This document shows, in pieces, positions 1 to 64,000 of a stretch of 64,000 nt of DNA. The notes under the pieces are model-generated. The model did no database searches and was not told the origin of the DNA. It saw only the letters and a program-made list of their open reading frames with translations. Position numbers and translations under genes: made by a program. The DNA lies in NCBI GenBank assembly GCA_001802945.1, contig MHAK01000077.1, positions 37,520 through 101,519 on the forward strand. The letters are read 5' to 3'. How positions within the stretch are numbered: the stretch's first letter is position 1; each line of letters begins with the position of its first letter. This stretch comes from Ignavibacteria bacterium RIFCSPLOWO2_12_FULL_56_21. Its GTDB lineage: Bacteria > Bacteroidota > Ignavibacteria > UBA10030.

Positions 1-524
1 ATGAACGCCCGGTAATTCCTGGCGAACGCATCTGCGTTCGACGGATCGACGGCTATTAGTCGGCGTTCAACATTCTCAGCAATGATGCGTATGTTGAACG
101 GATCGAGCCAGCAATGCGGATTTCCCTGCGGATGAATATCTCCCCACGATCGCGAGACCTCCGTCGGAAGCTCCTTTACGGGCACATTGATGGTGGCGAC
201 CAAATGACCGGAGCTTCCAGGCTGGATCTTTGGATTCCCGGACGCATCCAAAACGTTCTTGGCCCAAAGATCGAGATTGAGTCCATGTTCAATAAAGAGA
301 TCGGCGTTGTACGCGATCTGATTCATTCTTGGCGTAGGCGTGACATAGTGCGGGTCTTGCCGGGGATTTGCGAGCGCCACGACCGAAACATGGTCGCCTC
401 CAACCTGCTCTGCGACATACTTCAGGTAGCTCATCGTCGTCACGACACGCAGCGGCAGCGATCGTGCATGAAGCGATAGTCCAGCAACGAAGAACACCGC
501 ACAGCAAGTGAACTTACGTTTCAT
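1..524 (-). CDS. Metal (Zn/Mn-type) ABC-transporter substrate-binding protein, ZnuA/TroA family; 3' end runs off the window
   Basis: Absent from the ORF track because there is no stop in the window. Hand translation of the minus strand from ATG 524-522 stays open to position 1. It gives MKRKFTCCAVFFVAGLSLHA (signal-like) ..RVVTTMSYLKYVAEQVGGDHVSVVALANPRQDPHYVTPTP..WGDIHPQGNPHCWLDP. These match the VTT/VGGD, DPH-Y-P-P and GNPHxWLDP blocks of cluster-9 binding proteins. Confidence 0.75.
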   Translation of the reverse strand, partial: MKRKFTCCAVFFVAGLSLHARSLPLRVVTTMSYLKYVAEQVGGDHVSVVALANPRQDPHYVTPTPRMNQIAYNADLFIEHGLNLDLWAKNVLDASGNPKIQPGSSGHLVATINVPVKELPTEVSRSWGDIHPQGNPHCWLDPFNIRIIAENVERRLIAVDPSNADAFARNYRAF

Positions 525-540
525 GATCGTTCCTTGATGG

Positions 541-1875
541 TTACCGGTTGACCCAATAGGGTTCGGTCGGATGGGCTCCGAACACGAAGTTTATCTCGAG
601 ATTCGCGGTTGTCAGTTCGTCCAGCGTTTGAAGGTCACTTTGCCTGTGATCGACCCCGACACGGATTCTCAGAAATTCAGTAGTGTAATAGCTGATATAT
701 GCGGATAGAGCCTGAGTCCGTTTGCTCTCGTCGGCCGGTTCTTCCACTCTGTCGACACGAATCCCGGCATACAACGAGTACGACAACTGATATTGGATGT
801 ATCCAAACCATCCGGTTGGAGTCATCGTCACAGTACCCAATCCGGAATTCGGAAAAGCGTGCCATCCGGAGAAAGCCTCCCCTCCGACGACGAACGAGCG
901 TGAATCACGTCGCTCCGACGGGGACCATTTGTATAAAACGTCCACACCTACCATCGATGTCGTTGCGATCCCGTAGTTGTGATAACCGCTCGCGCCCAAA
1001 ACGAGAAGATGCTCATTGCTCCAGTCTGCCGAAACCGTCAGGTGGGCAAGCCACGCCGGCTGGTCGCCACCATGCCCTTGTGTCAAACCAATCTCCCCAC
1101 CGCGCAACATGTCGATGTTCATTTCGGCGGTCGTTCCGGGGATGATCGTGGGAAGGAAAAAATCAAGGTCAACGCCAGTCGGATTATATCCAGACTCGAA
1201 AAAGTCGCCATGTTCCGTTCCCAGGAATTTTGAAACCACAAGGGGCCTCGTAGTCCAAGGGAGGTCGTGCATATGAAGTCGATTATTCTGTCCGAATGGA
1301 GCCCTGAATTTTCCTACCTTCAATTTAAGACCGAGTGGGGCGCTCTCGAGAATGGGAAGACGTTTCATGATCCCATATGCTTCTTCGGGGTCCAACGCGA
1401 ATCCGGTGCCGGCCTCATCTTCAACCGCCAGAATGATAATTCCTTCTGCGTAGGGATCGACCGGCGCCCGAAGGTCTAGTTCTACGGATCTCAAGAACAT
1501 CTTGTTGCTGATCTCTGCGATCCCCTCTTCGTCGAACACCGCCCTGTCGTCCATTCGGGCTGAGAAATTAAGGAACGCTGTTGTCCGGGGATTGAAGACG
1601 ATCGGGGTTGTTGCACGCGAAGAAGCGTCGATCTTCTCCTCGAGTTGCTGCATTCGGCGCTCGAGCCTCTCGGCGACCTTGTCCAACATTTCGTCCGTAA
1701 TGCCTGTCGCGACCAGAGCCTTGAGACTGTCCAGTTGCGATCGTAAAGAATCGAGCTCGCGCTTCACGTCGTTGGAAGGCTGGCCATAAGCCGGCAGACA
1801 CATGAAGCACGCAAGCGTGATGAAGACGAATGCAAATCGAAAGTGCATGAAGGCACCAGAAAAAGATGACAGCAT
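541..1875 (-). CDS. Outer-membrane beta-barrel/porin-like protein with an N-terminal coiled-coil segment
   Basis: 444-aa ORF. It has a signal-like MHFRFAFVFITLACFMCLPAYG and a heptad-like KRELDSLRSQLDSLKALV..RLERRMQQLEEKI. The rest is G/Y/F-rich sequence with alternating hydrophobic residues up to the C-terminus. The stop lies 16 nt upstream of the znuA-like start. Confidence 0.55.
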   Translation of the reverse strand: MLSSFSGAFMHFRFAFVFITLACFMCLPAYGQPSNDVKRELDSLRSQLDSLKALVATGITDEMLDKVAERLERRMQQLEEKIDASSRATTPIVFNPRTTAFLNFSARMDDRAVFDEEGIAEISNKMFLRSVELDLRAPVDPYAEGIIILAVEDEAGTGFALDPEEAYGIMKRLPILESAPLGLKLKVGKFRAPFGQNNRLHMHDLPWTTRPLVVSKFLGTEHGDFFESGYNPTGVDLDFFLPTIIPGTTAEMNIDMLRGGEIGLTQGHGGDQPAWLAHLTVSADWSNEHLLVLGASGYHNYGIATTSMVGVDVLYKWSPSERRDSRSFVVGGEAFSGWHAFPNSGLGTVTMTPTGWFGYIQYQLSYSLYAGIRVDRVEEPADESKRTQALSAYISYYTTEFLRIRVGVDHRQSDLQTLDELTTANLEINFVFGAHPTEPYWVNR

Positions 1876-1955
1876 GAAGACCTCATGATCTCATCGGGCG
1901 TCCGAACCACGATGTCCGATGGTCGACGAGATCCGCGGAACGAGCTGCGTGCGCA

Positions 1956-1976
1956 ACAAGATCTCCAAGATCTTGT
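1956..1976. repeat. Inverted repeat ACAAGATCT-CCA-AGATCTTGT (equivalently tandem CAAGATCT x2) in the spacer upstream of the OMP gene
   Basis: Read directly: 9-bp arms and a 3-nt loop, with no T-tract on either side. Confidence 0.5.
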
Positions 1977-2036
1977 GCTCGTGAGCCCGAAGATCCCAGC
2001 GCCGATTGAGGTCGGGCGTGAAGTGCAGTGACGGAG

Positions 2037-2390
2037 TTACAGAGAGGCTACAGGCGGTCCCCGCTTGGAGGCGATTCCGAAGTAGTCTGTGAGGTGCTTA
2101 TGGCCAACATCGCGGCCATGGCGCAGCAAAAAGGTGCTGCGTTCAGGGTGCAAAAGAAGGCGATGTAGCGGAAGGTCGGCGTGTGCTTGCAGGCACAAAG
2201 CGCAATATTCGGAGTCTCCCCCTTCCCCCAATGCCGATGACGGGCTTCCCGTCCGGCCTTGGGCAAATGCGGGAGTGCTGTGATCGCGTCCAACCTTTCC
2301 AGGGTGTCCGTGAACTTGAAATTCCACGGCCGTGGAAAGGATGACGACTGCTAAAACGACGGTCACCGAACACTGGAGCGCTTTGTACAT
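2037..2390 (-). CDS. Small secreted His/Cys-rich protein, possibly DUF2946-like
   Basis: Longest ORF in a 600-nt gap. From Met7, MYKALQCSVTVVLAVVILSTAV looks like a signal peptide. The motif EYCALCLQAHADLPLH resembles the CxxC-hydrophobic-H..LP pattern I recall for DUF2946 proteins found next to metal-uptake receptors. Overlapping shadow ORFs make the coding status uncertain. Confidence 0.4.
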   Translation of the reverse strand: MYKALQCSVTVVLAVVILSTAVEFQVHGHPGKVGRDHSTPAFAQGRTGSPSSALGEGGDSEYCALCLQAHADLPLHRLLLHPERSTFLLRHGRDVGHKHLTDYFGIASKRGPPVASL

Positions 2391-2527
2391 TACGAAAATA
2401 TACCGCACATGCCTCCCAAAATCAATAAACGAAAAGCCTTTTCAGCAGTAGATTCAAGATCGATGCGTTCAGGTTGGATATTTTGCTTTTCACGGCAAGA
2501 ACGATTACTTTTTTCGAGGAGTGCCAA

Positions 2528-3058
2528 ATGAGAATATTCGGCAGTTTCATTGTGACGACGTTCATCTGGTCGATGACCTTTGCCCAGGGACCGGCTCTCG
2601 GCGAAATGGCGCCCGATTTTTCCCTCAGGTATGCGACAAAAGATTCCATTGCCTCATCGCCGCTCATTCTATCGAAAGAGACGGGGAAAAATGTCGTTAT
2701 CCTGGCCTTCTATCCGGCTGATTGGAGCTCAGGATGCACCAAGGAAGTCTGTGCACTGCGCGATGATTTCGGAAATCTACGGAAGCTCAATGCCGATGTT
2801 CTTGCCATAAGCGGCGACTATGTGTACTCCCATTTTGAATGGGCAAAGCACCATGAGCTACCCTTCCGTCTGCTGAGCGATCACAACCATGCGGTTGCAA
2901 CGGCATATGCCAGTTTCAATGAATCGACTGGTTACAATCGACGCACCGTGTTCGTCATCGATCGGGCCGGGAAGCTCGCATACGCCGACCTCGAATACAG
3001 CGTCCGGGACAGCCAGGATTTCGATCGACTGAAGCAGGCCGTTGCAGAGCTCCCATAG
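2528..3058 (+). CDS. Peroxiredoxin, Bcp/PrxQ-type, secreted or periplasmic
   Basis: Start moved to ATG 2528, which is preceded by GGAG. The N-terminus MRIFGSFIVTTFIWSMTFAQG is signal-like. Active-site block: ILAFYPADWSSGCTKEVCAL (Cys-x4-Cys). Confidence 0.9.
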   Translation: MRIFGSFIVTTFIWSMTFAQGPALGEMAPDFSLRYATKDSIASSPLILSKETGKNVVILAFYPADWSSGCTKEVCALRDDFGNLRKLNADVLAISGDYVYSHFEWAKHHELPFRLLSDHNHAVATAYASFNESTGYNRRTVFVIDRAGKLAYADLEYSVRDSQDFDRLKQAVAELP

Positions 3059-3078
3059 GGTGTTGTTCCAAAGCCCTC

Positions 3079-5163
3079 ATGAGCTCCACTCCCCATAATC
3101 GACTGGCGGACCAGACCAGTCCCTACCTTCGAACTGCATCCCGACAACCTGTTCACTGGTTCCCGTGGGGAACTGAAGCGTTTGAAACCGCGCGAACACT
3201 CGACAGGCCAATCCTTCTGGACATCGGCGCTGTGTGGTGCCACTGGTGTCATGTTATGGACCAGGAAAGTTACGAGAACCTCGAGATCGCGCACCTCATC
3301 AACGATCGTTACATTCCGATCAAAGTGGACCGTGACGAACGCCCCGATATCGATTCCCGGTATCAAATTGCAGTTGGAGCAATGACGGGCCAGGGCGGAT
3401 GGCCTCTGACAGTTTTTCTTCTACCCGACGGTCGTTCGTTCTTCGGAGGTACGTACTTTCCCCCCGACGATCGGTACGGTCGTCCCGGATTCCCCCGGGT
3501 GCTAGAAATGCTGGCAGAAGCATATGCCCGCGAACACGACAGGGTTGCGGCAAATGCCAGTGCCGTGATGGAAGCTGTCCAGCAAGCTTCCGTACGTGCG
3601 GGAGCGAACAGTCTTCCCGGTGCAGAGACCATCGACCTTGCTCTCGGTGCACTTGCCCGCGCCTACGACGCGCGTCATGGTGGGTTTGGAGGATCTCCGA
3701 AATTTCCTCATGCACCGGCGATCGAATTTCTCCTCACATCCTACCGACGAAAACCCGAGACCTGGATGCTTGATGCCGTCAGAAAGACTCTATCGGCAAT
3801 GGCGGAAGGCGGGATGTACGACCACCTCGGCGGGGGATTTCATCGCTATAGCACCGATGAGCGTTGGACCGTACCGCATTTCGAAAAAATGCTCTACGAC
3901 CAGTCCCAGCTCATGTCGGTCTATGCCGACACGCACCGATTGACACATGATCCCCGATTTCGGCGCGTCGCATTGGAGACGGCAGGCTACTGCCTCCGTG
4001 CACTCTACGACAGCGATCGCGGCGGATTTGGTGGAAGTCAGGATGCGGACGTAGCGCCAGGCGACGACGGTTCCTACTACACATGGACGGAACATGCGCT
4101 GAACGAGCTGCCGGCAAGAGTACGCGCCGTTGTCCGACTGCGGTATCATGTTCATGATCGAGGCGAAATGCCGCACGACCAGTCGCACCACGTGCTCTTC
4201 CTCGACAAAGGACACGAAGAGATTGCCGAATTGCTTCACCTTCAGCGATCGGATATGAATGAGATAGTACATGAAGCGCAGCTAAGCATGATGCAGCTCC
4301 GGAATCTGCGACAGGAACCATACGTCGATCGGACGGTGTATGCATCGTGGAACGGCATGATGATTTCCGCACTCTGCCGAGTATTTGCGGAATTCCACGA
4401 ACCTGCCCACCGGGCCGCAGCACTCCTGACTGCACAAAGGCTTGCGAAAGAATTTCAGAGATCCGATGGACTTGTGACGCACACGCCTCCCTCTCGTGGA
4501 GGCATTCCGTTTCTCGACGACCAGGTTTTTGTCGCGCAAGGATTTCTCGATCTGCATGCCGTGACAGGAGATATGACGTGGCTGTCGACGGCAGAACAAC
4601 TTCTGCGCTCGACGATAGTGGCATTCGGCGATCCGGAAGGGGGTTTCTACGACCTTCTCCAGGGATCCGTCGGCCCCGGATATCTATCTTCCCGTTCAAA
4701 GCCAATCCAGGATGCTCCAACGCCGGGGGCAAACGCAGCCGCCATAAGACTGTGCCTCCGATTCCATCAGATCACGGGCGATGATCGATTCCGTGAGACA
4801 GCCGAACGATCTCTCCGCATATTTGCCGGAATGTCTGCGGAGCACGCGCTCTTCCATTCGACATATCTGCTTGCTCTTCTTGAGTATCTGGACCCGCCGC
4901 AACATATTGTCCTCATTGGCGACACAAAGGCCGCCGAACAGTTGCGGACGACGGCACTGACGTGGGCTAAGCCCGGGGCGATCATTACGTCCTACGACTC
5001 CGGCGATTCGGATCTCTTGCCGCCGTACCTTCGGTCATTGCTGATCGACGGCGGCTCCCCGGTTGCTTTGCTCTGTTCGAAATTCGCGTGTTCGACTCTC
5101 GTTGGCACACCAGCAGATCTCCAGCGATTGTTCCAAATATCGACTCCGACCAACTCCCACTAA
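3079..5163 (+). CDS. Thioredoxin-domain protein, DUF255/YyaL family
   Basis: 694 aa. The head HWFPWGTEAFETARTLDRPILLDIGAVWCHWCHVM is typical of the family. A long alpha-helical C-terminal region follows. Confidence 0.88.
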   Translation: MSSTPHNRLADQTSPYLRTASRQPVHWFPWGTEAFETARTLDRPILLDIGAVWCHWCHVMDQESYENLEIAHLINDRYIPIKVDRDERPDIDSRYQIAVGAMTGQGGWPLTVFLLPDGRSFFGGTYFPPDDRYGRPGFPRVLEMLAEAYAREHDRVAANASAVMEAVQQASVRAGANSLPGAETIDLALGALARAYDARHGGFGGSPKFPHAPAIEFLLTSYRRKPETWMLDAVRKTLSAMAEGGMYDHLGGGFHRYSTDERWTVPHFEKMLYDQSQLMSVYADTHRLTHDPRFRRVALETAGYCLRALYDSDRGGFGGSQDADVAPGDDGSYYTWTEHALNELPARVRAVVRLRYHVHDRGEMPHDQSHHVLFLDKGHEEIAELLHLQRSDMNEIVHEAQLSMMQLRNLRQEPYVDRTVYASWNGMMISALCRVFAEFHEPAHRAAALLTAQRLAKEFQRSDGLVTHTPPSRGGIPFLDDQVFVAQGFLDLHAVTGDMTWLSTAEQLLRSTIVAFGDPEGGFYDLLQGSVGPGYLSSRSKPIQDAPTPGANAAAIRLCLRFHQITGDDRFRETAERSLRIFAGMSAEHALFHSTYLLALLEYLDPPQHIVLIGDTKAAEQLRTTALTWAKPGAIITSYDSGDSDLLPPYLRSLLIDGGSPVALLCSKFACSTLVGTPADLQRLFQISTPTNSH

Positions 5164-5175
5164 GAAGGATCTGTC

Positions 5176-6216
5176 ATGCGCAGGAATTACGTATTGTTCT
5201 CAGCACTGTTCGCAGTTCACATTGCCTCAGGTCAGGTTCCGGACAGCCTGCGCTCCCCCAATGAACGGCATCTTAAGAACGTACGACAATTGACGCTTGG
5301 AGGGACGAATGCCGAAGGATACTTCTCGTTCGATTCTCAGAGGCTCGTGTTTCAGTCGACCCGGGATCCATATGGCTGCGACCAGATCTTCACAATGAAC
5401 ATAGACGGCTCCGACCAGCGATTGGTGAGCACAGGCAAAGGAGTTACCACCTGCGCGTTCTTTCTGCCGGACGGAAAACGCATCCTGTATGCCGGCACCC
5501 ACGCTTCCAACGTCGACTGTATCCCTCGCCCGGACAAATCGAAAGGGTATGTCTGGGGAGTCTACGGGGCTTACGACATCTATACCGTGAACGTCGACGG
5601 GTCGGACCTTCGTGTACTTACCTCGACTCCCTGGTACGATGCTGAAGCGACGGTAGCGCCGAACGGGAAAAAGATCGTCTTCACGTCATCGCGGGACGGC
5701 GACTTGGACCTCTATACCATGAACCTTGACGGGTCGGACATTCGCCGGGTCACGAACGAGTTGGGCTATGACGGCGGCGCTTTCTTTTCGTGGAGCGGCA
5801 AGCGCATTGTATACCGGGGCTTCCACCACACCGACAGTGCATCTGTCGCGGAGTACAAAAGGTTGTTGGCAGAACAGCTTGTGCGGCCGACGCGCATGGA
5901 GATCTTTGTGAGCAACGACGACGGGACGGACAGGAAGCAATTGACGAACAACGGTGCGGCGAATTTTGCCCCCTTCTTCCATCCCGACGATGCCCGCATC
6001 ATCTTCGCATCGAACATGAACGATCCTGCCGGCCGGGGTTTCCATCTCTATGTCATGAAGGACGACGGATCCGTTATGGAACAGGTGACCTCTGGCGGGT
6101 CCTTCAACGCCTTTCCGATGTTCTCTCACGACGGCTCAAAGCTCGTTTTCGTGTCTGATCGCAACGCTAAAGGCCGGTATGAGTTCAATATCTTCATTGC
6201 TGACTGGATCGACTAA
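5176..6216 (+). CDS. PD40/TolB-like beta-propeller repeat protein, secreted
   Basis: Signal-like N-terminus. Repeated blades are visible, e.g. KIVFTSSRDGDLDLYTMNLDGSDIRRVT and KLVFVSDRNAKGRYEFNIFIADW. Confidence 0.8.
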   Translation: MRRNYVLFSALFAVHIASGQVPDSLRSPNERHLKNVRQLTLGGTNAEGYFSFDSQRLVFQSTRDPYGCDQIFTMNIDGSDQRLVSTGKGVTTCAFFLPDGKRILYAGTHASNVDCIPRPDKSKGYVWGVYGAYDIYTVNVDGSDLRVLTSTPWYDAEATVAPNGKKIVFTSSRDGDLDLYTMNLDGSDIRRVTNELGYDGGAFFSWSGKRIVYRGFHHTDSASVAEYKRLLAEQLVRPTRMEIFVSNDDGTDRKQLTNNGAANFAPFFHPDDARIIFASNMNDPAGRGFHLYVMKDDGSVMEQVTSGGSFNAFPMFSHDGSKLVFVSDRNAKGRYEFNIFIADWID

Positions 6217-6229
6217 CGGGAGCCACCGA

Positions 6230-6964
6230 ATGAAACTCAAGGGAAAACGCGTAATGATCACCGGGGCGTCCAAAGGACTTGGGCGCGCGTTGGCGGTGCG
6301 GTTTGCTGCCGAAGGAGCTGACCTAGCGTTGTGCGCAAGGTCGGGAAAAGCGCTTGAAGAACTTCACAATTCTCTTATCTCCACAGGAGTCCGCGTTGTT
6401 GCCGTGCAGTGCGATGTGGCAAACTCCGTCCAGGTGCAATCGTTCGTGGAAAAAGTCGCAGCCGAACTCGGAGACGTCGACGTGCTCATCAATAATGCAT
6501 CGCGACTGGGTGAACGGACGACCGTCGTCGATTATCCTATCGGGGAATGGGACGACGTGATCCAAACGAATGTGCATGGCCCGTTCTTCCTTACTCGCCT
6601 GATCGTGCCGCCAATGATGAAACGCGGATCGGGATCGATCATCAATGTCAGTTCGTCGGTCGGCCGTGCCGGAAGAAAGCTGTGGGGTGCCTATTCGGTG
6701 TCGAAGTTCGCGCTAGAAGGATTCACACAGGTCTTGTCCGAAGAATTGCGACCGTTCAACATTCGCGTCAACTCGGTCAATCCCGGTCCCATGTCAACCG
6801 AGATGCGCAAGAAGGCTTATCCGAACGAAGACCCGGCCTCCCTGCGCACTCCCGACCAGGTCACGGATGTCTTCGTGTATCTCGCATCCGACGATGGGAT
6901 AGGAATTTCCGGACAATCGCTGGACGCTACTTCATTCGTCGCCAATCCTGGACTCCTCTCATGA
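6230..6964 (+). CDS. SDR-family oxidoreductase
   Basis: Start moved to ATG 6230 (MKLKGKRVMITGASKGLGRA). Contains the NNAS motif and the YSVSK (YxxxK) catalytic motif. Confidence 0.9.
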   Translation: MKLKGKRVMITGASKGLGRALAVRFAAEGADLALCARSGKALEELHNSLISTGVRVVAVQCDVANSVQVQSFVEKVAAELGDVDVLINNASRLGERTTVVDYPIGEWDDVIQTNVHGPFFLTRLIVPPMMKRGSGSIINVSSSVGRAGRKLWGAYSVSKFALEGFTQVLSEELRPFNIRVNSVNPGPMSTEMRKKAYPNEDPASLRTPDQVTDVFVYLASDDGIGISGQSLDATSFVANPGLLS

Positions 6965-6974
6965 CAATGTTACG

Positions 6975-7499
6975 ATGCACATCGCTGTTCGTCATTACCG
7001 TATCGACCATTCCTCCTTCTACGCTCAGAAGATCCCCGTCATGCACTTCTTTGCGGATCTACACGCTGAGTATCATCAGCCGACAGACGATGTCGAGCTT
7101 GTTCGCGCCGAGACTGTAGAACCGGTGTTGCAGTCTATCGCGAGTATTGCGACGGCATTGGCAGATGCGCCGGAAAAACCCCGCTATCTGGTAGCGGAAC
7201 AATCCCGACCCCAGGGGCAGGGACGGGGATTCAGCGTATGGGCAGGAACCATACCGAATGATGCGGAACAGTCAAACGGGATGAAAATCTCGGGCGTAAG
7301 CCCGAACAGTCCGGCGGAAAAATCCGGACTTCAGGCAGGGGACGTGATTGTGAAGTTTGGGAAGGTTGATGTGCGAAACGTGTCTGATTACACGTATGCA
7401 CCGGGAGAATACAAGCCCGGCGACGTCTTGGAGATCGTCGTCGTTCGCGGTTCAGTGCAGAAGGTGGTGAACGTAACGCTGGTAAAGAGAAACAGATAG
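6975..7499 (+). pseudogene. C-terminal remnant of an M28-family peptidase fused to an intact-looking PDZ domain
   Basis: The 174-aa ORF begins inside the last conserved M28 block (IDHSSFYAQKIPVMHFFADLHAEYHQPTDD; compare SDH..F...IPV..FFTG.H.DYH.P.D). It continues into a PDZ-like GMKISGVSPNSPAEKSGLQAGDVIVKFG. There is no signal peptide. The upstream DNA is occupied by the SDR gene, so the catalytic N-terminal part is absent. Confidence 0.55.
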
Positions 7500-7518
7500 T
7501 GACCGGCCCGGTGGACTG

Positions 7519-7815
7519 TCACACCTCGACCATCGTAACATAACGGGCCTTTCCCCCTACCATAAATTGCTCGAGGCGGTTGACGAGTTCTTCGCCCCGC
7601 TCTGTCATGTCGTCTTCGAGTGCGTCGAACTCTTCCTTTGAACCGCACACAAATTGTTCGACGAAAGCATTCGGCTTCCCCTTCACTTCGAAGATCGCAT
7701 AGTGTTTCTTGAGTTCACCCGCGAAGTGCGCTTTCAGGTCCGACGCAAGTGCAAGGAATTGCGTTCTCCGCTGCGGATCGATCTCGTAGGATATCTGGAG
7801 TATGTGTGTTGCCAT
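7519..7815 (-). CDS. Hypothetical small protein (98 aa)
   Basis: Clean ORF with an ATG start, convergent with the M28/PDZ remnant. No motif recognised. Confidence 0.55.
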   Translation of the reverse strand: MATHILQISYEIDPQRRTQFLALASDLKAHFAGELKKHYAIFEVKGKPNAFVEQFVCGSKEEFDALEDDMTERGEELVNRLEQFMVGGKARYVTMVEV

Positions 7816-7861
7816 GGTGTTCAGTCAGAGCGTGTACATAGTCACGGCCGTCATTCGGCCA

Positions 7862-8578
7862 TTAAGACATGTGCAGCAATCCTTCGTAGATCTTTCTCGT
7901 CGCCCACCACCATCCTGTTCCTGCGGCTGCAATAACGATCAGTGACGCCAGTGCCGACTTGATCCCGGTCAATCGGCATGATCGAGCTGTTCCCGACATC
8001 AACAATCCGATCGACCAGATCAGCACCAGGCTTTGCAGGACGACAAGTGCCCAATACGAAACCGGTTTTATGGTCGCCGCCGGGGGGTTTGACGTGAAGT
8101 AATACATGCCGAACGTGAGAAGTTGGATCAGCAAGAGCACAAGTCCAATGATCGCACCGGGGGCCAATGCGTACGACGTCACACCAAGGGACGTTCGAAA
8201 GCTCCAGGCTCCGCCCAGCAATCGCACAACCAGGGCGTGCACCACAGACACTACAGGCGCCGAAACGAGTCCCATGAAAACCCCTCCGGCCAGTACTGCA
8301 AACATCGCTTCGAGCAGCGTTGGGAAGAGTTCGCCGGCACGAAAGAGCGATGCCATCGATGCAAGTGCGGGAATACCGGCGGTGGCAAAGAGCAAGAATG
8401 CGTAGTTTTTATGCTCCGAACGTGCGATGACATGAAACGTTTTTCCCGGCGATTCTACCAACCCCCAAAGCGTGTTGAACAAATCAAGGGATGGGACTCT
8501 GTCTTGAAGGTACGCTCGGCAAGAACGGCAAAGCGTGGCAGTATCGGGATTTTCGGCCGCACAGATCGGGCAAATCAT
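7862..8578 (-). CDS. Yip1-like multi-pass membrane protein with an N-terminal zinc ribbon
   Basis: Starts MICPICAAENPDTATLCRSCRAY (CxxC..CxxC), followed by about five hydrophobic helices. Confidence 0.7.
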   Translation of the reverse strand: MICPICAAENPDTATLCRSCRAYLQDRVPSLDLFNTLWGLVESPGKTFHVIARSEHKNYAFLLFATAGIPALASMASLFRAGELFPTLLEAMFAVLAGGVFMGLVSAPVVSVVHALVVRLLGGAWSFRTSLGVTSYALAPGAIIGLVLLLIQLLTFGMYYFTSNPPAATIKPVSYWALVVLQSLVLIWSIGLLMSGTARSCRLTGIKSALASLIVIAAAGTGWWWATRKIYEGLLHMS

Positions 8579-8665
8579 GCTTTATGCGTTGAAAAGGACA
8601 AGTGATCTTTGAAAAAGATACGGAGAAAAGCCTGTTCTTACAAAGGGTTTTTGATGCGGGAAATT

Positions 8666-10039
8666 TCAGTGCAGAGGGGCGAATTTTGCCGTGAAGTGGC
8701 GAAGCACCGGAGACTCTTCGATAATGCGGTACCCGCGTAACTGGTTCCGTCGCTCAAACGTTTCCAGTATGACTTCCGCGACATAATCAATGTGGCTTTG
8801 GGTGTAAACGCGGCGCGGAATGGCAAGCCGGACCAGTTCCATGGGGGGCGGGATGAGAATTCCGTGTGCATCGTATTTTCCGAACATAACACTGCCGATT
8901 TCCACACTCCGTACACCCCCAACCCGGAAGAGTTCACACACCACCGCTTGTCCGGGATATTCGTGGGGAGGGACCTCCGGGAGGAAGGCTTTGGCGTCGA
9001 TATAAATGGCGTGTCCGCCGGGAGGTTCAACGATCGGGACCCCCTTGCTGATGATCTTCTCCGCCAAGTACTCCACAGACCGGACCCGGTATTTCAGGTA
9101 ATCTTCGTCCACCACTTCTTCGAGGCCTTGGGCAATGGCCTCGAGATCCCGTCCCGCCAGGCCGCCATATGTCGGGAAACCCTCCGTCACGATCAATAGA
9201 TTGCGCGCGCGGACGGCCAGGTCGCCGTCATTCATGGCAAGGAACCCGCCCATATTGACGAGGGCGTCTTTCTTGGCGCTCATTGTACATCCGTCCGCAT
9301 ATGAAAACATCTCTCGGGAGATCTCTTGCACCGACCTGCCAGCGTACGCCTTTTCGCGCAGCTTGATGAAATAGGCGTTTTCGGCGAAACGGCAAGCGTC
9401 GATAAAGAACGGTATCCCATAACTGTGTGCAATACGGCTCGCTTCGCGGATGTTTGCCATGGAAACCGGTTGACCACCCCCGCTGTTGTTCGTCACAGTA
9501 ATCATGACCAGCGGGACGGCTGCCGGTCCTTTGTCTCGCAGAAATGACTCCAGCGCTTCCAGGTCGATGTTCCCTTTGAAGTCTGCACGTAGCCTCGGTT
9601 GCATGCCCGCAGCGGGCAACAGGTCGACCGCTTCGGCACCCGAGGCTTCGATGTTTGCACGGGTCGTGTCAAAGTGTGTGTTGCTGGGAATCCACTTTCC
9701 GCGTCCTCCAACGATGCTAAAGAGGATTTTTTCCGCGGCTCGTCCCTGATGCACGGGGATGATATGCGTAAAACCCGTCAGCTCCCTCACAGTGCGCTCA
9801 AACCTGTAAAAGCTCCTCGAACCTGCATACGATTCGTCGCCATCCATGATTCCCGACCACTGTTTGGCGCTCATGGCGGACGTACCACTGTCGGTCAAAA
9901 GGTCGATCATGACATCGTCCGCATGAATGAGGAACGGATTGTACCATGCGCGCCGGAGGATCTCCTCCCGTTGTGCGACCGTCGAAAACCGAATGGGTTC
10001 GACCGACTTGATCTTGAACGGTTCGATGATGGTCTTCAT
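8666..10039 (-). CDS. tnaA: Tryptophanase-type beta-eliminating lyase (PLP-dependent)
   Basis: MKTIIEPFKIKSVEPI..IDLLTDSGTSAMS..RFAENAYFIK..SAKKDALVNMGG (PLP lysine)..VLRHFTAKF. The C-terminal and RFAENAYFIK blocks look closer to TnaA than to tyrosine phenol-lyase. ATG 10039 overlaps the bcp stop as ATGA. Confidence 0.85.
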   Translation of the reverse strand: MKTIIEPFKIKSVEPIRFSTVAQREEILRRAWYNPFLIHADDVMIDLLTDSGTSAMSAKQWSGIMDGDESYAGSRSFYRFERTVRELTGFTHIIPVHQGRAAEKILFSIVGGRGKWIPSNTHFDTTRANIEASGAEAVDLLPAAGMQPRLRADFKGNIDLEALESFLRDKGPAAVPLVMITVTNNSGGGQPVSMANIREASRIAHSYGIPFFIDACRFAENAYFIKLREKAYAGRSVQEISREMFSYADGCTMSAKKDALVNMGGFLAMNDGDLAVRARNLLIVTEGFPTYGGLAGRDLEAIAQGLEEVVDEDYLKYRVRSVEYLAEKIISKGVPIVEPPGGHAIYIDAKAFLPEVPPHEYPGQAVVCELFRVGGVRSVEIGSVMFGKYDAHGILIPPPMELVRLAIPRRVYTQSHIDYVAEVILETFERRNQLRGYRIIEESPVLRHFTAKFAPLH

Positions 10040-10533
10040 AGATTCCACGCCTTCCGATTATACGTGCGGAGTGCTTCATCCTCGCGCAGACGAACAAGGA
10101 CCCTCTTGACGTGTTTCCAGTGCCTGTCGATGAGGAGCTCGTGGTGGGCGATGCCTTTGATCATTCGATTCTTGTCGATAATGTAGGTGACGCGTCGAAT
10201 GGCTTTTCCGCCGAGCCAGCTTGCCCTGTAGTTGTGGCAGACCTCCAGGTGAGGATCGCTTGCGAGAGCGAACGGGAATCGGTATTTCTCGGCGAATTTG
10301 CGATGTTGTTCGACGGATTCGTTGTTGATGCCGATTAGGACGGCGTCGAGAGACTCGATCTCAAGGATATGATCGGCAAACAAGCACCCCTCTTTTGTGC
10401 ATCCCCACGTGAAATCGCGGGGATAGAAGTACAGAATGACATACTTCTGCCCCGTCTGATCGCTCAGACGAAAGCGAAGTCCGTTATGGAGCTGCAATTC
10501 AAAATCTGGTGCGGGCGAATCTATGCGGAGCAT
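10036..10533 (-). CDS. bcp: Thiol peroxidase Bcp/PrxQ
   Basis: APDFELQLHNG..YVILYFYPRDFTWGCTKEGC (Cys-x4-Cys). Confidence 0.9.
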   Translation of the reverse strand: MLRIDSPAPDFELQLHNGLRFRLSDQTGQKYVILYFYPRDFTWGCTKEGCLFADHILEIESLDAVLIGINNESVEQHRKFAEKYRFPFALASDPHLEVCHNYRASWLGGKAIRRVTYIIDKNRMIKGIAHHELLIDRHWKHVKRVLVRLREDEALRTYNRKAWNL

Positions 10534-10577
10534 GGTTCTCGAATGTCATGCAACCCTGGTAACAGCGACACCTGCTC

Positions 10578-11123
10578 TTACTCCGCGTCGTAGCGAATGA
10601 TCGCGTACGGGGTGTGCTGCGAGAGACGCCGTCGTCCGCCGAGGAAGGACAACTCAACGAGAAAACACACGCCAACGATCGTGGCGCCAAGTTCCAAGAC
10701 GAGCTTCAGCGCAGCTTCCATCGTTCCCCCTGTCGCCAAAAGATCATCGTGCATCAGGACGCGTTCACCAGTGCGAATGGCGTCCACGTGAATTTCGACC
10801 ACGTCGGTTCCGTACTCAAGGGCGTATTCCATCCGACGGGTCGGCCCGGGAAGCTTCCCGCGCTTTCGGACGGGCACAAATCCGGCGCCCAAGCGGTCGG
10901 CCACGGCGGCGCCCAGAACAAAACCCCTTGATTCGATGCCGACGACTTTATCTATACGTTCGTCCTTGTATCGATCGGCGAGGAGTGAAACGGCCTGACG
11001 CAGGGCCTGACCGTCCTTCAGGAGGGTCGTGATGTCGCGGAAGACGATTCCCTTCCTCGGAAAATCCGGGATATTCCTAACCTTCGCTGTGAGCGATTTC
11101 ACAATGTCAGATGAGTCTACCAC
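10578..11123 (-). CDS. apt: Adenine phosphoribosyltransferase
   Basis: IPDFPRKGIVFRDITTLL..VVGIESRGF..VLMHDDLLATGGT (PRPP motif). Apparent GTG start. Confidence 0.93.
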   Translation of the reverse strand: MVDSSDIVKSLTAKVRNIPDFPRKGIVFRDITTLLKDGQALRQAVSLLADRYKDERIDKVVGIESRGFVLGAAVADRLGAGFVPVRKRGKLPGPTRRMEYALEYGTDVVEIHVDAIRTGERVLMHDDLLATGGTMEAALKLVLELGATIVGVCFLVELSFLGGRRRLSQHTPYAIIRYDAE

Positions 11124-11899
11124 TGCAGAGGCTCCTTTCTCAAAAATGCGTCGATGCCTTTCTTGCAGTCTTCCGTCATCCGCGTCAGAGCGTTGAGATT
11201 GGCCGCGTATTCGAGGGCATCGGTCGTCGACATTCCGTGGATCCTGCCAAGCAGCTCTTTCACGAGTCCCATAGAGGAGCCGCTGTTCCTGGTGATGAGT
11301 TCATCTGCGAGCCTTCGGCCGGCTTCGTCCAATTCGATCGCGGGAACCGTCGAGTTCACGAGTCCGATTTCCATTGCTTCTTCTGCACCGATCGTGTGCC
11401 CGCGGAGCGTGAGTTCGCGGGCCCGGGACTCTCCGACCCTGCGCAACAGGAAGACCATGACGAGCGCGGGGATAAAGCCGATCCGAACCTCCGTATAGCC
11501 GAACTGTGCCGTTTCTCGAGCCGCGATGACAATGTCGCAGACCGTAGCGAGACCGCACCCGCCGGCGAGCGCCGCACCTTGCACGAGCCCGATCACCGGC
11601 TTGCGAAGGGCGTAAATCTGCTGGAACAGCTTCATCAGTTGGAGCGAATCCTTCTGATTCTGGTTGAAATCAAACGTGGAGATCCTGCGAAGATAGGCAA
11701 GGTCGGCCCCCGAACAAAATGATTCCCCATCCGCGCGGAGCAGGACCACCTTAACGGCGGCATCCCGGAGGGCCGTCTGGAAGGCGGCTGAAAGCTCCTC
11801 CACCATAATGTCGTCGAGGGCGTTGTGCTTGTCAGGTCGGCTGAGCGTTATGACAGCAGTTCGGCGATCGACCGTGTATTTTATGCGAGTAAAGTCCAT
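11117..11899 (-). CDS. Enoyl-CoA hydratase/isomerase (crotonase) family protein
   Basis: FCSGADL and GAALAGGCGLA oxyanion-hole blocks; 260 aa. Confidence 0.9.
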   Translation of the reverse strand: MDFTRIKYTVDRRTAVITLSRPDKHNALDDIMVEELSAAFQTALRDAAVKVVLLRADGESFCSGADLAYLRRISTFDFNQNQKDSLQLMKLFQQIYALRKPVIGLVQGAALAGGCGLATVCDIVIAARETAQFGYTEVRIGFIPALVMVFLLRRVGESRARELTLRGHTIGAEEAMEIGLVNSTVPAIELDEAGRRLADELITRNSGSSMGLVKELLGRIHGMSTTDALEYAANLNALTRMTEDCKKGIDAFLRKEPLQW

Positions 11900-11965
11900 G
11901 GTTGGCCGCAGAAAACCTACTGAACAAGGGGACGAAATGCAACCGAACGGGGAATCCCGAAAACG

Positions 11966-11995
11966 CGAAATCCCGGCCCTGCGACCGGGATTTCG
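11966..11995 (-). terminator. Hairpin downstream of glnA
   Basis: CGAAATCCCGG-8 nt-CCGGGATTTCG (11-bp stem), 29 nt after the glnA stop. On the minus strand it is followed by GCGTTTTCGG. Confidence 0.55.
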
Positions 11996-12023
11996 ACCCC
12001 GACTTCACGTTGTATGCGACAGC

Positions 12024-13457
12024 CTACGCGTCGTAATACATCATGAACTCATACGGATGTGGACGAAGCTGCATCGGCTTAACTTCTTTGAACATTTTGT
12101 ACTCGATCCATGTTTCGATAAGGTCCTTGGTAAAGACATCACCGCGAAGGAGAAAGTCGTGGTCCTTCTTGAGGGCTTTCAAAGCTTCTTCCAAGGAACC
12201 GGGAGTATTCGGAACGTCGCGCAATTGCTCGGGAGACATTTCGTAAATATCCTTGTCAAGCGGTTTACCCGGGTCGATCTTATTGATGATCCCGTCGAGG
12301 CCCGCCATGAGAAGCGCGGGAAAGCCGAGGTACGGATTGCAGATCGGATCGGGGCACCGGAATTCGATCCGTTTGGACTTCGGATTCGAAGAATACATCG
12401 GGATGCGGACCGACGCAGACCGATTACGCTGGGAATAGGCCAGATTTACGGGAGCTTCATATCCAGGCACAAGCCGCTTGTACGAGTTCGTAGTTGGGTT
12501 TGTCAACGCACACAATGCAGGTGCATGCTTGAGAATTCCTCCGATATAATGCATCGCCATTTCGCTCAAACCCGCATACCCAGTCCCGGCAAACAGCGGT
12601 TTCCCCGCTTTCCAGAGGCTTTGGTGGACGTGCATCCCCGATCCATTGTCGCCGAAGATGGGCTTCGGCATGAACGTCACGGTCTTTCCGTTTTTCTTCG
12701 CAACGTTCTTTGTGACGTACTTGTACAGCAGGTAGTTGTCTGCCATTTTCGTAAGAGTTGTCCGGCGCATGTCAATTTCGGTTTGTCCGGCCGTGGCAAC
12801 TTCGTGGTGATGGACCTCGACGTCCACACCGACACTCTGCAGCGTGAGAACCATTTCGGAACGAAGGTCCTGGAGGGTGTCCAGGGGAGCGACCGGAAAA
12901 TATCCTTCCTTGTATCTGGGGCGATGGCCGAGGTTTGGACGTGTTTCTTGACCGCTGTTCCAGATCCCTTCGTCGGAATCGACGAAATAGAAGCTGTAGT
13001 TCGTTGACTGATCGAAGCGAACATTGTCGAGGATGAAGAACTCGGGTTCCGGACCGAAATATGCGGTGTCGGCGATGCCTGTGGTTTTCAAATACGATTC
13101 CGCTTTTTGGGCGATATAGCGGGGGTCGCGCGAATAGGGTTCTTTCGTGATCGGATCCGCGATATCGCATGTCAGACTGATGGTCGGCACAGCTGTGAAT
13201 GGGTCGAGAAAGACCGACGTGGGATCGGGATACAGGAGCATGTCGCTCTCATGTATCCGTTGGAATCCCCGTATGCTCGACCCGTCAAACCCAATGCCGT
13301 CTTCAAACGTTTCCGCTGAGAATTCATTCGTCGTCACGGAAAAATGGTGCCATTGACCGAGCATGTCTGTGAATTTGAGGTCCACGATCTTGACATCCCG
13401 GTCCTTCATGAGCTTGAACACCTTCTCGATCTCGGACGCGCCTTTGGATTTGGCCAT
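12024..13457 (-). CDS. glnA: Glutamine synthetase, type I
   Basis: 477 aa. Full-length GSI-like sequence ([16 protein letters not shown]..; [11 protein letters not shown]; NPYL). GAAGGAG lies 6 nt upstream of the ATG. Confidence 0.95.
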
Positions 13458-13487
13458 GCGGGCTCCTTCGTTGGATTGACGTGAGAG

Positions 13488-13949
13488 TTATGATGGATTT
13501 GGTATTTTAATGCGAAACGTTTCTTTTTGAGTTGAGAGAACGACGTTGGTCGATGTCTTCGTGACGCCGACCCATGATTGAATTCGGGCGAGAAGCTTCT
13601 CAAGGCTTGCGGTCGTGTCGGTGCGGACCTTCAGGATGTGCGTACCCTCTCCTGTGACGGCGTGGCACTCGAGTACTTCGTCGGAAGCATTGGCATGGTC
13701 GACGAGCGCGGTGAAATGCTTTGAAGAATCGACGGTCACGGTGACGAAGGCGGTGATGTCTTTTCCAAGCTTCTTGTGATCGACCTTGGCAAAGTAGCCC
13801 TGGATGATCCCATGCTCTTCAAGTTTGCGAAGTCGTTCGCTGGCGGCAGGCAGTGAGAGTCCGACCTTCTCGGCCAGTTCATTACGTCGCGTCCGCCCCT
13901 GCTTTTGAAGGAGCTCGAGAATCGTGCAGTCGATAGCGTCCAGGGTCAT
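13488..13949 (-). CDS. Lrp/AsnC-family transcriptional regulator
   Basis: LDAIDCTILELLQKQGRTRRNELAEKVGLSLPAASERLRKLEEHGII helix-turn-helix plus a C-terminal RAM-like domain. Confidence 0.9.
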   Translation of the reverse strand: MTLDAIDCTILELLQKQGRTRRNELAEKVGLSLPAASERLRKLEEHGIIQGYFAKVDHKKLGKDITAFVTVTVDSSKHFTALVDHANASDEVLECHAVTGEGTHILKVRTDTTASLEKLLARIQSWVGVTKTSTNVVLSTQKETFRIKIPNPS

Positions 13950-14029
13950 AGTAGACCTAAGTAACTTAAGAAAACATGCGCACAGGCCTTAGAAAGGTAA
14001 GGTCAGATGCGGAAAAAGTCAAGGGAAAT

Positions 14030-14066
14030 AACAAGAAAAAGCCGCCTCAATACGTGAGGCGGCTTT
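14030..14066 (-). terminator. Rho-independent terminator after nagA
   Basis: Minus strand reads GCCGCCTCA-cgtat-TGAGGCGGC followed by TTTTTCTTGTT, 13 nt after the nagA stop. Confidence 0.8.
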
Positions 14067-14078
14067 GGACTGGACGTA

Positions 14079-15236
14079 TCAGCGTTGATACTTGACGGAC
14101 CCCTGGAAGAGCGTCAACTGAACGTTAAAGCCGCGGTCCATGACAACGAGGTCAGCATCCTTGCCGACGGCAATGATGCCTTTGAGATGTTCGAGTCCCA
14201 GGACCTTCGCACCATTTAGTGACGCCATGCGGACAGCATCCGTCAGCGGAACGTGCACCTGTTCGACCATCGTTCGAATGGCGGCATTCATCGTCAGCAT
14301 GCTGCCGGCCAGCGTACCGTCCGAAAGATAGGCGCGTTTCGCCTTGACGAAGATCGTCTGGTCCATGAAGGAATATTCGCCGTCGGGCATTCCGGATGCG
14401 CGAATGGCGTCTGTCACAAGAATGATCCCGCCCGAGCCCTTGATATTGTAGATGAGTTCCATCACGCCGGGATGGACATGAATGCCGTCGGCGATCAGTT
14501 CCACCTTCAATTCATTGTGCAAGAGGGCTGCAAGCGCGACGCCAGGCTCCCGGTGATGGAATGGCTTCATGGCATTGAACATATGAGTGACGTGTGCCAC
14601 GCCATAGTCGATGCCAAACAGCACCTCTTCGTACGTTGCCGATGAATGACCGATAGAAAGGACCACGCCGTGACGGGCGGCCTCACGCATCACGACCTCA
14701 ATTCCCGGCAGTTCCGGTGCGATGGTCATCAGCCGGATGTATTTCCCGCCGGCACCCAGCAGCCTCTTCCATCCTTCGACATTCGGCTTCCACAAATATT
14801 CGGCCTTCATCGCACCGTGGAGTTCCGGATTGATGAACGGTCCCTCCAGGTGTACTCCGAGGACATTCGTATCTCCTGCGTGTCGTTCCGCAAACCCCGC
14901 AAGGCGCGTCACATCTGCGACCATGTCCCTTTCAGCTTTGCTGTACAGCGCGGCGAGCAGACCTGTCGTACCGTGTGCAAAGAAGAACGTCGAGATCTTC
15001 TGTACCGCTTCGTCGCTCTTGTCGGCGAAGCCGGCCCCTCCGCCGCCGTGCACGAGAAGGTCGATGAATCCAGGCGTCAGCATCATGCCGGTCATATCGT
15101 AGACCTTTGCTTCGGCTGGGATCGCAAACTCGCGGGGACCTCCGACAGCGGAGATCTTCTTCCCCTCCACAAGAACAACGCCCCGTTCTACGATGCGGAA
15201 CGGCGTGATAACGTCGACATTCTTGATCGCGATCAT
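14079..15236 (-). CDS. nagA: N-acetylglucosamine-6-phosphate deacetylase
   Basis: Start moved to ATG 15236 (MIAIKNVDVITP..). The longer track ORF would overlap rpe. Motifs: GFIDLLVHGGGGAGF and HLEGPFINPE. Confidence 0.9.
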   Translation of the reverse strand: MIAIKNVDVITPFRIVERGVVLVEGKKISAVGGPREFAIPAEAKVYDMTGMMLTPGFIDLLVHGGGGAGFADKSDEAVQKISTFFFAHGTTGLLAALYSKAERDMVADVTRLAGFAERHAGDTNVLGVHLEGPFINPELHGAMKAEYLWKPNVEGWKRLLGAGGKYIRLMTIAPELPGIEVVMREAARHGVVLSIGHSSATYEEVLFGIDYGVAHVTHMFNAMKPFHHREPGVALAALLHNELKVELIADGIHVHPGVMELIYNIKGSGGIILVTDAIRASGMPDGEYSFMDQTIFVKAKRAYLSDGTLAGSMLTMNAAIRTMVEQVHVPLTDAVRMASLNGAKVLGLEHLKGIIAVGKDADLVVMDRGFNVQLTLFQGSVKYQR

Positions 15237-15247
15237 GGTCGTGTGCC

Positions 15248-15919
15248 TCAGGCGGTGACCCGGAGCTCTGCCGCAGACCGCATGCCCGCGATCGCGGCGC
15301 GGAGATCGCGCTGCCGAAAGATTGACGTGCCGGCAACAAGCGTATCGGCCCCGGCCCGCACACACGGACCCGCGTTCGCCACATCAATTCCTCCATCGAC
15401 TTCGATGCGGATCGTGCGCCCGGACGATATGACCATCCTACGGACTTCAGCAATCTTTTCAAGCGTTAGAGGTATGAATTGCTGTCCACCGAACCCGGGA
15501 TTGACCGACATGACGAGGATGAGGTCGATATCTGGTAGGACCGGGGCGACCGCCGACGCCGGCGTCGCAGGGTTGATGGCAACTCCGGCCTTCGCGCCGA
15601 GTTCGTGGATCCTGTTCAATGTACGATGCAAATGACGGCACACTTCCGCGTGTACCGTGATAAGGTCGGCCCCCGCCGAGCGGAAGGCATCCAGATACGT
15701 ATCGGGATCTTCGATCATCAGGTGAGTGTCAAAGGGCAGGCTCGTTACGGGACGGAGAGCACTGATGATCGGCGGTCCGAATGAGATGTTGGGGACGAAA
15801 TGGCCGTCCATCACGTCGAGATGTATCCAATCAGCGCCCCCCCGTTCGGCGTCGAGAACTTGATCGCCAAGACGGGTGAAATCGGCCGCAAGTATTGACG
15901 GTGCGATGACGAGGCTCAC
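15248..15919 (-). CDS. rpe: Ribulose-phosphate 3-epimerase
   Basis: IAPSILAADF..HLDVMDGHFVPNISFG..GFGGQQF. GTG start. Confidence 0.95.
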   Translation of the reverse strand: MSLVIAPSILAADFTRLGDQVLDAERGGADWIHLDVMDGHFVPNISFGPPIISALRPVTSLPFDTHLMIEDPDTYLDAFRSAGADLITVHAEVCRHLHRTLNRIHELGAKAGVAINPATPASAVAPVLPDIDLILVMSVNPGFGGQQFIPLTLEKIAEVRRMVISSGRTIRIEVDGGIDVANAGPCVRAGADTLVAGTSIFRQRDLRAAIAGMRSAAELRVTA

Positions 15920-15920
15920 G

Positions 15921-16688
15921 TCAGTTCTCCATTGTCGCCCGCGGATCGACTTTTTGCGCTACAAAGAGGTCCACCGCCTGTCCGAAAACTGCAAGCTCTC
16001 CGGACTTGGGATATTGCTCAATGACCGTATTGGGTAGCAGGTCCTGGCTCACCTGGTGATTGATGGCGCCGACCTTAAAGCCCGCTTGCAGCAGCAATCG
16101 CTGGGCTTCCGTCAACGATTTCAGCGTAACGTTTGGAACAGCGCGTTTCTCTCCCGGTTTCCCTTGGCTCACGACGATCGCGATTGACGACCCGGATCGT
16201 GCTTTGCGTCCGGGCTCCACGGATTGGGAAATCACGGTGTTCATGAAGATGTCTTCGGAGGGAGTGAATTGAACATCGCCCATGCGAAGTCCTGCTCGTT
16301 CCAGCGTAAATACGGCTTCACGGAGAGACTTTCCGCGAAGATTCGGCACCGACACCATAATCTCACCGCCGCTTACGGTCAGGTAGATACCCCTACCGTA
16401 TTTTACCTCTGCATTTGGCGGGGGAACTTGAAATGCCACAGTACCGATCGGGAATTGCTTGTCCGGTCGAATTTCCGCCTCTTTAGGAACGAGGCCGGCT
16501 TGTGTGAGCATTACCTTTGCCTCTTCAAGCGGCAACCCGACAACGGACGGTACGGCAGTGGATTTTCCCTGCTCTGTGAACCACGGCATAAGAACGTTAT
16601 CGACAAGAATGAATAGCAGTACGAAAACGCCGAAGGCGATAAGAGACTGACGGGAGAGATTTCGGAGGGACTGTCTCGAAATGGGCAT
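15921..16688 (-). CDS. Membrane-anchored protein with three PASTA domains and no kinase or PBP domain
   Basis: N-terminal TM helix LIAFGVFVLLFILV. Three repeats follow: VPSVVGLPLEEAKVMLTQAGL, VPNLRGKSLREAVFTLERAGL and VPNVTLKSLTEAQRLLLQAGF. Confidence 0.85.
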   Translation of the reverse strand: MPISRQSLRNLSRQSLIAFGVFVLLFILVDNVLMPWFTEQGKSTAVPSVVGLPLEEAKVMLTQAGLVPKEAEIRPDKQFPIGTVAFQVPPPNAEVKYGRGIYLTVSGGEIMVSVPNLRGKSLREAVFTLERAGLRMGDVQFTPSEDIFMNTVISQSVEPGRKARSGSSIAIVVSQGKPGEKRAVPNVTLKSLTEAQRLLLQAGFKVGAINHQVSQDLLPNTVIEQYPKSGELAVFGQAVDLFVAQKVDPRATMEN

Positions 16689-16706
16689 GTAGTCTATTGT
16701 ACTAAG

Positions 16707-17777
16707 ATGTGTTCTGAGTTACAACAATTCCACGGTCGATTGCAGCCCATTCCATTGTTTCGTATCATCATCGCGATGAGCATCACTGGATCGATGGAGC
16801 CCGCACCATGGACAGCCGAGCAGGAGAACATCCTGCGAACCGTACTGTACTTCGACCTCTTCCGTCATCCGCTGTCCCTCGGTGAGTTGGAGCGTTTTCT
16901 GCCGTCGCCCGTGTCGGGCGAGCTGCGGTCTGTAATCGAACATGGGCCTCTTGCGTCAGTGTTGATTCTTGATAAAGGATATGTTCGGATTGCCGTGCGT
17001 TCTAAGACCATCATCGAAGAACGCGAGCACAAAGAACGCCGCGCAAGGAAACTCTGGCGCATTGCCCGGTTCCTGGGGATTGCTCTGCGCCACATCCCCT
17101 ACGTGAGATGCGTGTGCGTATCGGGTGAGCTGTCCAAGGGGGTCGCAAGCTCATCGTCCGATATCGATCTCTTTGTCATAACCGCAGGAGGACGGATCTG
17201 GGTGACGCGAGCCATTCTGACCGCGATCAAGAAAGTGCTCTTCCTGAACAGCAAGCGATATTTCTGTTTGAACCATTTCATCGATGAAGACCACTTGACC
17301 TTCGGTGACAGGAATATCTATACAGCTCTGGAGATCGTGACGCTCCGTCCGTTGTGTGGCGAAAAGCTCTATCGCAAGTACCTCCAGGCGAACGATTGGA
17401 CGCGCGAATATGTTCCGAACGCTATCCAGGATGCACACTTGACCCCGCCACGGCGTGACTCGCAGTCGTATGTGCAACGATGTATGGAGGCACTTTTTCC
17501 TGCTGCGCTCGTCGACCGCTGGGATATGCAACTTTTCGAATTCTGGACCCGGCTCTGGAGGCGTCGATACCCTGAACTTTCACCCGAGGCCCTGCGTCAC
17601 CAATTTCAATCGTCCCGATTTATCTCGACAGCGTACGGCCAGGACATGCTCGCACGCGTCATGGCTCGTTACCAAGAACTGCTCATAGAATTCCGCTGCG
17701 CCCCTCCCGAGAAGCCATCAGGAGGCATATCGCGAACGGCGTCGGCGGCCGCCGGATTATGGCCGACGTACTCCTGA
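16707..17777 (+). CDS. Nucleotidyltransferase-fold protein (start uncertain; Met24 at 16776 is an alternative)
   Basis: CVSGELSKGVASSSSDIDLFVIT fits the G-S-x(9-12)-DxD NTase signature. The 3' end overlaps the next gene by 19 nt. Confidence 0.65.
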   Translation: MCSELQQFHGRLQPIPLFRIIIAMSITGSMEPAPWTAEQENILRTVLYFDLFRHPLSLGELERFLPSPVSGELRSVIEHGPLASVLILDKGYVRIAVRSKTIIEEREHKERRARKLWRIARFLGIALRHIPYVRCVCVSGELSKGVASSSSDIDLFVITAGGRIWVTRAILTAIKKVLFLNSKRYFCLNHFIDEDHLTFGDRNIYTALEIVTLRPLCGEKLYRKYLQANDWTREYVPNAIQDAHLTPPRRDSQSYVQRCMEALFPAALVDRWDMQLFEFWTRLWRRRYPELSPEALRHQFQSSRFISTAYGQDMLARVMARYQELLIEFRCAPPEKPSGGISRTASAAAGLWPTYS

Positions 17778-19225
17778 CCCACTCCTACAGATTACACCTC
17801 GACCCCAAGGAAGAGCGGACGATGATGCCGTATCCTCCTTTGGGGACCTTGTATGCCGCCGCGGTTCTCCGTGAACACGGTATCGATGTCGCGGTACACG
17901 ATGTTCAATTCGATCATGACGAACTTCCGTTTCACAACGCTCTTCGCCGGCACCGGCCTAAGCTCCTCGTCATATACGACGATGGCTTCAATTATCTGAC
18001 GAAGATGTGTCTGAGTAATATGCGGAACGTCGCCTACCGCATGGCTGCGCTTGCGCATGAAGCCGGCATTACCGTTGCGGTGTTCAGTTCCGACGCCACC
18101 GACCATATTCCCGCGTATGTCAGCCGCAATGTCGACTATGTGCTGTGCGGAGAAGCCGAAGAAACAACGGCCGAGCTATCCGCGGCCGTCTTGGACCGTT
18201 CGGCAGCTTCGCTCGAAGAAATTCCTGGACTGGCCTACGTTCGCAACGGTTCGATTTTCCGAACGCCCAAGCGGGGTGTTGCGCGGGAATTGGACAAATT
18301 TCCCTTTCCAGCCAGGGATCTCATCGAACTGGACGCGTATCGGAGCCGTTGGATGCGTCGTCACGGATACTTCTCCCTCAACGTCGTCACCACACGTGGG
18401 TGTCCGTTTCACTGCAATTGGTGCGCAAAACCGCTCTACGGTCAAGTGTATCACAGCCGAAGTCCGGAGAATGTCGCCGCAGAGCTCCGCCAACTTTGCT
18501 CCACGGCCTCCCCAGATCACATCTGGTTCTGTGACGACATCTTCGGGCTTCGTCCGGGTTGGGTTGAGGCGTTCGATCGGGCTGTGCACACCACGAAGCC
18601 GATCCTGCCGTATAAGTGTCTTTCGCGTGCGGACCTGCTTGATGCCTCCACTGTCCGTCACCTGCGCAACTCGGGATGCTCCACAGTCTGGGTAGGTGCA
18701 GAATCCGGGTCACAACGGATTCTGGACGCCATGGAAAAAGGGACGACGATCGAGCAGATACATTCGGCGACAACCCGGCTGCGTGGTGCAGGGGTTCGGG
18801 TCGGTTTCTTCCTTCAATTCGGCTACCCTGGCGAGGGCGAAGAAGACATCGATGCCACGCTCCGCATGGTAAGAGAATGTGCGCCCGACGAGATCGGTAT
18901 CTCGGTTTCGTATCCCCTTCCCGGAACGAGCTTCTATGATCGCGTAAGCGCGGATCTTACGTCAAAGCAGAATTGGACCGACAGTGGAGACCTTGAGTTG
19001 ATGTTCGCCGGGACATACCCTCCCCCATTCTATCGCGCATTGCATGTGCTCACCCACAAGCGCTTTTCGCGCTGGAGGGCCCTCCGCATGCTGAGGAATT
19101 TCTTCCACGGGGGCCCTGGATCGTTTCGACAAGTCATCCGAAATGTTGCTGTCGCCTGCTATCAAACGTTGACCCTTCCTGCTGTCGCCTTGCGGACGGC
19201 ATACTTGAGGCGACCGGTCCGATAA
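17759..19225 (+). CDS. B12-binding-domain radical SAM enzyme
   Basis: N-terminal Rossmann-like B12 region (PYPPLGTLYAAAVLREHGIDVAVHD) followed by TTRGCPFHCNWCAKP (CxxxCxxC). Confidence 0.88.
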   Translation: MADVLLTHSYRLHLDPKEERTMMPYPPLGTLYAAAVLREHGIDVAVHDVQFDHDELPFHNALRRHRPKLLVIYDDGFNYLTKMCLSNMRNVAYRMAALAHEAGITVAVFSSDATDHIPAYVSRNVDYVLCGEAEETTAELSAAVLDRSAASLEEIPGLAYVRNGSIFRTPKRGVARELDKFPFPARDLIELDAYRSRWMRRHGYFSLNVVTTRGCPFHCNWCAKPLYGQVYHSRSPENVAAELRQLCSTASPDHIWFCDDIFGLRPGWVEAFDRAVHTTKPILPYKCLSRADLLDASTVRHLRNSGCSTVWVGAESGSQRILDAMEKGTTIEQIHSATTRLRGAGVRVGFFLQFGYPGEGEEDIDATLRMVRECAPDEIGISVSYPLPGTSFYDRVSADLTSKQNWTDSGDLELMFAGTYPPPFYRALHVLTHKRFSRWRALRMLRNFFHGGPGSFRQVIRNVAVACYQTLTLPAVALRTAYLRRPVR

Positions 19226-20079
19226 TGCGTTACTTTGCTGCGCGTCGCAATGACACCGCAGAATCCCCCATCCGGCCCGATGTGAATCAGCAACAGGCTA
19301 TTGTTGGAGCCTACTCGGCCCTTGCAGCATCATACGACGAGTTTGACTGGACCCCGGTCGTTACCCGGGCACGTGATTACGTTCGTTCATGTCTGATGCG
19401 GAGAGTGGGCCCCGGACAACGCGTGCTGGAACTGAACTGCGGCGGAGGGGCGGATGCAATTGCGTTTGCCCGCGCGGGCTTGCACGTGGCAGCTTTCGAC
19501 GCTGTTCCACAGATGATCGAGATCGCACGCCGGCGGGCCGTTGCTTCAGGCGTGGCGGACCGAGTCCAATTCGATGTCATGCGCAATGAAGACGTTGGAC
19601 GGCATGATAGGCGTGATTACGCTGCCGTGTTCTCCAATTTTGGCGGTTTGAACACTACGGAAGATCTCTCCGACGTCTTTGCAACTGCTGCGCGACTTCT
19701 GGCGCCTGGAGGATGGTTCGTTGTGTGTACCCTGAACCGACATGCTGCTTGGGAGTCATTCAGCTATCTCGTCCGAGGTCAAGCGCGTGCCGCGCTTCGT
19801 CGCTGGGGGATTCAACCAAAGACCGTCGTTCTTGGTGGGTGCGAAGTGCGTGTTCGATATTATACTCCGAGGGAGTTTGTGCACTTCCTGCCTGAATGTT
19901 TGAAAATCCGGGAGATTGCGGGACTCAGTATTTGCTCTCCTCCCCTGGGCTCAATTAGATTTGCCAGTCGCTTTTCAGGACTGACGAACGTGCTGTGTGG
20001 AATCGACGATGTAATTCGTCGCGTCCCGATCCTGCGAGGTCTCGGTGATCATTTTGTGGTGGTGGCCCAACGCACATGA
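19225..20079 (+). CDS. Class I SAM-dependent methyltransferase
   Basis: Motif I is VLELNCGGGADAIAF. The start overlaps the radical-SAM stop (TAATG). Confidence 0.85.
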   Translation: MRYFAARRNDTAESPIRPDVNQQQAIVGAYSALAASYDEFDWTPVVTRARDYVRSCLMRRVGPGQRVLELNCGGGADAIAFARAGLHVAAFDAVPQMIEIARRRAVASGVADRVQFDVMRNEDVGRHDRRDYAAVFSNFGGLNTTEDLSDVFATAARLLAPGGWFVVCTLNRHAAWESFSYLVRGQARAALRRWGIQPKTVVLGGCEVRVRYYTPREFVHFLPECLKIREIAGLSICSPPLGSIRFASRFSGLTNVLCGIDDVIRRVPILRGLGDHFVVVAQRT

Positions 20080-21146
20080 TGAACGAAAGTGTTGCCTCCA
20101 TCTCGTGGGACCGATCTGACCCCCCAAAACGCATGCTGGCGATGCGATTTCATGCCGTCGGTGACGCGGCTGTGACGCTTCCCTATCTGGCCTGTCTTCG
20201 GAGGATGTACCCGCTGTCGACGATAGATGTACTGACAGCAAACGGAGCTCGAAAGCTGTTTGAAGACCTGCCTTGGGTCTCAAACGTCTTTGTCATTGAT
20301 ACTGGTCGAGGTCCGCTTGCACGCGCCGTGGATGCATTTGCGCAAGGTCTCGAAGCACGATGGCGGCGGTATGACCTGATCTTCGACCTTCAACGGAATT
20401 GGACGAGTCGACTTGTACGTCGGATCGCGCGACCTGCCGCGTTTACCGAATTCGAAAGATTTGTCCCATTGCATGCGGCAACGCGGGTGGAAAGATCCTT
20501 ACGGCGCGCCGGGGTCGGCCCAATCGCGCCGGATCATGTGTTTTCACTCTCTCCAGAAGTCGAGCGTGAAGCGCATGCCCTCCTGTGTGCGCACGGCTGG
20601 GATGGTCATCGTGCGCTCTTCGTCCTGAATCCAGCCGGCCTTTGGGTAACACGCCAATGGCCGGAAGAGAACTACATAGCTGTAGCGAAGGAGATTGTGC
20701 GGATCCTCGACGGAACCATCGTTTTCCTGGGAACGGATCGCGTATCAGGAAGAGCACGACGGATCGAGGCGGATCTCCCAGGATGGACAATGGACCTTTC
20801 CGGCAAGACATCCCTGCCAGTTGCACTTGCAGTTCTCCGGGCGTGCACTGCCATGGTCACGGAAGATTCCGGACTCATGCACATGGGATGGGCGGTTGGG
20901 CTTCCAATCGTCGCACTTTTCGGATCCAGTCGTCATGACATGTCAAGTCCAACCGGTTTGGCGAGCGTTATTCTGCATTCCGGAGACCTGGAATGCGGAA
21001 GTTGCATGTCTCCCACATGCCGTTTTGGCGATGTGCACTGTCTGTCGCGTCGAACTCCAAAAGAGGTCATGTCAGCGCTCGATGCAGTGATGTCGGAGAG
21101 ACCAGGTAAGCCGCGCCGGGACTTGAATCGCTCAGCAACGGTATGA
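20076..21146 (+). CDS. Glycosyltransferase family 9 (heptosyltransferase-like)
   Basis: MRFHAVGDAAVTLPYL..LNPAGLWVTRQWP..GKTSLPVALAVL..VTEDSGLMHMGWAVGLPIVALFG. ATGA overlap with the methyltransferase gene. Confidence 0.85.
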   Translation: MMNESVASISWDRSDPPKRMLAMRFHAVGDAAVTLPYLACLRRMYPLSTIDVLTANGARKLFEDLPWVSNVFVIDTGRGPLARAVDAFAQGLEARWRRYDLIFDLQRNWTSRLVRRIARPAAFTEFERFVPLHAATRVERSLRRAGVGPIAPDHVFSLSPEVEREAHALLCAHGWDGHRALFVLNPAGLWVTRQWPEENYIAVAKEIVRILDGTIVFLGTDRVSGRARRIEADLPGWTMDLSGKTSLPVALAVLRACTAMVTEDSGLMHMGWAVGLPIVALFGSSRHDMSSPTGLASVILHSGDLECGSCMSPTCRFGDVHCLSRRTPKEVMSALDAVMSERPGKPRRDLNRSATV

Positions 21147-21149
21147 CGG

Positions 21150-22307
21150 ATGAGGACTGAGACTACAGGACATTTGCTGCGGTTCGCCGTGCTGACGCAC
21201 GGTGGCATTGCCCCGTATGCAAACGGAGTCCATATTCCCCATTTGGTCGAGACTGTACGGACTTTGAGCACAAAAGCGGATGTAGAGGCATTCACCCTGC
21301 AGTTCGAAGGCAAACCCTCGGGCGAATATTCCATAGGCAATGCACGCGTCACGATCATTCCCCTTGAGGCACGGGCGCCACTCTGGAACTCTGTGCGAAT
21401 GCTCGTTCAGGAGGTCTTACGGGCGCACAGGAGGAGCCGCTTTCATCTTATTCTCGGACTTTGGGGCTTTCCTGCGGGTATCGCTGCGTACATCGCTTCT
21501 CGTCTGGCGAAGGTGCCAAACGCCGTGAGTTTTCTTGGCGGCGAGACCGCCGACGTACCGTCGGTTGGATACGGGGGGATGCTCCGATTTCCCAGCAGAA
21601 TGCTCCTCACCTACCTCGCCCGCCACGCGGACCAGCTTCACGTTTTGTCGGGGTACCAAGCTTATCAGCTTCAGCAACGAGGAATCCGACCTCATTCTCT
21701 CTTTGTGTTGCCATTTGGCGTCAGCGCAACTCGTCCCTCGGTGTCGTCTCCCGAACGATCTTCTTCACCTCGAGTGCTTGTCCATGTTGCGAATATCACC
21801 GAAGTGAAAGACCAAATTACATTGCTTAAGGCGTTTGATATCATACGCCGCGAGGTCTCAGTTCGATTAAGAATTATTGGGCCAGACCATAGAGCCGGAT
21901 ATATTCATGATGTTGTGAAGCATATGGGGCTTAGCCGTTACATTGAATTCACTGGGCAGCTCACACATGCGGAAGTTCAAGAGCACTTGAGGTCTGCAAG
22001 CCTTGTTATTCAAACTTCGCGGCATGAATCCCAAGGCATGGTGGTCGTTGAAGCGGCCTCCCACGGAATCCCGGTTGTCACTACCAGGGTAGGCCTTGGC
22101 TGGGATTGGGAGGGCCTTGGCATTCTGGTTTCGGACCCAAATGATCCTGTGCAAATCGCGAGCCAATCACTCAAGATTCTTCTTCATCCCGAAAAGTACA
22201 AACACCGAGTTCACAAGCTAATACAGATTTCAAGACAGATGTCACCCGAAGCATTTTGCGACCAAATCGTGGCTCGATGCAGGCTTCGGGAGGATGGATC
22301 GACCTGA
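21150..22307 (+). CDS. Glycosyltransferase family 4 (GT-B, group 1)
   Basis: C-terminal ESQGMVVVEAASHGIPVVTTRVG (E-x7-E block). Confidence 0.85.
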   Translation: MRTETTGHLLRFAVLTHGGIAPYANGVHIPHLVETVRTLSTKADVEAFTLQFEGKPSGEYSIGNARVTIIPLEARAPLWNSVRMLVQEVLRAHRRSRFHLILGLWGFPAGIAAYIASRLAKVPNAVSFLGGETADVPSVGYGGMLRFPSRMLLTYLARHADQLHVLSGYQAYQLQQRGIRPHSLFVLPFGVSATRPSVSSPERSSSPRVLVHVANITEVKDQITLLKAFDIIRREVSVRLRIIGPDHRAGYIHDVVKHMGLSRYIEFTGQLTHAEVQEHLRSASLVIQTSRHESQGMVVVEAASHGIPVVTTRVGLGWDWEGLGILVSDPNDPVQIASQSLKILLHPEKYKHRVHKLIQISRQMSPEAFCDQIVARCRLREDGST

Positions 22308-23341
22308 TGGTTTCCGCCGTCATTGCTACACGAAATCGCCCCGATGATACTCGGAGGCTGATGTTGTCCCTCTCCCGGCTGGGCACTGTCCTGAAGGAAA
22401 TTGTCATTGTCGACGCAAGCGATATTCCATTCGTGCTCGAACGGGAGCAGGCGGGCATGGCGAGCCGGGTGAGAACTGAGGTCGTGTTATCGGCTCCCTC
22501 GCTCTCACATCAAAGAAACCTCGGGATTCAACGGGCGGCAGAACCCTTCATCCTCCTGTGCGACGACGACCTGGAGTTTCCAGAGAACTACCTGGAGGTT
22601 TTGTTGACGATGATGGAAGAACATCCAACCGTACATGTCGCGACGGGGCTCTGTTATGAGAGATCTCCGAATGGAACTTGGGAGACATCGCTTCCATCGG
22701 CAAAATTAAAGAACATGATGTGGTCTTGGTTCTTTCAACTTGGACTTTGGAAGTCGGTTGAACGAACGGTGGTATCCAGCGGGGCACAAACTCTCGAGGG
22801 AATGTTTCGGCATACCTTCGAAACATACTATCAGAAAGTTGGTAACTCCTTATCCAAGGGAGGTTGGCCGCTGGTAACTCAGATAACTTCAGAACCATTC
22901 ACTTCTGAAATCTTCACTCTTGGCGGGGCACTGTTCCGGACCGCTTGGCTTAAGAGAAACCTATTTGATGAGGCTCTTGATCCTCATGGGATCGGCGATA
23001 ATTACGACGTCTGCCTGGCTGTCGCGCGGGAGCATCCGGTGACAGTTGTGCCCCGCCTCGCCGTCCGGCACTACCGTTCCCCCGCCGGAAGGCTTGCTCC
23101 AATCATCGTGCAGCAGCGAAGAACATATGCACTCCACTATTTCCTCCATAAGCACGGCAAGTGGAATCGAACCCGGGCATTTTGGTTCGCCTGGTCCGTG
23201 TTCGGGCAAATCTTGTATGCACTCATGAAGGGCAGATTCTCGTCGGCATGGATGACTTCGAAGACGCTACTGCGCATAGTGATCGGCCGGAATCCGCTCT
23301 TCGCAACGGTTCGAACTACTTCATCGCACCGGGCCGAATAA
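22307..23341 (+). CDS. Glycosyltransferase family 2
   Basis: Start moved to ATG 22307 (TGATG overlap with the GT4 gene). MVSAVIATRNRPDD..LLCDDDLEF (DxD). Confidence 0.8.
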   Translation: MVSAVIATRNRPDDTRRLMLSLSRLGTVLKEIVIVDASDIPFVLEREQAGMASRVRTEVVLSAPSLSHQRNLGIQRAAEPFILLCDDDLEFPENYLEVLLTMMEEHPTVHVATGLCYERSPNGTWETSLPSAKLKNMMWSWFFQLGLWKSVERTVVSSGAQTLEGMFRHTFETYYQKVGNSLSKGGWPLVTQITSEPFTSEIFTLGGALFRTAWLKRNLFDEALDPHGIGDNYDVCLAVAREHPVTVVPRLAVRHYRSPAGRLAPIIVQQRRTYALHYFLHKHGKWNRTRAFWFAWSVFGQILYALMKGRFSSAWMTSKTLLRIVIGRNPLFATVRTTSSHRAE

Positions 23342-23392
23342 TTGCAACTCGCGGCTCTTTTCTATACCTTTTTGCCCCATTACAATGACTCC

Positions 23393-23815
23393 ATGAGAAC
23401 ATTTCACAGGGAACTGGGCCGTGTGGCGATGCGGGCCCGCGAATACGCGGTCGCCACGTACTCAGGATTCAAGGTCGGCGCGGCTCTCATGACCGCCTCA
23501 GGCAAAGTCTACACCGGCTGCAATGTGGAAAGCAGCTCGTACGGACTGACATTATGTGCGGAGCGCGTGGCATTGTTCAAGGCGATCTCTGATGGCGAGC
23601 GGAAGTTCAAGGCGATCGCCATTGCAACGGATGCGGCTGTTCCGACTCCACCGTGCGGCGCCTGCCGTCAGGTCCTTTCTGACCTTGCGGGCAACATTGA
23701 AGTCATCACGATGAACACCGAGAATACACTTGCGGTGCATCGGCTCAACAAGCTGTTGCCACACGCATTTACGGCCCGTCATCTCGGACTCCGCCGAACG
23801 AAGAAATCACGCTAA
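23393..23815 (+). CDS. cdd: Cytidine deaminase
   Basis: Start moved to ATG 23393. Zinc ligand blocks: CAERVALF and PCGACRQ. Confidence 0.92.
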
Positions 23816-24390
23816 TGGACACGTCAGCACAGCACGTCATTCCGAGAGATGTCGGTTGGATCGAGGTTATTTGCGGGTGCATGTTCAGCGGCAAAACCGA
23901 GGAACTCATCCGACGCCTTCGGCGTGCGCAGATAGCCAGGCAACGCGTGGTCGTCTTCAAACCTGTCATCGATAACCGGTATAGCCAGGAGCACATTGTC
24001 TCCCACAACGAACAAACACTTGTGTCCACGCCCGTTCAGGATGCCTCGGAGATCATCACTGGATCCACGGACGCCCAGGTTGTCGGGATTGATGAGGGAC
24101 AGTTCTTTGGCGGCAATCTTGTAGACGTATGCGAACAACTGGCACGGAGCGGGAAGCGCGTTATCGTTGCGGGTTTGGATCAGGATTATCGAGGCAAACC
24201 GTTCGAACCCATTCCGCAGCTCCTTGCCGTTGCCGAGTACATTACGAAAACGCTCGCTATTTGCGTGGTGTGCGGTAATCCCGCGGACCGCACTCAGCGG
24301 ACGTCCTCATCCCAGGAACGCGTCATTGTCGGCGCCAAAGATCTGTACGAAGCGCGTTGCCGACGATGCCATCGCGTCATCGAACACTAA
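23815..24390 (+). CDS. tdk: Thymidine kinase
   Basis: [15 protein letters not shown]-loop and C-terminal CVVCG..CRRCH zinc ribbon. TAATG overlap with cdd. Confidence 0.94.
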
Positions 24391-24405
24391 CCTCAGGATC
24401 CCCCC

Positions 24406-25755
24406 ATGGATTTCGTTTCCCTTCTCCGCGGCGTAGGCGGCCTTGTGTTGCTGATCGGCATTGCCGTGCTCTTTTCCAACAATAGGTCAAAGATCAACTG
24501 GCGGCTGGTAGGAAGCGGTCTGGCAATACAGATCGTTTTTGCTATCCTCATCCTCTACAGCGAGTCACTACGCTCTTTCTTTGGACCACTGGGTTGGTTG
24601 AAGGATGCGATCGACGGTCTGGGACACGGCGTGGTTGCACTCCTGGGCTTTACGACCAAAGGTTCGGAATTCATCTTTGGCCGCCTCGCGATAAACTCCG
24701 GTCCGGATAGTCTGGGGTTTTATTTCGCGTTCCAGGTCCTTCCAACGATTATCTTCGTCTCATGTCTGACATCTGTCCTCTATTATCTTGGCATCTTGCA
24801 AGTGGTCGTCAAGGGCATGGCGTGGGTGATGGCCCGGCTCATGGGCACGAGCGGCGCGGAATCATTATCCAACACAGCGAACATCTTCGTTGGACAGACG
24901 GAAGCTCCCCTCCTGATCAGGCCGTACATCGGTAAAATGACGAACTCCGAAATCCTGACGATCATGATCGGAGGAATGGCCACGATCGCCGGAGGAGTGA
25001 TGGCGAGCTATATCCAAATGCTCGGCCAGTCTTTCGCAACTGCACAGGGGATCTCTCTTGACGAAGCGCAGTTCAAGTTCGCAGTGCAACTGCTCGCAGC
25101 CAGCGTTATGGCGGCGCCGGCCGGATTGCTCATTTCCAAGATCATTTATCCCGAGGTGGAAGAGCCGGAAACGCGCGGCACCGTGAAGCTGAAAGTGGAA
25201 AAGAACGCATCGAACGTCATCGAGGCTGCAGCCACGGGCGCGGCCGACGGGTTGCAGCTTTCCCTCAATGTTGGAGGCATGCTGCTCGCGTTTATAGCGT
25301 TGATCGCTTTGATCAACGCACTCCTGCAGTGGACCGGCGATCTCACTGGCATCAATACTGCCTTGACCGCGGCGTACGGCCAGCCCCTCTCCATGCAGTT
25401 GTTGTTCGGGCTTGTCCTGCAGTTCGTGGCGCACGGCATCGGTGTTCCAGCATCCGATGCTCTCTCGTTCGGCAGTCTCATCGGCACAAAGATTGCCCTC
25501 AACGAATTCGTGGCGTACCTCGACCTATCGACGCTTGTCCGCAGTGGAGCGCTGAGCGAAAAAGGCACGCTGATGGCAACGTATGCGCTCTGTGGCTTCG
25601 CAAACTTCTCTTCGATCGCGATTCAGATGGGCGGTATCGGACCTATGGCCCCTCACAGGAAGAAGGACATAGCCGCTCTGGGACTTCGGGCCGTATTGGG
25701 AGGAACCCTGGCGACGTTGATGACAGCGACAATCGCGGGCGTGCTGCTGGGATGA
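24406..25755 (+). CDS. nupC: Concentrative nucleoside transporter, NupC family
   Basis: 449-aa polytopic protein with CNT-like blocks (ESLSNTANIFVGQTEAPLLIRPY; EFVAY). Confidence 0.88.
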   Translation: MDFVSLLRGVGGLVLLIGIAVLFSNNRSKINWRLVGSGLAIQIVFAILILYSESLRSFFGPLGWLKDAIDGLGHGVVALLGFTTKGSEFIFGRLAINSGPDSLGFYFAFQVLPTIIFVSCLTSVLYYLGILQVVVKGMAWVMARLMGTSGAESLSNTANIFVGQTEAPLLIRPYIGKMTNSEILTIMIGGMATIAGGVMASYIQMLGQSFATAQGISLDEAQFKFAVQLLAASVMAAPAGLLISKIIYPEVEEPETRGTVKLKVEKNASNVIEAAATGAADGLQLSLNVGGMLLAFIALIALINALLQWTGDLTGINTALTAAYGQPLSMQLLFGLVLQFVAHGIGVPASDALSFGSLIGTKIALNEFVAYLDLSTLVRSGALSEKGTLMATYALCGFANFSSIAIQMGGIGPMAPHRKKDIAALGLRAVLGGTLATLMTATIAGVLLG

Positions 25756-26570
25756 CAGTGTCTATCGATCACGACCTTCGGGAAGCCGTCTCTGAACTTC
25801 GACGACGGAATGTCCCGTCCCCTTCCGTCGCGTTGATCCTCGGGTCAGGACTGGGAGATTTCGCGAAGGAGATCTCCAACGGCATCACAATTTCGGCGGA
25901 GGACCTTCCCGGCTATCCTTCATCGACCGTTCAAGGACACGCAGGCAGACTGATCTTCGGCAGCGTATCCGACGGGTCGCGGAGCTCACCCCTCCTTCTC
26001 GTATTTCAAGGGCGCGTGCATTTCTATGAAACTGCGGATGTCGACCGGACCACAGCCACAGTCCGATTGGCAGCGGCTTTGGGAGTTACACGGCTGTTGA
26101 TCACTAACGCCGCTGGTGGTATCAACCGCTCATTCGTTCCCGGCGATCTTATGCTAATGACCGACGTCATGTCGTTGCTTCCCCCGTCATCCAGGATGAT
26201 TGCAGGGAAGCAGAAGCTTTTGGAAGTCTTCGACCGGGATTTGACGATGCACTTGAAGGAATCTGCACGTGAAGAGGAAGTTGCGCTGAAGGAAGGCACA
26301 TATTGCTGGTTGAAAGGCCCCTCATACGAAACAGCTGCTGAGATTCGCATGCTCGGTATTCTGGGAGCTGATGCCGTCGGAATGTCGACCGTTCCCGAAC
26401 TTCAGACAGCCCGAGCGCTGGGCATGCGTTGCGCCGGAGTCTCGCTTATCTCTAATATGGGAACCGGCATTCTTCCTTCAAAACTCTCCCACGCTGAGGT
26501 CACAGACACCGCAAACAGATCGTCCGAACGCTTTTCCCACCTCATTAAGTCCTGTTTGCTTCGCCTCTAA
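25752..26570 (+). CDS. punA: Purine nucleoside phosphorylase (PNP-I, inosine/guanosine type)
   Basis: Start at ATG 25752 (ATGA overlap with nupC), not the track start at 25329. ALILGSGLGDFA..RVHFYE..GMSTVPE. Confidence 0.9.
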   Translation: MTVSIDHDLREAVSELRRRNVPSPSVALILGSGLGDFAKEISNGITISAEDLPGYPSSTVQGHAGRLIFGSVSDGSRSSPLLLVFQGRVHFYETADVDRTTATVRLAAALGVTRLLITNAAGGINRSFVPGDLMLMTDVMSLLPPSSRMIAGKQKLLEVFDRDLTMHLKESAREEEVALKEGTYCWLKGPSYETAAEIRMLGILGADAVGMSTVPELQTARALGMRCAGVSLISNMGTGILPSKLSHAEVTDTANRSSERFSHLIKSCLLRL

Positions 26571-26580
26571 GTCTATCGCA

Positions 26581-26604
26581 TGCTCCCGTCATGTTACGGG
26601 AGCA
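26581..26604. terminator. Hairpin between the convergent punA and DUF420 genes
   Basis: TGCTCCCG-tcatgtta-CGGGAGCA. The DUF420 stop codon lies in the loop. No T-tract on either strand. Confidence 0.4.
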
Positions 26605-27020
26605 CAAAGGTGGTATAGCATTACGTAGATGACCACCCCCGTGACTGAGACATAGGTCCACACGGGGAAGGTCCATTTTGCTATTGCCTTGTGCAGGCGA
26701 TCGTCCCTACGGAGTCCTCGGCGAAGCGTCACAATCACCATGGGGACCACGGCGGCAGCAAGAATCGTGTGCGAAAGCAGTATTCCAAAGTATATGAAGC
26801 GCACAACTCCTTCTCCCTGGAAGGGTTGCGAACCGTGATGCAAGTGATACACAAGATAGGAAACAAGGAAGAGAATGGAGACCGAGAAGGCAGAGATCAT
26901 GAAGGCCTTATGTTTCTGGACCATTCCACGCTTAACGTAACTTCTGCCCACGACGAGGAGAAGTGCGGATGTGGCGTTCAGTAGGGCGTTGACAGTGGGT
27001 AGCAGATCGAGGGGGAACAC
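26589..27020 (-). CDS. DUF420 membrane protein (cytochrome-oxidase-associated)
   Basis: LLPTVNALLNATSALLLVVGRSYVKRG..SYLVYH..four helices. I prefer the GTG at 27020, immediately after the ctaB stop, over the overlapping track start at 27176. Confidence 0.75.
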   Translation of the reverse strand: MFPLDLLPTVNALLNATSALLLVVGRSYVKRGMVQKHKAFMISAFSVSILFLVSYLVYHLHHGSQPFQGEGVVRFIYFGILLSHTILAAAVVPMVIVTLRRGLRRDDRLHKAIAKWTFPVWTYVSVTGVVIYVMLYHLCAPVT

Positions 27021-27022
27021 TG

Positions 27023-28012
27023 TCAGGCCCTGGAAACGAGTCCGAGAATCATCACCAGAGGAAGATATAGCAGTGATGCAAAGAAGAGATTTCTGGAGTC
27101 CGCGTTGATGGTTCTTGTCGTAGAGGTGTTTGCCAGTCCTCGCACAATCGGTTTGGCGGAGATCGAAACCAACCAAAGTGTCAATGATACGGCTGCAGGG
27201 ATTGCCATTGGTCCCGTGGATTCATAATAGAAAAAGATTGAGACAACGGGCAGTAAGCTCAGTGTGGACAAGAGGTTGATGCGGTGCGTCTGATGGGCGT
27301 TCTCGGTATCTTGAACGGAGAGCATGTGGTATCCTGCCCGTTCGTAGTCCTTTCGGTACATCCAGGCAAGAGAAAAGAAGTGCGGAAATTGCCAGATGAC
27401 CAGGAAAAGGAATAAGAACCACCCTCCTGCCGACGGGGTAGTCTCTGCGGCCGTCCAGCCTATAAGGACCGGCAATGCTCCCGGTATGGTTCCAAAAACT
27501 GTATTCAGCCAGGTTTTACGCTTGAGGGGCGTGTAGATTCCCAGGTAAAGGGCCAACGTGAGGAGAGAGATGAACGATGGCAAGGGCCCAGCCTCGATCC
27601 AGAGCAGAAGTGCGCCTGCGAGGGCAAGTAATACGCCAAAGGCCCCTGTTTCAAGCGCTCGTACACGTCCTGAAGGGAGCGGACGATGTTCTGTACGCTT
27701 CATCATGGCGTCGAAGCGCCGCTCAATGAGTTGATTCAGCGCTCCTGCCCCACCTCCAACCAGAAGAGTCCCGCTACCGACCATTGCCGCCGTAAGCCAT
27801 GTTGCCTGCGAATCTGCTGCCAGGACATAGGCAAACACTGATGTCAGAGCTGAAAGTCCCGTGAGCTCGGGCTTTGTCAATTCTGCGTACGTGGACAGCC
27901 GAGAAAGTCCGATCGGAAGAACGCGGGGGAATTGCAGGCTGTTTCCTTTTGCTTCAGGCACGGAGACCTTCGGGATGAAATGACGCGGGCTCGACGGCGG
28001 GGGGAGCCTCAT
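27023..28012 (-). CDS. ctaB: Protoheme IX farnesyltransferase (heme O synthase)
   Basis: UbiA-family polytopic protein (YAELTKPELTG..; NQLIERRFDAMMKRTEHRPLPSGR). The start is uncertain; a GTG at 27961 would shorten the overlap with ctaA. Confidence 0.9.
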   Translation of the reverse strand: MRLPPPSSPRHFIPKVSVPEAKGNSLQFPRVLPIGLSRLSTYAELTKPELTGLSALTSVFAYVLAADSQATWLTAAMVGSGTLLVGGGAGALNQLIERRFDAMMKRTEHRPLPSGRVRALETGAFGVLLALAGALLLWIEAGPLPSFISLLTLALYLGIYTPLKRKTWLNTVFGTIPGALPVLIGWTAAETTPSAGGWFLFLFLVIWQFPHFFSLAWMYRKDYERAGYHMLSVQDTENAHQTHRINLLSTLSLLPVVSIFFYYESTGPMAIPAAVSLTLWLVSISAKPIVRGLANTSTTRTINADSRNLFFASLLYLPLVMILGLVSRA

Positions 28013-28994
28013 TCGGAGCTTTCAATCGAACGAAATGGAGGCCGGAAAGGAATGTAAGCCCAAGCAGAGCCGCCCCTGCCGATTGGTGCATCGTTGCCAA
28101 GATTGCAGGACGTCCCAAAAGGACGGTCGCAATGCCAAGTGTCACTTGCACGATCAAAAGCAGGACTATCGACCAGCCCAACGTCCGAAATCGAGCCCGA
28201 TGGACCTTCATGCGAAAGAAGCGCACGGAATACCACACGAGCACTGTGGTCACCACGAGAGCCCAATACCTGTGGGCAAGGTGAATGACGATCTGCCACG
28301 CGGTGATCTGACCATCCGCCCACAGGTGATAGTCCCGGCGGACAAGTTCTTCCGTGTATGCCTTAAGAGAAGCATCGCTCAGGTCGGGGAACAGTCCCCC
28401 GTACGCAAGCGGAAAATCAGGCACGGAAAGTCCGGCCTGACTATGGCGCATGAGCGCACCAAGGATCAATTGCACAAACACCGCGGAAAAGGGAACTACG
28501 AAGCCGTACCATGACATTGATATGCGTGGTTCTTTGTCACGCTCATGCCACCATCGTGAATTCACGAATGCTAATGCTATCACAATGCAGAAGAATGTCT
28601 GTGCAAGGGTCGCATGGCTTGCGGAAACGGCAGTCGGCAGAAGGAAGAGCACGGTGAGCCCTCCAAGTGCGCCCTGAAATATCACGGCCGCCAAGGCTGC
28701 GACGCCCAGGCCCCTCACCCACTTCCTTTGCTCTGTCCTCCATATCCAAACGGTGAGTATGACCGTCAGGAAGCCGACAAACGAAGCGATCATCCGATGT
28801 CCGTGCTCGTAGAAAATCCCTCCCACCATAGGCGGCATGAGCTGTCCGTATGAGAGAGGCCAATCTGGAACGGCAAGTCCGGATCCGGTGCTAGTGACCA
28901 TTCCTCCCGCAATAAGGAGAAGGAATGTGCATGCAACAACGAACAGAGAAAACAACCTCAGGCGCATACTTTTCCTTGACTGCTTGAAATGCAT
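27954..28994 (-). CDS. ctaA: Heme A synthase, COX15/CtaA family
   Basis: Start moved to ATG 28994; the track start would overlap ctaC. GGMVTSTGSGLAVPDWPLSYG and paired-His helices. Confidence 0.88.
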   Translation of the reverse strand: MHFKQSRKSMRLRLFSLFVVACTFLLLIAGGMVTSTGSGLAVPDWPLSYGQLMPPMVGGIFYEHGHRMIASFVGFLTVILTVWIWRTEQRKWVRGLGVAALAAVIFQGALGGLTVLFLLPTAVSASHATLAQTFFCIVIALAFVNSRWWHERDKEPRISMSWYGFVVPFSAVFVQLILGALMRHSQAGLSVPDFPLAYGGLFPDLSDASLKAYTEELVRRDYHLWADGQITAWQIVIHLAHRYWALVVTTVLVWYSVRFFRMKVHRARFRTLGWSIVLLLIVQVTLGIATVLLGRPAILATMHQSAGAALLGLTFLSGLHFVRLKAPNEAPPAVEPASFHPEGLRA

Positions 28995-29046
28995 GTGCCT
29001 TCCGGCAGGAAGGCACGGCGCAAAACCTCGAACCGTTGAACAATCC

Positions 29047-30030
29047 TCATTGAACCTGTGGAGCTGTTTCCGCGGGGACATCCTGCGGGATCATGGCTTC
29101 CTGTTCCTTCATCCACTGGTCGAACTCTTCCTGTGTCTGTACCGTGACAAAGCCTCTCATGCGGTAATGGCCCAGACCGCAAAGTTGCGCGCATGCGATT
29201 TCTGTGGGGCTGTCCGGTGAAGCCTTTACGTCGAAGATCCCAGCTGCGGTGAGCTGCTGAACCGCTTCCTCGGAAAAGGAATATCCTTTCCCGACGATCA
29301 CATTGCCGTCCTTGTCCGCATAATCCTCCGCCGCAGAGTATGGCCCCTGGAGTTCCCTGGGCAAAACGCCTTCACGAAGCGAATACCTGCGCACTAAACG
29401 ATCGCGGATCTCAGCGGTGGTCATTGTGGGCGTGAACCACAATCGCACAGTCTCGCCCGGAATGGCATCCTGCTTCACGCGGAACAAGGGAAGTCCGAAG
29501 CTGTGAATGACGTCCTTCGTCGTGAGCCGAACGATCACGGGCTTGTTCACCGGAAGGTTCATTTGGTTCACGGAGACAATATCATCCTTTGCTGAAGGGT
29601 CCGTCCGGTCCAGGCCGATGGGATTCTCCGCGGAAACGAGCGATGCTATCGTCGTGCCGAATTCGCCGTCCGCCCCCGGATAATGGATATTCCAAATGAA
29701 TTGTTCGGCGACGACACGGACGACCGTTGCTGTATCATCGGGCGGAAATTCCGTGACGCGTGCGGACCAGAGCGGGAAGGCAAAGCCGACGAGAAGAACT
29801 ACCTCAAACACCGCGAGACCGGCTTCGAGATACGACGAAACGTGCGTCCGCACCCCGGTATAATTCGCAGCGCTCTGAGCACGACGCCGAAATCGATACA
29901 GTGTATAGATAAAAAACGAGCCCCAGCCTGCAAACAGCACGAACATCAACCAATGCACCACGCCGATCATCTGGTCGATATCCCCGCCATGAGCGGCGGC
30001 GTCGATGGGTAAACCAAGGAATTCCTTCAT
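29047..30030 (-). CDS. ctaC: Cytochrome c oxidase subunit II (CuA; no fused cytochrome c domain)
   Basis: Two N-terminal TM helices. CuA motif HSFGLP..CAQLCGLGHYRM. No CxxCH motif. Confidence 0.93.
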   Translation of the reverse strand: MKEFLGLPIDAAAHGGDIDQMIGVVHWLMFVLFAGWGSFFIYTLYRFRRRAQSAANYTGVRTHVSSYLEAGLAVFEVVLLVGFAFPLWSARVTEFPPDDTATVVRVVAEQFIWNIHYPGADGEFGTTIASLVSAENPIGLDRTDPSAKDDIVSVNQMNLPVNKPVIVRLTTKDVIHSFGLPLFRVKQDAIPGETVRLWFTPTMTTAEIRDRLVRRYSLREGVLPRELQGPYSAAEDYADKDGNVIVGKGYSFSEEAVQQLTAAGIFDVKASPDSPTEIACAQLCGLGHYRMRGFVTVQTQEEFDQWMKEQEAMIPQDVPAETAPQVQ

Positions 30031-30072
30031 GCTTTCAGAATCTCCCTAATAAGATGCGGGAATGTATCAGTG

Positions 30073-30336
30073 TCAGTTTGAACCGGGGAATTGAACGTCG
30101 CCCCCGAGCGTCATTCGCATGCGACGCCGAAAGTGGAGGAACATGGCGCTGAGGAGGCCGAGTACGACTGCGGTGATCCCCAGAAGCACCCACACGGCGG
30201 CATTCACGCCGGCTGCCGATCCCGATTCGGTCTCTCCAAAACAGACCGGACACGACAACAGCGGTTCTGCCGCAAACACGAACGCAAACGCCAAGAGTGT
30301 AAGGCGATTTCGTACTATCGATCTTCCCTTTCTCAT
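30073..30336 (-). CDS. Small membrane protein with a CPVC motif (87 aa)
   Basis: Signal/TM LTLLAFAFVFAAEPLLSCPVCFG, then a second helix AAVWVLLGITAVVLGLLSAMFL. The ATG overlaps the upstream stop as ATGA. Confidence 0.6.
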   Translation of the reverse strand: MRKGRSIVRNRLTLLAFAFVFAAEPLLSCPVCFGETESGSAAGVNAAVWVLLGITAVVLGLLSAMFLHFRRRMRMTLGGDVQFPGSN

Positions 30337-30536
30337 GGCCGGGGAGTCAGATGCGATATCTTTCTCAGGAAGGCTCTCTCATAGATCACGAGAACAATTG
30401 CGCCAATGACCGATCCAATAGCGCCCGCAACGGCCCAGGATTCGTCGGAGGCGATCGTCAGCAACAATATAGCGCAGGTTACTGACATAGCGGCCGACGC
30501 GATGATAAAGGCGATGTGAAATGCTTTCAGGGACAT
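30333..30536 (-). CDS. Small two-helix membrane protein (67 aa)
   Basis: FHIAFIIASAAMSVTCAILLLTI and AVAGAIGSVIGAIVLVIY. It is packed between the subunit IV gene and the CPVC gene. Confidence 0.55.
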   Translation of the reverse strand: MSLKAFHIAFIIASAAMSVTCAILLLTIASDESWAVAGAIGSVIGAIVLVIYERAFLRKISHLTPRP

Positions 30537-30540
30537 TGTC

Positions 30541-30846
30541 TCAGCCCACCATGCCGGGGTCGCTGTGGTGCAGCATCGGGAGGAACATCAAGGCAACAAA
30601 GAAAACAACCGTCAGCACCAGGAGTGCATAGATCATTTTCCGTTCCGAGATCAAATGCATGAAGTATCCGGCGACGAGCGCAGCTTTTATGGATGCAATG
30701 ATCAAAGCGACTATCAACGCCGCTATGAAAGGCAGATGCACATAGGAGACGGACACGGTGACTACCGTCAGGACCATCAGAGAATAGAATACGTACAGAT
30801 ACTTCCGGACGTGCGTCCTACTGTCTATGGAGTGGAAATCTGACAT
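30541..30846 (-). CDS. ctaF: Cytochrome c oxidase subunit IV (prokaryotic COX4 family)
   Basis: Start at ATG 30846, with AGGAGG 4 nt upstream. HVRKYLYVFYSLMVLTVVTV..KAALVAGYFMHL. Confidence 0.82.
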   Translation of the reverse strand: MSDFHSIDSRTHVRKYLYVFYSLMVLTVVTVSVSYVHLPFIAALIVALIIASIKAALVAGYFMHLISERKMIYALLVLTVVFFVALMFLPMLHHSDPGMVG

Positions 30847-30854
30847 ACTTCCTC

Positions 30855-31445
30855 CTACAGGAGATACAGAATGGGAAACAAGAAGATCCATACGAGGTCA
30901 ACAAAATGCCAGTAGAGCCCGGCAACTTCGATCCGGTTGATGAATCGGGCCGGGTCTGTTGTCCACATCTTGCTCCCTGGACCCCAAAGGTAGATGTTCA
31001 CGATAATGCCGCCAATGACATGGAGTCCGTGCAGGCCGGTCATCGTGAAATATGTGGCGAAGAAATTACTCGTTGAAGGTAGAAGACCGTGCTCGAATTT
31101 CGCGCCATATTCAAATGCCTTGATGACAAGGAATACGAAAGCAAACAGGATCGTTCCGCCAAGATATCGGCGGAACTTTGCGAAGTTCTTCTCAAGCAAC
31201 GAGGCCCAGGACATCACCATCGTGACGCTCGAAGAGATCAGGACGATCGTATTCACGGTAGCCAAGGGGACGTTCAGGATCTCCCAGCCATGCGGCCAAG
31301 TCGTTGCGTTCACGCGCAGAAGCACCAGCGAGGAGAAAAGCGCCCCGAAGAGCATGACCTCGGACGCCAGGAAGAGCCAGATGCCAAGTTTGGCGTTGTA
31401 GAGGCCGGTGTCCGGCCGTTCGACAGCATTATACGGGATTTGCAT
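30855..31445 (-). CDS. ctaE: Cytochrome c oxidase subunit III
   Basis: 196 aa. Five-helix Cox3-like sequence (GLHGLHVIGG; AGLYWHFVDLVWIFLFP). Confidence 0.93.
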   Translation of the reverse strand: MQIPYNAVERPDTGLYNAKLGIWLFLASEVMLFGALFSSLVLLRVNATTWPHGWEILNVPLATVNTIVLISSSVTMVMSWASLLEKNFAKFRRYLGGTILFAFVFLVIKAFEYGAKFEHGLLPSTSNFFATYFTMTGLHGLHVIGGIIVNIYLWGPGSKMWTTDPARFINRIEVAGLYWHFVDLVWIFLFPILYLL

Positions 31446-31457
31446 GCGATACCTTGA

Positions 31458-33218
31458 TCAAGATTCGGACTGTGGCGAAAAGTCTTTGGATGCCCCAGGG
31501 AGGCTGTACTCGTAAGGGCCCCGGACGACGACAGGTTCTTTCAGAAAGTTCCCGTGGCCCGGCGGCGTCGGAGTCTGCCATTCGAGTGTTGTCGACTCCC
31601 ATGGATTGTCCGCCGCTTTCTTCCCTTTCCAAATACTCCAGAAGAAATTGAAGATAAATGGAATCTGGAAGAGCCCGAGCGTCCACGCCGCTACGGACAT
31701 GACCTCGTTCAGATACAGCACACCTTGGGCGTGCGTGTACTGAGCACCGCCGTCATACAATCGCCGTGAGACTCCTGCGAGTCCCTGGATGAACATGGGC
31801 ATAAAGATGAAATTGATCGAGACAAACGAACCCCAAAAATGGATCTTCCCAAGCGTGCTGTTCATCGACCGGCCGACGACCTTCGGATACCAAAAATAAA
31901 TGCCGGCAAACAGAGCGAAGAGCGTTCCGGGCGCAACCACATAATGGAAATGACCGATGACGTAATACGTGTCATGCAGATGAATATCGGTGGGCGCAAG
32001 ACCGAGCGGCAATCCGGTAAGACCTCCAATACCGAACATCGGCAGGAATGCCAGAGCGAAGAGCATAGGCACACTGAAGCGAATTGATCCTCCCCAGAGA
32101 GAGATGATCAAGGCCGTCAGGATGATCACGGAAGGAATGGAAATGATCATTGTGGTAGTCTGGAAGAACGTGCTGATCGTCGTTCCCATTCCGGTGAGGA
32201 ACATGTGGTGCGCCCACACGATGAACGACATGAAACCCAGAAATACCGTCGCATACACGAGCGACCTGTATCCCCAGAGCGGCTTTCTGGTGTTGTTCGC
32301 AATGATTTCCGCGACGATGCCCATGGCCGGGAGAATGAGCACGTAGACTTCGGGATGCGCCAGGAACCAGAAGAGGTGCTGCCAGAGGAGGACGCTGCCC
32401 CCACCCGAGTTCTCCATCGGAACGCCGGAAACGATCAGCCCGCTGGGCATGAAGAAACTCGTTCCCGCCAGGCGGTCCATCAATTGCAGAATGCCGGCAG
32501 CTTCAAGCGGCGGAAATGCAAGGAGAAGCAGGAATGAGGTCACCAACTGCGCCCAGACGAAGAACGGAAGCCGCATAAACGTGAGGCCCTTCGCGCGAAG
32601 TTGAATGATCGTCACGATGATGTTCATTGATCCGAGCAACGACGAGGTGATCAAGAATACCATGCCGATAAGCCAGTAGGTCTGACCGGCGGTCGCAATC
32701 ACAGACAATGGAGCGTATGATGTCCACCCAGAATTTGCAGCGCCGCCCGGGATGAAAAAACTTGCAAGCATGACGACGCCGCCGACAAAATACGACCAAT
32801 AGCTTGTTGCATTCAACTTCGGGAATGCCATGTCTGGTGCTCCGACCATCAACGGCACCAGATAATTGCCGAACGCACCTACTGCCAGCGGCACGACGCC
32901 CAGGAACACCATAATGGTTCCGTGCATCGCACCAAGTTGATTATAGAATTCGGGCAACATGATCCCGCCGGGCGCATTCATTTCTCCAAACCATTCGCCG
33001 ATGTACGGTATGGGCTGGCCAGGATAGGCCAACTGCCACCGCATGACCATCATCAACGAGAAACCGAACAGCAGGAACAGGAGACTGGTAATCCCGTATT
33101 GGATCCCGATGACCTTATGGTCAACGGAAAAGATATAGTTCCGCAGGAATCCCAGCTCTTCCTCGTGGAGGTGAGCGTGGTCGGTATGCGGTGCGGTCGC
33201 TACATGTTCCACGTGCAA
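31458..33218 (-). CDS. ctaD: Cytochrome c oxidase subunit I (heme-copper oxidase, A-type)
   Basis: DHKVIG, WFLAHPEVYVLILP, HHMF and GHFHYV blocks. Apparent TTG start with AAGGA upstream. Confidence 0.96.
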   Translation of the reverse strand: MHVEHVATAPHTDHAHLHEEELGFLRNYIFSVDHKVIGIQYGITSLLFLLFGFSLMMVMRWQLAYPGQPIPYIGEWFGEMNAPGGIMLPEFYNQLGAMHGTIMVFLGVVPLAVGAFGNYLVPLMVGAPDMAFPKLNATSYWSYFVGGVVMLASFFIPGGAANSGWTSYAPLSVIATAGQTYWLIGMVFLITSSLLGSMNIIVTIIQLRAKGLTFMRLPFFVWAQLVTSFLLLLAFPPLEAAGILQLMDRLAGTSFFMPSGLIVSGVPMENSGGGSVLLWQHLFWFLAHPEVYVLILPAMGIVAEIIANNTRKPLWGYRSLVYATVFLGFMSFIVWAHHMFLTGMGTTISTFFQTTTMIISIPSVIILTALIISLWGGSIRFSVPMLFALAFLPMFGIGGLTGLPLGLAPTDIHLHDTYYVIGHFHYVVAPGTLFALFAGIYFWYPKVVGRSMNSTLGKIHFWGSFVSINFIFMPMFIQGLAGVSRRLYDGGAQYTHAQGVLYLNEVMSVAAWTLGLFQIPFIFNFFWSIWKGKKAADNPWESTTLEWQTPTPPGHGNFLKEPVVVRGPYEYSLPGASKDFSPQSES

Positions 33219-33248
33219 AATTCCTTTCGTGTCAGCGAATGGTGAAAC

Positions 33249-33932
33249 TCAGCTCTTGTATGAAAAGTCGACAGTCGCCTTGCCCGAAGCATCCACCTTC
33301 ACGGTCGCCGTCTTCGTACCGTATTTTTCATGCCACGCTTCAATCGTGTACTCTCCCGCGGGTAGTCCCTTGATGGTGAACGAACCGTCATCTCCGGTCA
33401 CCGCGTGATACGGATGGTTGAAAACGCCAATATACGCACCCATCCACGGATGGACTTCGCACTTCACTTTGAAGGTCTCTTCTTTTGCAAATGTTTTTGT
33501 CATCTTCATGCCCTTCATCGGCTGGGCATTGTTAAACTGAGGATTGGCCTTGGAAAGCGAGTGGACATTGTGAAGTGTCGCATCACTGTTCCGAACCTCC
33601 AGTTCTTGTCCAACCATGAGCGAGAGGACATGAGGCGTATAGAGGCAACCCATCTGATCGAACACCAGTTTGTCTTTCGGCGCCGTGAACGATCCCTTCA
33701 ATCCCGACTTCACGTAGACGATAACGTTGCGCAATGTCCCGTTCTTGTTGACGACAACGTCTTCGCCCGTCACGGGCTTCGTGTGGGCCTTTTTACAGAC
33801 GGGGTCCGCGGTCATTTGCAGGGGAGATCCCTTCGGTGGCGTTCCAGCGAACGCGACTTTTCCGGTCACATCGCCAGCTGAGGCAATGGTCATTCCGAGA
33901 ATCAAAATGCCTAACACTCTTCTGCACTGCAT
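33249..33932 (-). CDS. Secreted cupredoxin (type-1 copper) fused to a carboxypeptidase-regulatory-like beta-sandwich
   Basis: Signal MQCRRVLGILILGMTIASA. Copper ligands: HNVH..KCEVHPWM (C-x2-H-x2-M, as in amicyanin CTPHPFM). C-terminal DDGSFTIKGLPAGEYTIEAWHEKYG. GGAGG upstream. Confidence 0.75.
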   Translation of the reverse strand: MQCRRVLGILILGMTIASAGDVTGKVAFAGTPPKGSPLQMTADPVCKKAHTKPVTGEDVVVNKNGTLRNVIVYVKSGLKGSFTAPKDKLVFDQMGCLYTPHVLSLMVGQELEVRNSDATLHNVHSLSKANPQFNNAQPMKGMKMTKTFAKEETFKVKCEVHPWMGAYIGVFNHPYHAVTGDDGSFTIKGLPAGEYTIEAWHEKYGTKTATVKVDASGKATVDFSYKS

Positions 33933-33978
33933 CGTGATACCTCCAGGAATAGGATTTGATGTTGGTTGATTCTGTGAA

Positions 33979-36633
33979 TTATCGGTCGGCTATCGGGGTG
34001 CCGCTGCGACGACCAAGGCTCCACACATACGTCTGGAGCGCCCGGATCTGCTCGTTCGCATCGCCATTCAACACGCTTTCATCCGGACCTTGCCCATCGA
34101 AGAAGAATTGGGGCATCCGAGTTCCGGGCTGGAGCCTCTGGGGATCGAGGAGCCAACCGCTGATCCATTCCGGCTTGAGCCGGGACGATGCCATGGCGAG
34201 ATTCGGCGCAAGGTCTGCAGCCCCTTCCCCGCTCACCGGTCCAGACGGATGGCATTTTGCGCATTGATACGTGTCGAACAACTGTCGTCCCGGCCGAAGA
34301 TAGTCGGTCTCCGGCTGAACTGAAGCATAGTCCCTGATCACCATGTCCTGATGCGCCATGCCCAGGAAGTATTTTTGTAACTTGCCAATCTCTTCCTCGT
34401 TGAATTGGAAGGTCGGCATCCTGATCTTCAACCATGGCCTGATCGTCGTCGGGTTCTTGAAAAAAGCATGGAGCCATTGTTCCTGCACTTTGGCTCCCTG
34501 GGTCTCCGGAATGGGAGGGGGTCCCAGCGCAGCCTCTTCGTACTTCGCAAGGACGTATCCGCCTTCATCTTCGAGGATATGGCATTGCTGGCAGTTATAA
34601 CGCATGCTCACGCGACGGCCGCCTTCGATATCCTGGAATCGTTTGTCGTACGCACGCTGGTGAGCCGGCAGTGGAATGTCCCGCGTCATGCTGATGAGGA
34701 ACATCCTGACGAGCTTGATCTCCTCGTCGGAGAACTCGAATACCGGCATCTTCTGGGCTATACGCTCGGTCTGAAAGAGCCGGGCATTCTTGAGCTTGCC
34801 GTAGATCCATCCTCTCCACGTGTGCTGTACGCTCACTGTTCCGTCGTCATTCGCCAGGTATTCCTGCTCTCCGTGCGCCTGGATCGGCTTCGTGTCGCCG
34901 AAATCCATTTGCTCAGCCTTCTTCCTGCCGAAATCCGACAATTCCACCGACACTTTTCCTTCATTTTCCATCCCCTTAATGAGATGGCATCCCGCGCATC
35001 CGTATTCTCGGATGAGCTTGTCGCCACGCGCAATGCGGTCCGGGTCGTCCAAAGCCACCGAGAATTTGTCCAGCGCCCGTTCGTCTTTCATGGTCATAAC
35101 GTATGCCACGACGTTACGGGCTTCCTGATCGGACAACCTCAGGCTCGGCATTCGGGAATCTGCATTGTAATGGCGCGGATTCTTTAACCAGTCAAACAAC
35201 CAGTCGGCGTTCACCTTGCTACCGACTCGGCTCAATTCCGGCGCAATGTCGTAACTCGTGCCTCGCACGTCCCTGACCGTTGTGAAGCCTGCGGTGACAT
35301 GGCATGCCTGGCAACCGACAGCTTCAAAGAGCCTCTTCCCTTCCGACGGCGAGCCGCCTGCGTAAGAGCCTCGCGGGCGCTCCAGCGTGAACTCCGATGT
35401 CCGCGAAGCGCTGACAAGATACGCGGTGACCGCTTCCGCCTGCTCATCCGAGAACCTGAAGTTGGGCATTCGCGTGTGCGGACTGTAGTCCCTCGGGTTT
35501 CGCACCCACCTGTAAATCCATTCCGGAGTTGCCTTCGCTGTAATGGAGTACAGCGGCGGGCCGATCTTCGGTAGGTCTGAAAATCCCTTGATCTCGTGGC
35601 ATCCGTAGCAGCCGGATTCAATAACGACTTGTTTCGCCTTGACATAAGGCTTGGCGAACTTCAGGCGCGTCTCGTTGTAGTGACAGCCGTTGCACGATGC
35701 ATAGACGTCGTTACCACGAAGGAGCGGAGTCTCCCAGTAATGATCCTCATCGCCATGGGCGAATCCTGGGGTAAGAGCCGGTCCTTGACCGCGATGACAC
35801 GGCGTGCATCCGAACGTCTCCGGATTGTGCTGTGCGAGGAGCTCCGGCGCGGGATGTTTGCTGTGCGGCTGCGGCGCATCCGTCATGAGTTCTTCTCTCC
35901 ATCCCAGGTGGCACGTCTGACAACGGTCGACGCGAGCCTTCACTTCCTGGAACGGCGTGAATTCGTAGTCATTCTTGACGACCTGATGTATTGCGATCGG
36001 GGACTGACGCTGCTTTTCCGCTTTTGCCTGATACCCCGCGACAGCACCGAGCAGCGCCCTCAATTCCACTTCGGCCTTTTGCACAGCCGTTGTGTATTTT
36101 TCGAGGATGAGATCGAAGCCGGCGATCTCACGCTCCAGGTTGTTGCGGCTTTCGAACCACTTCGCAATGTCGGCATCATGACCGTCGAGCTCTGCCTTGC
36201 TTGACGTTGCGTCCTTCCCCTCTGCAAGATCCTTCTTGTACTGATAGTACGCGGCATCCGAACGGCTGCGCGCAAACCGCCATTCGCGCGTGGCGATCTC
36301 CAATTCCTCCAAGAGATCGGTCTTACGCTCGTTCGTTGTCACGTATTCTTCTGCCGAGAGAGCAGCGCGCGCGGATGCGACTGCCTCCGTCGCCTGACTC
36401 ACCGCTGCGGAATCGACAGACGCTTGAGCATCCAGAGCGAGGGAATCATATTTTGCGGCGAGCAGATCGTTATACTCGGTTTGATAATCCTTCCATGGTC
36501 GACGGGAAACCACTTCATCCCAGAGTGACCAGACCGTTCCAAGAAACAGTAGCCCGCTGAACGCCACATAGAAGTGGACATACTTCCGTGTCTCGACAGG
36601 CGTTTGCGTCCGTTTGTCAAAATAGGAGGTCAT
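33979..36633 (-). CDS. Membrane-anchored octaheme c-type cytochrome
   Basis: Eight CxxCH motifs: CQTCH, CTPCH, CNGCH, CYGCH, CQACH, CAGCH, CQQCH, CAKCH. N-terminal TM helix plus a coiled-coil of about 190 aa. The last five hemes each sit in a module that ends in W..W..NP..(R/K)MPxF. Confidence 0.9.
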   Translation of the reverse strand: MTSYFDKRTQTPVETRKYVHFYVAFSGLLFLGTVWSLWDEVVSRRPWKDYQTEYNDLLAAKYDSLALDAQASVDSAAVSQATEAVASARAALSAEEYVTTNERKTDLLEELEIATREWRFARSRSDAAYYQYKKDLAEGKDATSSKAELDGHDADIAKWFESRNNLEREIAGFDLILEKYTTAVQKAEVELRALLGAVAGYQAKAEKQRQSPIAIHQVVKNDYEFTPFQEVKARVDRCQTCHLGWREELMTDAPQPHSKHPAPELLAQHNPETFGCTPCHRGQGPALTPGFAHGDEDHYWETPLLRGNDVYASCNGCHYNETRLKFAKPYVKAKQVVIESGCYGCHEIKGFSDLPKIGPPLYSITAKATPEWIYRWVRNPRDYSPHTRMPNFRFSDEQAEAVTAYLVSASRTSEFTLERPRGSYAGGSPSEGKRLFEAVGCQACHVTAGFTTVRDVRGTSYDIAPELSRVGSKVNADWLFDWLKNPRHYNADSRMPSLRLSDQEARNVVAYVMTMKDERALDKFSVALDDPDRIARGDKLIREYGCAGCHLIKGMENEGKVSVELSDFGRKKAEQMDFGDTKPIQAHGEQEYLANDDGTVSVQHTWRGWIYGKLKNARLFQTERIAQKMPVFEFSDEEIKLVRMFLISMTRDIPLPAHQRAYDKRFQDIEGGRRVSMRYNCQQCHILEDEGGYVLAKYEEAALGPPPIPETQGAKVQEQWLHAFFKNPTTIRPWLKIRMPTFQFNEEEIGKLQKYFLGMAHQDMVIRDYASVQPETDYLRPGRQLFDTYQCAKCHPSGPVSGEGAADLAPNLAMASSRLKPEWISGWLLDPQRLQPGTRMPQFFFDGQGPDESVLNGDANEQIRALQTYVWSLGRRSGTPIADR

Positions 36634-36657
36634 TCGGGTCTCGAGGCAAACTCAGAA

Positions 36658-37560
36658 TTAGATGTTGAACCAGGGAGTCACGAGAACGTATTTCACCGGA
36701 TTCAGGCCGAAAACCGGCGGACCGAGGCGTAGCAAGATCTTGATGACCAATCCCACCATGGACAACAGCAAAAACGCGACGACGCTGTACCGGATGAAGC
36801 CGAGCTTTTTGAAGAGGTCGGAGTTTTGCCGCTGTATCCACACGAGCCCCACAGGAGTATAGAGCGCGCCGACGCAGACGGCTCCGAAGATCATCGCCGC
36901 AGGATTGAGTGTATTGTCCGGATTGCGTGTGGGGATGCCGAAGTACTCCGACAGATCCACGTTTGTCAGCACGCCAACGAAGTGCGGGTCCCACGTTTCC
37001 CACGGCCAAAAGAAATTCCAGCCCGGTCCGCGAAAAAGAGTGCCGATGACGATCAGCAGAACCCACAGGACGTGGAATCCGAAAACGTACGTCAGTACCG
37101 CAAACTTTCTCTCCTTGAACGTATAGTAACCGTTCCCCTTCTCGTTAATGTCTATGTACGGAATGGCCATGAGCCCGACGATGATCAACGTCGGCAACAC
37201 GACACCCGCGATCCAAGGGTCAAAATACACGAGCATTTCCTGCAAGCCGAGGAAATACCAAGGAGCCTTTGAAGGATTCGGAGTCAGAGCTCTGTTGGCC
37301 GGTTCTTCCAGCGGAGCATCGAGCGCAATCGACCAGATCACAAGGACTGCCATGATGAGGATCGTGGCAAGAAATTCCACCCGGACGAGATACGGCCATA
37401 CCTGAACCTTGTCGTCCTGCTTTGCTTCGTCCGGGACGCCCTGATTGTCATTCTTACGGGCCTTCGACCAGGCCAACTGAGAATAGAACACGACCGACAC
37501 CAGGAGCAGAATGATCGGAATGTTGTCGGGCTTCGAGAGAATTTCGAGAAGTTGGTCCAT
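36658..37560 (-). CDS. Cytochrome b C-terminal subunit (b6f subunit-IV-like, extended)
   Basis: PNPSKAPWYFLGLQEMLVYFDPW (the PEWYF-type block of PetD and of the cytochrome b C-terminal half). At 300 aa with extra helices, it is longer than canonical PetD. Confidence 0.85.
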   Translation of the reverse strand: MDQLLEILSKPDNIPIILLLVSVVFYSQLAWSKARKNDNQGVPDEAKQDDKVQVWPYLVRVEFLATILIMAVLVIWSIALDAPLEEPANRALTPNPSKAPWYFLGLQEMLVYFDPWIAGVVLPTLIIVGLMAIPYIDINEKGNGYYTFKERKFAVLTYVFGFHVLWVLLIVIGTLFRGPGWNFFWPWETWDPHFVGVLTNVDLSEYFGIPTRNPDNTLNPAAMIFGAVCVGALYTPVGLVWIQRQNSDLFKKLGFIRYSVVAFLLLSMVGLVIKILLRLGPPVFGLNPVKYVLVTPWFNI

Positions 37561-37583
37561 GCCTCAGGTCCGTGGCGTGCGAG

Positions 37584-38354
37584 TTAGAATTGCTTCTTGC
37601 CGGTGTCGGGGCCAGAGATGCCGCCGTCTTTCCTCACGCGCCAAAAATGGACGGCCATGAAAATGGACGCGACGATGGGGAGAAATATGCAATGGCCGAC
37701 GTAGAAGCGCAGAAGCGTCGGGGGTCCGACTTCCGTGCCGCCAAGGAGCACAAATCGCACGTCATTGTCTGGACGCATGCCAAGCTCGGCGCCGAACGGA
37801 CCCTCATGTCCCAAAAGCGGCGTCGCACGGGCCATGTTCGTGCCGACGGTGACTGCCCAAATGGCAAGCTGATCCCACGGGAGCAAATAGCCGGAGAAGC
37901 TCAGGAGGAGCGTGAGCACGAGGAGGAGTACGCCGACGACCCAGTTGAACTGACGTGGCGGCTTGTACGAACCGGTAAGAAATACCCGGAACATGTGCAG
38001 CATCACCGTGAGAACCATGGCATGAGCGCCCCACCGGTGCATGTTGCGAATGAGCGGACCGAATGGAACGTCGTTCATCAGGTATTTCATGTCCTCATAT
38101 GCGTACTGCGCAGTCGGGCGGTAGTAGAACATCAGGATGATGCCCGTGATTGTGAGGACGAGGAACAGGAGAAACGTGATGCCACCCATTCCCCATGTGT
38201 AGCCGATGTTGGTGGCGTGACGCGGTACACGCACGGGATGCAGGTGCAGAAAGACGTTGTCCACGATCTGCAGAGCGCGATTCCGCTGCGTATCCTGATA
38301 GCTGTGTCGAAAGATCGATTTGTAGACTTCGGTTTTCTTCAGCGCATCGAACAT
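37584..38354 (-). CDS. Cytochrome b6-type subunit (cytochrome b N-terminal, four-helix, bis-heme)
   Basis: [50 protein letters not shown] upstream. Confidence 0.93.
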
Positions 38355-38364
38355 GCGTACTCCT

Positions 38365-38985
38365 TTACCCTACGAACGGCAGAAATGCACCCGGTTTGGA
38401 CCATTCACCTTTTTCATACAGAAACTTGATGCTGCGATCGACCTCGATCTGACCGTCGTCGGAGATAGAGATCGATGCGCGTTCGAGCGGCCTCGGAGCG
38501 GGGCCTTCAAAATTGATTCCGGTCTTGTAGAATCCGCTCCCATGGCAGGGGCACTTGAATTTTATGTCCGATGCAAGCCAACGGGGCGTACATCCGAGAT
38601 GCGTGCATATGGAGATGATCGCATAAAAGCCCTCGCGTTCACGAACGATCCAAACGCGTTTTTCATCCTTGTATTTTTCGCTGACCTCGCCGACGACAAA
38701 ATCCTGTGGGAAGCCTGCCTTGAATTTTGTGGGAGGTTCGAACAACACACGCGGGAACATGAACCTGAGAGCTCCGATCGTCGACGTCAGGATAAACGCG
38801 AAAAAACCCATCCATCCGGCGATCGAGAGGAGGTTCCTTCTGCTGATGCGCCAAATGCCCGGGTCTCCTTCCGGAGCCCGGTCCTGCTTGGCCTTGCGTA
38901 CAGGTTGCGCAGTGATCGGTGGATTCGGTGGCGGGGGCGGCGCAGACGCGGCCGGTGCGGACTGTTCTATCGTGGGATCAGCCAT
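38365..38985 (-). CDS. Rieske 2Fe-2S subunit
   Basis: [19 protein letters not shown]-terminal Pro/Ala-rich tail and a TM anchor. Confidence 0.93.
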
Positions 38986-39127
38986 GCAACTTCTCTGATG
39001 GTATCAGATGATGGAATCTCGCAGCGGCGCAACGGTCGCAACGAAGGAATATTTTGGTATATGCACTGCATGCACAACAATTCTAACATTGCGGTCGCCG
39101 CGAGAGTATTCTTGAGACATCTTCGAT

Positions 39128-39445
39128 TCAAACTTCTTCTTCCCGTTTGACCATGTCGATCGTTTCCCATGGGCAGTACTTTGCGCACAGTTTGCAGCCG
39201 ATGCAGATCTCTTCGTCAACGACGACGATCCCGTTTACGCTCACGTATCCGTGTTCTTCGGGATTCTCCGGACCCGGGACTTTGTACAGGCAATCGACCG
39301 GACAGAATTCGATGCACACTTCACAACCTGTGCAACCCTCTGGATGAACTATTGCAACGAGCGGAGACTTCTTCTTTTTCTTGGGGACCGGCGGTACTGC
39401 GGATTTTGGTGGAGCGGATTGCGGAGCTGCCTGAATATCGCTCAT
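39128..39445 (-). CDS. 2x[4Fe-4S] ferredoxin with a basic Pro/Lys-rich N-terminal tail
   Basis: CTGCEVCIEFCP and CIGCKLCAKYCP. The tail reads APPKSAVPPVPKKKKKSP. Confidence 0.88.
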   Translation of the reverse strand: MSDIQAAPQSAPPKSAVPPVPKKKKKSPLVAIVHPEGCTGCEVCIEFCPVDCLYKVPGPENPEEHGYVSVNGIVVVDEEICIGCKLCAKYCPWETIDMVKREEEV

Positions 39446-39486
39446 GCTGGGTTAGGTGGAGTCCGATTCTCGTTCGTGCGAATGTT

Positions 39487-39515
39487 AATATAGCAAGGCA
39501 TGCACGTTTTGTCAA
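39487..39515 (-). promoter_or_regulatory. Sigma70-type promoter for the respiratory operon
   Basis: Minus strand reads TTGACA-17 nt-TATATT (39515-39510 and 39492-39487), about 42 nt upstream of the ferredoxin ATG. Confidence 0.55.
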
Positions 39516-39641
39516 GAATGATTCCCACTTTCCTTGGTATGAACCGGCTCAACGTGTTTCCTATCAAGGCCGATTTCGGGCTCATGTCAAAGTTTGCCTG
39601 TAGCAATCATCCCAACCTTTAGCGATATCAAACCTTCTCGA

Positions 39642-39670
39642 TTGCACTCCCTTCCATTCATTGGTATATT
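39642..39670 (+). promoter_or_regulatory. Candidate promoter for bshC
   Basis: TTGCAC-17 nt-TATATT, with the -10 box ending 28 nt before ATG 39699. Confidence 0.35.
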
Positions 39671-39698
39671 CAACCACTTCGCACTCACTGGACATCGC

Positions 39699-41339
39699 AT
39701 GCAATCAATCGACTTTAACGATTTTACATCTTCCGACCTGGGCCTGAGCAGACTCTTTCTCGATTATCTGACAGATCATCAACGCGTACGGTCGTTCTTT
39801 CCGAGGAACTTTCGGAATTCCAAAGATTGGGAATCGACGTTGCGCGACGTAAGCTCCCGGTCGTTGGACAGATCGGCGCTCGTCCAGGTTCTCTCTCAAC
39901 AAAACCGGAATTTTCAATGTGGCGTCAAGACCCTCGCGAATATCGACCTCCTTCTGAACGATAATACGGTCGCCATCGTCACCGGACAACAAGTGGGAAT
40001 GTTCACGGGGCCCATGTATACGCTCTACAAAACGCTTACAGCCATCCGCCTTGCTGAACAACTTGGGAAGCGTCATCCCGACCACACGTTCGTTCCCGTC
40101 TTCTGGATCGAGGGAGAGGACCACGACGTGGAAGAAGTCACGTCCGTCAAGCTCTTCACGGCGACCAACGACCTCGCGACATACACATATCCTGTGGAGG
40201 GACATTCCCAGGGGAAGAACCTCGGCGCGGTCGGCGTCATTCCATTCACCGACGCCATCGTCGCTTTTGTCGACCAGATACGAAAAGGTGTGACCCAGAC
40301 GGAATTCACAGACGGGGTCATCAACCTTTTTTCGACGGCGTACCAACCCGGAATGACATTCACCCGCGCGTTCGTTCATTTATTGAATGATCTGCTGGGC
40401 GATACCGGGTTGATCTATATCGACCCAAATGACGCGGGATTGAAGAAACTTCTGGCTCCGGTCTTTCGGACGGATCTCTACGAAACTCCGCGCTTGTGTC
40501 AACTCGTCGTCGACACGAGCGTGCAACTGGAGCAGCAGTATCATGCTCAGGTCAAACCTCGTCCCGTGAATTCCTTCCTGTTCCATAACGGAGGACGCTT
40601 TCCCATCGAGCCTCATGCCCAAGGGTTTGCCCTGAAGGGAACACGCCAGCACTATTCCAAGGAAGAACTGCTCGCCCTTCTGGACGCTCATCCTGAATAC
40701 TTCAGTCCGAACGTCGTCTTGCGGCCGCTGTGTCAGGATACCCTCCTTCCGACCGCGGCCTATGTGGCAGGCCCCGCAGAGGTCGCCTATTTTGCCCAGA
40801 TCATTCCTCTCTACAAGGAATTCGGCATCCCTGTCCCCGTCATCTACCCGCGCGCCAGCGCCACAATTCTGGAAGAGAAAGTCGAGAAAGTTCTTACACG
40901 TTTCGCATTGCAGCCCCAGGAATTGTTCGGCGGCATCGATTTCATCAAAACGCGGGTCGCCGGCCAGGTTTCTGATTTCAAGGCGGAAGAATTGTTCGGA
41001 GCGACGATCGGTTCGGTGGAAGAATCGCTTAACAGCCTTCGGTCGGGACTTCAAAAGATCGACCCGACGCTGTTGGGAGCTTTGGACAACACCCTCGATA
41101 AGATGCGCTCGCACATTCTTGTTCTGAAACAGAAGACCGCTGCGGCACAGCAGCGACAGCACGAGGTCTTCATGCGTCAGATCGACAAGGCCTCATTGTT
41201 CGTCGTGCCGGAAGGCTCTTTTCAGGAACGGAAGATCAACGTGCTCTACTACCTGAACAAGTACGGGCCGGAGTTTGTGCGGTGGCTGGACGGCGAATTG
41301 AAGATCGATGCGTTTAAGCATCAGTTGATCCGGCTTTGA
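39699..41339 (+). CDS. bshC: Bacillithiol biosynthesis cysteine-adding enzyme
   Basis: Start moved to ATG 39699, giving 547 aa. N-terminal LSRLFLDYL..VRSFF and overall BshC-like length and sequence. Confidence 0.85.
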   Translation: MQSIDFNDFTSSDLGLSRLFLDYLTDHQRVRSFFPRNFRNSKDWESTLRDVSSRSLDRSALVQVLSQQNRNFQCGVKTLANIDLLLNDNTVAIVTGQQVGMFTGPMYTLYKTLTAIRLAEQLGKRHPDHTFVPVFWIEGEDHDVEEVTSVKLFTATNDLATYTYPVEGHSQGKNLGAVGVIPFTDAIVAFVDQIRKGVTQTEFTDGVINLFSTAYQPGMTFTRAFVHLLNDLLGDTGLIYIDPNDAGLKKLLAPVFRTDLYETPRLCQLVVDTSVQLEQQYHAQVKPRPVNSFLFHNGGRFPIEPHAQGFALKGTRQHYSKEELLALLDAHPEYFSPNVVLRPLCQDTLLPTAAYVAGPAEVAYFAQIIPLYKEFGIPVPVIYPRASATILEEKVEKVLTRFALQPQELFGGIDFIKTRVAGQVSDFKAEELFGATIGSVEESLNSLRSGLQKIDPTLLGALDNTLDKMRSHILVLKQKTAAAQQRQHEVFMRQIDKASLFVVPEGSFQERKINVLYYLNKYGPEFVRWLDGELKIDAFKHQLIRL

Positions 41340-41390
41340 GAATCTAATTCGTCAGTTAGAGAAGGCACAACGTAAGTCAGTAGAAATGAA

Positions 41391-41428
41391 AAGCCCCGGT
41401 CGATGTCTGCCCGGGGCTTCTTCTTATT
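41391..41428 (+). terminator. Rho-independent terminator of bshC
   Basis: AAGCCCCGG-11 nt-CCGGGGCTT followed by CTTCTTATT. Confidence 0.75.
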
Positions 41429-41431
41429 CAC

Positions 41432-41646
41432 CCCGTCGGTCCCCGACGGGAGCATTTTCGCTTGAGCCTCCGCCGACCATAAATGGTCGGCTTGAGTTCA
41501 CACGGTCGCTCCGCGACCGCGTGCGACTGCCTGAGACTAGATGTGGCGGCCCTTCCCGTCCCGAAGGGACGGTGTGAACTTAACCCGACCGTTTACGGTC
41601 GGGTAAGCAACCTAAGACCGAACGCCGCGTCGCGGTAGCGACGCGG
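41432..41646. repeat. Array of six GC-rich short-loop hairpins (REP/BIME-like)
   Basis: H1 41432-41450 CCCGTCGG/tcc/CCGACGGG. H2 41472-41491 GCCGACCA/taaa/TGGTCGGC. H3 41503-41519 CGGTCGC/tcc/GCGACCG. H4 41556-41572 CCGTCCC/gaa/GGGACGG. H5 41583-41604 ACCCGACCG/ttta/CGGTCGGGT. H6 41625-41646 CCGCGTCGC/ggta/GCGACGCGG. Confidence 0.85.
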
Positions 41647-41651
41647 TGATG

Positions 41652-42749
41652 TCAGATGATCCGTTCCGTTTCTTTGTCGAAGAAATGCAGCCGGCCCGTG
41701 TCGAACAGCAGTTCGAACGATTGTCCAACCCGCGGACGTTCATCTCCTTCGACTCGTGCTACATATTGGGGACCATTTCTCTTCGACTGAAAGTACACAT
41801 AGATCTCATTCCCCATCGGTTCCACAACTTCTACATGCACTCGCGACTTCACGGCGCCTGCCACTTTCGTGCGGCCGATGTGTTCCGGCCGTAAGCCGAC
41901 GACCACGGGCTTTCCGACGTATCTCGACAATCGCCGGTGATTCTTTCGCGGGATCGCTAATTCAACTCCCCCTCCCTGTTCCTCGAAAGAGATTCCCTTC
42001 TTCTTCGTGACAGTACCTTCCATGAAATTCATCGCCGGACTGCCGATAAACCCGGCCACAAATCTGTTCGAAGGCTTATTGTAGATATCCAAGGGCGTAT
42101 CGATCTGCTGGACGATGCCGTCCTTCATGAGAACGATTCGGTCGGCCATGGTCATGGCTTCCGTTTGATCGTGTGTCACATAGATCATGGTAGCGCCGAG
42201 ACGCTGGTGGAGCTTGGAGATCTCCGTTCGCATTTGTACGCGGAGCTTTGCGTCGAGATTGCTCAGCGGTTCGTCGAACAGGAAAACCTTCGGTTTGCGC
42301 ACGATCGCGCGACCAACGGCCACGCGCTGGCGCTGCCCGCCCGACAACGCCTTTGGCTTTCGGTCCAGATACTGCTCAATGCCGAGGATCTGTGCCGCCT
42401 CCCGCACGCGACGTTCGATCTCGTCCTTGGGAAACTTCCGGAGCTTCAGCCCGAATGCCATGTTCTCGTACACGGTCATGTGTGGATACAGGGCGTAGTT
42501 CTGGAACACCATCGCGATGTCCCGATCCTTCGGCGGAACATCGTTCACGACCTGGCCGTCAATGAAGATCTTCCCTGCCGATATCTCCTCGAGACCGGCG
42601 ATCATGCGAAGTGTGGTGGATTTGCCGCAGCCCGAGGGACCTACGAGGACGACGAATTCTTTGTCGCGAATGTCGAGGGAAAAGCTGTGGACGGCAGTGA
42701 TGCCGCCTTCGTAGACTTTCTTGACCTCTTCGAGACGTACGCTGGCCAC
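41652..42749 (-). CDS. Sugar-type ABC transporter ATP-binding protein (MalK/UgpC/MsmX family), with no adjacent permease or binding protein
   Basis: GPSGCGKST Walker A, LSGGQRQR signature, FLFDEPLSNLD Walker B, and a C-terminal MalK-like regulatory domain. Confidence 0.92.
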   Translation of the reverse strand: MASVRLEEVKKVYEGGITAVHSFSLDIRDKEFVVLVGPSGCGKSTTLRMIAGLEEISAGKIFIDGQVVNDVPPKDRDIAMVFQNYALYPHMTVYENMAFGLKLRKFPKDEIERRVREAAQILGIEQYLDRKPKALSGGQRQRVAVGRAIVRKPKVFLFDEPLSNLDAKLRVQMRTEISKLHQRLGATMIYVTHDQTEAMTMADRIVLMKDGIVQQIDTPLDIYNKPSNRFVAGFIGSPAMNFMEGTVTKKKGISFEEQGGGVELAIPRKNHRRLSRYVGKPVVVGLRPEHIGRTKVAGAVKSRVHVEVVEPMGNEIYVYFQSKRNGPQYVARVEGDERPRVGQSFELLFDTGRLHFFDKETERII

Positions 42750-42808
42750 AGGATTCTCCGTGAATGCTTGTGATAGCTTTCAGATTGTTGAGCAACTCAG
42801 AAGACTAT

Positions 42809-42863
42809 GCCACAAAGACGCAAAGTCACGACAAAGATCAATTATTGTATTGCTCTCTTTGTG
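42809..42863. repeat. Multi-register inverted-repeat element A
   Basis: GC-CACAAAG-a-CGCAAAG-t-cacGACAAAG, loop, CTTTGTG. CACAAAGA and TCTTTGTG form an 8-bp perfect pair. Confidence 0.8.
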
Positions 42864-42864
42864 T

Positions 42865-42907
42865 CTTGCCCGCCCGAATGAAGTGTCTGTAAAGCGGTCG
42901 GGCGCGG
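42865..42907 (+). repeat. 43-nt dispersed repeat, copy 1
   Basis: CTTGCCCGCCCGAATGAAGTGTCTGTAAAGCGGTCGGGCGCGG. Internal CGCCCGA/TCGGGCG stem. A near-identical reverse-complement copy lies at 63135-63179. Confidence 0.85.
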
Positions 42908-42932
42908 TGATCTAGTGGCAAATATTCTTCCA

Positions 42933-44219
42933 TTAATGAGATCTAAGCCGGTCGATGGTATTCCAGAATCCCGGAAATGAGACTTCAACACACGAGGCGT
43001 CGTCGAGGATGACTCCAGGGACCACAAGGCCGGCGACGCCGAACGCCATGGCTATCCTGTGATCACCCGCGGTACCGATGCGACCGCCAATTACGGCGTT
43101 ATTGGGCCCAAAAGCAAACCCATCGGCATACTCTTCCACTTCGACTTCCATGCTCCGGAGATTCTTGACAAGTAGCTCGATCCTGTCGGATTCTTTGACC
43201 CGTAGCTCCTGTGCCCCTCGAAGTCTGAAGCTGCATCCCGCAACTGCGGCGGCGACCGCGAGCATCGGAATCTCATCGATCACAGATGCGGTCTCGGGGG
43301 CAGAAATGTCGAGTGCGCCTGAGAGCCCGCTCGCGCGAACGCGCACATCCGCAATCTCCTCGCCGGCGACAGTGACACGTTCCACAACTTCCAGCGAAAC
43401 ACCGAGACGGCGGAAGCGCTCGAACACTTGCGCACGCGTCGGATTGACGCTCACACGTTTCAGGAGAATGTCAGAGCCCGGAAGGAGCGACGCTGCGGCA
43501 ATGAGAAAAACGGCCGCCGAAGTGTCGCCAGGGACGCTGTATTCTCTTGCAGGGATAGACATTCCACCCTGCGTGGTCACAGCTCTTCCCTCAGGCACAT
43601 CGAAGCTCTTCAATCCGAGCATTCGTTCCGTATGATCTCGCGTCGGTATCGGCTCGACGACCGTCGTCTCTCCCGCTGCATACATTCCCGCAAGCAGAAT
43701 CGCCGACTTGACCTGGGCGCTTGGAACGTCCGCAATGAACCGAAGCGGTCGCAGGTAAGGATTGCCTTTCACTGCGATCGGGGCTGTGCCTGCCGGTGTT
43801 CCTGAAATGGAAGCGCCCATCTTCGCCAGCGGCCCAAGTACGCGTTTCATCGGCCGCTTCATCAGCGAACCGTCCCCTGTCAACGTGCTTTCAAAAGTCT
43901 GTCCGGAAAGTATTCCACAGAGAAGTCGCATTGTCGTACCGGAATTGCCGCAATCCAAGGCGGCTGCTGGAGCCGAAAATCCCCTGGTTCCTCGGCCGAT
44001 CACTTCAGTTGTGTTCCTTTCCTCATGTACCTCAATGCCTAGGGCACGGAGACAATGGACCGTGCTCTTTGGATCTTGAGCAGCAGACAGTCCATGGATG
44101 ACGCTTTTTCCAGTGGCGAGCGCCGAGAAGAGAAGCGCCCGATGGGAGACGGATTTGTCCCCCGGGAGCATAACCTCACCGGTCAGCCGGCGCGCAGGTT
44201 CAATGGCATGTCCGCTCAT
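42933..44219 (-). CDS. aroA: 3-phosphoshikimate 1-carboxyvinyltransferase (EPSP synthase)
   Basis: Start moved to ATG 44219. LPGDKSVSHRALLFSAL..GNSGTTMRLL..RVKESDRI. Confidence 0.95.
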   Translation of the reverse strand: MSGHAIEPARRLTGEVMLPGDKSVSHRALLFSALATGKSVIHGLSAAQDPKSTVHCLRALGIEVHEERNTTEVIGRGTRGFSAPAAALDCGNSGTTMRLLCGILSGQTFESTLTGDGSLMKRPMKRVLGPLAKMGASISGTPAGTAPIAVKGNPYLRPLRFIADVPSAQVKSAILLAGMYAAGETTVVEPIPTRDHTERMLGLKSFDVPEGRAVTTQGGMSIPAREYSVPGDTSAAVFLIAAASLLPGSDILLKRVSVNPTRAQVFERFRRLGVSLEVVERVTVAGEEIADVRVRASGLSGALDISAPETASVIDEIPMLAVAAAVAGCSFRLRGAQELRVKESDRIELLVKNLRSMEVEVEEYADGFAFGPNNAVIGGRIGTAGDHRIAMAFGVAGLVVPGVILDDASCVEVSFPGFWNTIDRLRSH

Positions 44220-44228
44220 AAACGACAA

Positions 44229-44263
44229 ATCCTCTTCCTGCCGGCGAACCGGCGGAAGAGGAT
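44229..44263 (-). promoter_or_regulatory. 15-bp-stem hairpin plus T-rich spacer abutting the aroA start codon
   Basis: Minus strand reads ATCCTCTTCC-GCCGG-ttcg-CCGGC-a-GGAAGAGGAT-ttgtcgttt-ATG. The only SD-like purine run (GGAAGAGGA) lies in the 3' arm. Confidence 0.6.
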
Positions 44264-44310
44264 CTTCGGTAATGTGACTCTGGAGACGTACGTAGCCGTC
44301 TCAAGAACAG

Positions 44311-44404
44311 ACTCTCGCAACGACGCAACGCTCGTAACGAAATCTTTTATGGATATTTGTGCAGCAAACACAATATTTCAAAACGTTGCAGGCGTCGCGA
44401 GAGT
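44311..44404. repeat. Multi-register inverted-repeat element B
   Basis: ACTCTCGCAACGA-CGCAACG-CTCGTAACGA, a loop of about 45 nt, then CGTTGCAGGCGTCGCGAGAGT. ACTCTCGC and GCGAGAGT form an 8-bp pair. Confidence 0.75.
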
Positions 44405-44424
44405 AATTTTGAGACCGGCTCTAG

Positions 44425-46599
44425 TCACTTCCTGAATGGCCGTCCATGTCCCGAGCTTCTTCCCCGGTCACCCTGACGGCGTTCCCGTTGCTTGTTGATC
44501 TCTTCCATGGCGTTCTCACCGCCAGGAAGCAACGCTTTCCTGCTCAAGCTCATCTTGCCGGCATCGTCGATCAGCATCAACTTCACCTGGATCTCGTCGC
44601 CGACCTTCAACATGTCTTCAACTTTTTCCACCCGTTTGACGTCTAGCTGGGAAACGTGCACGAGCCCTTCCCTACCCGGCAGGATCTCGACGAATGCGCC
44701 GAAGTCCATGATCTTCTTCACCGTAGCCGTGTACACCTTGCCAACTTCCGGCAGCTGGGTGATGTCATTGATCATGCGAATGGCCATTTCCGCTGCCTCT
44801 CCTTCGACGGCCGCAATCGTGATCGTACCGTCATCCTCAATGTTGATCTCGGCTCCGCTTTCCGCGGTGATATGCCGAATGATCTTGCCGCCCGGTCCGA
44901 TGACCGCGCCGATCATATCGACAGGTATCTTGATCGTTTGGAGCCGTGGAGCATACTTCGAAAGTTCTGCACGCGGCGTACCGATCGCCTCCGACATGAC
45001 TTTGAGGATGTGCAACCGTCCGGCCTTTGCCTGGGCGAGCGCTTTTTCCATGATGGCAAAGGAAATGCCCTTGATTTTGATGTCCATCTGGAAGGCTGTG
45101 ATACCCGCTTCGGTTCCGGCGACCTTGAAATCCATGTCGCCAAGATGGTCCTCATTTCCGAGGATGTCGCTCAGAATAGCGACCTTGTCCTTCTCTTTGA
45201 CAAGACCCATGGCGATGCCAGCAACGGCGCGCGGCATCGGAACTCCGGAATCGAACAGCGCAAGACTGCCGGCGCATACCGTCGCCATCGATGACGATCC
45301 GTTCGATTCGAGGATATCGGAGACAATGCGAAGAGTGTAGGGGAATGTCTTTTCGTCGGGAACGATCACTCTCAGCGCGCGCTCGGCGAGATTTCCGTGT
45401 CCGATTTCGCGCCTGCTGGTGGAACCAAGGCGTCCGGTTTCGCCAACGCTAAACGGCGGAAAATTGTAATGCAGCATGAAGCGCTTGGACGTCTCGGGCT
45501 GCAATCCGTCCAGGATCTGCTCGTCCATTTTTGTTCCTAGCGTGGCGGTGGTCAGGCTTTGTGTTTCGCCACGCGTAAACAGGGCCGAACCATGGGTCCG
45601 CGGCAACAAGCCGACCTCGATGGTGATCGGGCGAATATCCGTCAGACCCCGGCCGTCCAGACGCTTTCCTTCGTCCAGGATCGTCCAACGCATCGATTCT
45701 TTTTCGATGTCGTGAATGACGCCGTTGATTGCGGTATCCTGTTCCGGGTATTTCTCTGCAAGTGCGGTTGTGACCTCCGTATAGACCGTCTCCGTGCGTT
45801 TGGAGCGCTCTTCTTTGGCAAGGACCGTTTTGCTGAGCTCCTTCAGTTTGCCCTCGCACAGAGCTTTGACATCGTTGACCAGGCCGTCGGGAATCGACGG
45901 GAGCACGATCTCCCGCTTCGCCTTGCGGATCGCCTTGGCGAGCTCGACTTGAGCCCGGCACAGCTCCCGGATGGCGGAGTGGGCGACGTTGATGGCGGCA
46001 ATCATGTCGGCTTCGGATATTTCTTTCGCCTCTCCCTCGACCATGACGATGGAATCGTCCGTACCGGCAACGGTAACGTCCATATCGCTACGATCGAGTT
46101 CCTCGTATGTCGGATTAATGACATATTGTCCGTCGACGCGTCCCACTCGTACTTCGGCGACTGGTCCGTCGAACGGAACATCCGAGACCATCAATGCAGC
46201 TGACGCCGCGCAGGCGCCGAGGACATCGCCGTCGTGCTGGCGGTCGGAGGAGTAGACGGTGACGATAACCTGCGTTTCGTTCCGGAAATCCTTCGGGAAC
46301 ATCGGGCGGATGGGTCTGTCAATAAGCCGGGCCGAGAGGATCTCCCGTTCAGACGGACGTCCCTCGCGTTTGAAGAAGCCCCCCGGAATCTTTCCGGCAG
46401 CGGCCGTCTTTTCCCGATACTCCACCTGGAGCGGGAAGAAATCTACGCCTTCCCTGGGTTCACGTGCGCACACGACGGCCGCGAGGACCATCGTGTCCGC
46501 ATATTGCACCATCACTGCGCCGTCCGCCTGCTTGGCGAACCGGCCTGTCTCAAACGTGAAGGTCTTTCCGTTGAGTGTAAGTTCCTGCGTGTGTTTCAT
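44425..46599 (-). CDS. pnp: Polyribonucleotide nucleotidyltransferase (PNPase)
   Basis: 724 aa with two RNase PH domains, a KH domain and an S1 domain (GKVYTATVKKIMDFGAFVEI). Confidence 0.97.
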   Translation of the reverse strand: MKHTQELTLNGKTFTFETGRFAKQADGAVMVQYADTMVLAAVVCAREPREGVDFFPLQVEYREKTAAAGKIPGGFFKREGRPSEREILSARLIDRPIRPMFPKDFRNETQVIVTVYSSDRQHDGDVLGACAASAALMVSDVPFDGPVAEVRVGRVDGQYVINPTYEELDRSDMDVTVAGTDDSIVMVEGEAKEISEADMIAAINVAHSAIRELCRAQVELAKAIRKAKREIVLPSIPDGLVNDVKALCEGKLKELSKTVLAKEERSKRTETVYTEVTTALAEKYPEQDTAINGVIHDIEKESMRWTILDEGKRLDGRGLTDIRPITIEVGLLPRTHGSALFTRGETQSLTTATLGTKMDEQILDGLQPETSKRFMLHYNFPPFSVGETGRLGSTSRREIGHGNLAERALRVIVPDEKTFPYTLRIVSDILESNGSSSMATVCAGSLALFDSGVPMPRAVAGIAMGLVKEKDKVAILSDILGNEDHLGDMDFKVAGTEAGITAFQMDIKIKGISFAIMEKALAQAKAGRLHILKVMSEAIGTPRAELSKYAPRLQTIKIPVDMIGAVIGPGGKIIRHITAESGAEINIEDDGTITIAAVEGEAAEMAIRMINDITQLPEVGKVYTATVKKIMDFGAFVEILPGREGLVHVSQLDVKRVEKVEDMLKVGDEIQVKLMLIDDAGKMSLSRKALLPGGENAMEEINKQRERRQGDRGRSSGHGRPFRK

Positions 46600-46609
46600 G
46601 GATCCTTCC

Positions 46610-46627
46610 TATGTACGCACGGACGTC
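46610..46627 (-). promoter_or_regulatory. rpsO-pnp intercistronic hairpin
   Basis: CGGACGT-cgtt-ACGTCCG, 11 nt upstream of the pnp ATG and 22 nt after the rpsO stop. Confidence 0.5.
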
Positions 46628-46648
46628 GTTACGTCCGCGGGGCACCGC

Positions 46649-46918
46649 TTACTTGCGGATATCCAGTTCCTGGATGATCTTGCGGTACCGGGTGATGTCT
46701 TTTTTCATGAGATAATCGAGAAGCCGGCGGCGCTTGCCGACAAGCTTCAGCAGTCCAAGTCGCGAATGATGATCGTGACCGTGGCCTCCGAGGTGCGGAG
46801 AAAGGCTGTTAATATGAGCGGTGATGACGGCGATCTGGACCTCGGGAGTGCCGGTATCTCCGGGTTTCTTCCCGTACTTCGTGATCAATTCCGTCTTTTG
46901 CTCTTTCGTGATTGGCAT
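46649..46918 (-). CDS. rpsO: 30S ribosomal protein S15
   Basis: [47 protein letters not shown]. Confidence 0.97.
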
Positions 46919-47026
46919 AACTACTCCGTATAAATAATTGGCTATGGAAATGCACGATACCTTAAACTGTGACTCTTGTGCCTATTGGCAAGAATGCAAA
47001 AGTGAAGGTCAATTCTAAGCCGTTGA

Positions 47027-47980
47027 TCACACTACAAACTGACGCACCAGCACTTTCGCCTGTTCGCGGTCGAGATCCATCTGTTTGATCAACTCATCTG
47101 CACCGTCAAATCGCCGTTCATCCCGGAGGCGCTGAAGAAACGTCATCGTCAGCCGCTTTCCGTAGAGTGCTCCCTCAAAATCAAGAATGTAGACTTCGAC
47201 GGTTCGGGCGCCTGTGGGTCGAAACGTCGGCCGGGTTCCAATGCTCGCGAGACCGAACCTGGACTTTCCGTCTCCGAGATCCACGCTGACGAAGTAAATG
47301 CCGTCGTGCGGGATCAATTTCTTTGCGAACTCCGGCGAGATGTTCGCCGTGGGATATCCCAGCGAACGTCCCCGTTTGTCCCCTTCCACCACAGTCCCGG
47401 TCACGGCATAAGGACGTCCCAGGAACCGCGCCGCCCGCGTCACATCTCCTTCGAGAAGCTGTTCGCGGATGACTGAACTGCTGACGGGAACATCATCCAC
47501 GTTTACCTGTTGCACCGCCGTGATGGTGAACGTGAATTCCCTTCCCAGCGCAAGTACGGCTTCGATGCTGCCCTCACGGTCTCTTCCAAAATGGTGATCG
47601 TACCCTTCCACCATTTCGCTGACCCCCGTACCACGAACAAGATAGTTTAGGATGAAGTCGCGCGATGAAAGACGCGAGAATTCATACGTGAACGGAACGA
47701 CGAGCATGACGTCGATCCCAAGGTCCTCACAAAGCGCGCGACGCTCTTCCGTCGAGGTCAGACACAGCACCGGCTTTTCCGGCCGGACGATCTCGCGTGG
47801 ATGCGGGTCGAACGTCACCAGGATGCTTCTTCCCTTCCTGTCTCGCGCACGTTCGATGACGTCCTTCAGGATCTCCCGGTGGGCCAGGTGGACGCCGTCA
47901 AACGAACCGACCGTGACAACGGAATTCCGGTCGTAGCCAACCTCTTCAAGACGTCGGGCGAACTTCATACGTTTCTGCAT
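47027..47980 (-). CDS. ribF: Bifunctional riboflavin kinase/FMN adenylyltransferase
   Basis: VVTVGSFDGVHLAHREIL..GYPTANI..RPTF. The start could be ATG 47980 or ATG 47968; both overlap the truB 3' end. Confidence 0.92.
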   Translation of the reverse strand: MQKRMKFARRLEEVGYDRNSVVTVGSFDGVHLAHREILKDVIERARDRKGRSILVTFDPHPREIVRPEKPVLCLTSTEERRALCEDLGIDVMLVVPFTYEFSRLSSRDFILNYLVRGTGVSEMVEGYDHHFGRDREGSIEAVLALGREFTFTITAVQQVNVDDVPVSSSVIREQLLEGDVTRAARFLGRPYAVTGTVVEGDKRGRSLGYPTANISPEFAKKLIPHDGIYFVSVDLGDGKSRFGLASIGTRPTFRPTGARTVEVYILDFEGALYGKRLTMTFLQRLRDERRFDGADELIKQMDLDREQAKVLVRQFVV

Positions 47981-48659
47981 GCAACAATTGCCGCGCTTCT
48001 TCGAGTTGTTCCATCGTCCAGGCATCGCCGACGCTCCAAGGACCCACGCGAGTGCGCCGTAATGACGTTAGAGTTGCACCGCAACCGAGCCGCTCCCCGA
48101 TATCATGAACAAGCGACCGGACGTACGTACCTTTCGAACACACAAGCCGGAAGTGCACGTCGGGCAGAGAAACTTGTGTGGTTTCAATGGCTGAGATGTC
48201 GACCTGCCGGGGGACTCTTTCTATCGACTTCCCCTGACGGGCGTATTTGTAGAGCGCCCGACCTTTATATTTCGCCGCCGAATACATGGGCGGCATTTGG
48301 TCCTGAGGTCCCAGGAAAGCTTTCACCGCCTCCTCTACGACCGCGGACGAAATGTGACTCCAAGGTCGTTCTTCCTCAACGGGAGTCTCCATGTCAAACG
48401 ATGCGGTTCGTATGCCCAGTCGAAACGTCCCGATATACTCTTTGTCGTATCCGACATACGTCGTAATCAGCTTTGTCTTGGGGCCCGTGCAGAGCACGAG
48501 CAGCCCCGTTGCAAGAGGGTCAAGCGTACCGGCATGGCCGATCTTCCGGATGTGGAACAGATTGCGGACCTTGCGAACCACATCGAACGACGTCCAGGCC
48601 TGAGGCTTGTCAACCTGCAGCACTTCTCCAAGCACGTTAAAATCCCAGCTCTGCGTCAT
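47946..48659 (-). CDS. truB: tRNA pseudouridine(55) synthase
   Basis: KIGHAGTLDPLATGLLVLCTG. ATGA overlap with rbfA. Confidence 0.95.
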   Translation of the reverse strand: MTQSWDFNVLGEVLQVDKPQAWTSFDVVRKVRNLFHIRKIGHAGTLDPLATGLLVLCTGPKTKLITTYVGYDKEYIGTFRLGIRTASFDMETPVEEERPWSHISSAVVEEAVKAFLGPQDQMPPMYSAAKYKGRALYKYARQGKSIERVPRQVDISAIETTQVSLPDVHFRLVCSKGTYVRSLVHDIGERLGCGATLTSLRRTRVGPWSVGDAWTMEQLEEARQLLHAETYEVRPTS

Positions 48660-49033
48660 GACGTTGAATCATCGTCCTCTGATCGGGAGCGCTCTTCGTC
48701 GTGGATCTTCTTGAAGATCGCCTCCAGGTTCATGGCGCGGTCCATGGTATCGTCCAGGACGAACATGATCTCGGGCGTGAACCTCAGACGGACGGCGCGG
48801 CCGATCGTGGAACGAACGACCTGTTTCTGTTCTTCGAGCAGGGTCAACGACTTTTTCTTGCGTGCGTCATCGCCAAATACGCTCACAAAGATGCGCGCCT
48901 GCCGAAGGTCCGGTGTCATCCGCACTTCGGTGACGGTCATGAACCCGAATTCTTCCATGCTGAAGCGGCGTTGAAACAATTGCCCGACCTCCTCCTTGAT
49001 AACGGAGGCAACGCGTTCCGATCGAAGTGACAC
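48656..49033 (-). CDS. rbfA: Ribosome-binding factor A
   Basis: RSERVASVIKEEVGQLF..VTEVRMTPDLRQARIFVS. Confidence 0.93.
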   Translation of the reverse strand: MSLRSERVASVIKEEVGQLFQRRFSMEEFGFMTVTEVRMTPDLRQARIFVSVFGDDARKKKSLTLLEEQKQVVRSTIGRAVRLRFTPEIMFVLDDTMDRAMNLEAIFKKIHDEERSRSEDDDSTS

Positions 49034-49043
49034 GACACACCCG

Positions 49044-51680
49044 TTAATCCAATTTCCGTTTCGTTTCTACGGTACGGTATGACTCGATCACATCACCGAC
49101 CTTGACGTCGTTGAAGTTCTCGAGGCTGATGCCGCACTCAAAGCCTTGCTCGACTTCTCGCACATCATCTTTGAATCGCTTCAGGGACGCGAGCGTTCCG
49201 TCGAAGATCTGTATGGCATCGCGGACAAGCCGAACACGGCTGTTGCGGTTGATCTTCCCCTCCCGGACGAAGCATCCTGCGATAGTTCCGACCTTGGAGA
49301 TCTTGAAAATGTCCCGGACTTCGACGGTCGACGTCACCTCTTCGCTGACGGTTGGCGCCAGCATGCCCTCGAGAGCGTTTTTCACGTCATTGATGGCATC
49401 GTAAATGATGCTGTACAGGCGGATGTCGATGTCTTCCTGCTCCGCAAGCTGTCGGGCTTTGAGATTCGGCCTCACATGGAAGCCGATAATGATCGCCTGA
49501 GAGGCAACGGCCAATAACACGTCGGATTCGGAAATGCCACCCACGGCCTTATGGATGACCTGCACGTTTACTTCACCGGTTGACAGCTTCATGAGGGAGT
49601 CGGACAGGGCTTCCGCCGAACCGTCCACGTCCGCCTTGACGATGATGGGAAGATCGCGGACCTGTCCTGTCTTAATCTGCTGCGAGATATCGTCCAGCGT
49701 GACGCGCCGGTTTTGACGAAAATCCTGTTCCCGCTTGAGCTGCTGGCGACGATTGCTGATCTCGCGCGCTTCCCGCTCGTCGTTCATGACGATGAGAGGA
49801 TCACCGGCCTGAGGAATTCCTTCGAATCCGATGAGCTGGACCGGCTGCGACGGCTTGGCATGTTCGACTCTCCCGCCACGTTCGTCAAACATGGCGCGAA
49901 TGCGTCCGCTCCAAATACCGCAGACAAACGCATCGCCGACATTGAGCGTACCCTTTTGCACCAGTACGGTCGCCGTGATCCCTTTTCCCTTGTCCAACTC
50001 CGCTTCGACCACGGCGCCACGTCCCAATCGGTCAGGGTTGGCCTTCAGCTCGAGCACTTCAGCCTCAAGGAGGATCTTCTCAAGCAGCAACTCAACGTTC
50101 TTTCCAGAACGGGCCGAGAGAGCAACCACTTGGTGCTTACCACCGTAATCTTCAACTAGCAAACCACGGTCGGCCAGTTGTTGTTTGATGCGGTCGGGGT
50201 TCGCGTCCGGCTTATCGATCTTGTTGATGGCAACGATCATCGGCACATTCGCAGCTTGCGCATGGCTGATGGCTTCGATCGTCTGTGGCATCACGCTGTC
50301 GTCCGCGGCAACAACGAGGACGACGATATCGGTGACCTGTGCGCCGCGGGCGCGCATGGCCGTGAAGGCCTCGTGACCCGGCGTATCGAGGAAGGTGATC
50401 TGCTTTCCGTTCGGAAGCGAGACTTCGTATGCTCCAATGTGCTGAGTGATGCCTCCCGATTCTCCGGCCACAACGTTCGCGCGTCGAATGTAGTCGAGCA
50501 ACGACGTTTTGCCGTGATCGACGTGCCCCATAATGGTCACAACAGGGGCGCGCGGCTTCAGGTCCTCCGGTTCATCGGCTTCATCGCGCAATTCGTCGGA
50601 AGCGAATTCATGCTGGAAATCGATGTGGAACCCGAACTCATCTGCGACGAGCGTGATCGTATCCTTGTCCAAACGCTGGTTGATTGACACCATGATGCCG
50701 AGTGACATGACTTTCTGGATAACCTCTGCCACGGTCACTCGCATCATATTTGCAAGCTCGCCCACGGTGACAAATTCCGTCATCCGAAGCTGGGACTTGT
50801 CCCGTTCGATCTGTTCCAGGATCTGTCGCTCTTCTTCTTCCCGTTTCTCCTTCTTTCGCTTCTTGATGGCCGCGCGCGACGTTGCGGTATCGTCGGTCAT
50901 CTCCGAGAGGGTCTCGCGAATGGCCTTGTCCACGGCGATCTCGCTGACCTCTGCGCGTCGACCTTTCTTCCGCTTCTTTCCCTTGGCTCCCTCCTCTTCG
51001 TCGGCGAGCGCGGTCGGCTTCGCTTTGACAACCTCTGCACGAACCTTCTTCTTTTTCTTCTTCTTTTTCTTGTCTTCTTCGGATTCAACCGGGGCGGCCG
51101 GTTTCGGTTTGACAAGGTCCATCTTGCCCTTGATCGTCAATCCTCTGCCGGAACGGGCCTGCAACGTTTCGAGTGGTGACCGGACTCGATTGAGGTCTGG
51201 GGAGGCGGGCGCTGTTGCTGAGGGCGGAACGGGTTCTTCGGTCGGTGAGGTTGCAGCGGCCGCGATTTCCGCGGGTACTTCCGCTGGCGCAACGTGTTCT
51301 TCTGTCGCAGTTTCAGGAAGGCTTTCCGTCGGGACTTCGACGACAGGTTCAGCGACCGTGACTTCTGCCTCCGCGGGAAGCTCTGTCGCCGCTTCTTCGG
51401 GTTTTGCCGGCGCCTCGTCCTTTGCCGCCTTTTTCTCGGATTTGTCGGACGGCTCTTTTTTGCGCGACGTGCGGAATTCCTGAACCTTGCGCTGATGCCG
51501 TTCTGCGACGTCCCGCTCCTTTTTGAAATGCGCCATGACCGCATGAATCATGTCGTCGGTGGCGACACTCATATGGTTCTTCGCATCGAATCCCTTCTTA
51601 TGAAGGAATTCCAGGATGGTCTCGCTGGCCAGGTTGAGCTCTTTGGCCAGATTGTAGATCTTGACCTTCTTTTCAGCCAT
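49044..51680 (-). CDS. infB: Translation initiation factor IF-2
   Basis: 878 aa. [13 protein letters not shown]-domain and a low-complexity acidic/Lys-rich N-terminal region. Confidence 0.97.
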
Positions 51681-51719
51681 TGCGTGTGTTTTTGTCAGCC
51701 GGCCGTGGTGGTCGATCGT

Positions 51720-53195
51720 TTATTCGCGTTCCTTTTGTCCTTCATCGTCGGTGGATGCGTCCTGACCGGAAACTTCCGGTTGGGGCGCAGCAGGAACTTC
51801 CGGAGATGATTCTGGTGTTTCAGCAGACGGTTCCGCCGGAGATGCTTCGACAGTGACAGCTGTCGCAGCCGGCTCCACCAAACGGGCTGGTGCAGCGGTC
51901 GTCGCCGAAGGGACCCCTGAATTCTCCTCCTCATTCTCGACTTCCGCTTCTTCCAATCCCTTCTTTAACATTTCGAGGATCTCTTCGATTTTCTGCGTTT
52001 CCACGCCAAGCGTGGCGACAAGTTCTTCCTTTGAAGTCTCGATGACGTCGCGGACCGATTCGTACCCCTCGTCGAAGAACTTGTGGAAGAGAACGTCGCC
52101 GAGCTCCTCGCGGAATTCGGACAGGTCCATGTCGTACTCTTCTTCCTCTCCGCCCTCCTTCAGGACTTGAATGTCGAACCCGGTGAGCTTCGATGCAAGG
52201 CGCACATTTTGTCCCCCCCGGCCGATGGCAAGCGACACCTGGTCCTGGGCGAAGAGCACGGCAGCCTTCTTTGCTTCCGCTTCAACGTTGATCTCCTTCA
52301 CTTTTGCGGGCGCCATGGCCCGCTGAATGAAGACGGAGATATCGTCGGAGAAATTGATGACGTCGATATTTTCGTTGTTCAGCTCGCGCACGATCGCATG
52401 GATTCGAACGCCTTTCATACCGACGCACGCGCCGACGGCATCAATCCGTTCGTCGTGCGATTGCACTGCGACCTTCGCACGGTCACCCGGTTCGCGTGCG
52501 ATCCGCTTGATCTCGATGATGCCGTCATAGATCTCGGGGATCTCGATCTCGAACAATCGCATCAGGAATTGCGGGTCGGTACGTGATATGATCACGGTCG
52601 GGTTGCCGGAGCCCTTGCGGACCTCTTTGACCACGGCGCGGATGGTGTCCCCTTTCTTGTACCGTTCCTTATAGATCTGCTCGCTGCGGGGCAGGATGAG
52701 CTCGTTCTTGTTGTGCATAACGAGGATCTCCCCGCGTCCCTTGCGGATCTGGTAGATCTCTCCGACAACAATCTCGCCGACGGCGGTCGAGTATTCGTTG
52801 TAGATCGTCTCCCGCTCGATCTCCTTGATGCGCTGGTTCAGGTTTTGCTTGGCGCTGATGACCAGCCGGCGGCCGAATTCAACCATCGGAACGATCTCGA
52901 CGTATTCTTCGCCCGCACTCATGGTCTCGCCGGAGCGGGACTTGGCGTCTTTTACGGAGATCTGCGTGATCGGGTCGGTCACCTCATCGACGACGTCCTT
53001 TTCCAGGTAGATCTCGATGTCCCCTTTGTCCATGTTGACGACGATATCGTACTTCGCGGTGAGGCCGTACTTCTTCTTGACCATCATGCCGAAGATATCT
53101 TCGATAATGCCGATCAGAATGTCCCGGTCGATCCCTTTTTCGCGGGCCATCGACGCGAACGATTCAACGATCTCGTGATTCATTGACTCCTCCAA
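51720..53195 (-). CDS. nusA: Transcription termination/antitermination factor NusA, with an acidic Pro/Ala-rich C-terminal tail
   Basis: S1 and KH1/KH2 blocks (GACVGMKGVRIHAIVREL; AIGRGGQNVRLASKLTG). Confidence 0.96.
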   Translation of the reverse strand: MEESMNHEIVESFASMAREKGIDRDILIGIIEDIFGMMVKKKYGLTAKYDIVVNMDKGDIEIYLEKDVVDEVTDPITQISVKDAKSRSGETMSAGEEYVEIVPMVEFGRRLVISAKQNLNQRIKEIERETIYNEYSTAVGEIVVGEIYQIRKGRGEILVMHNKNELILPRSEQIYKERYKKGDTIRAVVKEVRKGSGNPTVIISRTDPQFLMRLFEIEIPEIYDGIIEIKRIAREPGDRAKVAVQSHDERIDAVGACVGMKGVRIHAIVRELNNENIDVINFSDDISVFIQRAMAPAKVKEINVEAEAKKAAVLFAQDQVSLAIGRGGQNVRLASKLTGFDIQVLKEGGEEEEYDMDLSEFREELGDVLFHKFFDEGYESVRDVIETSKEELVATLGVETQKIEEILEMLKKGLEEAEVENEEENSGVPSATTAAPARLVEPAATAVTVEASPAEPSAETPESSPEVPAAPQPEVSGQDASTDDEGQKERE

Positions 53196-53214
53196 ATACT
53201 GCTGTCATGCGCAA

Positions 53215-53670
53215 TTACCACGGCAGAATTTCCTTGCATTCAAGTATGTCTTCATAGGCGACCGTGACTGCTTCGCTGTGTTCCTGCGTAATTGTCACGC
53301 GCGACCCTTCCACGCCTGCGAGCGTCCCCTGTAGTTCATGCTCCTGTTCCCCCGACCGGTAGCGCAGACGGTAATGACGGCCGATATTCTTGCGGTATTG
53401 ACGCAGGAGACGAAGCGGGCGGTCAATGCCGGGCGAGGATACCTCAAGCCGGTACGGACCTTCGGGAACGCGGGCCCCTTCCAGGGCTTCGCCAATGCCG
53501 CGACTGAGCTCCGCGCACTGGTCGATCGTAATGCCTTCATCCGTGTCCGCAAGGACCAGGATGACCTTGTCGCGTCGTTCGCTTTTCAGAACAACGTCGA
53601 TCAGGAAGGCGCCCCGGCCTTCTATGACGGGCGCGATAAGGGATGCGATGGTTTCGCGGAGTTCTTTCAC
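53215..53670 (-). CDS. rimP: Ribosome maturation factor RimP
   Basis: LIAPVIEGRGAFLIDV..YRLEVSSPGIDRPL. GTG start. Confidence 0.9.
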   Translation of the reverse strand: MKELRETIASLIAPVIEGRGAFLIDVVLKSERRDKVILVLADTDEGITIDQCAELSRGIGEALEGARVPEGPYRLEVSSPGIDRPLRLLRQYRKNIGRHYRLRYRSGEQEHELQGTLAGVEGSRVTITQEHSEAVTVAYEDILECKEILPW

Positions 53671-53672
53671 AG

Positions 53673-53703
53673 CAAAAAAAATAGCCCGTTACAGCGGGCT
53701 ATT
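53673..53703 (-). terminator. Intrinsic terminator-like hairpin plus T8 ending 3 nt upstream of the rimP start codon
   Basis: Minus strand reads AATAGCCCG-ctgtaa-CGGGCTATT-TTTTTT-gct-GTG. Confidence 0.75.
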
Positions 53704-53842
53704 CCATAACGTCTAAATATATACATATCAAGGGCCAAACGCAAGCCCTTTCAAGTAGCAACGTCAGTTGCTCAAAACCCCGCATGCCGAAAATAGTGCA
53801 GAAACGCGACTTGGTCAGCACCTCTTGCGCAATCCAAAGACT

Positions 53843-53945
53843 TGCTCAGAAACGAATTATTGAGAAGTCAAACTGAGCTTTATGATTGAACCGTCTAACC
53901 GGTTTCTCCGCACTCGGCACTCCGAACTGAGCACTTGGCTCGGTA
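53843..53945. repeat. Possible weaker relative of the multi-register elements (H)
   Basis: GCTCAG..TGAGAAG..CTGAGC followed by CACTCGG-CACTCCG-aaCTGAGCACTTGG-CTCGG. Less regular than elements A-G and I. Confidence 0.35.
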
Positions 53946-54031
53946 GCTTTCCACCGCTTCCCTCATCCCGCATCACGCTTCCCCAATCAGCCCTTCCACA
54001 ATCCCAACATTCCATCATTCCCGCTCTACCA

Positions 54032-54601
54032 TTATCCACGGATCGACAGAAAGTTTTTCAAGAGATCTTTCCCGAACTCCGTTGCAATCGACTCGGGATG
54101 AAATTGCACTCCAAAAACACGGAATCGCTTGTGCTGAACTCCCATGACGATACCGTTTTCGGTCCAGGCTGTCACTTCCAGATCGTGTGGCATTGTGTTC
54201 CGGTCGACGATCAACGAGTGATACCGGGTCGCGTTGAACGGCGACGGTATGCCGACGAAGATCCCACGTCCCGTGTGATGGATCTTTGAAGTCTTGCCGT
54301 GAACGATCTCCGGAGCTCGCACGACACTTCCGCCATATGCCGCACCGATCGACTGATGTCCAAGACAGACGCCAAGGATCGGGATCTCGGGCCCGAATGA
54401 CTTGATAACATCGACGGAAATTCCGGCTTCCTTCGGCGTGCAGGGTCCGGGTGATATAACAATGGCCGAAGGGGTCATGCGGCGGATATCCTCCAAGCTC
54501 ACTGCGTCATTCCGGACAACCTTTTGTTCTTCATTCAACTCTCCCAAATATTGGACGAGATTGTACGTGAAGGAATCGTAGTTGTCGATCACGAGCGTCA
54601 T
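54032..54601 (-). CDS. trpG: Anthranilate synthase component II (glutamine amidotransferase)
   Basis: IDNYDSFTYNLVQYL..GVCLGHQ..VQFHPES. ATGA overlap with trpE. Confidence 0.93.
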   Translation of the reverse strand: MTLVIDNYDSFTYNLVQYLGELNEEQKVVRNDAVSLEDIRRMTPSAIVISPGPCTPKEAGISVDVIKSFGPEIPILGVCLGHQSIGAAYGGSVVRAPEIVHGKTSKIHHTGRGIFVGIPSPFNATRYHSLIVDRNTMPHDLEVTAWTENGIVMGVQHKRFRVFGVQFHPESIATEFGKDLLKNFLSIRG

Positions 54602-56109
54602 ACCGTAGAATCCCCCGTTGAAGACGTTGACTCCTCTACCGCTCTCAGCGTTGCACCGAGTTTTTCCATGGTCTCCTGATACTCCCGCTCCGGCCGCGAA
54701 TCCGCCACAATGCCCGCCCCCGCCTGCAGCGACACCATGCCAGCATGTGCGACGATGGTGCGAATGGCAATGCAGGAATCCATGTTGCCGGAAAAGTCTA
54801 TATAGCCGACAGCTCCTCCATAGACTCCTCTGCGTATCGGTTCCAGTTCAGCGATGATCTCCATTGCCCTGATCTTCGGGGCTCCGCTCAGTGTTCCAGC
54901 GGGAAAACACGCGTAGAGCGCATCCAATGCCGTGACATCGGGTCGGAGCTCACCACTGACCGTCGACACCAGGTGCATGACGTGCGAAAAAGCTTCCACG
55001 GACATGAATTCGTCCACCTTCACCGATCCGTACGCGCAGATCCGTCCGAGGTCGTTCCGTCCCAGATCGACCAGCATGAGATGTTCTGCCCGCTCCTTTT
55101 CGTCCTCAGAGAGTTCCTTCCGCAACGCTTCGTCCTCCGTCTTCGAAGCTCCCCTACGGCGTGTTCCCGCGATCGGTCGCGTTTCCACTCTTTTCCCTTC
55201 AACACGAACCAGCATCTCAGGAGACGACCCGATGATGGAAAGTCCGTCCATGTCGATGTAGTACATGTACGGGGAAGGATTGATCCTTCGCAAGTTCCGA
55301 TACAGTGTGAACGTATCGCCCGAAAAGGGCCGGCGGATGCGCTGTGATAGCACGACCTGGAAGATGTCCCCTGCCCGGATGAAATCTTGCGATCGCCGGA
55401 CCCAGGACTCGAACTGCTCCCGGGGCGTTGCGGTGACCCGCACATCGGACGAACGGGGAGATAACAACGGAGGTTGAAGAGGACTGAGCAGGCACGTCCG
55501 CAGGCGTTCGATTTCTGCGATGGCCTTGTCGTATTCGCTTCGGATAAGCTTCGGCGAACGCTCCCCTTCCGGAATGTAACCGTTGGAGACTAGAAAGACC
55601 TCTCGCCGAACATTGTCAAAGATCAGGACCGTGTCGCAAAACAGCAGACTCGCGTCAGGAAGGTCAGTATCATCGACCTTAGCGCACGGAACGTCCTCAA
55701 CGAGCCGGATAGACTCGTAGCCGAAATAGCCGACAGCTCCACCGGTAAGACGCGGAAGACCCGGTACGTGAACGGTTTTGAAGTGCCGGAAGATGGAATT
55801 AAGAGCTTTCAGAGGATGGTCGTTCGGCGAGACGAGTTTTGGCAGAACGCGAACGTCCTCATGACGGATGTCGATCTCGAACGATCGTCCGTGAATGCGA
55901 AACACCATGAAGGGATCGACGCCGATGAACGAATACCGGCCGATCGACTCTCCTCCTTCGACGCTTTCGAGGAGAAAACTGAACGGAGAAAGGGAACGGA
56001 GCTTCAGGTAAACGGAAACGGGCGTCTCTGTGTCCGCCAGAAGTGTATCGAACACGGGGACAACATTGCCGGTTACGGAGAGACGCTCGAAGTCTTTAAA
56101 GGCTAACAT
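54598..56109 (-). CDS. trpE: Anthranilate synthase component I
   Basis: FLLESVEGGESIGRYSFIG (Trp-feedback block)..LVDLGRNDLGR..GAGIVADS. Confidence 0.95.
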   Translation of the reverse strand: MLAFKDFERLSVTGNVVPVFDTLLADTETPVSVYLKLRSLSPFSFLLESVEGGESIGRYSFIGVDPFMVFRIHGRSFEIDIRHEDVRVLPKLVSPNDHPLKALNSIFRHFKTVHVPGLPRLTGGAVGYFGYESIRLVEDVPCAKVDDTDLPDASLLFCDTVLIFDNVRREVFLVSNGYIPEGERSPKLIRSEYDKAIAEIERLRTCLLSPLQPPLLSPRSSDVRVTATPREQFESWVRRSQDFIRAGDIFQVVLSQRIRRPFSGDTFTLYRNLRRINPSPYMYYIDMDGLSIIGSSPEMLVRVEGKRVETRPIAGTRRRGASKTEDEALRKELSEDEKERAEHLMLVDLGRNDLGRICAYGSVKVDEFMSVEAFSHVMHLVSTVSGELRPDVTALDALYACFPAGTLSGAPKIRAMEIIAELEPIRRGVYGGAVGYIDFSGNMDSCIAIRTIVAHAGMVSLQAGAGIVADSRPEREYQETMEKLGATLRAVEESTSSTGDSTV

Positions 56110-56122
56110 TCGTTCTCAAAAT

Positions 56123-56190
56123 AATTTGCCACGAAGTCACGAAGACACAAAGGAAACACTGAATGTGAATCTTTCCTTCGTGAATTTGCC
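56123..56190. repeat. Multi-register inverted-repeat element C, flanked by an 8-bp direct repeat
   Basis: AATTTGCC-acgaagt-CACGAAG-a-CACAAAG..CCTTCGTG-AATTTGCC. The AATTTGCC copies at 56123-56130 and 56183-56190 are exactly 60 nt apart. Confidence 0.85.
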
Positions 56191-56202
56191 CGTCCTCGGC
56201 CT

Positions 56203-56346
56203 CGACCAGCGGTTCGACCCTTCGGTGAACTCAGGGTCGCTCTGAGCGACCGTAGGGAGTCGAAGGGCGACTTGCCTATCGGCTCGCTCGCCATTCCGAG
56301 CTTGCCTACGGCGGGTAAACTCCGTCGAGGGACCTCGGGCGAGGTC
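56203..56346. repeat. Second GC-rich hairpin / 30-nt tandem array
   Basis: GGTCGC/tctga/GCGACC at 56235-56251. AGTCG/aaggg/CGACT at 56258-56272. GACCTC/gggc/GAGGTC at 56331-56346. CTTGCCTA occurs at 56271 and 56301, 30 nt apart. Confidence 0.7.
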
Positions 56347-56393
56347 GGGATGTCGTTGTGGTCCTTCTTGTTTCAAAGTCTTCGAAGTATTAC

Positions 56394-56867
56394 TCAATGT
56401 CGGTCGGGTGAGGCAATGAACTCGCAGTTGCGCCCCTCAAACTTGACGACCCGGGAACGAAAGTCTTCGGGAACCGGTACGGGCTTGTCGGTTTTCGGGT
56501 CGAGCCACACGTGGTACGCCACATTTTCCGCTACAGCCTCTCCGGTATCTGCACGCTCCATGAGCCCTTCCATGGCAAAGCTGGTGTTCTTTATGAAGGC
56601 GATGCGTGTGCGTACGGTTAAGAGTTGGTCGAACAACGCCGGCGCCTTGTAGTTGATCTCATTTCTGACGAGCACGACTTTTGAAGCTCCGTTGATCATG
56701 TTGAGATCAATCTGCGCGCCGATGTTCTTCAGGTATTCAACGCGCCCCACTTCGAAGTAGAGAAGATAGCTACCGTTATGGACAATACCCTGCCAGTCCA
56801 CTTCGTAGTTGCGAACGCGGAGCTGGTTGGAAAAAGAGAACTTTGAGGCTTCCATGGTTGGGCGCAC
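56394..56867 (-). CDS. Acyl-CoA thioesterase, hotdog fold (YbgC/4HBT family)
   Basis: LRVRNYEVDWQGIVHNGSYLLYFEVGRVEYL. Confidence 0.85.
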   Translation of the reverse strand: MRPTMEASKFSFSNQLRVRNYEVDWQGIVHNGSYLLYFEVGRVEYLKNIGAQIDLNMINGASKVVLVRNEINYKAPALFDQLLTVRTRIAFIKNTSFAMEGLMERADTGEAVAENVAYHVWLDPKTDKPVPVPEDFRSRVVKFEGRNCEFIASPDRH

Positions 56868-56893
56868 ACCTAGTGGACCATTGTTGAATCAAA

Positions 56894-56994
56894 CCGCGAA
56901 TGAACGCTCATAAACGCGAGTAAGTATTATGTATAACAACCAAAAATCACTACCCAAAACGGCTAACGGTTTTGCAATTAGCGTACATTCGCGG
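56894..56994. repeat. Multi-register inverted-repeat element D
   Basis: Units CGCGAAT, CGCTCAT and CGCGAGT start at 56895, 56905 and 56915. CCGCGAATG (56894-56902) pairs perfectly with CATTCGCGG (56986-56994). Confidence 0.8.
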
Positions 56995-57006
56995 TCGTTT
57001 ACTTTC

Positions 57007-58035
57007 TTACGCGCCGAATTCCATCGCAATCGCGTTAGCGGCCATACGTACTTCCGCTTGTGACACATCCAGATGCATGACGGCGCGGACGGTGTGGCGG
57101 TCCATGTCGGAAAGGAGGACGCCGCGCGCTTTCATTCTCGCTATGACGGCCGATGCATCGAGCCCTGATTTCGAGACATCCACTGCGACAATGTTGGTCT
57201 GTACGGACTTCATGTCGACCGAAAATCCTTTGACGCCACCGACGATCTCTGCATAGGTCCTGGCCTTTTCGTGGTCTTCGGCAAGGCGGTCAACATTGTT
57301 CTGCAAAGCAAAAAGAGCACCTGCGGCGATGATGCCGGCCTGACGCATTCCACCACCAAGTATCTTGCGAACCTTGCGCGCTTTGGTGATCAGCTGTCGG
57401 GAGCCCGCGACTGCAGATCCCACCGGTGCGCCAAGTCCTTTCGAAAAGCAGACAGACACAGTATCTGCGCAGGCCGCGAAATCCCGAGGTTTCACGCCCG
57501 ATGCCACGCTTGCATTCCAAAGCCTCGCTCCGTCCACATGAAGTGAAAGTCCCTTTGACGTGGTCATGGAACGAAAGGCCCTAAGCGTTTCGAGCGGTAC
57601 AATCGTTCCCCCCGCTTTATTGTGTGTGTTCTCCAGACAGATCAGGCGAGTCGGAGGCATATAATACGCAGACCCGCGAATGAGATCTTCCACTTGCGCA
57701 ACCGTTGGCACTCCCCGTTCACCGGCGACTTGTCGCAGCTGCACTCCCGATATAATCGGCGCAGCAGCGGTTTCGTACTGTAGAATGTGTGCACCAGCTT
57801 CAACGATTACTTCATCTCCGGGCTGCGTCTGAATTTTCAGCGAGATCTGATTCGCCATGACACCGGTCGGAACGAAGAGCGCCGCTTCCTTTCCCAACAC
57901 TTCTGCTACAGTCTCTTCGAGGCGACGAACGGTCGGGTCTTCGCCAAACACGTCATCCCCCACCTCTGCATCGGCCATAGCTTTCCGCATGGCGGGGGAA
58001 GGCTTGGTGACGGTATCGGAACGTAGGTCAATCAT
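57007..58035 (-). CDS. ltaE: Low-specificity L-threonine aldolase
   Basis: [46 protein letters not shown] (PLP lysine). Confidence 0.92.
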
Positions 58036-58117
58036 AGATCAGGAAAGAAAACAGTTCGTATTTCTTCAGCGCCGCAAAATTCGCACTCTGTCTAGCCCGT
58101 CGCCTCCGGAGATGTTC

Positions 58118-58181
58118 CACGAATTCACACGAATGATACACGAATTAGCACGAATGAAAGATTAAGTTCTGACAATTCGTG
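58118..58181. repeat. Multi-register inverted-repeat element E
   Basis: CACGAAT at 58118, 58128, 58139 and 58149, and a single ATTCGTG at 58175. Confidence 0.85.
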
Positions 58182-58372
58182 ACCATTTGCGTCAAAACTA
58201 TAGACAGCATTCATGTTCATTAGTGGACAACTCCTATAAATCGCGCTTCACCCAACTCGACTCACCTCAGAGCCAACTGCATGCCTGGTTTACGGTGAAG
58301 CAGTCAATAACCAACAACCAACAAGGAACAACCAATGAACAAGTGCGATTGTTTCGAAAGCCAAAAAGATAT

Positions 58373-58472
58373 CCACTAAGGGCCACGAGACACACGAAGG
58401 AAGAAATATATTCACCTTACCTTAGTGCCCCTTCGTGCCCCGGCTCTACCTCGCCTTAGTGGCCCTTCGTGG
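58373..58472. repeat. Multi-register inverted-repeat element F (likely the lnt terminator)
   Basis: CACTAAGG, CACGAGAC and CACGAAGG at 58374, 58384 and 58393. CCTTAGTG, CCTTCGTG, CCTTAGTG and CCTTCGTG at 58420, 58430, 58454 and 58464. On the minus strand the structure is followed by ATATCTTTTTGG. Confidence 0.85.
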
Positions 58473-58480
58473 AAGAATCT

Positions 58481-60139
58481 TTACCGGCCGCGACCAAGTC
58501 GCTTGAACGCAACGAACATACTCAGAACTCCTGCCCCAAACAAATTCACAAGACCGACAACGTCGCCGTGGCGGACATAGAACGTCTCGTCCGTTCGTGG
58601 TATGACTACCCCCACCCATGCAGCCCGTTCGTAAAGTCTGGACCGCCGGACGATCCTTCCGTTCGGATCGACGATTGCCGAAACGCCTCCGTTTGCGCAC
58701 TGGACGATCCACCGGCGATTCTCTGCCGCACGGATAGACGCGAACGCCACATGTTGATACGCCCCAGAGGTTCTGTCCCACCATGAGTCATTTGTAATGA
58801 CGGTCAGTACTTGCGCCCCTTTGCGGGTGAATTCGCGCACATAGTTTGGATAGACCGACTCATAGCAGATCATGACGGACAATCGGACAGAATCACCGGC
58901 ACGCGTTCCGACGGTGTACACAGTAGTGTCTTTTCCCATTCCCCAACTGCTTATTCCGACCCCCCATTTCAGCGGTTCGATGAGAAAGCGGAATGTCTCG
59001 GCGTATGGCAATCGTTCAGCAAAGGGAACAAGGATGACCTTCTTATAGACAGGTCCGACGTTGCCGCTTGGGTCTATGAGCGTCGCCGAATTGTACGATT
59101 CATAGTAAGTATCCGAACCTGCAATCGGTTTGGCAGTCACCGGGGCCTCTGACTTCGCAAAGAACAGAACATGTGGAAGTCCGGTCATCACTGTGGCCTC
59201 GGCGTCGCGGGCAACAGATTTTACGTGGTCGAGATATGATCGATAGCCGGGCAGGAGCATCCAAACAGGGATGGCGGTCTCGGGCCACACCACAAGGTCG
59301 GGCCGTTCGGAAAAGAGAGTTCGCGTCAACGAATCCAGTAGGAGCATCTGGCGTTCATACGACGTCCATTTGTCCGTCGAGTTCATCCCCCATTTTTCCC
59401 AAGGATCGACATCGGGTTGCACAATCCCCACACGCGTTGGCGGAAGGACGTTTCCACGATCGACGTCGTCCATTCTCAACGATCCCCACAAGAGCGGTGC
59501 AACGTACACGGTTATCATAGCTGCTGCGAGCCCGAAAGTTCGTCCGCGAGAAGCCGGCCAGCGCCCCTCGGCGACTTCCATGAGGGCCAAATAGGCAAGA
59601 ACGTTGAACGCCAGGAGGTGGAGCGTCAATCCCTGGACTGACGTGAACTCGGCCATTTGGATCCTGAGGATATCGTTGGCCTGACTGTTCCCGACAGAGA
59701 TCCACGGAAAACTGAATTCACCCCGTGCATGGAAGTATTCGAAAGCGGTCCAGAAGCAAACGAACCCTATCAACCCAATAATGCGACCTGCCTTACGACG
59801 GGAATACCAAGCGGCGAGGACGAACGGCAAGAGAAAGAACGGATGTAGGAGCAAGAGTCCACCACCGGCGACCATCATCCAACCGTCATTGGCGTGCGTG
59901 AACCCTCCGGTCCAGTAGACGGTTGTCGCGTGAAAGACCATCAGGAAAAAATAGGTGAACCGGGCCATACGCCAACCGGATGCCTCGGCATCGAGGACCG
60001 TGAAGAATGGAATAAAGGCGATGAATGCGAGGGACGAAATGGGAGAGGGCGGGAACGACAGTCCCAGGAGCAGCCCCGACAGCACGGACCGTGCAACGGG
60101 AGATGTGTAAAGTCGCGAAAGAAGAGTCTGTGCGTCCAT
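58481..60139 (-). CDS. lnt: Apolipoprotein N-acyltransferase
   Basis: Multi-pass N-terminal half plus a CN-hydrolase domain (VVWPETAIP; VMICYESVYP). Confidence 0.92.
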   Translation of the reverse strand: MDAQTLLSRLYTSPVARSVLSGLLLGLSFPPSPISSLAFIAFIPFFTVLDAEASGWRMARFTYFFLMVFHATTVYWTGGFTHANDGWMMVAGGGLLLLHPFFLLPFVLAAWYSRRKAGRIIGLIGFVCFWTAFEYFHARGEFSFPWISVGNSQANDILRIQMAEFTSVQGLTLHLLAFNVLAYLALMEVAEGRWPASRGRTFGLAAAMITVYVAPLLWGSLRMDDVDRGNVLPPTRVGIVQPDVDPWEKWGMNSTDKWTSYERQMLLLDSLTRTLFSERPDLVVWPETAIPVWMLLPGYRSYLDHVKSVARDAEATVMTGLPHVLFFAKSEAPVTAKPIAGSDTYYESYNSATLIDPSGNVGPVYKKVILVPFAERLPYAETFRFLIEPLKWGVGISSWGMGKDTTVYTVGTRAGDSVRLSVMICYESVYPNYVREFTRKGAQVLTVITNDSWWDRTSGAYQHVAFASIRAAENRRWIVQCANGGVSAIVDPNGRIVRRSRLYERAAWVGVVIPRTDETFYVRHGDVVGLVNLFGAGVLSMFVAFKRLGRGR

Positions 60140-60157
60140 GTCAATCGGCCGGACGAC

Positions 60158-60733
60158 CTAACGTCCGTCGACCTTCCGGCGGAGGATCATCTTTTCCGCC
60201 CACATCCCGGCCCACAAGATTGCCATAGCTCCGAGCGTCCCAAGGGCGGCCCCGCCCAGGACGTCGAACGGATAATGCGCCCCGACATAGATACGCGAGT
60301 ATGCGACGAGGAAAGCATAACCGAGCAGATACCACAATACCCGGGGGAAAAAAAATCCAAGAACAATCGCCCCAGCGAACGAATTCACAGCGTGTGAGGA
60401 AGGAAACGATTTCCCGGGACCGCAGTCGACGAGCATTCGCACTTCAGCCAGTTCCTGACACGGACGCGGACGGTCGACGAACGATTTGATCAGTCCGCTG
60501 TTCACTTGATCCGTAATGATAATGGTGATCACGAGCATAGCGATCGCGCGGCGTCCTCTCTCCCCTCCCTTCCAGAGTCCCCAGACGATCAGCGCTCCAA
60601 CAACGGCCAGCATCAGCGGCTGTTTGTTAAGGTCGGTCAGGAACGGCATGACGACGTCGAACACGCTGTTGGTCCACACCTCGTTGATCCTGTGGAACAG
60701 CGAAATATCCAGTGCGTAGAGTGCTTCCATCAT
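60158..60733 (-). CDS. PAP2-family phosphatase
   Basis: Start moved to ATG 60733 (ATGA overlap with the DedA stop). KSFPSSHAVNSF and SRIYVGAHYPFDVLGG. Confidence 0.85.
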   Translation of the reverse strand: MMEALYALDISLFHRINEVWTNSVFDVVMPFLTDLNKQPLMLAVVGALIVWGLWKGGERGRRAIAMLVITIIITDQVNSGLIKSFVDRPRPCQELAEVRMLVDCGPGKSFPSSHAVNSFAGAIVLGFFFPRVLWYLLGYAFLVAYSRIYVGAHYPFDVLGGAALGTLGAMAILWAGMWAEKMILRRKVDGR

Positions 60734-61362
60734 TGCGGATTCGCGGGTCCGTTTGAGTTCGTCGACGACCGTCGCAGATAGAATCTGTACAGAAGATACC
60801 CTGCGAAGAAGAGCACGACGACGATGGTGACCGTCCGTCCGTATGCCGCAAGATAGTCGCCGATCTCCCTCCAATTCGTCCCGAGGGCGTCACCCGACGT
60901 TACGAGGATTGCGTTCCAGGCGAGAGCGCTGAAGAAGGAAAGGAGAACACATGTCGTCAAGGAAAGATCGGACATCCCGGCGAAGAACGACACAACCGCC
61001 CGCGTTCCCGCGAGAAACCTGTTGGCTACGACGACCCAATAGCCATAGTGTCGAAACCAGTTCTCGACTTTCGTCACCTGGTCGACGGGAATGAATTTGA
61101 AACGTCCGGTTTCGAGTATATGCGAACCGATCCATCCTCCAATACGGTACATCGCAAGAAATCCAAGCGTGCTTCCGACCGTTGCGGAAAGCGTCAGCGT
61201 AACAGCATCCACCCTGCCGCCTGCGGCGAGAGATCCCGCCGCGACAACGACGACGTCACTCGGAAACGGTGGAAAGATATTCTCGATGAATGCGATACAT
61301 CCGACGGAAGCATACACCCAGATCGGGTCGAGTTGAGAAAGCGTTTCGAAGAGTGCTTCCAC
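60730..61362 (-). CDS. DedA/SNARE-associated family membrane protein
   Basis: ENIFPPFPSDVVVVAAG..RFLAGTRAVVSFFAGM. Confidence 0.88.
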   Translation of the reverse strand: MEALFETLSQLDPIWVYASVGCIAFIENIFPPFPSDVVVVAAGSLAAGGRVDAVTLTLSATVGSTLGFLAMYRIGGWIGSHILETGRFKFIPVDQVTKVENWFRHYGYWVVVANRFLAGTRAVVSFFAGMSDLSLTTCVLLSFFSALAWNAILVTSGDALGTNWREIGDYLAAYGRTVTIVVVLFFAGYLLYRFYLRRSSTNSNGPANPQ

Positions 61363-61364
61363 GG

Positions 61365-61868
61365 TCAGCGCGTCGAAGTAATCAGTGCGATGGCCATGGC
61401 GGCACAGCCTTCGGAGCGGCCGAGGGTGCCGAGCAGCTCGTTGGTGGTGGCTTTGACGGAGACCGAACGCGCCGGAATTCCGATCGTTCGGGCGATCCGG
61501 GCCTCCATCGACCGTGTGCGGGCTCCGATCTTCGGATATTCGAGGATCACTGTTGCATCGATGTTCACGACTCCATAGTGTTTTGACTCCAAGAGCGCAG
61601 CCACCTGTTCTAGGAGCTTTAGACTGGATATTCCTTTGTACTTGGATTTTGAATTGGGAAAATGTTTGCCGATGTCTCCCAATGAAGCGGCGCCGAGCAA
61701 TGCATCGCAGACAGCGTGGAGCACTACGTCGGCATCCGAATGACCTTTCAGAGAAACGGTTGATGGGATGGAGACTCCACCCAGAACGAGACGACTGCCC
61801 GGAACGAGGCGGTGGATGTCGTAACCGAAGCCGACGCGGATGCTAGTTGATATCGATGGTTTTGGCAA
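61365..61868 (-). CDS. ispF: 2-C-methyl-D-erythritol 2,4-cyclodiphosphate synthase
   Basis: GFGYDIHRL..GHSDADVVLHAVCDALLGAASLGDIGKHFP. Apparent TTG start. Confidence 0.94.
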   Translation of the reverse strand: MPKPSISTSIRVGFGYDIHRLVPGSRLVLGGVSIPSTVSLKGHSDADVVLHAVCDALLGAASLGDIGKHFPNSKSKYKGISSLKLLEQVAALLESKHYGVVNIDATVILEYPKIGARTRSMEARIARTIGIPARSVSVKATTNELLGTLGRSEGCAAMAIALITSTR

Positions 61869-61904
61869 CGTCGTTTTATGGTGTAGAGATTGGGAAGAAA
61901 CAAA

Positions 61905-62036
61905 CCACTAATGAGCGCGAATGCACGCGAATATAGAGGTATTCCTAAAACGCTTTCCTATTGACGATTCACTATTCACCAAAACATTATTCGCGCCTGC
62001 CATCTTTTTGGCGGGTTCATTCGCGTGTATTCGCGG
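61905..62036. repeat. Multi-register inverted-repeat element G
   Basis: CACTAAT, CGCGAAT and CGCGAAT at 61906, 61916 and 61926. ATTCGCG at 61989, 62019 and 62029. On the minus strand it is followed by TTTGTTTCTT. Confidence 0.85.
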
Positions 62037-62041
62037 TTCAA

Positions 62042-62068
62042 TCTTTCAAAACGCCAAGACTTGGCGTT
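62042..62068 (-). terminator. Terminator overlapping the acyP stop codon
   Basis: AACGCCAAG-a-CTTGGCGTT (62050-62068), followed on the minus strand by TTTGAAAGATT. Confidence 0.65.
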
Positions 62069-62339
62069 ATTGCACATCAAACCCCGAAAACTTCCCTGTC
62101 GGTTCTTCCCACTCGATCGATATACCCGTCACCATGGCAGAACGAGGTCCGGTACGCGCGAGCGACATAAGTTGCTCCAAAACCTCTTTCGAACCTTCGG
62201 CTACGATCTCCACATCGCCGTTCGGACGGTTGCTTACCGAGCCGCGAAGAGCGAGAGCTCTCGCTTTCGTTTGGATGAAATAGCGATATCCGACACCCTG
62301 CACAAGTCCAGTGACGACGCAATGAACACGAGCATTCAT
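62067..62339 (-). CDS. acyP: Acylphosphatase
   Basis: Start moved to ATG 62339. VTGLVQGVGYRYF..GSVSNRPNGDVEIVAEG. Confidence 0.9.
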   Translation of the reverse strand: MNARVHCVVTGLVQGVGYRYFIQTKARALALRGSVSNRPNGDVEIVAEGSKEVLEQLMSLARTGPRSAMVTGISIEWEEPTGKFSGFDVQ

Positions 62340-62495
62340 CGAGCGGTTAACATAGTAAGGGGTGGGGCGAAATGCAAAAAGGGCAAGCACCAATTTTCAA
62401 TAGCCAAATACCAAACAAGCATCAATAGCCTTATGGTGAAGAACGATGTTGAATTTCCAATACACAAGAAGTGTGTCTGTATGGACAGAAATCGC

Positions 62496-63095
62496 CTATG
62501 AAGTGCCGTGTAAGAAACGAGCAGCGATCGTTTTGGCATATGCCAGATCGCGCCCGGAGATGTTTTGTGCCACCGCGATCCAATGTAAAATCTCTGATTC
62601 GGCAATATTTGCCCGATGAGCCCCGCGTACATGCGAAAGGAATTGCTTGTGGAGCCCCTGAGTTGCAAGGACTGTCATCGTGACCAGTTCACGCGTACGA
62701 AAGTCGAGGCCGGGACGACTGAAAACGGTACCGTAAACGTCCCGCAGGATCCACTGCGGCAAAAACGAGGAGACGGCCTTGAGTCTCTTGAGAACGATCG
62801 GGGCTTGTTCTCCATATACAGCCAAGAAGGTCTTCTTCCCACGGACATGTGAAGGTTTAAAGAATGTGAGTGGAATGGCGCCCGCAGAATGCGAAAGTCT
62901 TTCAAGGGCGTCGAGCGTTGATGGGACTCCGAGTAGCAAAGCGAGATGCAGAATGGTCTCAGAGGCGTCCTTGATGGAGACGATCTCTCGCTTGAGGGTC
63001 CGCCGTATCAGACGGTCAGCTTCATCCCGGCATCCGACGGCGAGGAGGACCGCCAGGGTAACGAGAGTTCGTTCACGTGGAGGAAGGTCGGACAT
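62496..63095 (-). CDS. Carboxymuconolactone decarboxylase (AhpD-like) family protein with two CMD repeats
   Basis: Start moved to ATG 63095. PRERTLVTLAVLLAVG and DFRTRELVTMTVLATQG repeat halves. Confidence 0.8.
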   Translation of the reverse strand: MSDLPPRERTLVTLAVLLAVGCRDEADRLIRRTLKREIVSIKDASETILHLALLLGVPSTLDALERLSHSAGAIPLTFFKPSHVRGKKTFLAVYGEQAPIVLKRLKAVSSFLPQWILRDVYGTVFSRPGLDFRTRELVTMTVLATQGLHKQFLSHVRGAHRANIAESEILHWIAVAQNISGRDLAYAKTIAARFLHGTS

Positions 63096-63134
63096 GTGAA
63101 AGAGCAAGAGTAAAAGAAATTGCCAGTACGACAC

Positions 63135-63179
63135 CTCGCCCGACCGCTTGTAGGCACTTCATTCGGACGGGCGGGCAAG
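63135..63179 (-). repeat. 43-nt dispersed repeat, copy 2 (reverse orientation)
   Basis: The reverse complement reads CTTGCCCGCCCGtccgAATGAAGTGCCTACAAGCGGTCGGGCGAG. It shares identical 12-, 9- and 12-nt blocks with copy 1. Confidence 0.85.
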
Positions 63180-63205
63180 TCATTAAGAAAAGTTGGAAGT
63201 ATTTA

Positions 63206-63264
63206 GCCGCAAAACATCGCATGAGTCACAAAATACTTTAGCACATTTTGCGCCTTTGTGCGGC
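63206..63264. repeat. Multi-register inverted-repeat element I
   Basis: CGCAAAA, CGCATGA and CACAAAA at 63208, 63218 and 63227. ATTTTGCG at 63245 and CTTTGTGCGGC at 63254. GCCGCA pairs with TGCGGC. Confidence 0.75.
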
Positions 63265-63290
63265 GAGTCTATTCGAAGCAGATGGTCTCC

Positions 63291-63330
63291 TCAAACAAAA
63301 GTGGGACGGCGAAAATCACCGTCCCACTTT
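63291..63330 (-). terminator. Rho-independent terminator after tRNA-Leu
   Basis: Minus strand reads AAAGTGGGACGG-tgattttcg-CCGTCCCACTTT-TGTTTGA. Confidence 0.8.
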
Positions 63331-63338
63331 GCCGAACG

Positions 63339-63421
63339 TGCGGAAGGCGGGACTTGAACCCGCACGCCTTGTGGGCGCCACCCCCTCAAGATGGTGTGTC
63401 TGCCAATTCCACCACTTCCGC
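63339..63421 (-). tRNA. tRNA-Leu (anticodon GAG), class II with a long variable arm
   Basis: The reverse complement reads GCGGAAGTGGTGGAATTGGCAGACACACCATCTTGAGGGGGTGGCGCCCACAAGGCGTGCGGGTTCAAGTCCCGCCTTCCGCA. It has a 7-bp acceptor stem, an anticodon stem-loop CCATC/TTGAGGG/GGTGG, a variable stem CGCC/GGCG, and a T arm GCGGG-TTCAAGT-CCCGC. No encoded CCA. Confidence 0.92.
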
Positions 63422-63536
63422 ATACTAAGTGCAAAATGGAAAGTGTAGAGTAAGAACTGAAAAGATTGCTCGAGAAAAGACCACTTCCCATCAAACTGCA
63501 TCATCAGTCTTCTCTCACAATCCATTTTGCTGATAG

Positions 63537-63565
63537 AAGTTAACGCTATGATGGGAGGATGTCAA
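63537..63565 (-). promoter_or_regulatory. Candidate promoter upstream of tRNA-Leu
   Basis: Minus strand reads TTGACA-17 nt-TAACTT, about 115 nt upstream of the mature tRNA 5' end. Confidence 0.3.
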
Positions 63566-63599
63566 GTTTGGGTGTTTTTCGTGGACAACTCTGACATAC

Positions 63600-64000
63600 T
63601 CACGTCCCCGCGTTGCCGAACTTTATGGAAAGCATGGCTGGCAAAGAGTTCACCAGCGAATGAATGAGGATGCTTGCCAACAAGTTGTTGTTCGTCCGGA
63701 CATACACTGTGCCAAGGATCAAGCCCATCGGTATCCCCTGCGCGCACGCAAGCCAAAGAGCCTGGGTAAAATCGCCATGCGAGGGCCACCGGGCATTCAG
63801 ATAGGCATAAGGAACATGGTAAAGTCCGAAAAGGACCGACGTAATCACCACTGCAACCACCTTCGACGAGAACAATGCCTGGAGTCTTGTTTGCAGAAAC
63901 CCCCGGAAAAAGAATTCTTCAGTCGACCCTGCCAGGAACAACATGAGGAGCAGCGATAAAGGAAAGAGATACAGCGCCTTTCCGGACAAAATGAGTTCCA
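63600..64000 (-). CDS. CPBP-family intramembrane glutamic endopeptidase (CAAX protease-like); 5' end runs off the window
   Basis: EEFFFRGFLQ, LFGLYH and HSLVN motifs. The frame stays open upstream of the track start (a TTG at 63989) to the window edge. Confidence 0.85.
   Translation of the reverse strand, partial: ELILSGKALYLFPLSLLLMLFLAGSTEEFFFRGFLQTRLQALFSSKVVAVVITSVLFGLYHVPYAYLNARWPSHGDFTQALWLACAQGIPMGLILGTVYVRTNNNLLASILIHSLVNSLPAMLSIKFGNAGT

Follow-up and report, generated by a model that had tools for sequence, protein, structure and literature searches.

Does a run of adjacent genes for quinol oxidation, oxygen reduction and heme A synthesis encode one respiratory chain, and would its products form one particle? 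The question is raised by a 15-gene minus-strand block in an uncultured Ignavibacteria-class bacterium, located within the 64,000-nucleotide stretch of DNA that was analysed (the window, to which all positions refer). We consider it probable that the block encodes a co-transcribed menaquinol-to-oxygen chain made up of two autonomous modules in tandem; co-transcription and physical association are both things that we infer.

The Rieske/cytochrome b module

The content, order and positions of the 15 open reading frames given in a preliminary description of the window were confirmed by Pfam searches and ORF positions. Taking maximal ORFs, neighboring genes are separated by 142, 10, 23, 24, 46, 30, 12, 4 and 42 nt or overlap by 37, 4, 35, 59 and 154 nt. 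Internal starts remove the large overlaps (e.g., GTG at 27020, the probable start of the last gene, leaves 2 nt). The block is flanked by a divergent bshC and a convergent nucleoside phosphorylase gene, and is a self-contained unit.

The first gene (39128..39445) encodes a 105 aa ferredoxin (Fer4 families, 2x[4Fe-4S]) with a Pro/Ala/Lys-rich N-terminus (KKKKK). Neither a signal peptide nor a transmembrane helix was found by inspection of the sequence and transmembrane prediction, and thus the protein is presumably cytoplasmic. It is up to 98% identical to ferredoxins of relatives, and its gene lies upstream of the Rieske gene in 35 of 63 loci (it is missing from 28). This genome has two paralogous clusters in which a GltD-like FeS flavoprotein is encoded ahead of the Rieske protein, and the C-terminal ferredoxin domains of these flavoproteins align end to end with the 105 aa protein (31–32% identity).

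The Rieske [2Fe-2S] protein (38365..38985; PF00355) has a twin-arginine-like anchor (SRRNLL), a transmembrane segment at residues 52–70 and the cluster boxes CTHLGC and CPCHGSGF, which are conserved in 66 homologs. The following gene (37584..38354; PF00033, E = 2.7e-44) encodes the N-terminal, b6-like part of cytochrome b. This four-helix subunit is 83–96% identical to those of relatives and retains, as read from its sequence, the four b-heme histidines at spacings of 13 and 14 residues. It reads TWGMGG, so the Cys that heme ci requires is absent. The PetD-like subunit IV (36658..37560; PF00032) is extended to 300 aa, with six predicted transmembrane helices versus three in b6f, and shows sub-threshold similarity to Geobacter ExtQ. 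Its Qo motif is APWY ('SKAPWYFLGLQE'), conserved in 73 homologs, which marks the predicted complex as a member of a biochemically uncharacterised clade (subfamily G).

Also present is an 884 aa cytochrome c (33979..36633), in which motif reading and a domain search identified eight CxxCH motifs. An N-terminal transmembrane anchor is followed by a helical hairpin of ~190 aa, three c7-like bis-His hemes (CxxCH at 238, 276 and 314) and five class-I His/Met modules (CxxCH at 342, 441, 546, 681 and 791; distal Met at 389, 495, 629, 739 and 840). All of these distal ligands, five Met and three His, are conserved. Searches of PDB sequences and a fold search with the AF2 model (pLDDT 78.7) recovered neither a solved homolog nor a fold match; sequence homologs number >1000, with relatives in 554 species genomes. 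In 80 of 80 related loci the octaheme gene stands fourth in the Rieske/b module, a position that fits the earlier proposal that its product replaces cytochrome c1/f.

The cupredoxin and oxidase genes

The next gene (33249..33932) encodes an exported protein of 227 aa, annotated as "plastocyanin" by JGI and as "carboxypeptidase regulatory-like" by NCBI. Pfam detects no cupredoxin domain, and its sole match is to a C-terminal CarboxypepD_reg. The identification as a cupredoxin nonetheless proved sound: the protein matches PDB 5fc9_A by sequence (E = 7e-5), its AF2 model (pLDDT 88.6) resembles amicyanin and plastocyanin folds (TM-score 0.65–0.75 relative to the target), and the type-1 copper ligands H121, C158, H161 and M164 are invariant, with an amicyanin-like C-x2-H-x2-M spacing. 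The signal peptide looks cleavable, leaving the mature N-terminus AGDVTGK; neither a lipobox nor a transmembrane anchor was found in the sequence. A CarboxypepD_reg-like beta-sandwich is fused at the C-terminus.

CoxI (31458..33218; PF00115, E = 6e-132) belongs to an A-family heme-copper oxidase, the only one in this genome (95% complete). It matches CtaD_CoxA with E = 3.6e-175, below the curated cut-off, and among solved structures is closest to mycobacterial CoxI. The ligand motifs HPEVY, HHMF and GHFHY were read from the sequence, and the HPEVY glutamate and D-pathway Asp are kept. Alignment to solved CoxI chains places Ile where the K-pathway Lys is canonically found, and all relatives have Ile or Val there. 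This substitution sits awkwardly with the proposed chain, for which we assume that the enzyme is catalytically competent in the manner of a standard aa3 oxidase.

Genes for a short-form CoxIII of 196 aa (30855..31445; PF00510) and a prokaryotic CoxIV (30541..30891; PF03626; likely start ATG at 30846) follow. Two small ORFs of 67 and 87 aa (30073..30536), joined by an ATGA overlap, were recognized as membrane proteins by hydrophobicity (two hydrophobic segments each) and match no Pfam family. The 87 aa ORF occurs in most relatives, at 29–60% identity, and its first hydrophobic helix is followed by a CPVC motif (C29, C32 and G34 are conserved); the 67 aa ORF occurs in eight. These proteins may be an oxidase assembly or copper-handling factor, or an extra subunit.

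CoxII (29047..30030; PF00116; CoxB, E = 7e-36) has two transmembrane helices, a variable insertion of ~70 aa within its cupredoxin domain, and a CuA site (H176 ... CAQLCGLGHYRM, C-x3-C-x3-H-x2-M) conserved across 39 homologs. There is no heme c motif (CxxCH) in its sequence, in keeping with the earlier reading of a CuA subunit that lacks a fused cytochrome c domain. Heme A synthase (CtaA/Cox15, 27954..29081; PF02628, E = 2.8e-43) and heme O synthase (CtaB, a protoheme farnesyltransferase of the UbiA family, 27023..28012; PF01040, E = 3.7e-48) are encoded in succession; the position of ctaB adjoining ctaA also fits its identification. The last gene (26589..27176; PF04238, E = 2.2e-41) encodes a DUF420 membrane protein of the CtaM family. 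S. aureus needs CtaM for a functional aa3 oxidase (PMC4958251).

Promoter and gene order

A sigma-70-type promoter, TTGACA-17-TATATT with TG ahead of the −10 element, lies upstream of the ferredoxin gene (39515..39487, minus strand). It is the sole 11/12 consensus match among seven promoter-like hits in the region (8.3 are expected by chance). Hexamers and spacing are identical in 25 related species, where a conserved GATTCTCGGAWTTWTTC block abuts the −35 element; a similar promoter precedes the Rieske gene in 17 of the 28 loci that lack the ferredoxin. The single near-consensus promoter described earlier is thus upheld. Terminator-like hits on the minus strand are at chance level (15 found versus 13.4 ± 3.8 expected), and every one falls within coding sequence, leaving none between genes of the block. 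The promoter scan covered the sigma-70 consensus, and such scans may miss internal promoters; by this measure none is recognizable before the oxidase module. The site ahead of the cupredoxin gene reaches at most 9/12 in linked loci and 10/12 in genomes where the modules are unlinked. Most likely, transcription of both modules starts at the conserved promoter that precedes the ferredoxin gene.

The proposed gene-order survey covered 80 species-level relatives, 75 of them informative for module linkage. The linkage recurs: in 56 of 75 loci the octaheme gene is followed by the cupredoxin gene at a distance of ≤600 nt (all 56 within 274 nt, with spacers of 36 to 274 nt), and the complete colinear 12-gene string is found in 30 relatives. 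The junction is retained across these 56 species, which have diverged to ~50% octaheme identity. In the other 19, however, the Rieske/b-octaheme and oxidase modules are at separate loci, so we interpret the gene-level fusion as two autonomous modules that have come to lie side by side in a particular clade. Class-wide distribution is patchy (45 of 201 genomes; one genome of the same genus is negative).

Among genomes in which the modules are apart, 9/9 have the cupredoxin gene directly upstream of oxidase subunit genes, ahead of coxI in seven and of coxII-coxI in the two from Kryptonia. Thus, the cupredoxin is most likely the electron donor of the oxidase. Its place at the head of the oxidase module, together with the form of CoxII, fits the suggestion that it replaces soluble cytochrome c.

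Elsewhere in the genome are further Rieske/b loci (three in all, with two paralogous clusters) and, on another contig, alternative complex III (ACIII) genes adjoining a cbb3 oxidase. One paralogous cluster, on contig C100, encodes a cupredoxin paralog, a GltD-like NAD(P)-type FeS flavoprotein, Rieske/b proteins, an octaheme cytochrome and a 416 aa protein with an N-terminal CxxCH and a Cyc2-like layout (putative), and contains no oxidase.

Proposed electron flow and known systems

In the two-module chain, the first module, (ferredoxin)-Rieske-cytochrome b6-subunit IV-octaheme cytochrome c, would encode a menaquinol-oxidising complex of the APWY clade, with the membrane-anchored 3+5-heme cytochrome in place of cytochrome c1/f. 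The second, cupredoxin-CoxI-III-IV-two small proteins-CoxII-CtaA-CtaB-DUF420, would provide an aa3-type oxidase with its own blue-copper donor, heme A pathway and maturation factor. Electrons would pass from menaquinol at the Qo site via the Rieske cluster and the octaheme His/Met hemes to the periplasmic type-1 copper protein, then to CuA, heme a, heme a3-CuB and O2; a Q cycle would return the second electron by way of the two b hemes. Some features fit this scheme poorly. The octaheme protein carries three bis-His hemes, presumably of low potential, which is odd for a simple wire from Rieske to copper, and the cytoplasmic ferredoxin is given no role. The first module also occurs without any adjacent acceptor and may serve several.

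A physical supercomplex of the two modules is possible. The stronger form of the dedicated supercomplex suggested in the preliminary description, an obligate quinol oxidase particle of Rieske/b dimer, octaheme cytochrome, cupredoxin and aa3 oxidase, strikes us as unlikely. In such a particle the helical hairpin and heme chain would bridge the enzymes, and the cupredoxin would be a bound subunit rather than a shuttle. The tight linkage in most loci, the absence of a cytochrome c domain from CoxII, the anchor and long conserved hairpin of the octaheme protein, and the extra beta-sandwich on the cupredoxin, which could act as a docking module, are consistent with it, and the actinobacterial bcc-aa3 complex and SoxMEFGHI are precedents (PMC4122944). 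However, the 19 relatives with unlinked modules and the cupredoxin paralog in the oxidase-free C100 cluster argue against it, the cleavable-looking, unanchored cupredoxin fits a soluble carrier, and the sequence demonstrates no contact between the parts.

Less likely still is a lithotrophic branch point, as in Acidithiobacillus rus/pet, at which an external donor would enter at the octaheme protein or cupredoxin and electrons would flow downhill to the oxidase or uphill through the Rieske/b complex to menaquinone, with the ferredoxin as a possible low-potential outlet on the cytoplasmic side. Reverse operation has been proposed for APWY-clade complexes (Kao & Hunte, 2014, PMC4122944; for Nitrospina, PMC3578206), a point that also counts against the two-module chain. 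The C100 cluster joins a putative Cyc2-like protein to Rieske/b genes, and the block ferredoxin is homologous to a domain of its flavoprotein. Yet no outer-membrane cytochrome or porin gene was found in or adjoining the block, the ferredoxin is dispensed with in many related loci, the single promoter and the genes for heme A synthesis suggest ordinary aerobic respiration, and the cultured class member Ignavibacterium album is described as a chemoheterotroph (PMC3362086).

We give least credence to adjacency without dedication, in which a general complex III would feed several periplasmic acceptors and the oxidase module merely landed downstream with its own unrecognised promoter: solitary first modules, a patchy distribution suggestive of mobile modules, variable octaheme-cupredoxin spacers and the sigma-70-only scan favor it, but the junction has persisted through deep divergence, and three further Rieske/b loci plus ACIII are already available for other acceptors.

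The gene block is real, is conserved in dozens of species, and is a variant of known complex III-complex IV linkages rather than a new type of system. The view that such linkage is unusual holds only in part, with qcrCAB-cta, SoxMEFGHI and ACIII-caa3 as precedents, as well as the ACIII-cbb3 genes of this genome. Rhodothermus marinus and Flavobacterium johnsoniae have an ACIII-aa3 supercomplex (PDB 6BTM). ACIII-oxidase clusters, found in the same lineage, likewise encode a quinol:acceptor oxidoreductase with a multiheme cytochrome beside a terminal oxidase, and perform the equivalent step. As noted before, the block is not ACIII: it contains no ActB or ActC homologs, and its quinol-oxidising core is of the Rieske/b type, with which a Q cycle would be possible. 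The actinobacterial bcc-aa3 supercomplex consists of QcrCAB and CtaCDEF. Its complex III and IV genes are also linked, and a multi-heme c subunit wires Rieske to CuA with no soluble cytochrome c; however, QcrC is diheme and in direct contact with CuA, cytochrome b is unsplit and carries PDWY, and there is no cupredoxin.

ACIII and caa3 genes are linked in Ignavibacterium album (PMC3362086). In Sulfolobus, SoxMEFGHI encodes Rieske, cytochrome b, heme-copper oxidase and sulfocyanin (SoxE) together as a quinol oxidase (PMC4122944), and a blue-copper protein again replaces cytochrome c. SoxM is archaeal, with a PDWY or PPWF Qo motif, fused oxidase subunits and no c-type cytochrome, whereas the block places an octaheme cytochrome c between Rieske and copper protein.

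Closest by gene order and motif are the published operons of Nitrospina gracilis, 'Ca. Kuenenia stuttgartiensis' and 'Ca. Methylomirabilis oxyfera' (Lücker et al., 2013, PMC3578206), which correspond to the APWY clade (Kao & Hunte, 2014, PMC4122944) and to subfamily G (Dibrova et al., 2017, PMC5600118), a family that is biochemically uncharacterised. They share the order Rieske, b6-like cytochrome b, subunit IV and atypical octaheme cytochrome, and the APWY motif; in the genome, as in anammox bacteria, NAD(P)-type FeS flavoproteins accompany the paralogs. In contrast to these operons, the block has a stand-alone ferredoxin in place of a large oxidoreductase and reads WGMGG where the heme ci motif, WCMGG, has its Cys. 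A cupredoxin, a complete aa3 oxidase and heme A genes come directly after its first module, an arrangement that argues for operation in the forward direction, linked to O2. What is new is that a known Rieske/b-octaheme operon is here joined to a cupredoxin and aa3 oxidase module.

Organization of the respiratory block

Pfam and NCBIfam scans identified 15 consecutive ORFs on the minus strand (26589-39515). The first six encode a 105-aa 2x[4Fe-4S] ferredoxin, a Rieske protein, a four-helix cytochrome b, a PetD-like subunit IV, an octaheme cytochrome (884 aa, eight CxxCH motifs) and an exported protein of 227 aa that is a predicted cupredoxin. Next come the genes for CoxI, CoxIII and CoxIV, two short ORFs with hydrophobic products, and then the genes for CoxII, CtaA, CtaB and a DUF420 protein. 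The DUF420 family corresponds to CtaM, on which aa3 oxidase function depends in Staphylococcus aureus (PMC4958251). The best-supported reading of the block is that it would constitute a co-regulated, and most likely co-transcribed, menaquinol-to-oxygen chain. Gene content, motifs, fold, synteny and conservation of the promoter are demonstrated, and the path and direction of the electrons, co-transcription and any physical contact between the proteins are inferred. The block is self-contained, with the divergent bshC (39594-41339, plus strand) as its upstream neighbour and, on the downstream side, a convergent nucleoside phosphorylase gene whose end lies 18 nt from the stop codon of DUF420.

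With maximal ORFs, gaps between genes are 4-46 nt, except for a 142-nt spacer between the ferredoxin and Rieske genes; long apparent overlaps vanish when internal start codons are used. A structured RNA element in the 142-nt spacer was considered and rejected, as folding was no better than that of shuffled sequence (z=-1.47).

A promoter sequence of the form TTGACA-17-TATATT, with TG ahead of the -10 hexamer (39515..39487, minus strand), is the sole 11/12 match in 14 kb, over which the totals of promoter-like and terminator-like sites are at the level of shuffled sequence. In 25 relatives whose adjacent DNA has otherwise diverged, the ferredoxin gene is preceded by identical hexamers with 17-nt spacing. 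TTGAC(A/T)-17-TA(T/C)ATT was found upstream of the Rieske gene in 17 of the 28 loci that have no ferredoxin gene. Conservation of the promoter amid diverged DNA is phylogenetic-footprint evidence that it is real. The gene content and order, the short spacing and the single near-consensus promoter reported in a preliminary description of this DNA were all recovered. A GATTCTCGGAWTTWTTC-like block touches the -35 hexamer in about 20 related species (positions 39516-39535 of the window, minus strand, read GGGAATCATTC) and may represent an UP element or a binding site for a regulator.

No intergenic terminators were found on the minus strand of the block, where every terminator-like match falls inside a gene. 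At loci where the Rieske/cytochrome b genes and the oxidase genes are adjacent (linked loci), the best promoter-like site in the 350 nt ahead of the cupredoxin gene scores 9/12 and most score 8/12, which is the chance level. Sites of up to 10/12 occur upstream of the cupredoxin gene in genomes that carry the two gene sets at separate loci (unlinked genomes). This pattern fits read-through transcription of the oxidase genes. Together, the conserved promoter and the lack of both intergenic terminators and a good internal promoter lend indirect support to a single operon.

Two gene modules can be distinguished, one running from the ferredoxin or Rieske gene to the octaheme gene and one from the cupredoxin gene to DUF420. 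We surveyed synteny by searching the 80 best loci with all 15 proteins of the block (tblastn). The order given in the preliminary description is kept across the module junction in 56 of these, with the octaheme gene followed within 600 nt by the cupredoxin gene (all 56 spacings fall between 36 and 274 nt), and is not kept in 19, where the oxidase module is not downstream; the other five loci are too short to be classified. The full colinear string from Rieske to DUF420 lies within the available flanks of 30 of the 80 loci. A whole-genome search of nine unlinked genomes placed the closest cupredoxin homolog directly upstream of oxidase subunit genes at another locus in all nine, ahead of coxI in seven and of coxII-coxI in two Kryptonia. 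Because the modules occupy separate loci in some relatives, with the cupredoxin gene kept beside the oxidase genes, we conclude that the block places two autonomous modules side by side.

Kryptonia-type genomes instead carry oxidase assembly genes upstream. At one such locus (L077, 6789-8245, from a Ca. Kryptonium thompsonii MAG), a 150-aa ORF lies between the ferredoxin and Rieske genes; by eye, its N-terminus looks like that of an Rrf2-type regulator. Upstream at the same locus are oxidase assembly genes and, judged by N-terminal sequence, putative ATP synthase beta/epsilon-like ORFs.

The octaheme protein has >1000 homologs at 50-70% identity, and the named ones are all from Ignavibacteria or Bacteroidota MAGs. 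With each species represented by one genome, relatives were identified in 554 genomes. Distribution within the organism's class is patchy: the gene was detected in 45 of the 201 genomes sampled, in 26 of 99 genera, and is missing from one genome of the same genus and, within the same family, from one entire genus. This suggests that the octaheme module has often been gained or lost.

Octaheme cytochrome, cupredoxin and terminal oxidase

All eight CxxCH motifs of the octaheme protein are invariant in an alignment of 45 homologs. Also invariant are H260, H269 and H293, which follow the first three motifs, so that these three make up a c7-like bis-His tri-heme unit. The five later motifs are followed by M389, 495, 629, 739 and 840, located in R/K-M-P motifs and invariant in 45/45 homologs, the pattern of class-I His/Met modules. 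The AF2 model (pLDDT 78.7) predicts an N-terminal TM helix, then a helical hairpin of about 190 residues, then the heme domains. Neither a profile search of the PDB nor Foldseek with the AF2 model returned a solved structure that resembles the whole protein. The PDB profile search yielded only single heme-domain matches, such as ActA of 6BTM (E=3.6e-6), and Foldseek gave nothing below E=0.2, with coiled-coil hairpins only (colicin E3, Smc, HlyD). In the chain that we propose, this anchored cytochrome would replace cytochrome c1/f.

Pfam detects only a C-terminal CarboxypepD_reg-like domain in the 227-aa protein, and public annotations of the family read 'plastocyanin' (JGI) or 'carboxypeptidase regulatory-like domain-containing protein' (NCBI). 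A phmmer search of PDB sequences matched a Nitrosopumilus blue-copper protein (5fc9_A, E=7e-5) with the ligand regions aligned. The AF2 model (pLDDT 88.6, pTM 0.85) matches amicyanin, plastocyanin and pseudoazurin in Foldseek with a reported match probability of 1.00, and the residues H121, C158, H161 and M164 do not vary among 35 homologs. The protein is thus predicted, from sequence and model, to be a type-1 copper cupredoxin with an amicyanin/plastocyanin-like fold and these residues as copper ligands. It has a signal peptide and a conserved mature N-terminus (AGDVTGK), and a sequence check found no lipobox. This periplasmic cupredoxin would take the place of soluble cytochrome c as donor to CuA.

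The block was previously proposed to encode a dedicated supercomplex. Physical joining of its proteins is possible, but the idea is weakened by the modular distribution of the two gene sets and by the soluble-looking cupredoxin.

CoxI (31458-33218, minus strand) is an A-family subunit (PF00115, E=6e-132) in which the MHG, HPEVY, HHMF and GHFHY motifs align with solved CoxI chains. Alignment to the solved enzymes shows that the D-pathway Asp is retained, as are the helix VI Glu of HPEVY and the six metal-ligand histidines expected of an A1-type oxidase. The K-pathway lysine of helix VIII is missing, as Ile aligns with the Lys of 'PTGIK'. At residues ~360-375 the protein reads 'IPSVIIL' versus 'VPTGIKF', and the position is Ile or Val in all ~45 related CoxI. 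The locus flags a lineage of A-family oxidases without the canonical K-pathway lysine.

CoxII (29047-30030, minus strand) matches the CoxB profile with E=7e-36, which is under the curated cut-off. As first described, it carries a CuA site and no fused cytochrome c domain: H176 and CAQLCGLGHYRM are conserved in 39 homologs, and a heme c motif is absent. The CuA site rules out a quinol oxidase and identifies the enzyme as a cytochrome c/cupredoxin-type oxidase. An insertion of about 70 residues (residues ~205-275) separates the first CuA His from the Cys loop of the cupredoxin domain; its sequence varies, but all 39 homologs have it. One of the small membrane ORFs (87 aa; 30073-30336, minus strand) has a conserved CPVC after its first hydrophobic helix and occurs between coxIV and coxII in most related loci. 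No family match was found for this ORF, whose product may serve in copper handling or in assembly, or as an additional subunit.

The Rieske/cytochrome b complex and its clade

The Rieske protein has CTHLGC and CPCHGSGF boxes (PF00355) that are conserved in 66 homologs, and a twin-arginine-like anchor (SRRNLL plus TM 52-70). Cytochrome b (PF00033, E=2.7e-44) is b6-like, with His pairs 13 and 14 residues apart. An extended subunit IV (PF00032; six helices predicted) bears the Qo motif APWY ('NPSKAPWYFLGLQE'), which is kept in 73 homologs. The Rieske boxes with an anchor, the two His pairs for hemes bL and bH and the separate subunit IV with a PxWY-type motif mark a b6f-like Rieske/cytochrome b complex with split cytochrome b. 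Where a heme ci motif (WCMGG/CxGG) could occur, cytochrome b reads TWGMGG, so Gly-Gly is kept and the Cys is missing, as in 70 homologs; without this Cys, no heme ci is expected. CxGG (mostly WCMGG) is frequent in the APWY clade, although not universal (PMC4122944).

By its Qo motif, the complex appears to belong to the APWY clade, described by Kao & Hunte as split cytochromes b from several phyla, none characterised, for which reverse operation was suggested (PMC4122944). The corresponding group of Dibrova et al. (2017) is subfamily G, which is associated with large NAD(P)-binding FeS proteins, for example in anammox bacteria, and includes Ca. Kryptonia proteins (PMC5600118). The Kryptonia cytochrome b is 83% identical to that of the window, an indirect lead to the same placement. 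In Nitrospina, Kuenenia and Methylomirabilis, Lücker et al. reported an operon of Rieske, split cytochrome b and an 'atypical octaheme cytochrome c' (PMC3578206). This is the same arrangement as the Rieske-to-octaheme module here, which is therefore an already published gene arrangement.

The main value of the block lies in providing a testable function and a partner set for this uncharacterised Rieske/b clade. Conservation of an APWY complex directly ahead of blue-copper and aa3 oxidase genes, with a single conserved promoter, points to a forward function, from menaquinol to O2, with the octaheme cytochrome, the cupredoxin and CuA as likely redox partners. Linkage of complex III and complex IV is known in Actinobacteria. 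A linkage of this type also occurs in Sulfolobus SoxM with sulfocyanin (PMC4122944). The genome paper of Ignavibacterium album, from the same lineage as the window, describes only ACIII-caa3 (PMC3362086), and we found no earlier description in the literature of this exact cluster in Ignavibacteria. As the parts are all of known kinds and similar linkages exist in other lineages, the finding refines what is known rather than overturning it.

Paralogous clusters and a second route to oxygen

The direction in which APWY complexes operate is debated, and reverse flow or NAD(P)H production has been proposed for Nitrospina, Geobacter and anammox bacteria. The assembly (3.36 Mb, 95% complete) contains two paralogous clusters of Rieske, cytochrome b, subunit IV and multiheme genes, on contigs C100 and C64, plus a Rieske/cytochrome b pair on C16. 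Both clusters have a GltD-like FeS flavoprotein (646-668 aa) ahead of the Rieske gene. The C100 cluster (locus L088, 1-8748, minus strand) encodes a 416-aa protein that has a single, N-terminal CxxCH and matches nothing in Pfam; its layout appears Cyc2-like. Also encoded are a cupredoxin paralog (36% identity), the 646-aa GltD-like NAD(P)/FeS flavoprotein, Rieske, cytochrome b, subunit IV, a 647-aa octaheme protein that lacks the helical hairpin, and a monoheme cytochrome c. A less likely reading, reverse or lithotrophic electron flow through the block, draws on this Cyc2-like, NAD(P)-linked cluster and on the literature on the clade, but nothing within the window itself calls for it, and forward flow from menaquinol to oxygen is the reading that we prefer.

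The stand-alone ferredoxin (39128-39445, minus strand) has a polylysine stretch that is conserved in relatives. Its whole length aligns (31-32% identity) with the 2x[4Fe-4S] domain at the C-terminus of the C100 and C64 flavoproteins, which occupy the same position ahead of Rieske. This suggests that the ferredoxin is a reduced relative of a GltD-like FeS flavoprotein. Its absence from 28 of 63 related loci weakens the case for an obligatory subunit. We consider highly improbable a composite arrangement in which the APWY Rieske/b complex, the stalked octaheme cytochrome (three bis-His and five His/Met hemes), a two-domain cupredoxin and the aa3 oxidase without the K-pathway lysine would form a hard-wired menaquinol oxidase supercomplex with the ferredoxin docked on cytochrome b. 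There the polylysine ferredoxin, as a remnant of the NAD(P)-linked FeS flavoprotein encoded in the sister clusters, would sit on the cytoplasmic side of cytochrome b and link heme bH with the ferredoxin pool by electron exchange. If true, the Rieske/b complex would have a third, low-potential outlet, a quinone-based bifurcation/confurcation tied to O2 respiration.

Pfam scans of all 15 genes detected no ActB- or ActC-like domain, and the block has no genes for ActB (a molybdopterin-like FeS protein) or ActC/ActF (NrfD-like). It is thus not alternative complex III (ACIII), as was already noted; the ACIII of this organism is on contig C129, together with the one further heme-copper oxidase of the assembly, a cbb3 type. 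This cbb3-ACIII locus represents a second, ACIII-linked route from quinol to oxygen, so Ignavibacteria-type bacteria can hold two in parallel, ACIII-cbb3 and Rieske/b-aa3. On C129 (locus L090, 2255-14866, plus strand), genes for CcoN, a FixO-type CcoO and a cytochrome c are directly followed by those for a c7-like ActA, a 999-aa ActB, an NrfD-like ActC and further ORFs.

Follow-up and report, generated by a model that had tools for sequence, protein, structure and literature searches.

The question raised by this locus is what kind of element fills the spacer between two convergent genes in the window, a 64,000-nt stretch of contig MHAK01000077.1 (C77) of Ignavibacteria bacterium RIFCSPLOWO2_12_FULL_56_21. 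The left neighbor is a bacillithiol synthase-type bshC gene (ORF at 39594–41339, + strand), which has orthologues in seven relatives and whose identical copy in other assemblies carries the Pfam domains Rossmann-like_BshC and CC_BshC. The right neighbor encodes a MalK/UgpC-type ABC ATPase (ORF at 41652–42749, − strand; Pfam ABC_tran, OB_MalK, and TOBE_2). A previous inspection of the letters without database searches (the sequence-only reading) had described six GC-rich hairpins between these genes, each of a different sequence, and had likened them to the REP/BIME clusters of enterobacteria.

Six perfect GC-rich hairpins are indeed present at the positions claimed: hairpin A (41432–41450; 8 bp, loop TCC), hairpin B (41472–41491; 9-bp arms), hairpin C (41499–41523; 10 of 11 bp paired, with the perfect core GGTCGC/GCGACC), hairpin D (41556–41572; 7 bp, loop GAA), hairpin E (41583–41604; 10-bp arms), and hairpin F (41625–41646; 9 bp, loop GGTA). 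The idea that each stem differs from the others has to be given up, as the hairpins match one another as reverse complements in three pairs, A with F, B with E, and C with D. The linker word GCTTGAG occurs at 41460 and 41490, and the linker words GAGTTCACAC and GTGTGAACT are also real; they lie within a 45-nt, 82% inverted repeat (41473–41517 against 41558–41602). A CRISPR array had rightly been excluded, since there is no direct-repeat family with a regular period and the units are inverted. The same holds for simple terminators, as T-tracts are missing after all six stems; a consensus scan of the hairpin region for intrinsic terminators returned 0 sites, and a T-rich tail is found only at a further hairpin to the left, hairpin T. 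An ORF of 63 aa at 41386–41577 was taken as an artefact of the palindromes.

RNA folding of the region 41380–41660 gave z-scores of −7.7 (+ strand) and −8.0 (− strand), and none of 200 shuffled sequences folded as well. The DNA fold (z = −7.4) was likewise beaten by no shuffle. A census of the 3.36-Mb genome, taken over perfect GC-rich stems no shorter than 7 bp, put the spacer array first, with 7 stems counted against 5 in the next largest cluster. Had the hairpins been unique to this spacer, the sequence-only reading would have failed; related units, however, exist at four other loci.

The array consists of two inverted copies of one three-hairpin module of ~93 nt (h1-h2-h3), with their h3 ends facing each other. 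Profiles iterated with nhmmer from A-B-C and from D-E-F reached the same sites in opposite orientations. The first copy, M(+) (41428–41519, + strand), comprises a TCAC tag, h1 (41432–41450), a linker, h2 (41472–41491), TTCACA, and the h3 core (41503–41519). It belongs to the nhmmer family and scores 93.7 bits (E = 1e-18) with R1, a covariance model that we built from 15 module copies. The second copy, M(−) (41556–41649, − strand), contains h3' (41556–41572), h2' (41583–41604), h1' (41625–41646), and GTGA (41646–41649), and scores 93.5 bits (E = 1e-18). The two are separated by a 36-nt spacer (41520–41555) that is unique to the locus and has no match elsewhere in the genome. The general order of the module is TCAC tag, h1, a variable linker of ~20 nt, h2, (T/A)TCACA, and h3, and TCAC stands 5' of both h1 and h3. 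These two hairpins are alike in kind: the stem core, CGTC...GACG, is invariant and the loop measures 3–4 nt; the stem core of h2 is GACC...GGTC. The doublet is bounded by TCAC on one side and its reverse complement GTGA on the other, where the homology between loci ends, and the stop codon of the ATPase gene lies 2 nt from the module end.

The module belongs to a small dispersed family. With blastn, nhmmer, and the covariance model we located about 13 modules at five loci, a count that is a lower bound because the genome is a gapped MAG of 138 contigs and repeats break or gap its assembly. R1 alone gives 12 matches at E ≤ 0.001, on contigs C77, C135, C72, C109, and C16; away from this spacer, E-values of 1e-15 to 1e-18 are reached both at further loci and in a second species. 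This is a sister species of the same genus (G003), which has 16 copies and is the only positive among 40 related genomes; the 38 others (4 of the same genus and 34 of the same family or order) have none. Identity between loci is 80–90%, the copies at C72 and C135 are truncated or interrupted, and the spacers between modules differ in both length and sequence from locus to locus. All five loci lie downstream of a gene 3' end, and three of the five are convergent spacers. A second hairpin array in the window (56203–56346) was considered as a further copy and rejected: it shares a single GGTCGC/GCGACC stem, and R1 run unfiltered finds nothing there at E up to 1. The genome also encodes 83 T9SS C-terminal sorting domains, which speak against the origin in Firmicutes that bshC had suggested, as do the phyla of the nearest Y1 relatives given below.

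When the 15 copies from both species were aligned, 96.8% of the cells were paired, and 11 of the 23 base pairs showed compensatory double changes. None of 500 shuffles reached the observed values, and sliding the 3' partner as a control gave a pairing of 25–41%. G-U wobbles account for 2 of 345 cells (0.6%), against 47 double changes. The near-absence of G-U pairs together with the many double changes fits a palindrome that is selected at the DNA level, and would be unusual for an RNA.

The history of this particular spacer was assessed from the same gene pair in relatives. Six of them, five from the same genus (G003 included) and one from another genus, have a convergent bshC/MalK-type pair with a module-free spacer of 60–140 nt, in which a terminator sits near the bshC stop codon. 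The spacer studied here is 312 nt, three to five times as long. As the spacers of the relatives are short and free of modules, the doublet is a lineage-specific insertion; it entered after the split from the sister species G003 and explains the greater length of the spacer. The 312-nt spacer is kept, with 0–5 SNPs, in nine contigs from other samples of the population. No presence/absence polymorphism and no empty site were found among these nine contigs, so that the insertion is fixed there; they give no direct sign of current mobility, which counts against the explanation proposed below.

Hairpin T (41391–41428), which precedes the doublet, is an inverted repeat of GCCCCGG and CCGGGGC around an 11-nt loop with a T-rich tail; its core (41391–41419) comprises 9 bp and the 11-nt loop and is followed by CTTCTTATT. 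On either strand it resembles a terminator. The hairpin had been called an ordinary bshC terminator: it is present, but "ordinary" is doubtful, as it recurs beside the module and replaces the type of terminator found in the relatives, and may belong to the element. It stands on the h1 side of the module at all five loci (the window, C135, C72, C16, and C109), and the loop TCGATGT is common to three of its copies. The bshC terminators of the relatives have a different sequence and lie closer to the gene, 5–15 nt after the stop codon. The recurrence of T at all loci, together with the different terminators of the relatives, suggests that it travels with the element; it is equally possible that modules insert preferentially beside such terminators. 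Against its belonging to the element, the genome holds 24 occurrences of the T stem, most of them apart from modules. Between the ATPase stop codon and hairpin T, neither inspection nor the consensus scan revealed a terminator-like site; lacking another terminator, the ATPase transcript would cross all six hairpins to reach T.

The genome holds seven Y1_Tnp genes (Pfam), of which only one, at C16:71060–71509 (− strand), lies among modules. The sequence-only reading had suggested that the repeats might be bound by a RAYT and that an IS200/IS605-like tnpA gene should be searched for. The likeness to REP/BIME elements is borne out, with module doublets bracketing the C16 gene and its counterpart in the other module-bearing species, but the enzyme lacks the RAYT signature and is not a canonical RAYT. 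The protein (150 aa; Pfam Y1_Tnp, 97 bits) matches the NCBIfam IS200 model NF033573 (78.6 bits against a cut-off of 55), does not match the NCBIfam RAYT model NF047646, and carries the motif Y---Q--HH. Its closest solved structures are the IS608 and ISDra2 TnpA proteins. In an alignment with IS608 TnpA, its DHSH coincides with the HUH motif and its RYINNQ with the Y127/Q131 motif, and the enzyme looks intact in its catalytic motifs (HUH and the tyrosine of YxxxQ).

The distribution of this gene follows that of the module. Among the 40 genomes its sole close homologue is in G003 (59% identity), the next best in the genus being ~30% identical; more widely, the nearest Y1 relatives are found in Kapaibacteria, Bacteroidota, and Acidobacteria. 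It is single-copy in the genome under study, where the other Y1 genes are at most 40% identical to it, and is also present as one intact copy in G003. There is no tnpB, the gene has no near-identical duplicates, and repetition is confined to the non-coding modules. The G003 gene likewise has modules on both sides; they are inverted relative to each other and turn their h1 ends toward it. The contig of the present genome has a gap of 21 N beside the C16 gene, and an identical protein is encoded in other assemblies of the same groundwater population (GCA_0018022xx to GCA_0018046xx). An ungapped assembly among these (L118) reads: doublet (M> spacer M<), 97 nt, gene, 8 nt, doublet (M> spacer M<), hairpin T. 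Its two doublets, each 237 nt, are ~99% identical, spacer included. No synteny of the Y1 locus was found between the two species over 9 kb on each side. We count this against the explanation proposed below, and strict vertical inheritance of a "domesticated" gene is accordingly not established.

Because the module brackets a single-copy Y1 gene elsewhere in the genome, we classify it as a repeat of the REP/REPIN type. Our preferred reading, to which we assign a probability of about 0.78, is that a dispersed, REP-like DNA repeat, cognate to the HUH/Y1 gene at C16:71060–71509, forms a REPIN-like doublet between bshC and the ATPase gene. The combination of REP, BIME, or REPIN elements with RAYT (TnpA-REP) genes has been named a "REPtron" (Nunvar, 2010; Bertels and Rainey, 2011, PMC3116915; Ton-Hoang, 2012, PMC3333891). 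As in REPtrons, the repeats lie outside genes as GC-rich palindromes, carry a short conserved tag on their 5' side, and form inverted doublets 3' of genes, the single-copy HUH/Y1 gene is bracketed by the same repeats, and gene and repeat co-occur by lineage. The arrangement in L118 is what Ton-Hoang et al. (PMC3333891) described under that name. Several features differ, however. Three hairpins within 93 nt make up the unit, where classical REPs consist of one imperfect palindrome of 20–40 nt, and the tag is TCAC instead of GTAG. The about 13 modules (16 in G003), which the draft MAG may under-count, compare with tens to hundreds of classical REPs. Unlike the class 2 enzymes (TnpA-REP), the protein has Y---Q--HH in place of YI--NP and, as stated, does not match NF047646.

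The TIRtrons are conceptually close, in that a Y1 gene (TIRYT) lies between palindromic repeats that form a small family. In these systems the gene is flanked by long, sometimes doubly palindromic inverted repeats, which belong to moderately abundant families occurring as dimers or clusters, Acidobacteria included (Di Nocera et al., 2013, PMC3733652). Most TIRYTs are of subclass 2.1, with ~238 aa, an HTH tail, and GGGGWSAS repeats (Quentin et al., PMC6006769). The C16 protein, in contrast, has 150 aa and is of the class 1 type, and its repeat lacks GGGGWSAS. The CGTC-tagged REPs (Di Nocera, 2013) were considered as a match for the module and rejected: in those REPs the terminal CGTC is unpaired, the stems are AT-first, and there is a CCA tail, whereas the CGTC of the module is part of the stem. 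The plan of a hairpin with a short tag also resembles the subterminal ends of IS200/IS605 elements and their MITE/PATE derivatives. Unlike these, the gene is single-copy and without tnpB, and the non-coding copies are inverted doublets and not LE...RE structures.

Within the TnpA-Y1 classification the C16 protein fits, by its sequence, subclass 1.2, which is characterized by Y---Q--HH, WQ, a length of ~148 aa, and a conserved C-terminal tail, as well as by low copy number and low identity between copies (Quentin et al., 2018, PMC6006769). The corresponding features are YINNQEEHH, FQWQDGYG, 150 aa, and a C-terminal tail of roughly 30 aa; the HUH motif differs, reading DHSH and not DH[IV]H. The genome has five Y---Q--HH paralogues, on C16, C58, C44, C39, and C45. 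Few in number and of low mutual identity (the other four are ≤40% identical to the C16 protein), they behave as expected for this subclass. Subclass 1.2 was published as lacking associated REPs or terminal secondary structures (Quentin et al., 2018, PMC6006769), whereas the genes in this genome and at many homologous loci are bracketed by dispersed multi-hairpin repeats. Each of the five paralogues lies between copies of a repeat of its own, which also has a few copies dispersed elsewhere in the genome. Of 45 homologous loci in other phyla, about two-thirds have repeats that are common to the upstream and the downstream flank, far above shuffled controls, and several loci that were inspected show multi-hairpin modules. 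The Acidobacteriales locus L023, for example, has a three-hairpin unit GTCCCGCC..GGCGGGAC / CCCACCAT..ATGGTGGG / GTCCCGCC..GGCGGGAC on both sides of the gene, inverted. The R1 module was found at almost none of 88 distant Y1 loci; the exact module is specific to the genus, although hairpin repeats of another kind accompany the distant loci.

A search of the window against Rfam (E up to 10) gave only sub-threshold matches. The sole match with E < 0.1 was to Acido-Lenti-1 (RF01687) at 41557–41603 on the − strand, where positions 1–46 of the 46 of the model align with h2, linker, and h3 on the sense strand of the module (25.3 bits against a gathering score of 37). The best copy in G003 scores 34.0 bits. 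As both lie below the gathering score, neither is a member by Rfam's criterion; judged from the alignment, the h2–h3 part of the module reads as a distant, sub-threshold relative of Acido-Lenti-1. The two share two hairpins and a 12-nt linker, aligned over the whole model, and the module differs by its extra hairpin h1. In the original description of Acido-Lenti-1, only an occasional group II intron was noted nearby (Weinberg et al., 2010, PMC2864571), and Rfam and two 2026 preprints treat it as an sRNA of unknown function and mention no transposase.

Three MAGs, one of Blastocatellia, one of a Kapaibacterium, and one unclassified, have RF01687 matches above threshold directly next to Y1 homologues, and matches just below threshold lie beside several other homologues. 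The five genomes that carry such loci contain 150 Acido-Lenti-1 matches in ~20 Mb, with 27–52 copies in each of four genomes and one copy in the fifth, and many of the copies form inverted pairs 100–200 nt apart. Of the 21 subclass-1.2 genes in these five genomes, 13 have an Acido-Lenti-1 match within 400 nt, where ~0.2 would be expected from the density of matches. The usual layout at those genes is one Acido-Lenti-1 on each side, in opposite orientation. In the order to which the window belongs, a further six RF01687 matches fall no more than 400 nt from such genes. At 40 further loci, mostly from Bacteroidota, the gathering threshold was reached at one, indicating that the link with Acido-Lenti-1 holds for part of the subclass and not for all of it.

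An alternative that deserves consideration, although we regard it as unlikely, is that the modules act mainly as RNA, as a 3'-UTR element or an sRNA that stabilizes or terminates the convergent transcripts, with the transposase link being secondary. The very stable folds on both strands would suit such a function, but both orientations are found within one spacer, and modules occur in either orientation relative to the neighboring genes. The copies always follow gene 3' ends beside a terminator-like hairpin, and the hairpins in this spacer must be transcribed if the ATPase gene has no other terminator; yet a consensus scan found no promoter-like site in the spacer region. Acido-Lenti-1 itself was rated "probably RNA" on the basis of covariation (Weinberg et al., 2010, PMC2864571). 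In the module, the pairing is kept almost wholly by Watson-Crick double changes, with G-U at 0.6%, and the module is present only where an orthologue of the Y1 gene occurs, which it brackets. These last points argue against the RNA reading.

It is quite improbable, in our view, that the modules are inert remnants, left by the decay of the ends of a once-multiplying IS200-type insertion sequence and with neither activity nor host function. Neutral relics would lose their pairing, but compensatory changes have kept the hairpins across two species whose proteins are ~60–65% identical. NCBIfam files the protein as an IS200/IS605 transposase, as expected for such an ancestry; the gene is, however, one intact copy in both species and not a multi-copy insertion sequence. 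The low copy number, the 80–90% identity between loci, the truncated or interrupted copies on C72 and C135, and the lack of polymorphism within the population would all agree with decay, and against it stand the ~99% identity of the bracketing doublets and the invasion of this spacer after the species split. Finally, a chance build-up of hairpins or a run of ordinary terminators has a negligible probability: hairpins are frequent in convergent spacers and GCCCCGG-type terminator stems are common in this genome, but the z-score of about −8 against shuffles, the missing T-tracts, and the recurrence of the 93-nt module elsewhere in the genome and in a second species (E = 1e-15 to 1e-18) speak against it, and the census has already refuted it.

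For a REPIN-like doublet with a cognate Y1 enzyme, a mechanism may be proposed by analogy with the IS608 and ISDra2 TnpA proteins and with TnpA-REP of E. coli. The enzyme would recognize the hairpins as single-stranded DNA, and would cleave and rejoin the DNA near the TCAC tag. Modules or doublets might thereby be moved or copied into gene-free 3' spacers, usually beside a terminator, and insertions would survive only in such harmless positions. As the spacers between modules are not conserved between loci, the doublet may not be the transposing unit, the Y1 locus excepted. REPs slow 3'-exonuclease decay in E. coli. As a side effect, the six hairpins, which would stand in the 3' UTR of the ATPase mRNA upstream of T, may similarly slow its decay, and both the ATPase and the bshC mRNA could plausibly be affected in stability or termination.

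REP elements and their RAYTs are the standard example of a transposase that has been domesticated and is accompanied by a population of non-autonomous repeats. To our knowledge, they have been described almost entirely for class-2 enzymes in Proteobacteria. Here, an arrangement of this type is found with a class-1, IS200-like enzyme and a composite three-hairpin unit in a bacterium of the FCB group, a setting that is unreported. The finding bears on subclass 1.2, which was described in 2018 as repeat-less. With less assurance than for the array itself, but still as the favored interpretation, we propose that Acido-Lenti-1 and its diverged relatives, such as the three-hairpin module, are not RNA genes but DNA-level, REP-like partners of subclass 1.2. 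They would form a second "REPtron" lineage that arose from the IS200 side, independently of TnpA-REP/RAYT, with a private hairpin family for each paralogue. If this link holds, the annotation of RF01687 should move from sRNA to mobile or REP-like DNA repeat. The five paralogues and five private repeat families within one genome would offer a natural setting for the co-evolution of specificity between Y1 enzymes and their hairpins.

Four further Y1 transposase genes with the Y---Q--HH signature of subclass 1.2 are found in the genome of the Ignavibacteria bacterium (G000), all outside the window (C58:18417-18905, C44:7380-7859, C39:1509-1961 and C45:1322-1786). Their products share at most 40% identity with the protein of the single-copy Y1 gene on contig C16, which is bracketed by inverted doublets of the ~93-nt three-hairpin module. 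Each of the four is flanked on both sides by a repeat of its own that has a few dispersed copies, as exemplified by the adjoining pair of GGAACCCCGTAGGGGTTCCAC hairpins at the C39 gene. Also outside the window, a double-hairpin element unrelated to the module, with GAGATCTC at its center, is present within or adjoining tRNA-like sequence at G000 C12:39759-39808, C80:22754-22805, C96:8340-8390 and C99:36035-36092; at the C80 copy the tRNA 3' end is duplicated, with one on either side.

Within the window, a hairpin array upstream of trpE (56203-56346) includes the sequence GGTGAACTCA followed by GGTCGC-TCTGA-GCGACC, a combination that resembles the third hairpin of the module and its linker. A search with the covariance model of the module (R1, built from 15 copies), with filters off, gave no match to this array at E-values up to 1. 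Either the array is a degenerate relic, or it belongs to another family. At the six-hairpin array, an ATG-initiated ORF of 63 amino acids (41386-41577, + strand) spans the terminator-like hairpin downstream of bshC and the first four hairpins; this reading frame most likely results artefactually from the GC-rich palindromes. The convergent MalK/UgpC-type ATPase gene (41652-42749, - strand) has, in other assemblies, only the EPSP synthase gene and bshC as called neighbors, and no permease or binding-protein gene is called within 1.5 kb of it there.

Runs of N (21 and ~100 bases) lie exactly within or beside modules at G000 C16:71029-71049 and at two loci of the sister species G003 (L009 and L108), and the repeat counts from both MAGs are therefore lower bounds. 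The C16 gap conceals one entire module and a spacer, visible in ungapped assemblies of the same population (L118). In one other metagenome sample (contig L121; ENA ERZ27254803, k141_1328387), an IS256-family (Transposase_mut) gene at 91-1287 lies immediately upstream of the identical Y1 gene, in the place of the upstream doublet of L118. These contigs differ by a rearrangement of the Y1 locus at strain level.

A Y1 homologue in a Kapaibacterium MAG (L020) is likewise flanked by repeats, of four hairpins (2794-2955 and 3493-3641). Against Rfam these gave spurious 'mir-358' matches of 31-41 bits, under the gathering score; they illustrate how DNA palindromes of this kind can be mistaken for RNA families.

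Follow-up and report, generated by a model that had tools for sequence, protein, structure and literature searches.

Heptamer-array palindromes in intergenic spacers of a groundwater Ignavibacteria genome, gene-less copies of an apparently unnamed class

Intergenic palindromes whose arms are rows of heptamers were found in ten spacers that separate housekeeping genes in an Ignavibacteria genome from groundwater (overview count), and nine elements, A to I, are itemised here in the window, i.e. the whole 64-kb stretch of DNA that was analysed. They are gene-less copies of a widespread and apparently unnamed class, and in other bacteria the same palindrome has a small GxxExxY (PDDEXK_3) nuclease gene inside it. 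The elements are best read, with modest confidence, as REP/REPIN-like interspersed intergenic palindromes that are possibly partnered with this nuclease. No Rfam family matched the elements in a search, and heptamer-array palindromes of this kind were not found described in the literature searched.

The element family in the window

Each arm is a row of C-R-C-R-R-A-K heptamers with a period of 8-10 nt, and two arrays face each other around an A/T-rich loop of 17-90 nt, the CRC array first and the MTYYGYG array second (Table 1). The CRC-type units come first in all nine window copies, all of which are located in co-directional spacers and upstream of a gene; the intergenic position of all copies, as claimed in the original prediction, was agreed by independent gene calls. 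The eight elements listed there were recovered by direct reading and by two scans within 1-2 nt of the positions given, except that the palindrome of B extends over 44298-44415 (GTCTCAAG...TTTGAGAC) and is thus longer than the 44311-44404 first assigned to it. H, a paralog of B identified by chain scan, alignment and gene calls, is additional to these eight.

Table 1. Heptamer-array elements of the window. Unit starts are given as left / right arm; z refers to the RNA fold.
Element	Position	Left arm	Right arm	Unit starts	Site	Fold and loop
H	39012-39118	CGCAGCG, CGCAACG, CGCAACG	TTGCGGTCGCCGCGAGAG		between ferredoxin gene stop (39128) and Rieske gene start (38970)	
A	42809-42863	CACAAAG, CGCAAAG, GACAAAG	CTTTGTG	42811, 42819, 42830 / 42857	between aroA stop (42933) and ABC-ATPase gene start (42749)	z = -1.4
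B	44298-44415	GTCTCAAGAACAGACTCTCGCAACGACGCAACGCTCGTAACG (long interrupted palindrome)	CGTTGCAGGCGTCGCGAGAGTAATTTTGAGAC	44315, 44323, 44332 / 44384, 44393	9 nt past pnp stop codon	z = -4.8; sense -37.9, antisense -29.9 kcal/mol; ~50-nt A/T-rich loop
C	56130-56182	CACGAAG, CACGAAG, CACAAAG	CTTCGTG	56130, 56138, 56146 / 56176	ends 21 nt short of trpE start codon (56109)	z = -2.1
D	56894-56994	CCGCGAAT, CGCTCAT, CGCGAGT	ATTAGCG, ATTCGCGG	56895, 56905 / 56977, 56987	12 nt past ltaE stop codon, 27-39 nt before thioesterase start	z = -2.0; ~75-nt loop with inner hairpin
E	58117-58181	CACGAAT x4 (spacing 10, 11, 10)	ATTCGTG x1	58117/8, 58128, 58139, 58149 / 58175	83 nt upstream of ltaE start codon	z = -0.6 (weak hairpin); 17-nt loop
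F	58373-58472	CCACTAAGG, CACGAGA, CACGAAGG	CCTTAGTG/CCTTCGTG, two of each	58374, 58393 / 58421, 58455 and neighbours	9 nt past lnt stop codon	z = -4.9; sense -48.4, antisense -38.9 kcal/mol
G	61905-62036	CCACTAAT, CGCGAAT, CGCGAAT	ATTCGCG x3	61906, 61916, 61926 / 61989, 62019, 62029	between terminator-like hairpin after acyP (62043-62066) and ispF start (61868)	z = -1.8; long loop with inner hairpin
I	63206-63264	CCGCAAAA, CGCATGA, CACAAAA	TTTTGCG, TTTGTGCGG	63208, 63227 / 63246 and next unit	between tRNA-Leu terminator and CMD-family gene (start 63095)	z = -0.75

A unit-agnostic scan for at least three copies of any 7-mer, with at most one mismatch and 8-12 nt apart, returned 10 chains in the whole window, where dinucleotide shuffles gave 3.9 on average. 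In approximately 5.1 kb of crudely defined intergenic DNA, 4 chains were found and 0.245 were expected from shuffles, and for chains with an exact inverted copy these numbers were 2 and 0.01; the proposed family is therefore real. Its claimed covariation was also confirmed, as the reverse complement of a unit occurs without mismatch in the opposite arm of its own element in 7/9 cases and in the arms of other elements in 7/72 pairings (permutation p = 5e-5). Units thus match within one locus and differ between neighbouring loci of the same genome, while those of the window, of relatives and of metagenomes have the word C-R-C-R-R-A-K in common, in which C1 and C3 are invariant. Apart from B and H, no extended sequence in common between window copies was detected by local alignment; only the units are common to them, and descent from one element is therefore presumed. 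In the 1-38 kb part of the window the chain and unit scan found no copy. According to the original description, the multi-copy arm is in every case the minus-strand 3' arm. This is clear for A, C, D and E, with 1 vs 3-4 units, and weakly so for B, H and I (2 vs 3), but F (4 vs 3) does not follow it and neither does G (3 vs 3); among metagenome copies selected by their arrays, the arm copy number has no consistent asymmetry.

Lineage-specific insertion, the wider class and the nuclease gene

The elements occupy lineage-specific expansions of otherwise tiny junctions. The spacers at four window junctions are 198, 445, 139 and 284 nt long, whereas the median spacers at the same junctions in 8-27 syntenic relatives each (about 25) are 21, 13, -8 and 6 nt, and with orthologous spacers so small the window elements are lineage-specific insertions. 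At the orthologous junction upstream of ispF, L010 and L018 (~60% protein identity) have an element of the same architecture that is built from other units. The comparison of orthologous spacers that had been proposed as a check found neither presence/absence nor length polymorphism of elements among seven assemblies of the species (99.6-99.9% identity), so that recent movement is not indicated.

Elements built in the same way abound in unrelated metagenomes, where at least 120 loci were found with a query of three CACGAAK units; the arrays seen were located on Ignavibacteria and Planctomycetes contigs. Among the loci listed (at least 120), an exact inverted unit within 300 nt was located downstream of 85 arrays and upstream of 14, and further unit types on the same contigs (CACAGAG, CGCAAAG, CACGGAT, CGCGAAA) had the same polarity. 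Because a palindrome keeps its polarity in either insertion direction, fixed polarity is expected from common descent and not from independent origin. The loop has a median of 41 nt among the matches listed, the unit period is most commonly 9 nt (8: 68, 9: 187, 10: 98, 11: 8), and the fold z has a median of -4.9 and is below -3 in 40/49 elements. The outer consensus is TTTcAC/CACGAAG...CTTCGTG/GTgAAA, flanked by A-rich DNA upstream and T-rich DNA downstream, and the palindrome continues through the inter-unit spacers, which are complementary between the two arms. No target-site duplications above null were detected in the metagenome copies. These face 36 3' ends and 36 5' ends of genes, with no clear 3'-end preference, and seven of them lie between convergent and four between divergent genes.

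ORFs of PDDEXK_3/TIGR04256 were found inside or against the arrays at 6/120 array-selected loci (at least 120 exist). At three of three independent sites retrieved by protein homology alone, a sample of one subfamily that was itself found via an array-selected locus, the GxxExxY gene is tightly enclosed by the palindrome. Its left side there reads TTCAC(CACGAAG)2-3, followed by ~20 nt and a GTG start codon, and on the right side the ORF stop codon is followed after 2-8 nt by the inverted array. The latter is (CTTCGTG)3 GTG in L213 and L215, and in L221 one CTTCGTG follows the stop and a three-unit array is located ~75 nt further on. The labels of related nuclease genes are Nitrospiraceae and Chloroflexota. 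Neither a transposase nor a GxxExxY gene, intact or as a remnant, is present in the 64-kb window.

According to the REP/REPIN-like reading, the elements arrived by insertion, or grew by expansion, between co-directional housekeeping genes, at intercistronic junctions with hardly any gap in relatives. Their DNA-level behaviour would be that of REP/REPIN elements, as they are palindromic, lack target-site duplication, form subfamilies within one genome and are nested among other repeats, and their spread or upkeep might be due to the GxxExxY (PDDEXK_3) nuclease, whose gene lies in the palindrome loop in other genomes. After insertion, co-transcription with the flanking genes would give sense-strand RNA hairpins, which may block 3' exonucleases, serve as processing sites or be leaky terminators between cistrons rather than canonical intrinsic terminators.

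Pairing at the RNA level and rival explanations

B and H, at two distant loci, are ~70% identical over ~118 nt including the loop (local alignment z = 25.6). Four substitutions in three pairs of the 17-bp main stem keep sense-strand pairing throughout, with one compensatory change from A-U to G-C, two changes via G·U and 0/17 pairs broken; ~40% of the loop positions differ. The folds of the window elements contain 34 G·U pairs on the sense strand versus 12 on the antisense strand, and the sense strand folds more stably in 7/9 elements. This G·U excess and the compensatory changes suggest that element transcripts fold as hairpins, and some selection on pairing is plausible, as originally predicted; that it acts on pairing rather than on a fixed word is not supported, given the common word and the fixed polarity. 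The folds of E, I and A do not exceed those of shuffles in stability (z = -0.6 to -1.4). The G·U asymmetry, which was not seen in nine metagenome copies in tandem context (crude gene calls), could partly stem from a C-to-T bias of the coding strand that is linked to transcription.

It is unlikely that the elements are non-canonical intrinsic terminators or attenuators, in which the 5' unit would pair with any of several 3' units and the leftover U-rich 3' units (CUUCGUG and similar) would weaken the RNA-DNA hybrid. Such a role agrees with the A-tract/U-tract polarity of the arms (5' arms A-containing and T-free, 3' arms T-containing and A-free) and of the flanks, with the sense-strand G·U bias, with the position of B, D, F and H, which begin 9-12 nt past a stop codon, and with metagenome copies between convergent and divergent genes. 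The T-rich runs reported after C, D, F and G are present, but no element was scored by a consensus terminator scan, the single hit inside any element being a weak 6-pair hairpin within I (63254-63240, minus strand). The long loops and the absence of a U-tract adjoining a GC-rich stem also speak against the proposal of intrinsic terminators; GTGAAA follows the stem directly in the wider class. Moreover, G and I are located just downstream of canonical-looking terminators, so that termination is already provided there, and the 21-42 nt that separate the ends of C, D, G and H from the following start codon are too short for a promoter. Transcription of the downstream genes must therefore pass through these four elements; were termination efficient, trpE, the thioesterase gene, ispF and the Rieske gene would be silenced. 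In relatives, spacers of 0-20 nt suffice at these junctions.

Still less probable are iteron or operator arrays at which a CRCRRAK-recognising protein would bind, placed head-to-head round an A/T-rich centre and acting in promoter control or nucleoid organisation. The common word with its invariant positions, the fixed head-to-head polarity and the position upstream of a gene in all window copies would fit such arrays, as would E, in which four direct copies at 10-11 nt and one inverted copy fold at chance level. The helical phasing proposed for them does not hold, since the class period peaks at 9 nt and not at 10.5, with 11 rare, and an array of protein sites does not need complementary spacers. 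Units also match within a locus and differ between neighbouring ones. Additionally, the downstream genes have no function in common, the 253-nt divergent promoter spacer 39446-39698 is without a copy, and seven metagenome copies are located between convergent genes. Neutral local by-products, i.e. hairpins growing in relaxed intergenic DNA without mobility or function, where replication slippage duplicates a unit in one arm of an existing hairpin and template switching within the quasi-palindrome copies it to the other, are likewise a doubtful explanation. They would account for internally repetitive arms with unequal copy numbers, for unrelated units in other lineages (AATTG-type in L018, AGAAGGT in L031, GATGGGG in L074) and for the absence of target-site duplications and recent polymorphism; heptamer repeats are also the most frequent type of long simple repeat in bacteria (Mrazek 2007, as cited in PMC4679880). 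From independent origins, either polarity and any unit sequence would be expected, whereas one strongly prevailing polarity and one cross-phylum word were observed. The likeness of B and H including the loop and the conserved gene tightly enclosed by the same palindrome at unrelated sites also disagree with local growth, and since about 25 relatives have hardly any gap at these junctions, a hairpin from which growth could start was not present beforehand.

Comparison with known systems

REP, BIME and REPIN sequences with their RAYT (TnpA-REP) are similarly short intergenic palindromes with many copies in intercistronic and 3' positions, without target-site duplications, with subfamilies per genome and hairpin-forming doublets, and with a small nuclease-type gene flanked by inverted repeat copies. 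Such flanking copies are the hallmark through which RAYTs were linked to REPs (PMC3116915, PMC3733652). REPs differ in being single 20-40-nt palindromes with a GTAG or CGTC tag, whereas the arms here are tandem heptamer arrays with CCRC heads; a GTAG/CGTC REP identity was rejected for the window elements. RAYT is a Y1 HUH transposase, and the gene associated here belongs to the PD-(D/E)XK family (PDDEXK_3).

The MITE-like mobile family among the original suggestions is closest to the evidence with regard to lineage-specific junction expansions and abundance in metagenomes. MITEs and Correia/ERIC-type elements have in common with the present ones terminal inverted repeats, an A/T-rich core, a length of 50-150 nt, intergenic and co-transcribed positions, and gene-carrying as well as gene-less versions. 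A classical MITE is not indicated, as target-site duplications are not above chance; there is also no IS-type transposase, and the inverted repeats consist of repeated 7-mers in variable number.

Rho-independent terminators, bidirectional ones included, also form hairpins after stop codons and between convergent genes with A-rich 5' and U-rich 3' sides; the present elements differ in their long loops, interrupted stems and lack of a U-tract by the stem, in their co-occurrence with canonical-looking terminators and in their distance of 21-42 nt from downstream start codons. The cyanobacterial STRR repeats and the TAACTGA repeats, as described in PMC4679880, are likewise intergenic sets of a few 7-nt units, often just before start codons, with a patchy cross-phylum distribution (Beggiatoaceae, Cyanobacteria, Bacteroidetes) that suggests horizontal spread. 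These repeats are contiguous (period 7) and, in the case of TAACTGA, nearly always direct, with 169 direct sets and 1 indirect set, whereas the units here are 1-4 nt apart (period 8-11) and defined by an inverted partner array. The 23S rRNA intervening sequences (Coxiella IVS), for which PMC4990558 is an example, likewise have a small, selfish-looking ORF in the loop of a long hairpin and also exist as gene-less versions, but are located in rRNA helices instead of intergenic DNA and carry a different ORF family.

Two of the elements were also found next to another repeat of the window: A abuts a 54-nt module at 42868-42921, and I lies 33 nt to the right of an inverted copy of this module (63120-63172).

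Nature and polarity of the elements

Direct reading of the sequence located the units of all eight predicted palindromes (A to G and I) within 1-2 nt of their expected positions; for B the units were as predicted, but the palindrome proved longer than its predicted limits. A motif-blind scan (at least three copies of any 7-mer with at most one mismatch and a spacing of 8-12 nt) recovered A, B, C and E and yielded a new copy, H, while a family-specific scan returned C, D, E, F, G and I and nothing between 1 and 38 kb. Nine element copies lie within 25 kb. Relative to dinucleotide shuffles, 10 7-mer chains were present in the whole window (3.9 expected) and four in crude intergenic DNA (0.245 expected), where two chains had an exact inverted copy (0.01 expected).

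The predicted covariation of the arms was confirmed. The opposite arm of the same element was a perfect reverse complement of the unit in seven of the nine elements, and perfect matches between units and arms of different elements occurred in 7 of 72 pairings (permutation p = 5e-5). The further claim that selection acts on pairing rather than on a fixed word was not supported: the units also share a word and have an identical polarity in every element. All unit variants of the window (CACAAAG, CGCAACG, CACGAAG, CGCGAAT, CACGAAT, CACTAAG and CGCAAAA, depending on the locus) fit C-R-C-N-R/M-A-K, the outermost unit usually being CCRC with GYGG on the other arm. The CRC-type array always comes first and the complementary array second; as a palindrome is identical on both strands, this polarity is an intrinsic property that is independent of gene direction. 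That the multi-copy arm always lies 3′ on the minus strand was clear for A, C, D and E, but not for the remaining elements.

A heptamer-array palindrome class was defined here: intergenic elements in which at least 2-3 CRCRRAK units recur every 8-11 nt, followed by an A/T-rich loop and then by the inverted array, so that the CRC array comes first. The period of the window copies ranged from 8 to 11 nt as well.

Positions of the elements and of further features in the window and in retrieved loci (L-numbers)
Feature	Location	Strand	Remarks
Element H	39012-39118
Divergent promoter spacer	39446-39698		253 nt
bshC	39699-41339	+	sole strand exception in ~38.4-63.4 kb
Convergent spacer	41340-41651		bshC (+)/ABC-ATPase (-)
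Acido-Lenti-1 match	41557-41603		25.3 bits, sub-threshold (gathering 37)
Element A	42809-42863
54-nt module, copy 1	42868-42921	+	directly beside A
Strong hairpin	44229-44265	-	9 nt before aroA ATG
Element B	44298-44415
Element C	56130-56182
Spurious ORF	56137-56397		crude ORF map
GC-rich non-coding stretch	56183-56393		210 nt, thioesterase stop to C
Element D	56894-56994
Element E	58117-58181
Interval F to E	58182-58372		190 nt
Spurious ORF	58187-58459		crude ORF map
Element F	58373-58472
Element G	61905-62036
54-nt module, copy 2	63120-63172	-	33 nt from I
Element I	63206-63264
Array in relative	L010, upstream of ispF		CACAAAG x3 / CTTTGTG, CTTTGCG
Array in relative	L018, upstream of ispF		CGCAGAG/CGCAAAG x3 / CTTTGCG x2
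Array in Planctomycetaceae contig	L086		CACGGAG x3 / CTCCGTG x3
Unrelated arms	L018, 4630-4740		AATTG-type, between two tRNA genes
Unrelated arms	L031, 5500-5595		AGAAGGT / CCTCTAAC, before tRNA-Leu
Unrelated arms	L074, 20650-20800		GATGGGG / CCCCATC, Gemmatimonadetes contig
Unrelated repeats	L010, 4470-4535		period-7 CTGAYYY, extending into start codon
acyP-ispF spacer	L019, 6440-6545		low-GC relative

Gene junctions, transcripts and alternative readings

The window originates from a groundwater MAG, for which seven same-species assemblies with 99.6-99.9% identity were available. Between ~38.4 and 63.4 kb nearly all genes are located on the minus strand and belong to an ordinary housekeeping set (cytochrome b/Rieske, ferredoxin, ABC ATPase, aroA, pnp, rpsO, truB, rbfA, infB, nusA, rimP, trpGE, thioesterase, ltaE, lnt, PAP2, ispF, acyP, a CMD-family gene and tRNA-Leu). 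Neither a transposase nor a RAYT or nuclease gene was detected in the 64-kb window by Pfam and gene calls. As predicted, independent gene calls placed all copies in spacers between co-directional genes. The synteny acyP-ispF...lnt-ltaE-thioesterase-trpE is conserved in about 25 Ignavibacteria loci, with median spacers of 21 nt (acyP to ispF), 13 nt (lnt to ltaE), -8 nt (ltaE to thioesterase) and 6 nt (thioesterase to trpE), versus 198, 445, 139 and 284 nt, respectively, in the window. The elements therefore fill expansions of junctions that normally have almost no gap and are probably co-transcribed.

The evidence best supports a REP/REPIN-like class of interspersed palindromes whose arms are heptamer arrays; in this lineage they were inserted between cistrons, and transcripts would carry them as hairpins. 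Interspersed palindromes of the REP, REPIN and MITE kinds influence how operons are expressed and how plastic genomes are, and good descriptions come mainly from Proteobacteria and a small number of pathogens. Like REP, BIME and REPIN sequences, the window elements have many intergenic copies, lack target-site duplications and form hairpin doublets; unlike these 20-40-nt palindromes with their GTAG/CGTC tag, they are bounded by CCRC...GYGG and untagged. When all window copies were aligned with one another, B and H alone proved to be clear paralogs (~70% identity over ~118 nt with the loop included, alignment z = 25.6, identical orientation relative to the genes). The other copies share units alone, and the pairings A/C and D/G were made by eye on the basis of shared units and a few flanking bases. 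Among the seven assemblies, no presence/absence polymorphism and almost no variation of the elements was found, and because of this near-invariance the within-species comparison is uninformative on covariation or presence/absence. The nearest other species share ~60-67% protein identity, which makes cross-species alignment of the spacers impossible.

Folding of both strands gave 34 G·U pairs on the sense (minus) strand versus 12 on the antisense strand. In seven of nine elements the sense strand was the more stable one, e.g. -37.9 versus -29.9 kcal/mol for B and -48.4 versus -38.9 kcal/mol for F; the folds of E, I and A were no better than those of shuffles. In the 17-bp main stem, B and H differ by one A-U to G-C double change and two changes in which G·U preserves the pair, with zero broken pairs, and the loop has diverged far more than this stem. 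Small as the sample is, the G·U asymmetry and the B/H changes hint at sense-strand RNA hairpins, although a C-to-T bias of the coding strand could contribute to the asymmetry.

The original prediction had also considered intrinsic terminators, helically phased iterons and a MITE-like family. An intrinsic terminator would require a GC-rich stem with a 3-8-nt loop and, directly after it, a U-tract with at least 5 U in 8. In a consensus scan of 44100-64000, no element was scored as a terminator; the only match inside any element was a weak 6-pair hairpin within I. The noted T-rich tails are indeed present but not terminator-grade, and the loops of the elements span 17-90 nt, compared with the 3-8 nt of the criterion. 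Canonical-looking terminators exist in this genome, and along the direction of transcription two of them directly precede G and I. Only 21-42 nt separate the ends of C, D, G and H from the next start codon, so that the downstream genes must be transcribed through them. A role as sole, non-redundant 3′ end of the upstream transcript is not supported: G and I would be redundant with the neighbouring terminators, and C, D, G and H would block genes. Iterons would require phasing at ~10.5 or 21 nt, as against the observed peak of the wider class at 9 nt with 11 nt being rare, and no rep gene is present. MITEs likewise have inverted repeats, but their fixed-length target-site duplication is missing here: no direct repeats at the element boundaries exceeded the shuffled-flank null, and B and H had none at all.

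The Bacteroidetes-type promoter (-33 TTG / -7 TAnnTTTG) within or next to the elements was rejected as organising principle, with TAnnTTTG occurring 8 times in the window versus ~20 expected. B and H carry a promoter-like TAATTTTG/TATTCTTG motif, but on the antisense strand. A sigma-70 scan gave fewer matches than shuffles. Of sigma-54 boxes sought in the loops, the one plausible candidate, a GG-N10-GC in H, is on the wrong strand, and B has none. The divergent promoter spacer upstream of bshC contains no element copy. Invertible promoters were dismissed because loops of 17-50 nt are too short and no recombinase gene is nearby. At Rfam gathering scores only tRNA-Leu passed and no element matched; in E-value mode the sole overlap with an element was a greA leader over I (28.9 bits versus a gathering score of 60). 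For annotation, the elements explain why some spacers are unusually long between housekeeping genes that otherwise abut, and such sites should not be called terminators, promoters or small ORFs.

Distribution of the class and association with GxxExxY nucleases

Upstream of ispF, GTDB relatives (~60% protein identity) have the same architecture built from other units. A narrow metagenome scan (CACGAAK N1-4 CACGAAK N1-4 CACGAAK) returned at least 120 loci, which came from soil, sediment, sludge and groundwater samples. Of 150 arrays in these loci, 85 were followed by an exact inverted unit no more than 300 nt downstream, and 14 had one upstream. In the metagenome loci listed the median loop was 41 nt, and the inter-unit spacers were complementary between the arms as well. 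The median fold z was -4.9, with 40 of 49 metagenome elements below -3. Their outer consensus reads aaaa..TTTcAC, CACGAAG...CTTCGTG, GTgAAA..tttt, and the same contigs carry further arrays of identical polarity (CACAGAG, CGCAAAG, CACGGAT, CGCGAAA). All nine window copies, L010, L018, L086 and the 85 metagenome arrays belong to the class. Unit periods in this wider class were 8 nt (68), 9 nt (187), 10 nt (98) and 11 nt (8), with a peak at 9 nt, and a period of 7 nt occurred in 2 of 371 unit pairs. On account of the shared architecture the window elements are local members of a broad class; the fixed polarity and the word shared across phyla favour common descent over an independent local origin. 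Gene context of the metagenome copies showed no decisive bias with crude ORF calls, and BLAST of a typical element against a plasmid collection gave no match, for which the low-complexity filter is possibly responsible.

In the metagenome loci L091-L210, T is absent from the 5′ arms and A from the 3′ arms, so that a stop codon is impossible in either arm on either strand. The class consequently breaks ORF callers: spurious ORFs run through the elements, as in 17 of 49 metagenome cases of the crude ORF map and twice in the window.

Searches by taxon, concept and literal sequence turned up no account of such arrays in the papers covered. The nearest published sequences are contiguous heptamer repeats (PMC4679880) and GTAG/CGTC REPs. 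The STRR/TAACTGA repeats are contiguous, of period 7 and, for TAACTGA, almost all direct, unlike the elements here, which mostly have an inverted partner. The class appears to be common in metagenomes from soil, sediment, sludge and groundwater, extends across phyla and has no Rfam or literature entry that we could find.

ORFs of the GxxExxY family of small nucleases (PDDEXK_3/TIGR04256) were located inside or against the arrays at six of the 120 array-selected loci listed. A protein-first search with the ORF of one of them (L127) gave 7,999 matches with E ≤ 1e-10 among 8,000 candidates scored. The matches listed (L213-L221; P0121-P0240) were 80-100% identical and mostly on very short contigs, and two of them were labelled from different phyla, Nitrospiraceae and Chloroflexota. 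Such proteins are spread over thousands of contigs, a distribution characteristic of a multi-copy cassette that moves horizontally and breaks assemblies. One layout was common to all three independent protein-first insertion sites fetched (L213, L215, L221), which sit between unrelated host genes: TTCAC(CACGAAG)2-3 is followed after ~20 nt by a GTG start codon, and the stop codon is followed after 2-8 nt by the inverted array. This array is (CTTCGTG)3 GTG in L213 and L215; L221 has one CTTCGTG after the stop and a three-unit array ~75 nt further on. A gene flanked by inverted repeats is the same logic that tied RAYTs to REPs. In the window, including the F-E interval, a 60-protein profile against six-frame segments detected no GxxExxY gene or remnant better than E = 4, so that the window copies represent a gene-less form.

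It is conceivable, though on balance unlikely, that heptamer-array palindromes are joined with GxxExxY proteins in a repeat-plus-nuclease partnership which has so far gone unrecognised and is comparable to REP/RAYT, with all of the following steps. A PD-(D/E)XK nuclease of ~123 aa, encoded in the loop of a palindrome with (CACGAAG)n arms, would recognise the extruded hairpin or cruciform and would carry the cassette across phyla by spreading or homing. Palindromes lacking the gene, like the nine in the window, would be left behind by the nuclease, and host transcripts would then carry them as structured intercistronic hairpins. Mobility, the nuclease role and any host benefit are what we infer here. 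To our knowledge there is almost no literature on the GxxExxY family, and the proposal would offer a concrete, testable function for this very large family of small nucleases.

Neighbouring repeats and hairpins

Several other repeats adjoin the elements. A GC-rich module of ~54 nt (cttgcccgcccgaatgaagtg..aagcggtcgggcg.ggtg...tggcaa) with its own CGCCCGA/TCGGGCG hairpin is present in two copies of inverted orientation, and a similar ...gacgggcaaatt end precedes C. The convergent spacer downstream of bshC contains a canonical-looking terminator, followed by about six GC-rich hairpins that are related in sequence (CCGACC..GGTCGG and similar) and resemble a REP/BIME cluster. The GC-rich stretch beside C carries ..ctgagcgaccgtagggagtcgaaggg.. 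motifs, and strain L006 lacks ~58-69 nt of this stretch; comparable hairpins ('cctgagc...gtcgaaggg' and GTAGGGTGCG...CGCACC) adjoin or lie within CACGAAG arrays in the metagenome loci L112, L192 and L205. Before aroA, a very strong hairpin (AUCCUCUUCCGCCGG..CCGGCAGGAAGAGGAU, then UUUGUCGUUU; -32.5 kcal/mol for a folded 61-nt segment) may act between pnp and aroA as a leaky terminator or an attenuator.

Comparison of the window with the seven same-species assemblies placed six of the seven SNPs of the spacer in the interval from F to E and none in E or F. On the sense strand, a TAGTTTTG box precedes E by 12 nt; the interval could be a small transcript or merely unconstrained DNA. Hairpins or arrays from unrelated short units also exist in other lineages (L018, L031, L074, L010). 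In a low-GC relative (L019), the acyP-ispF spacer of 194 nt holds different hairpins (ccctctcctcacaggagaggg, cctcccctaagaggggagg); depending on the lineage, this junction appears to gather different palindromes that are unrelated to one another.
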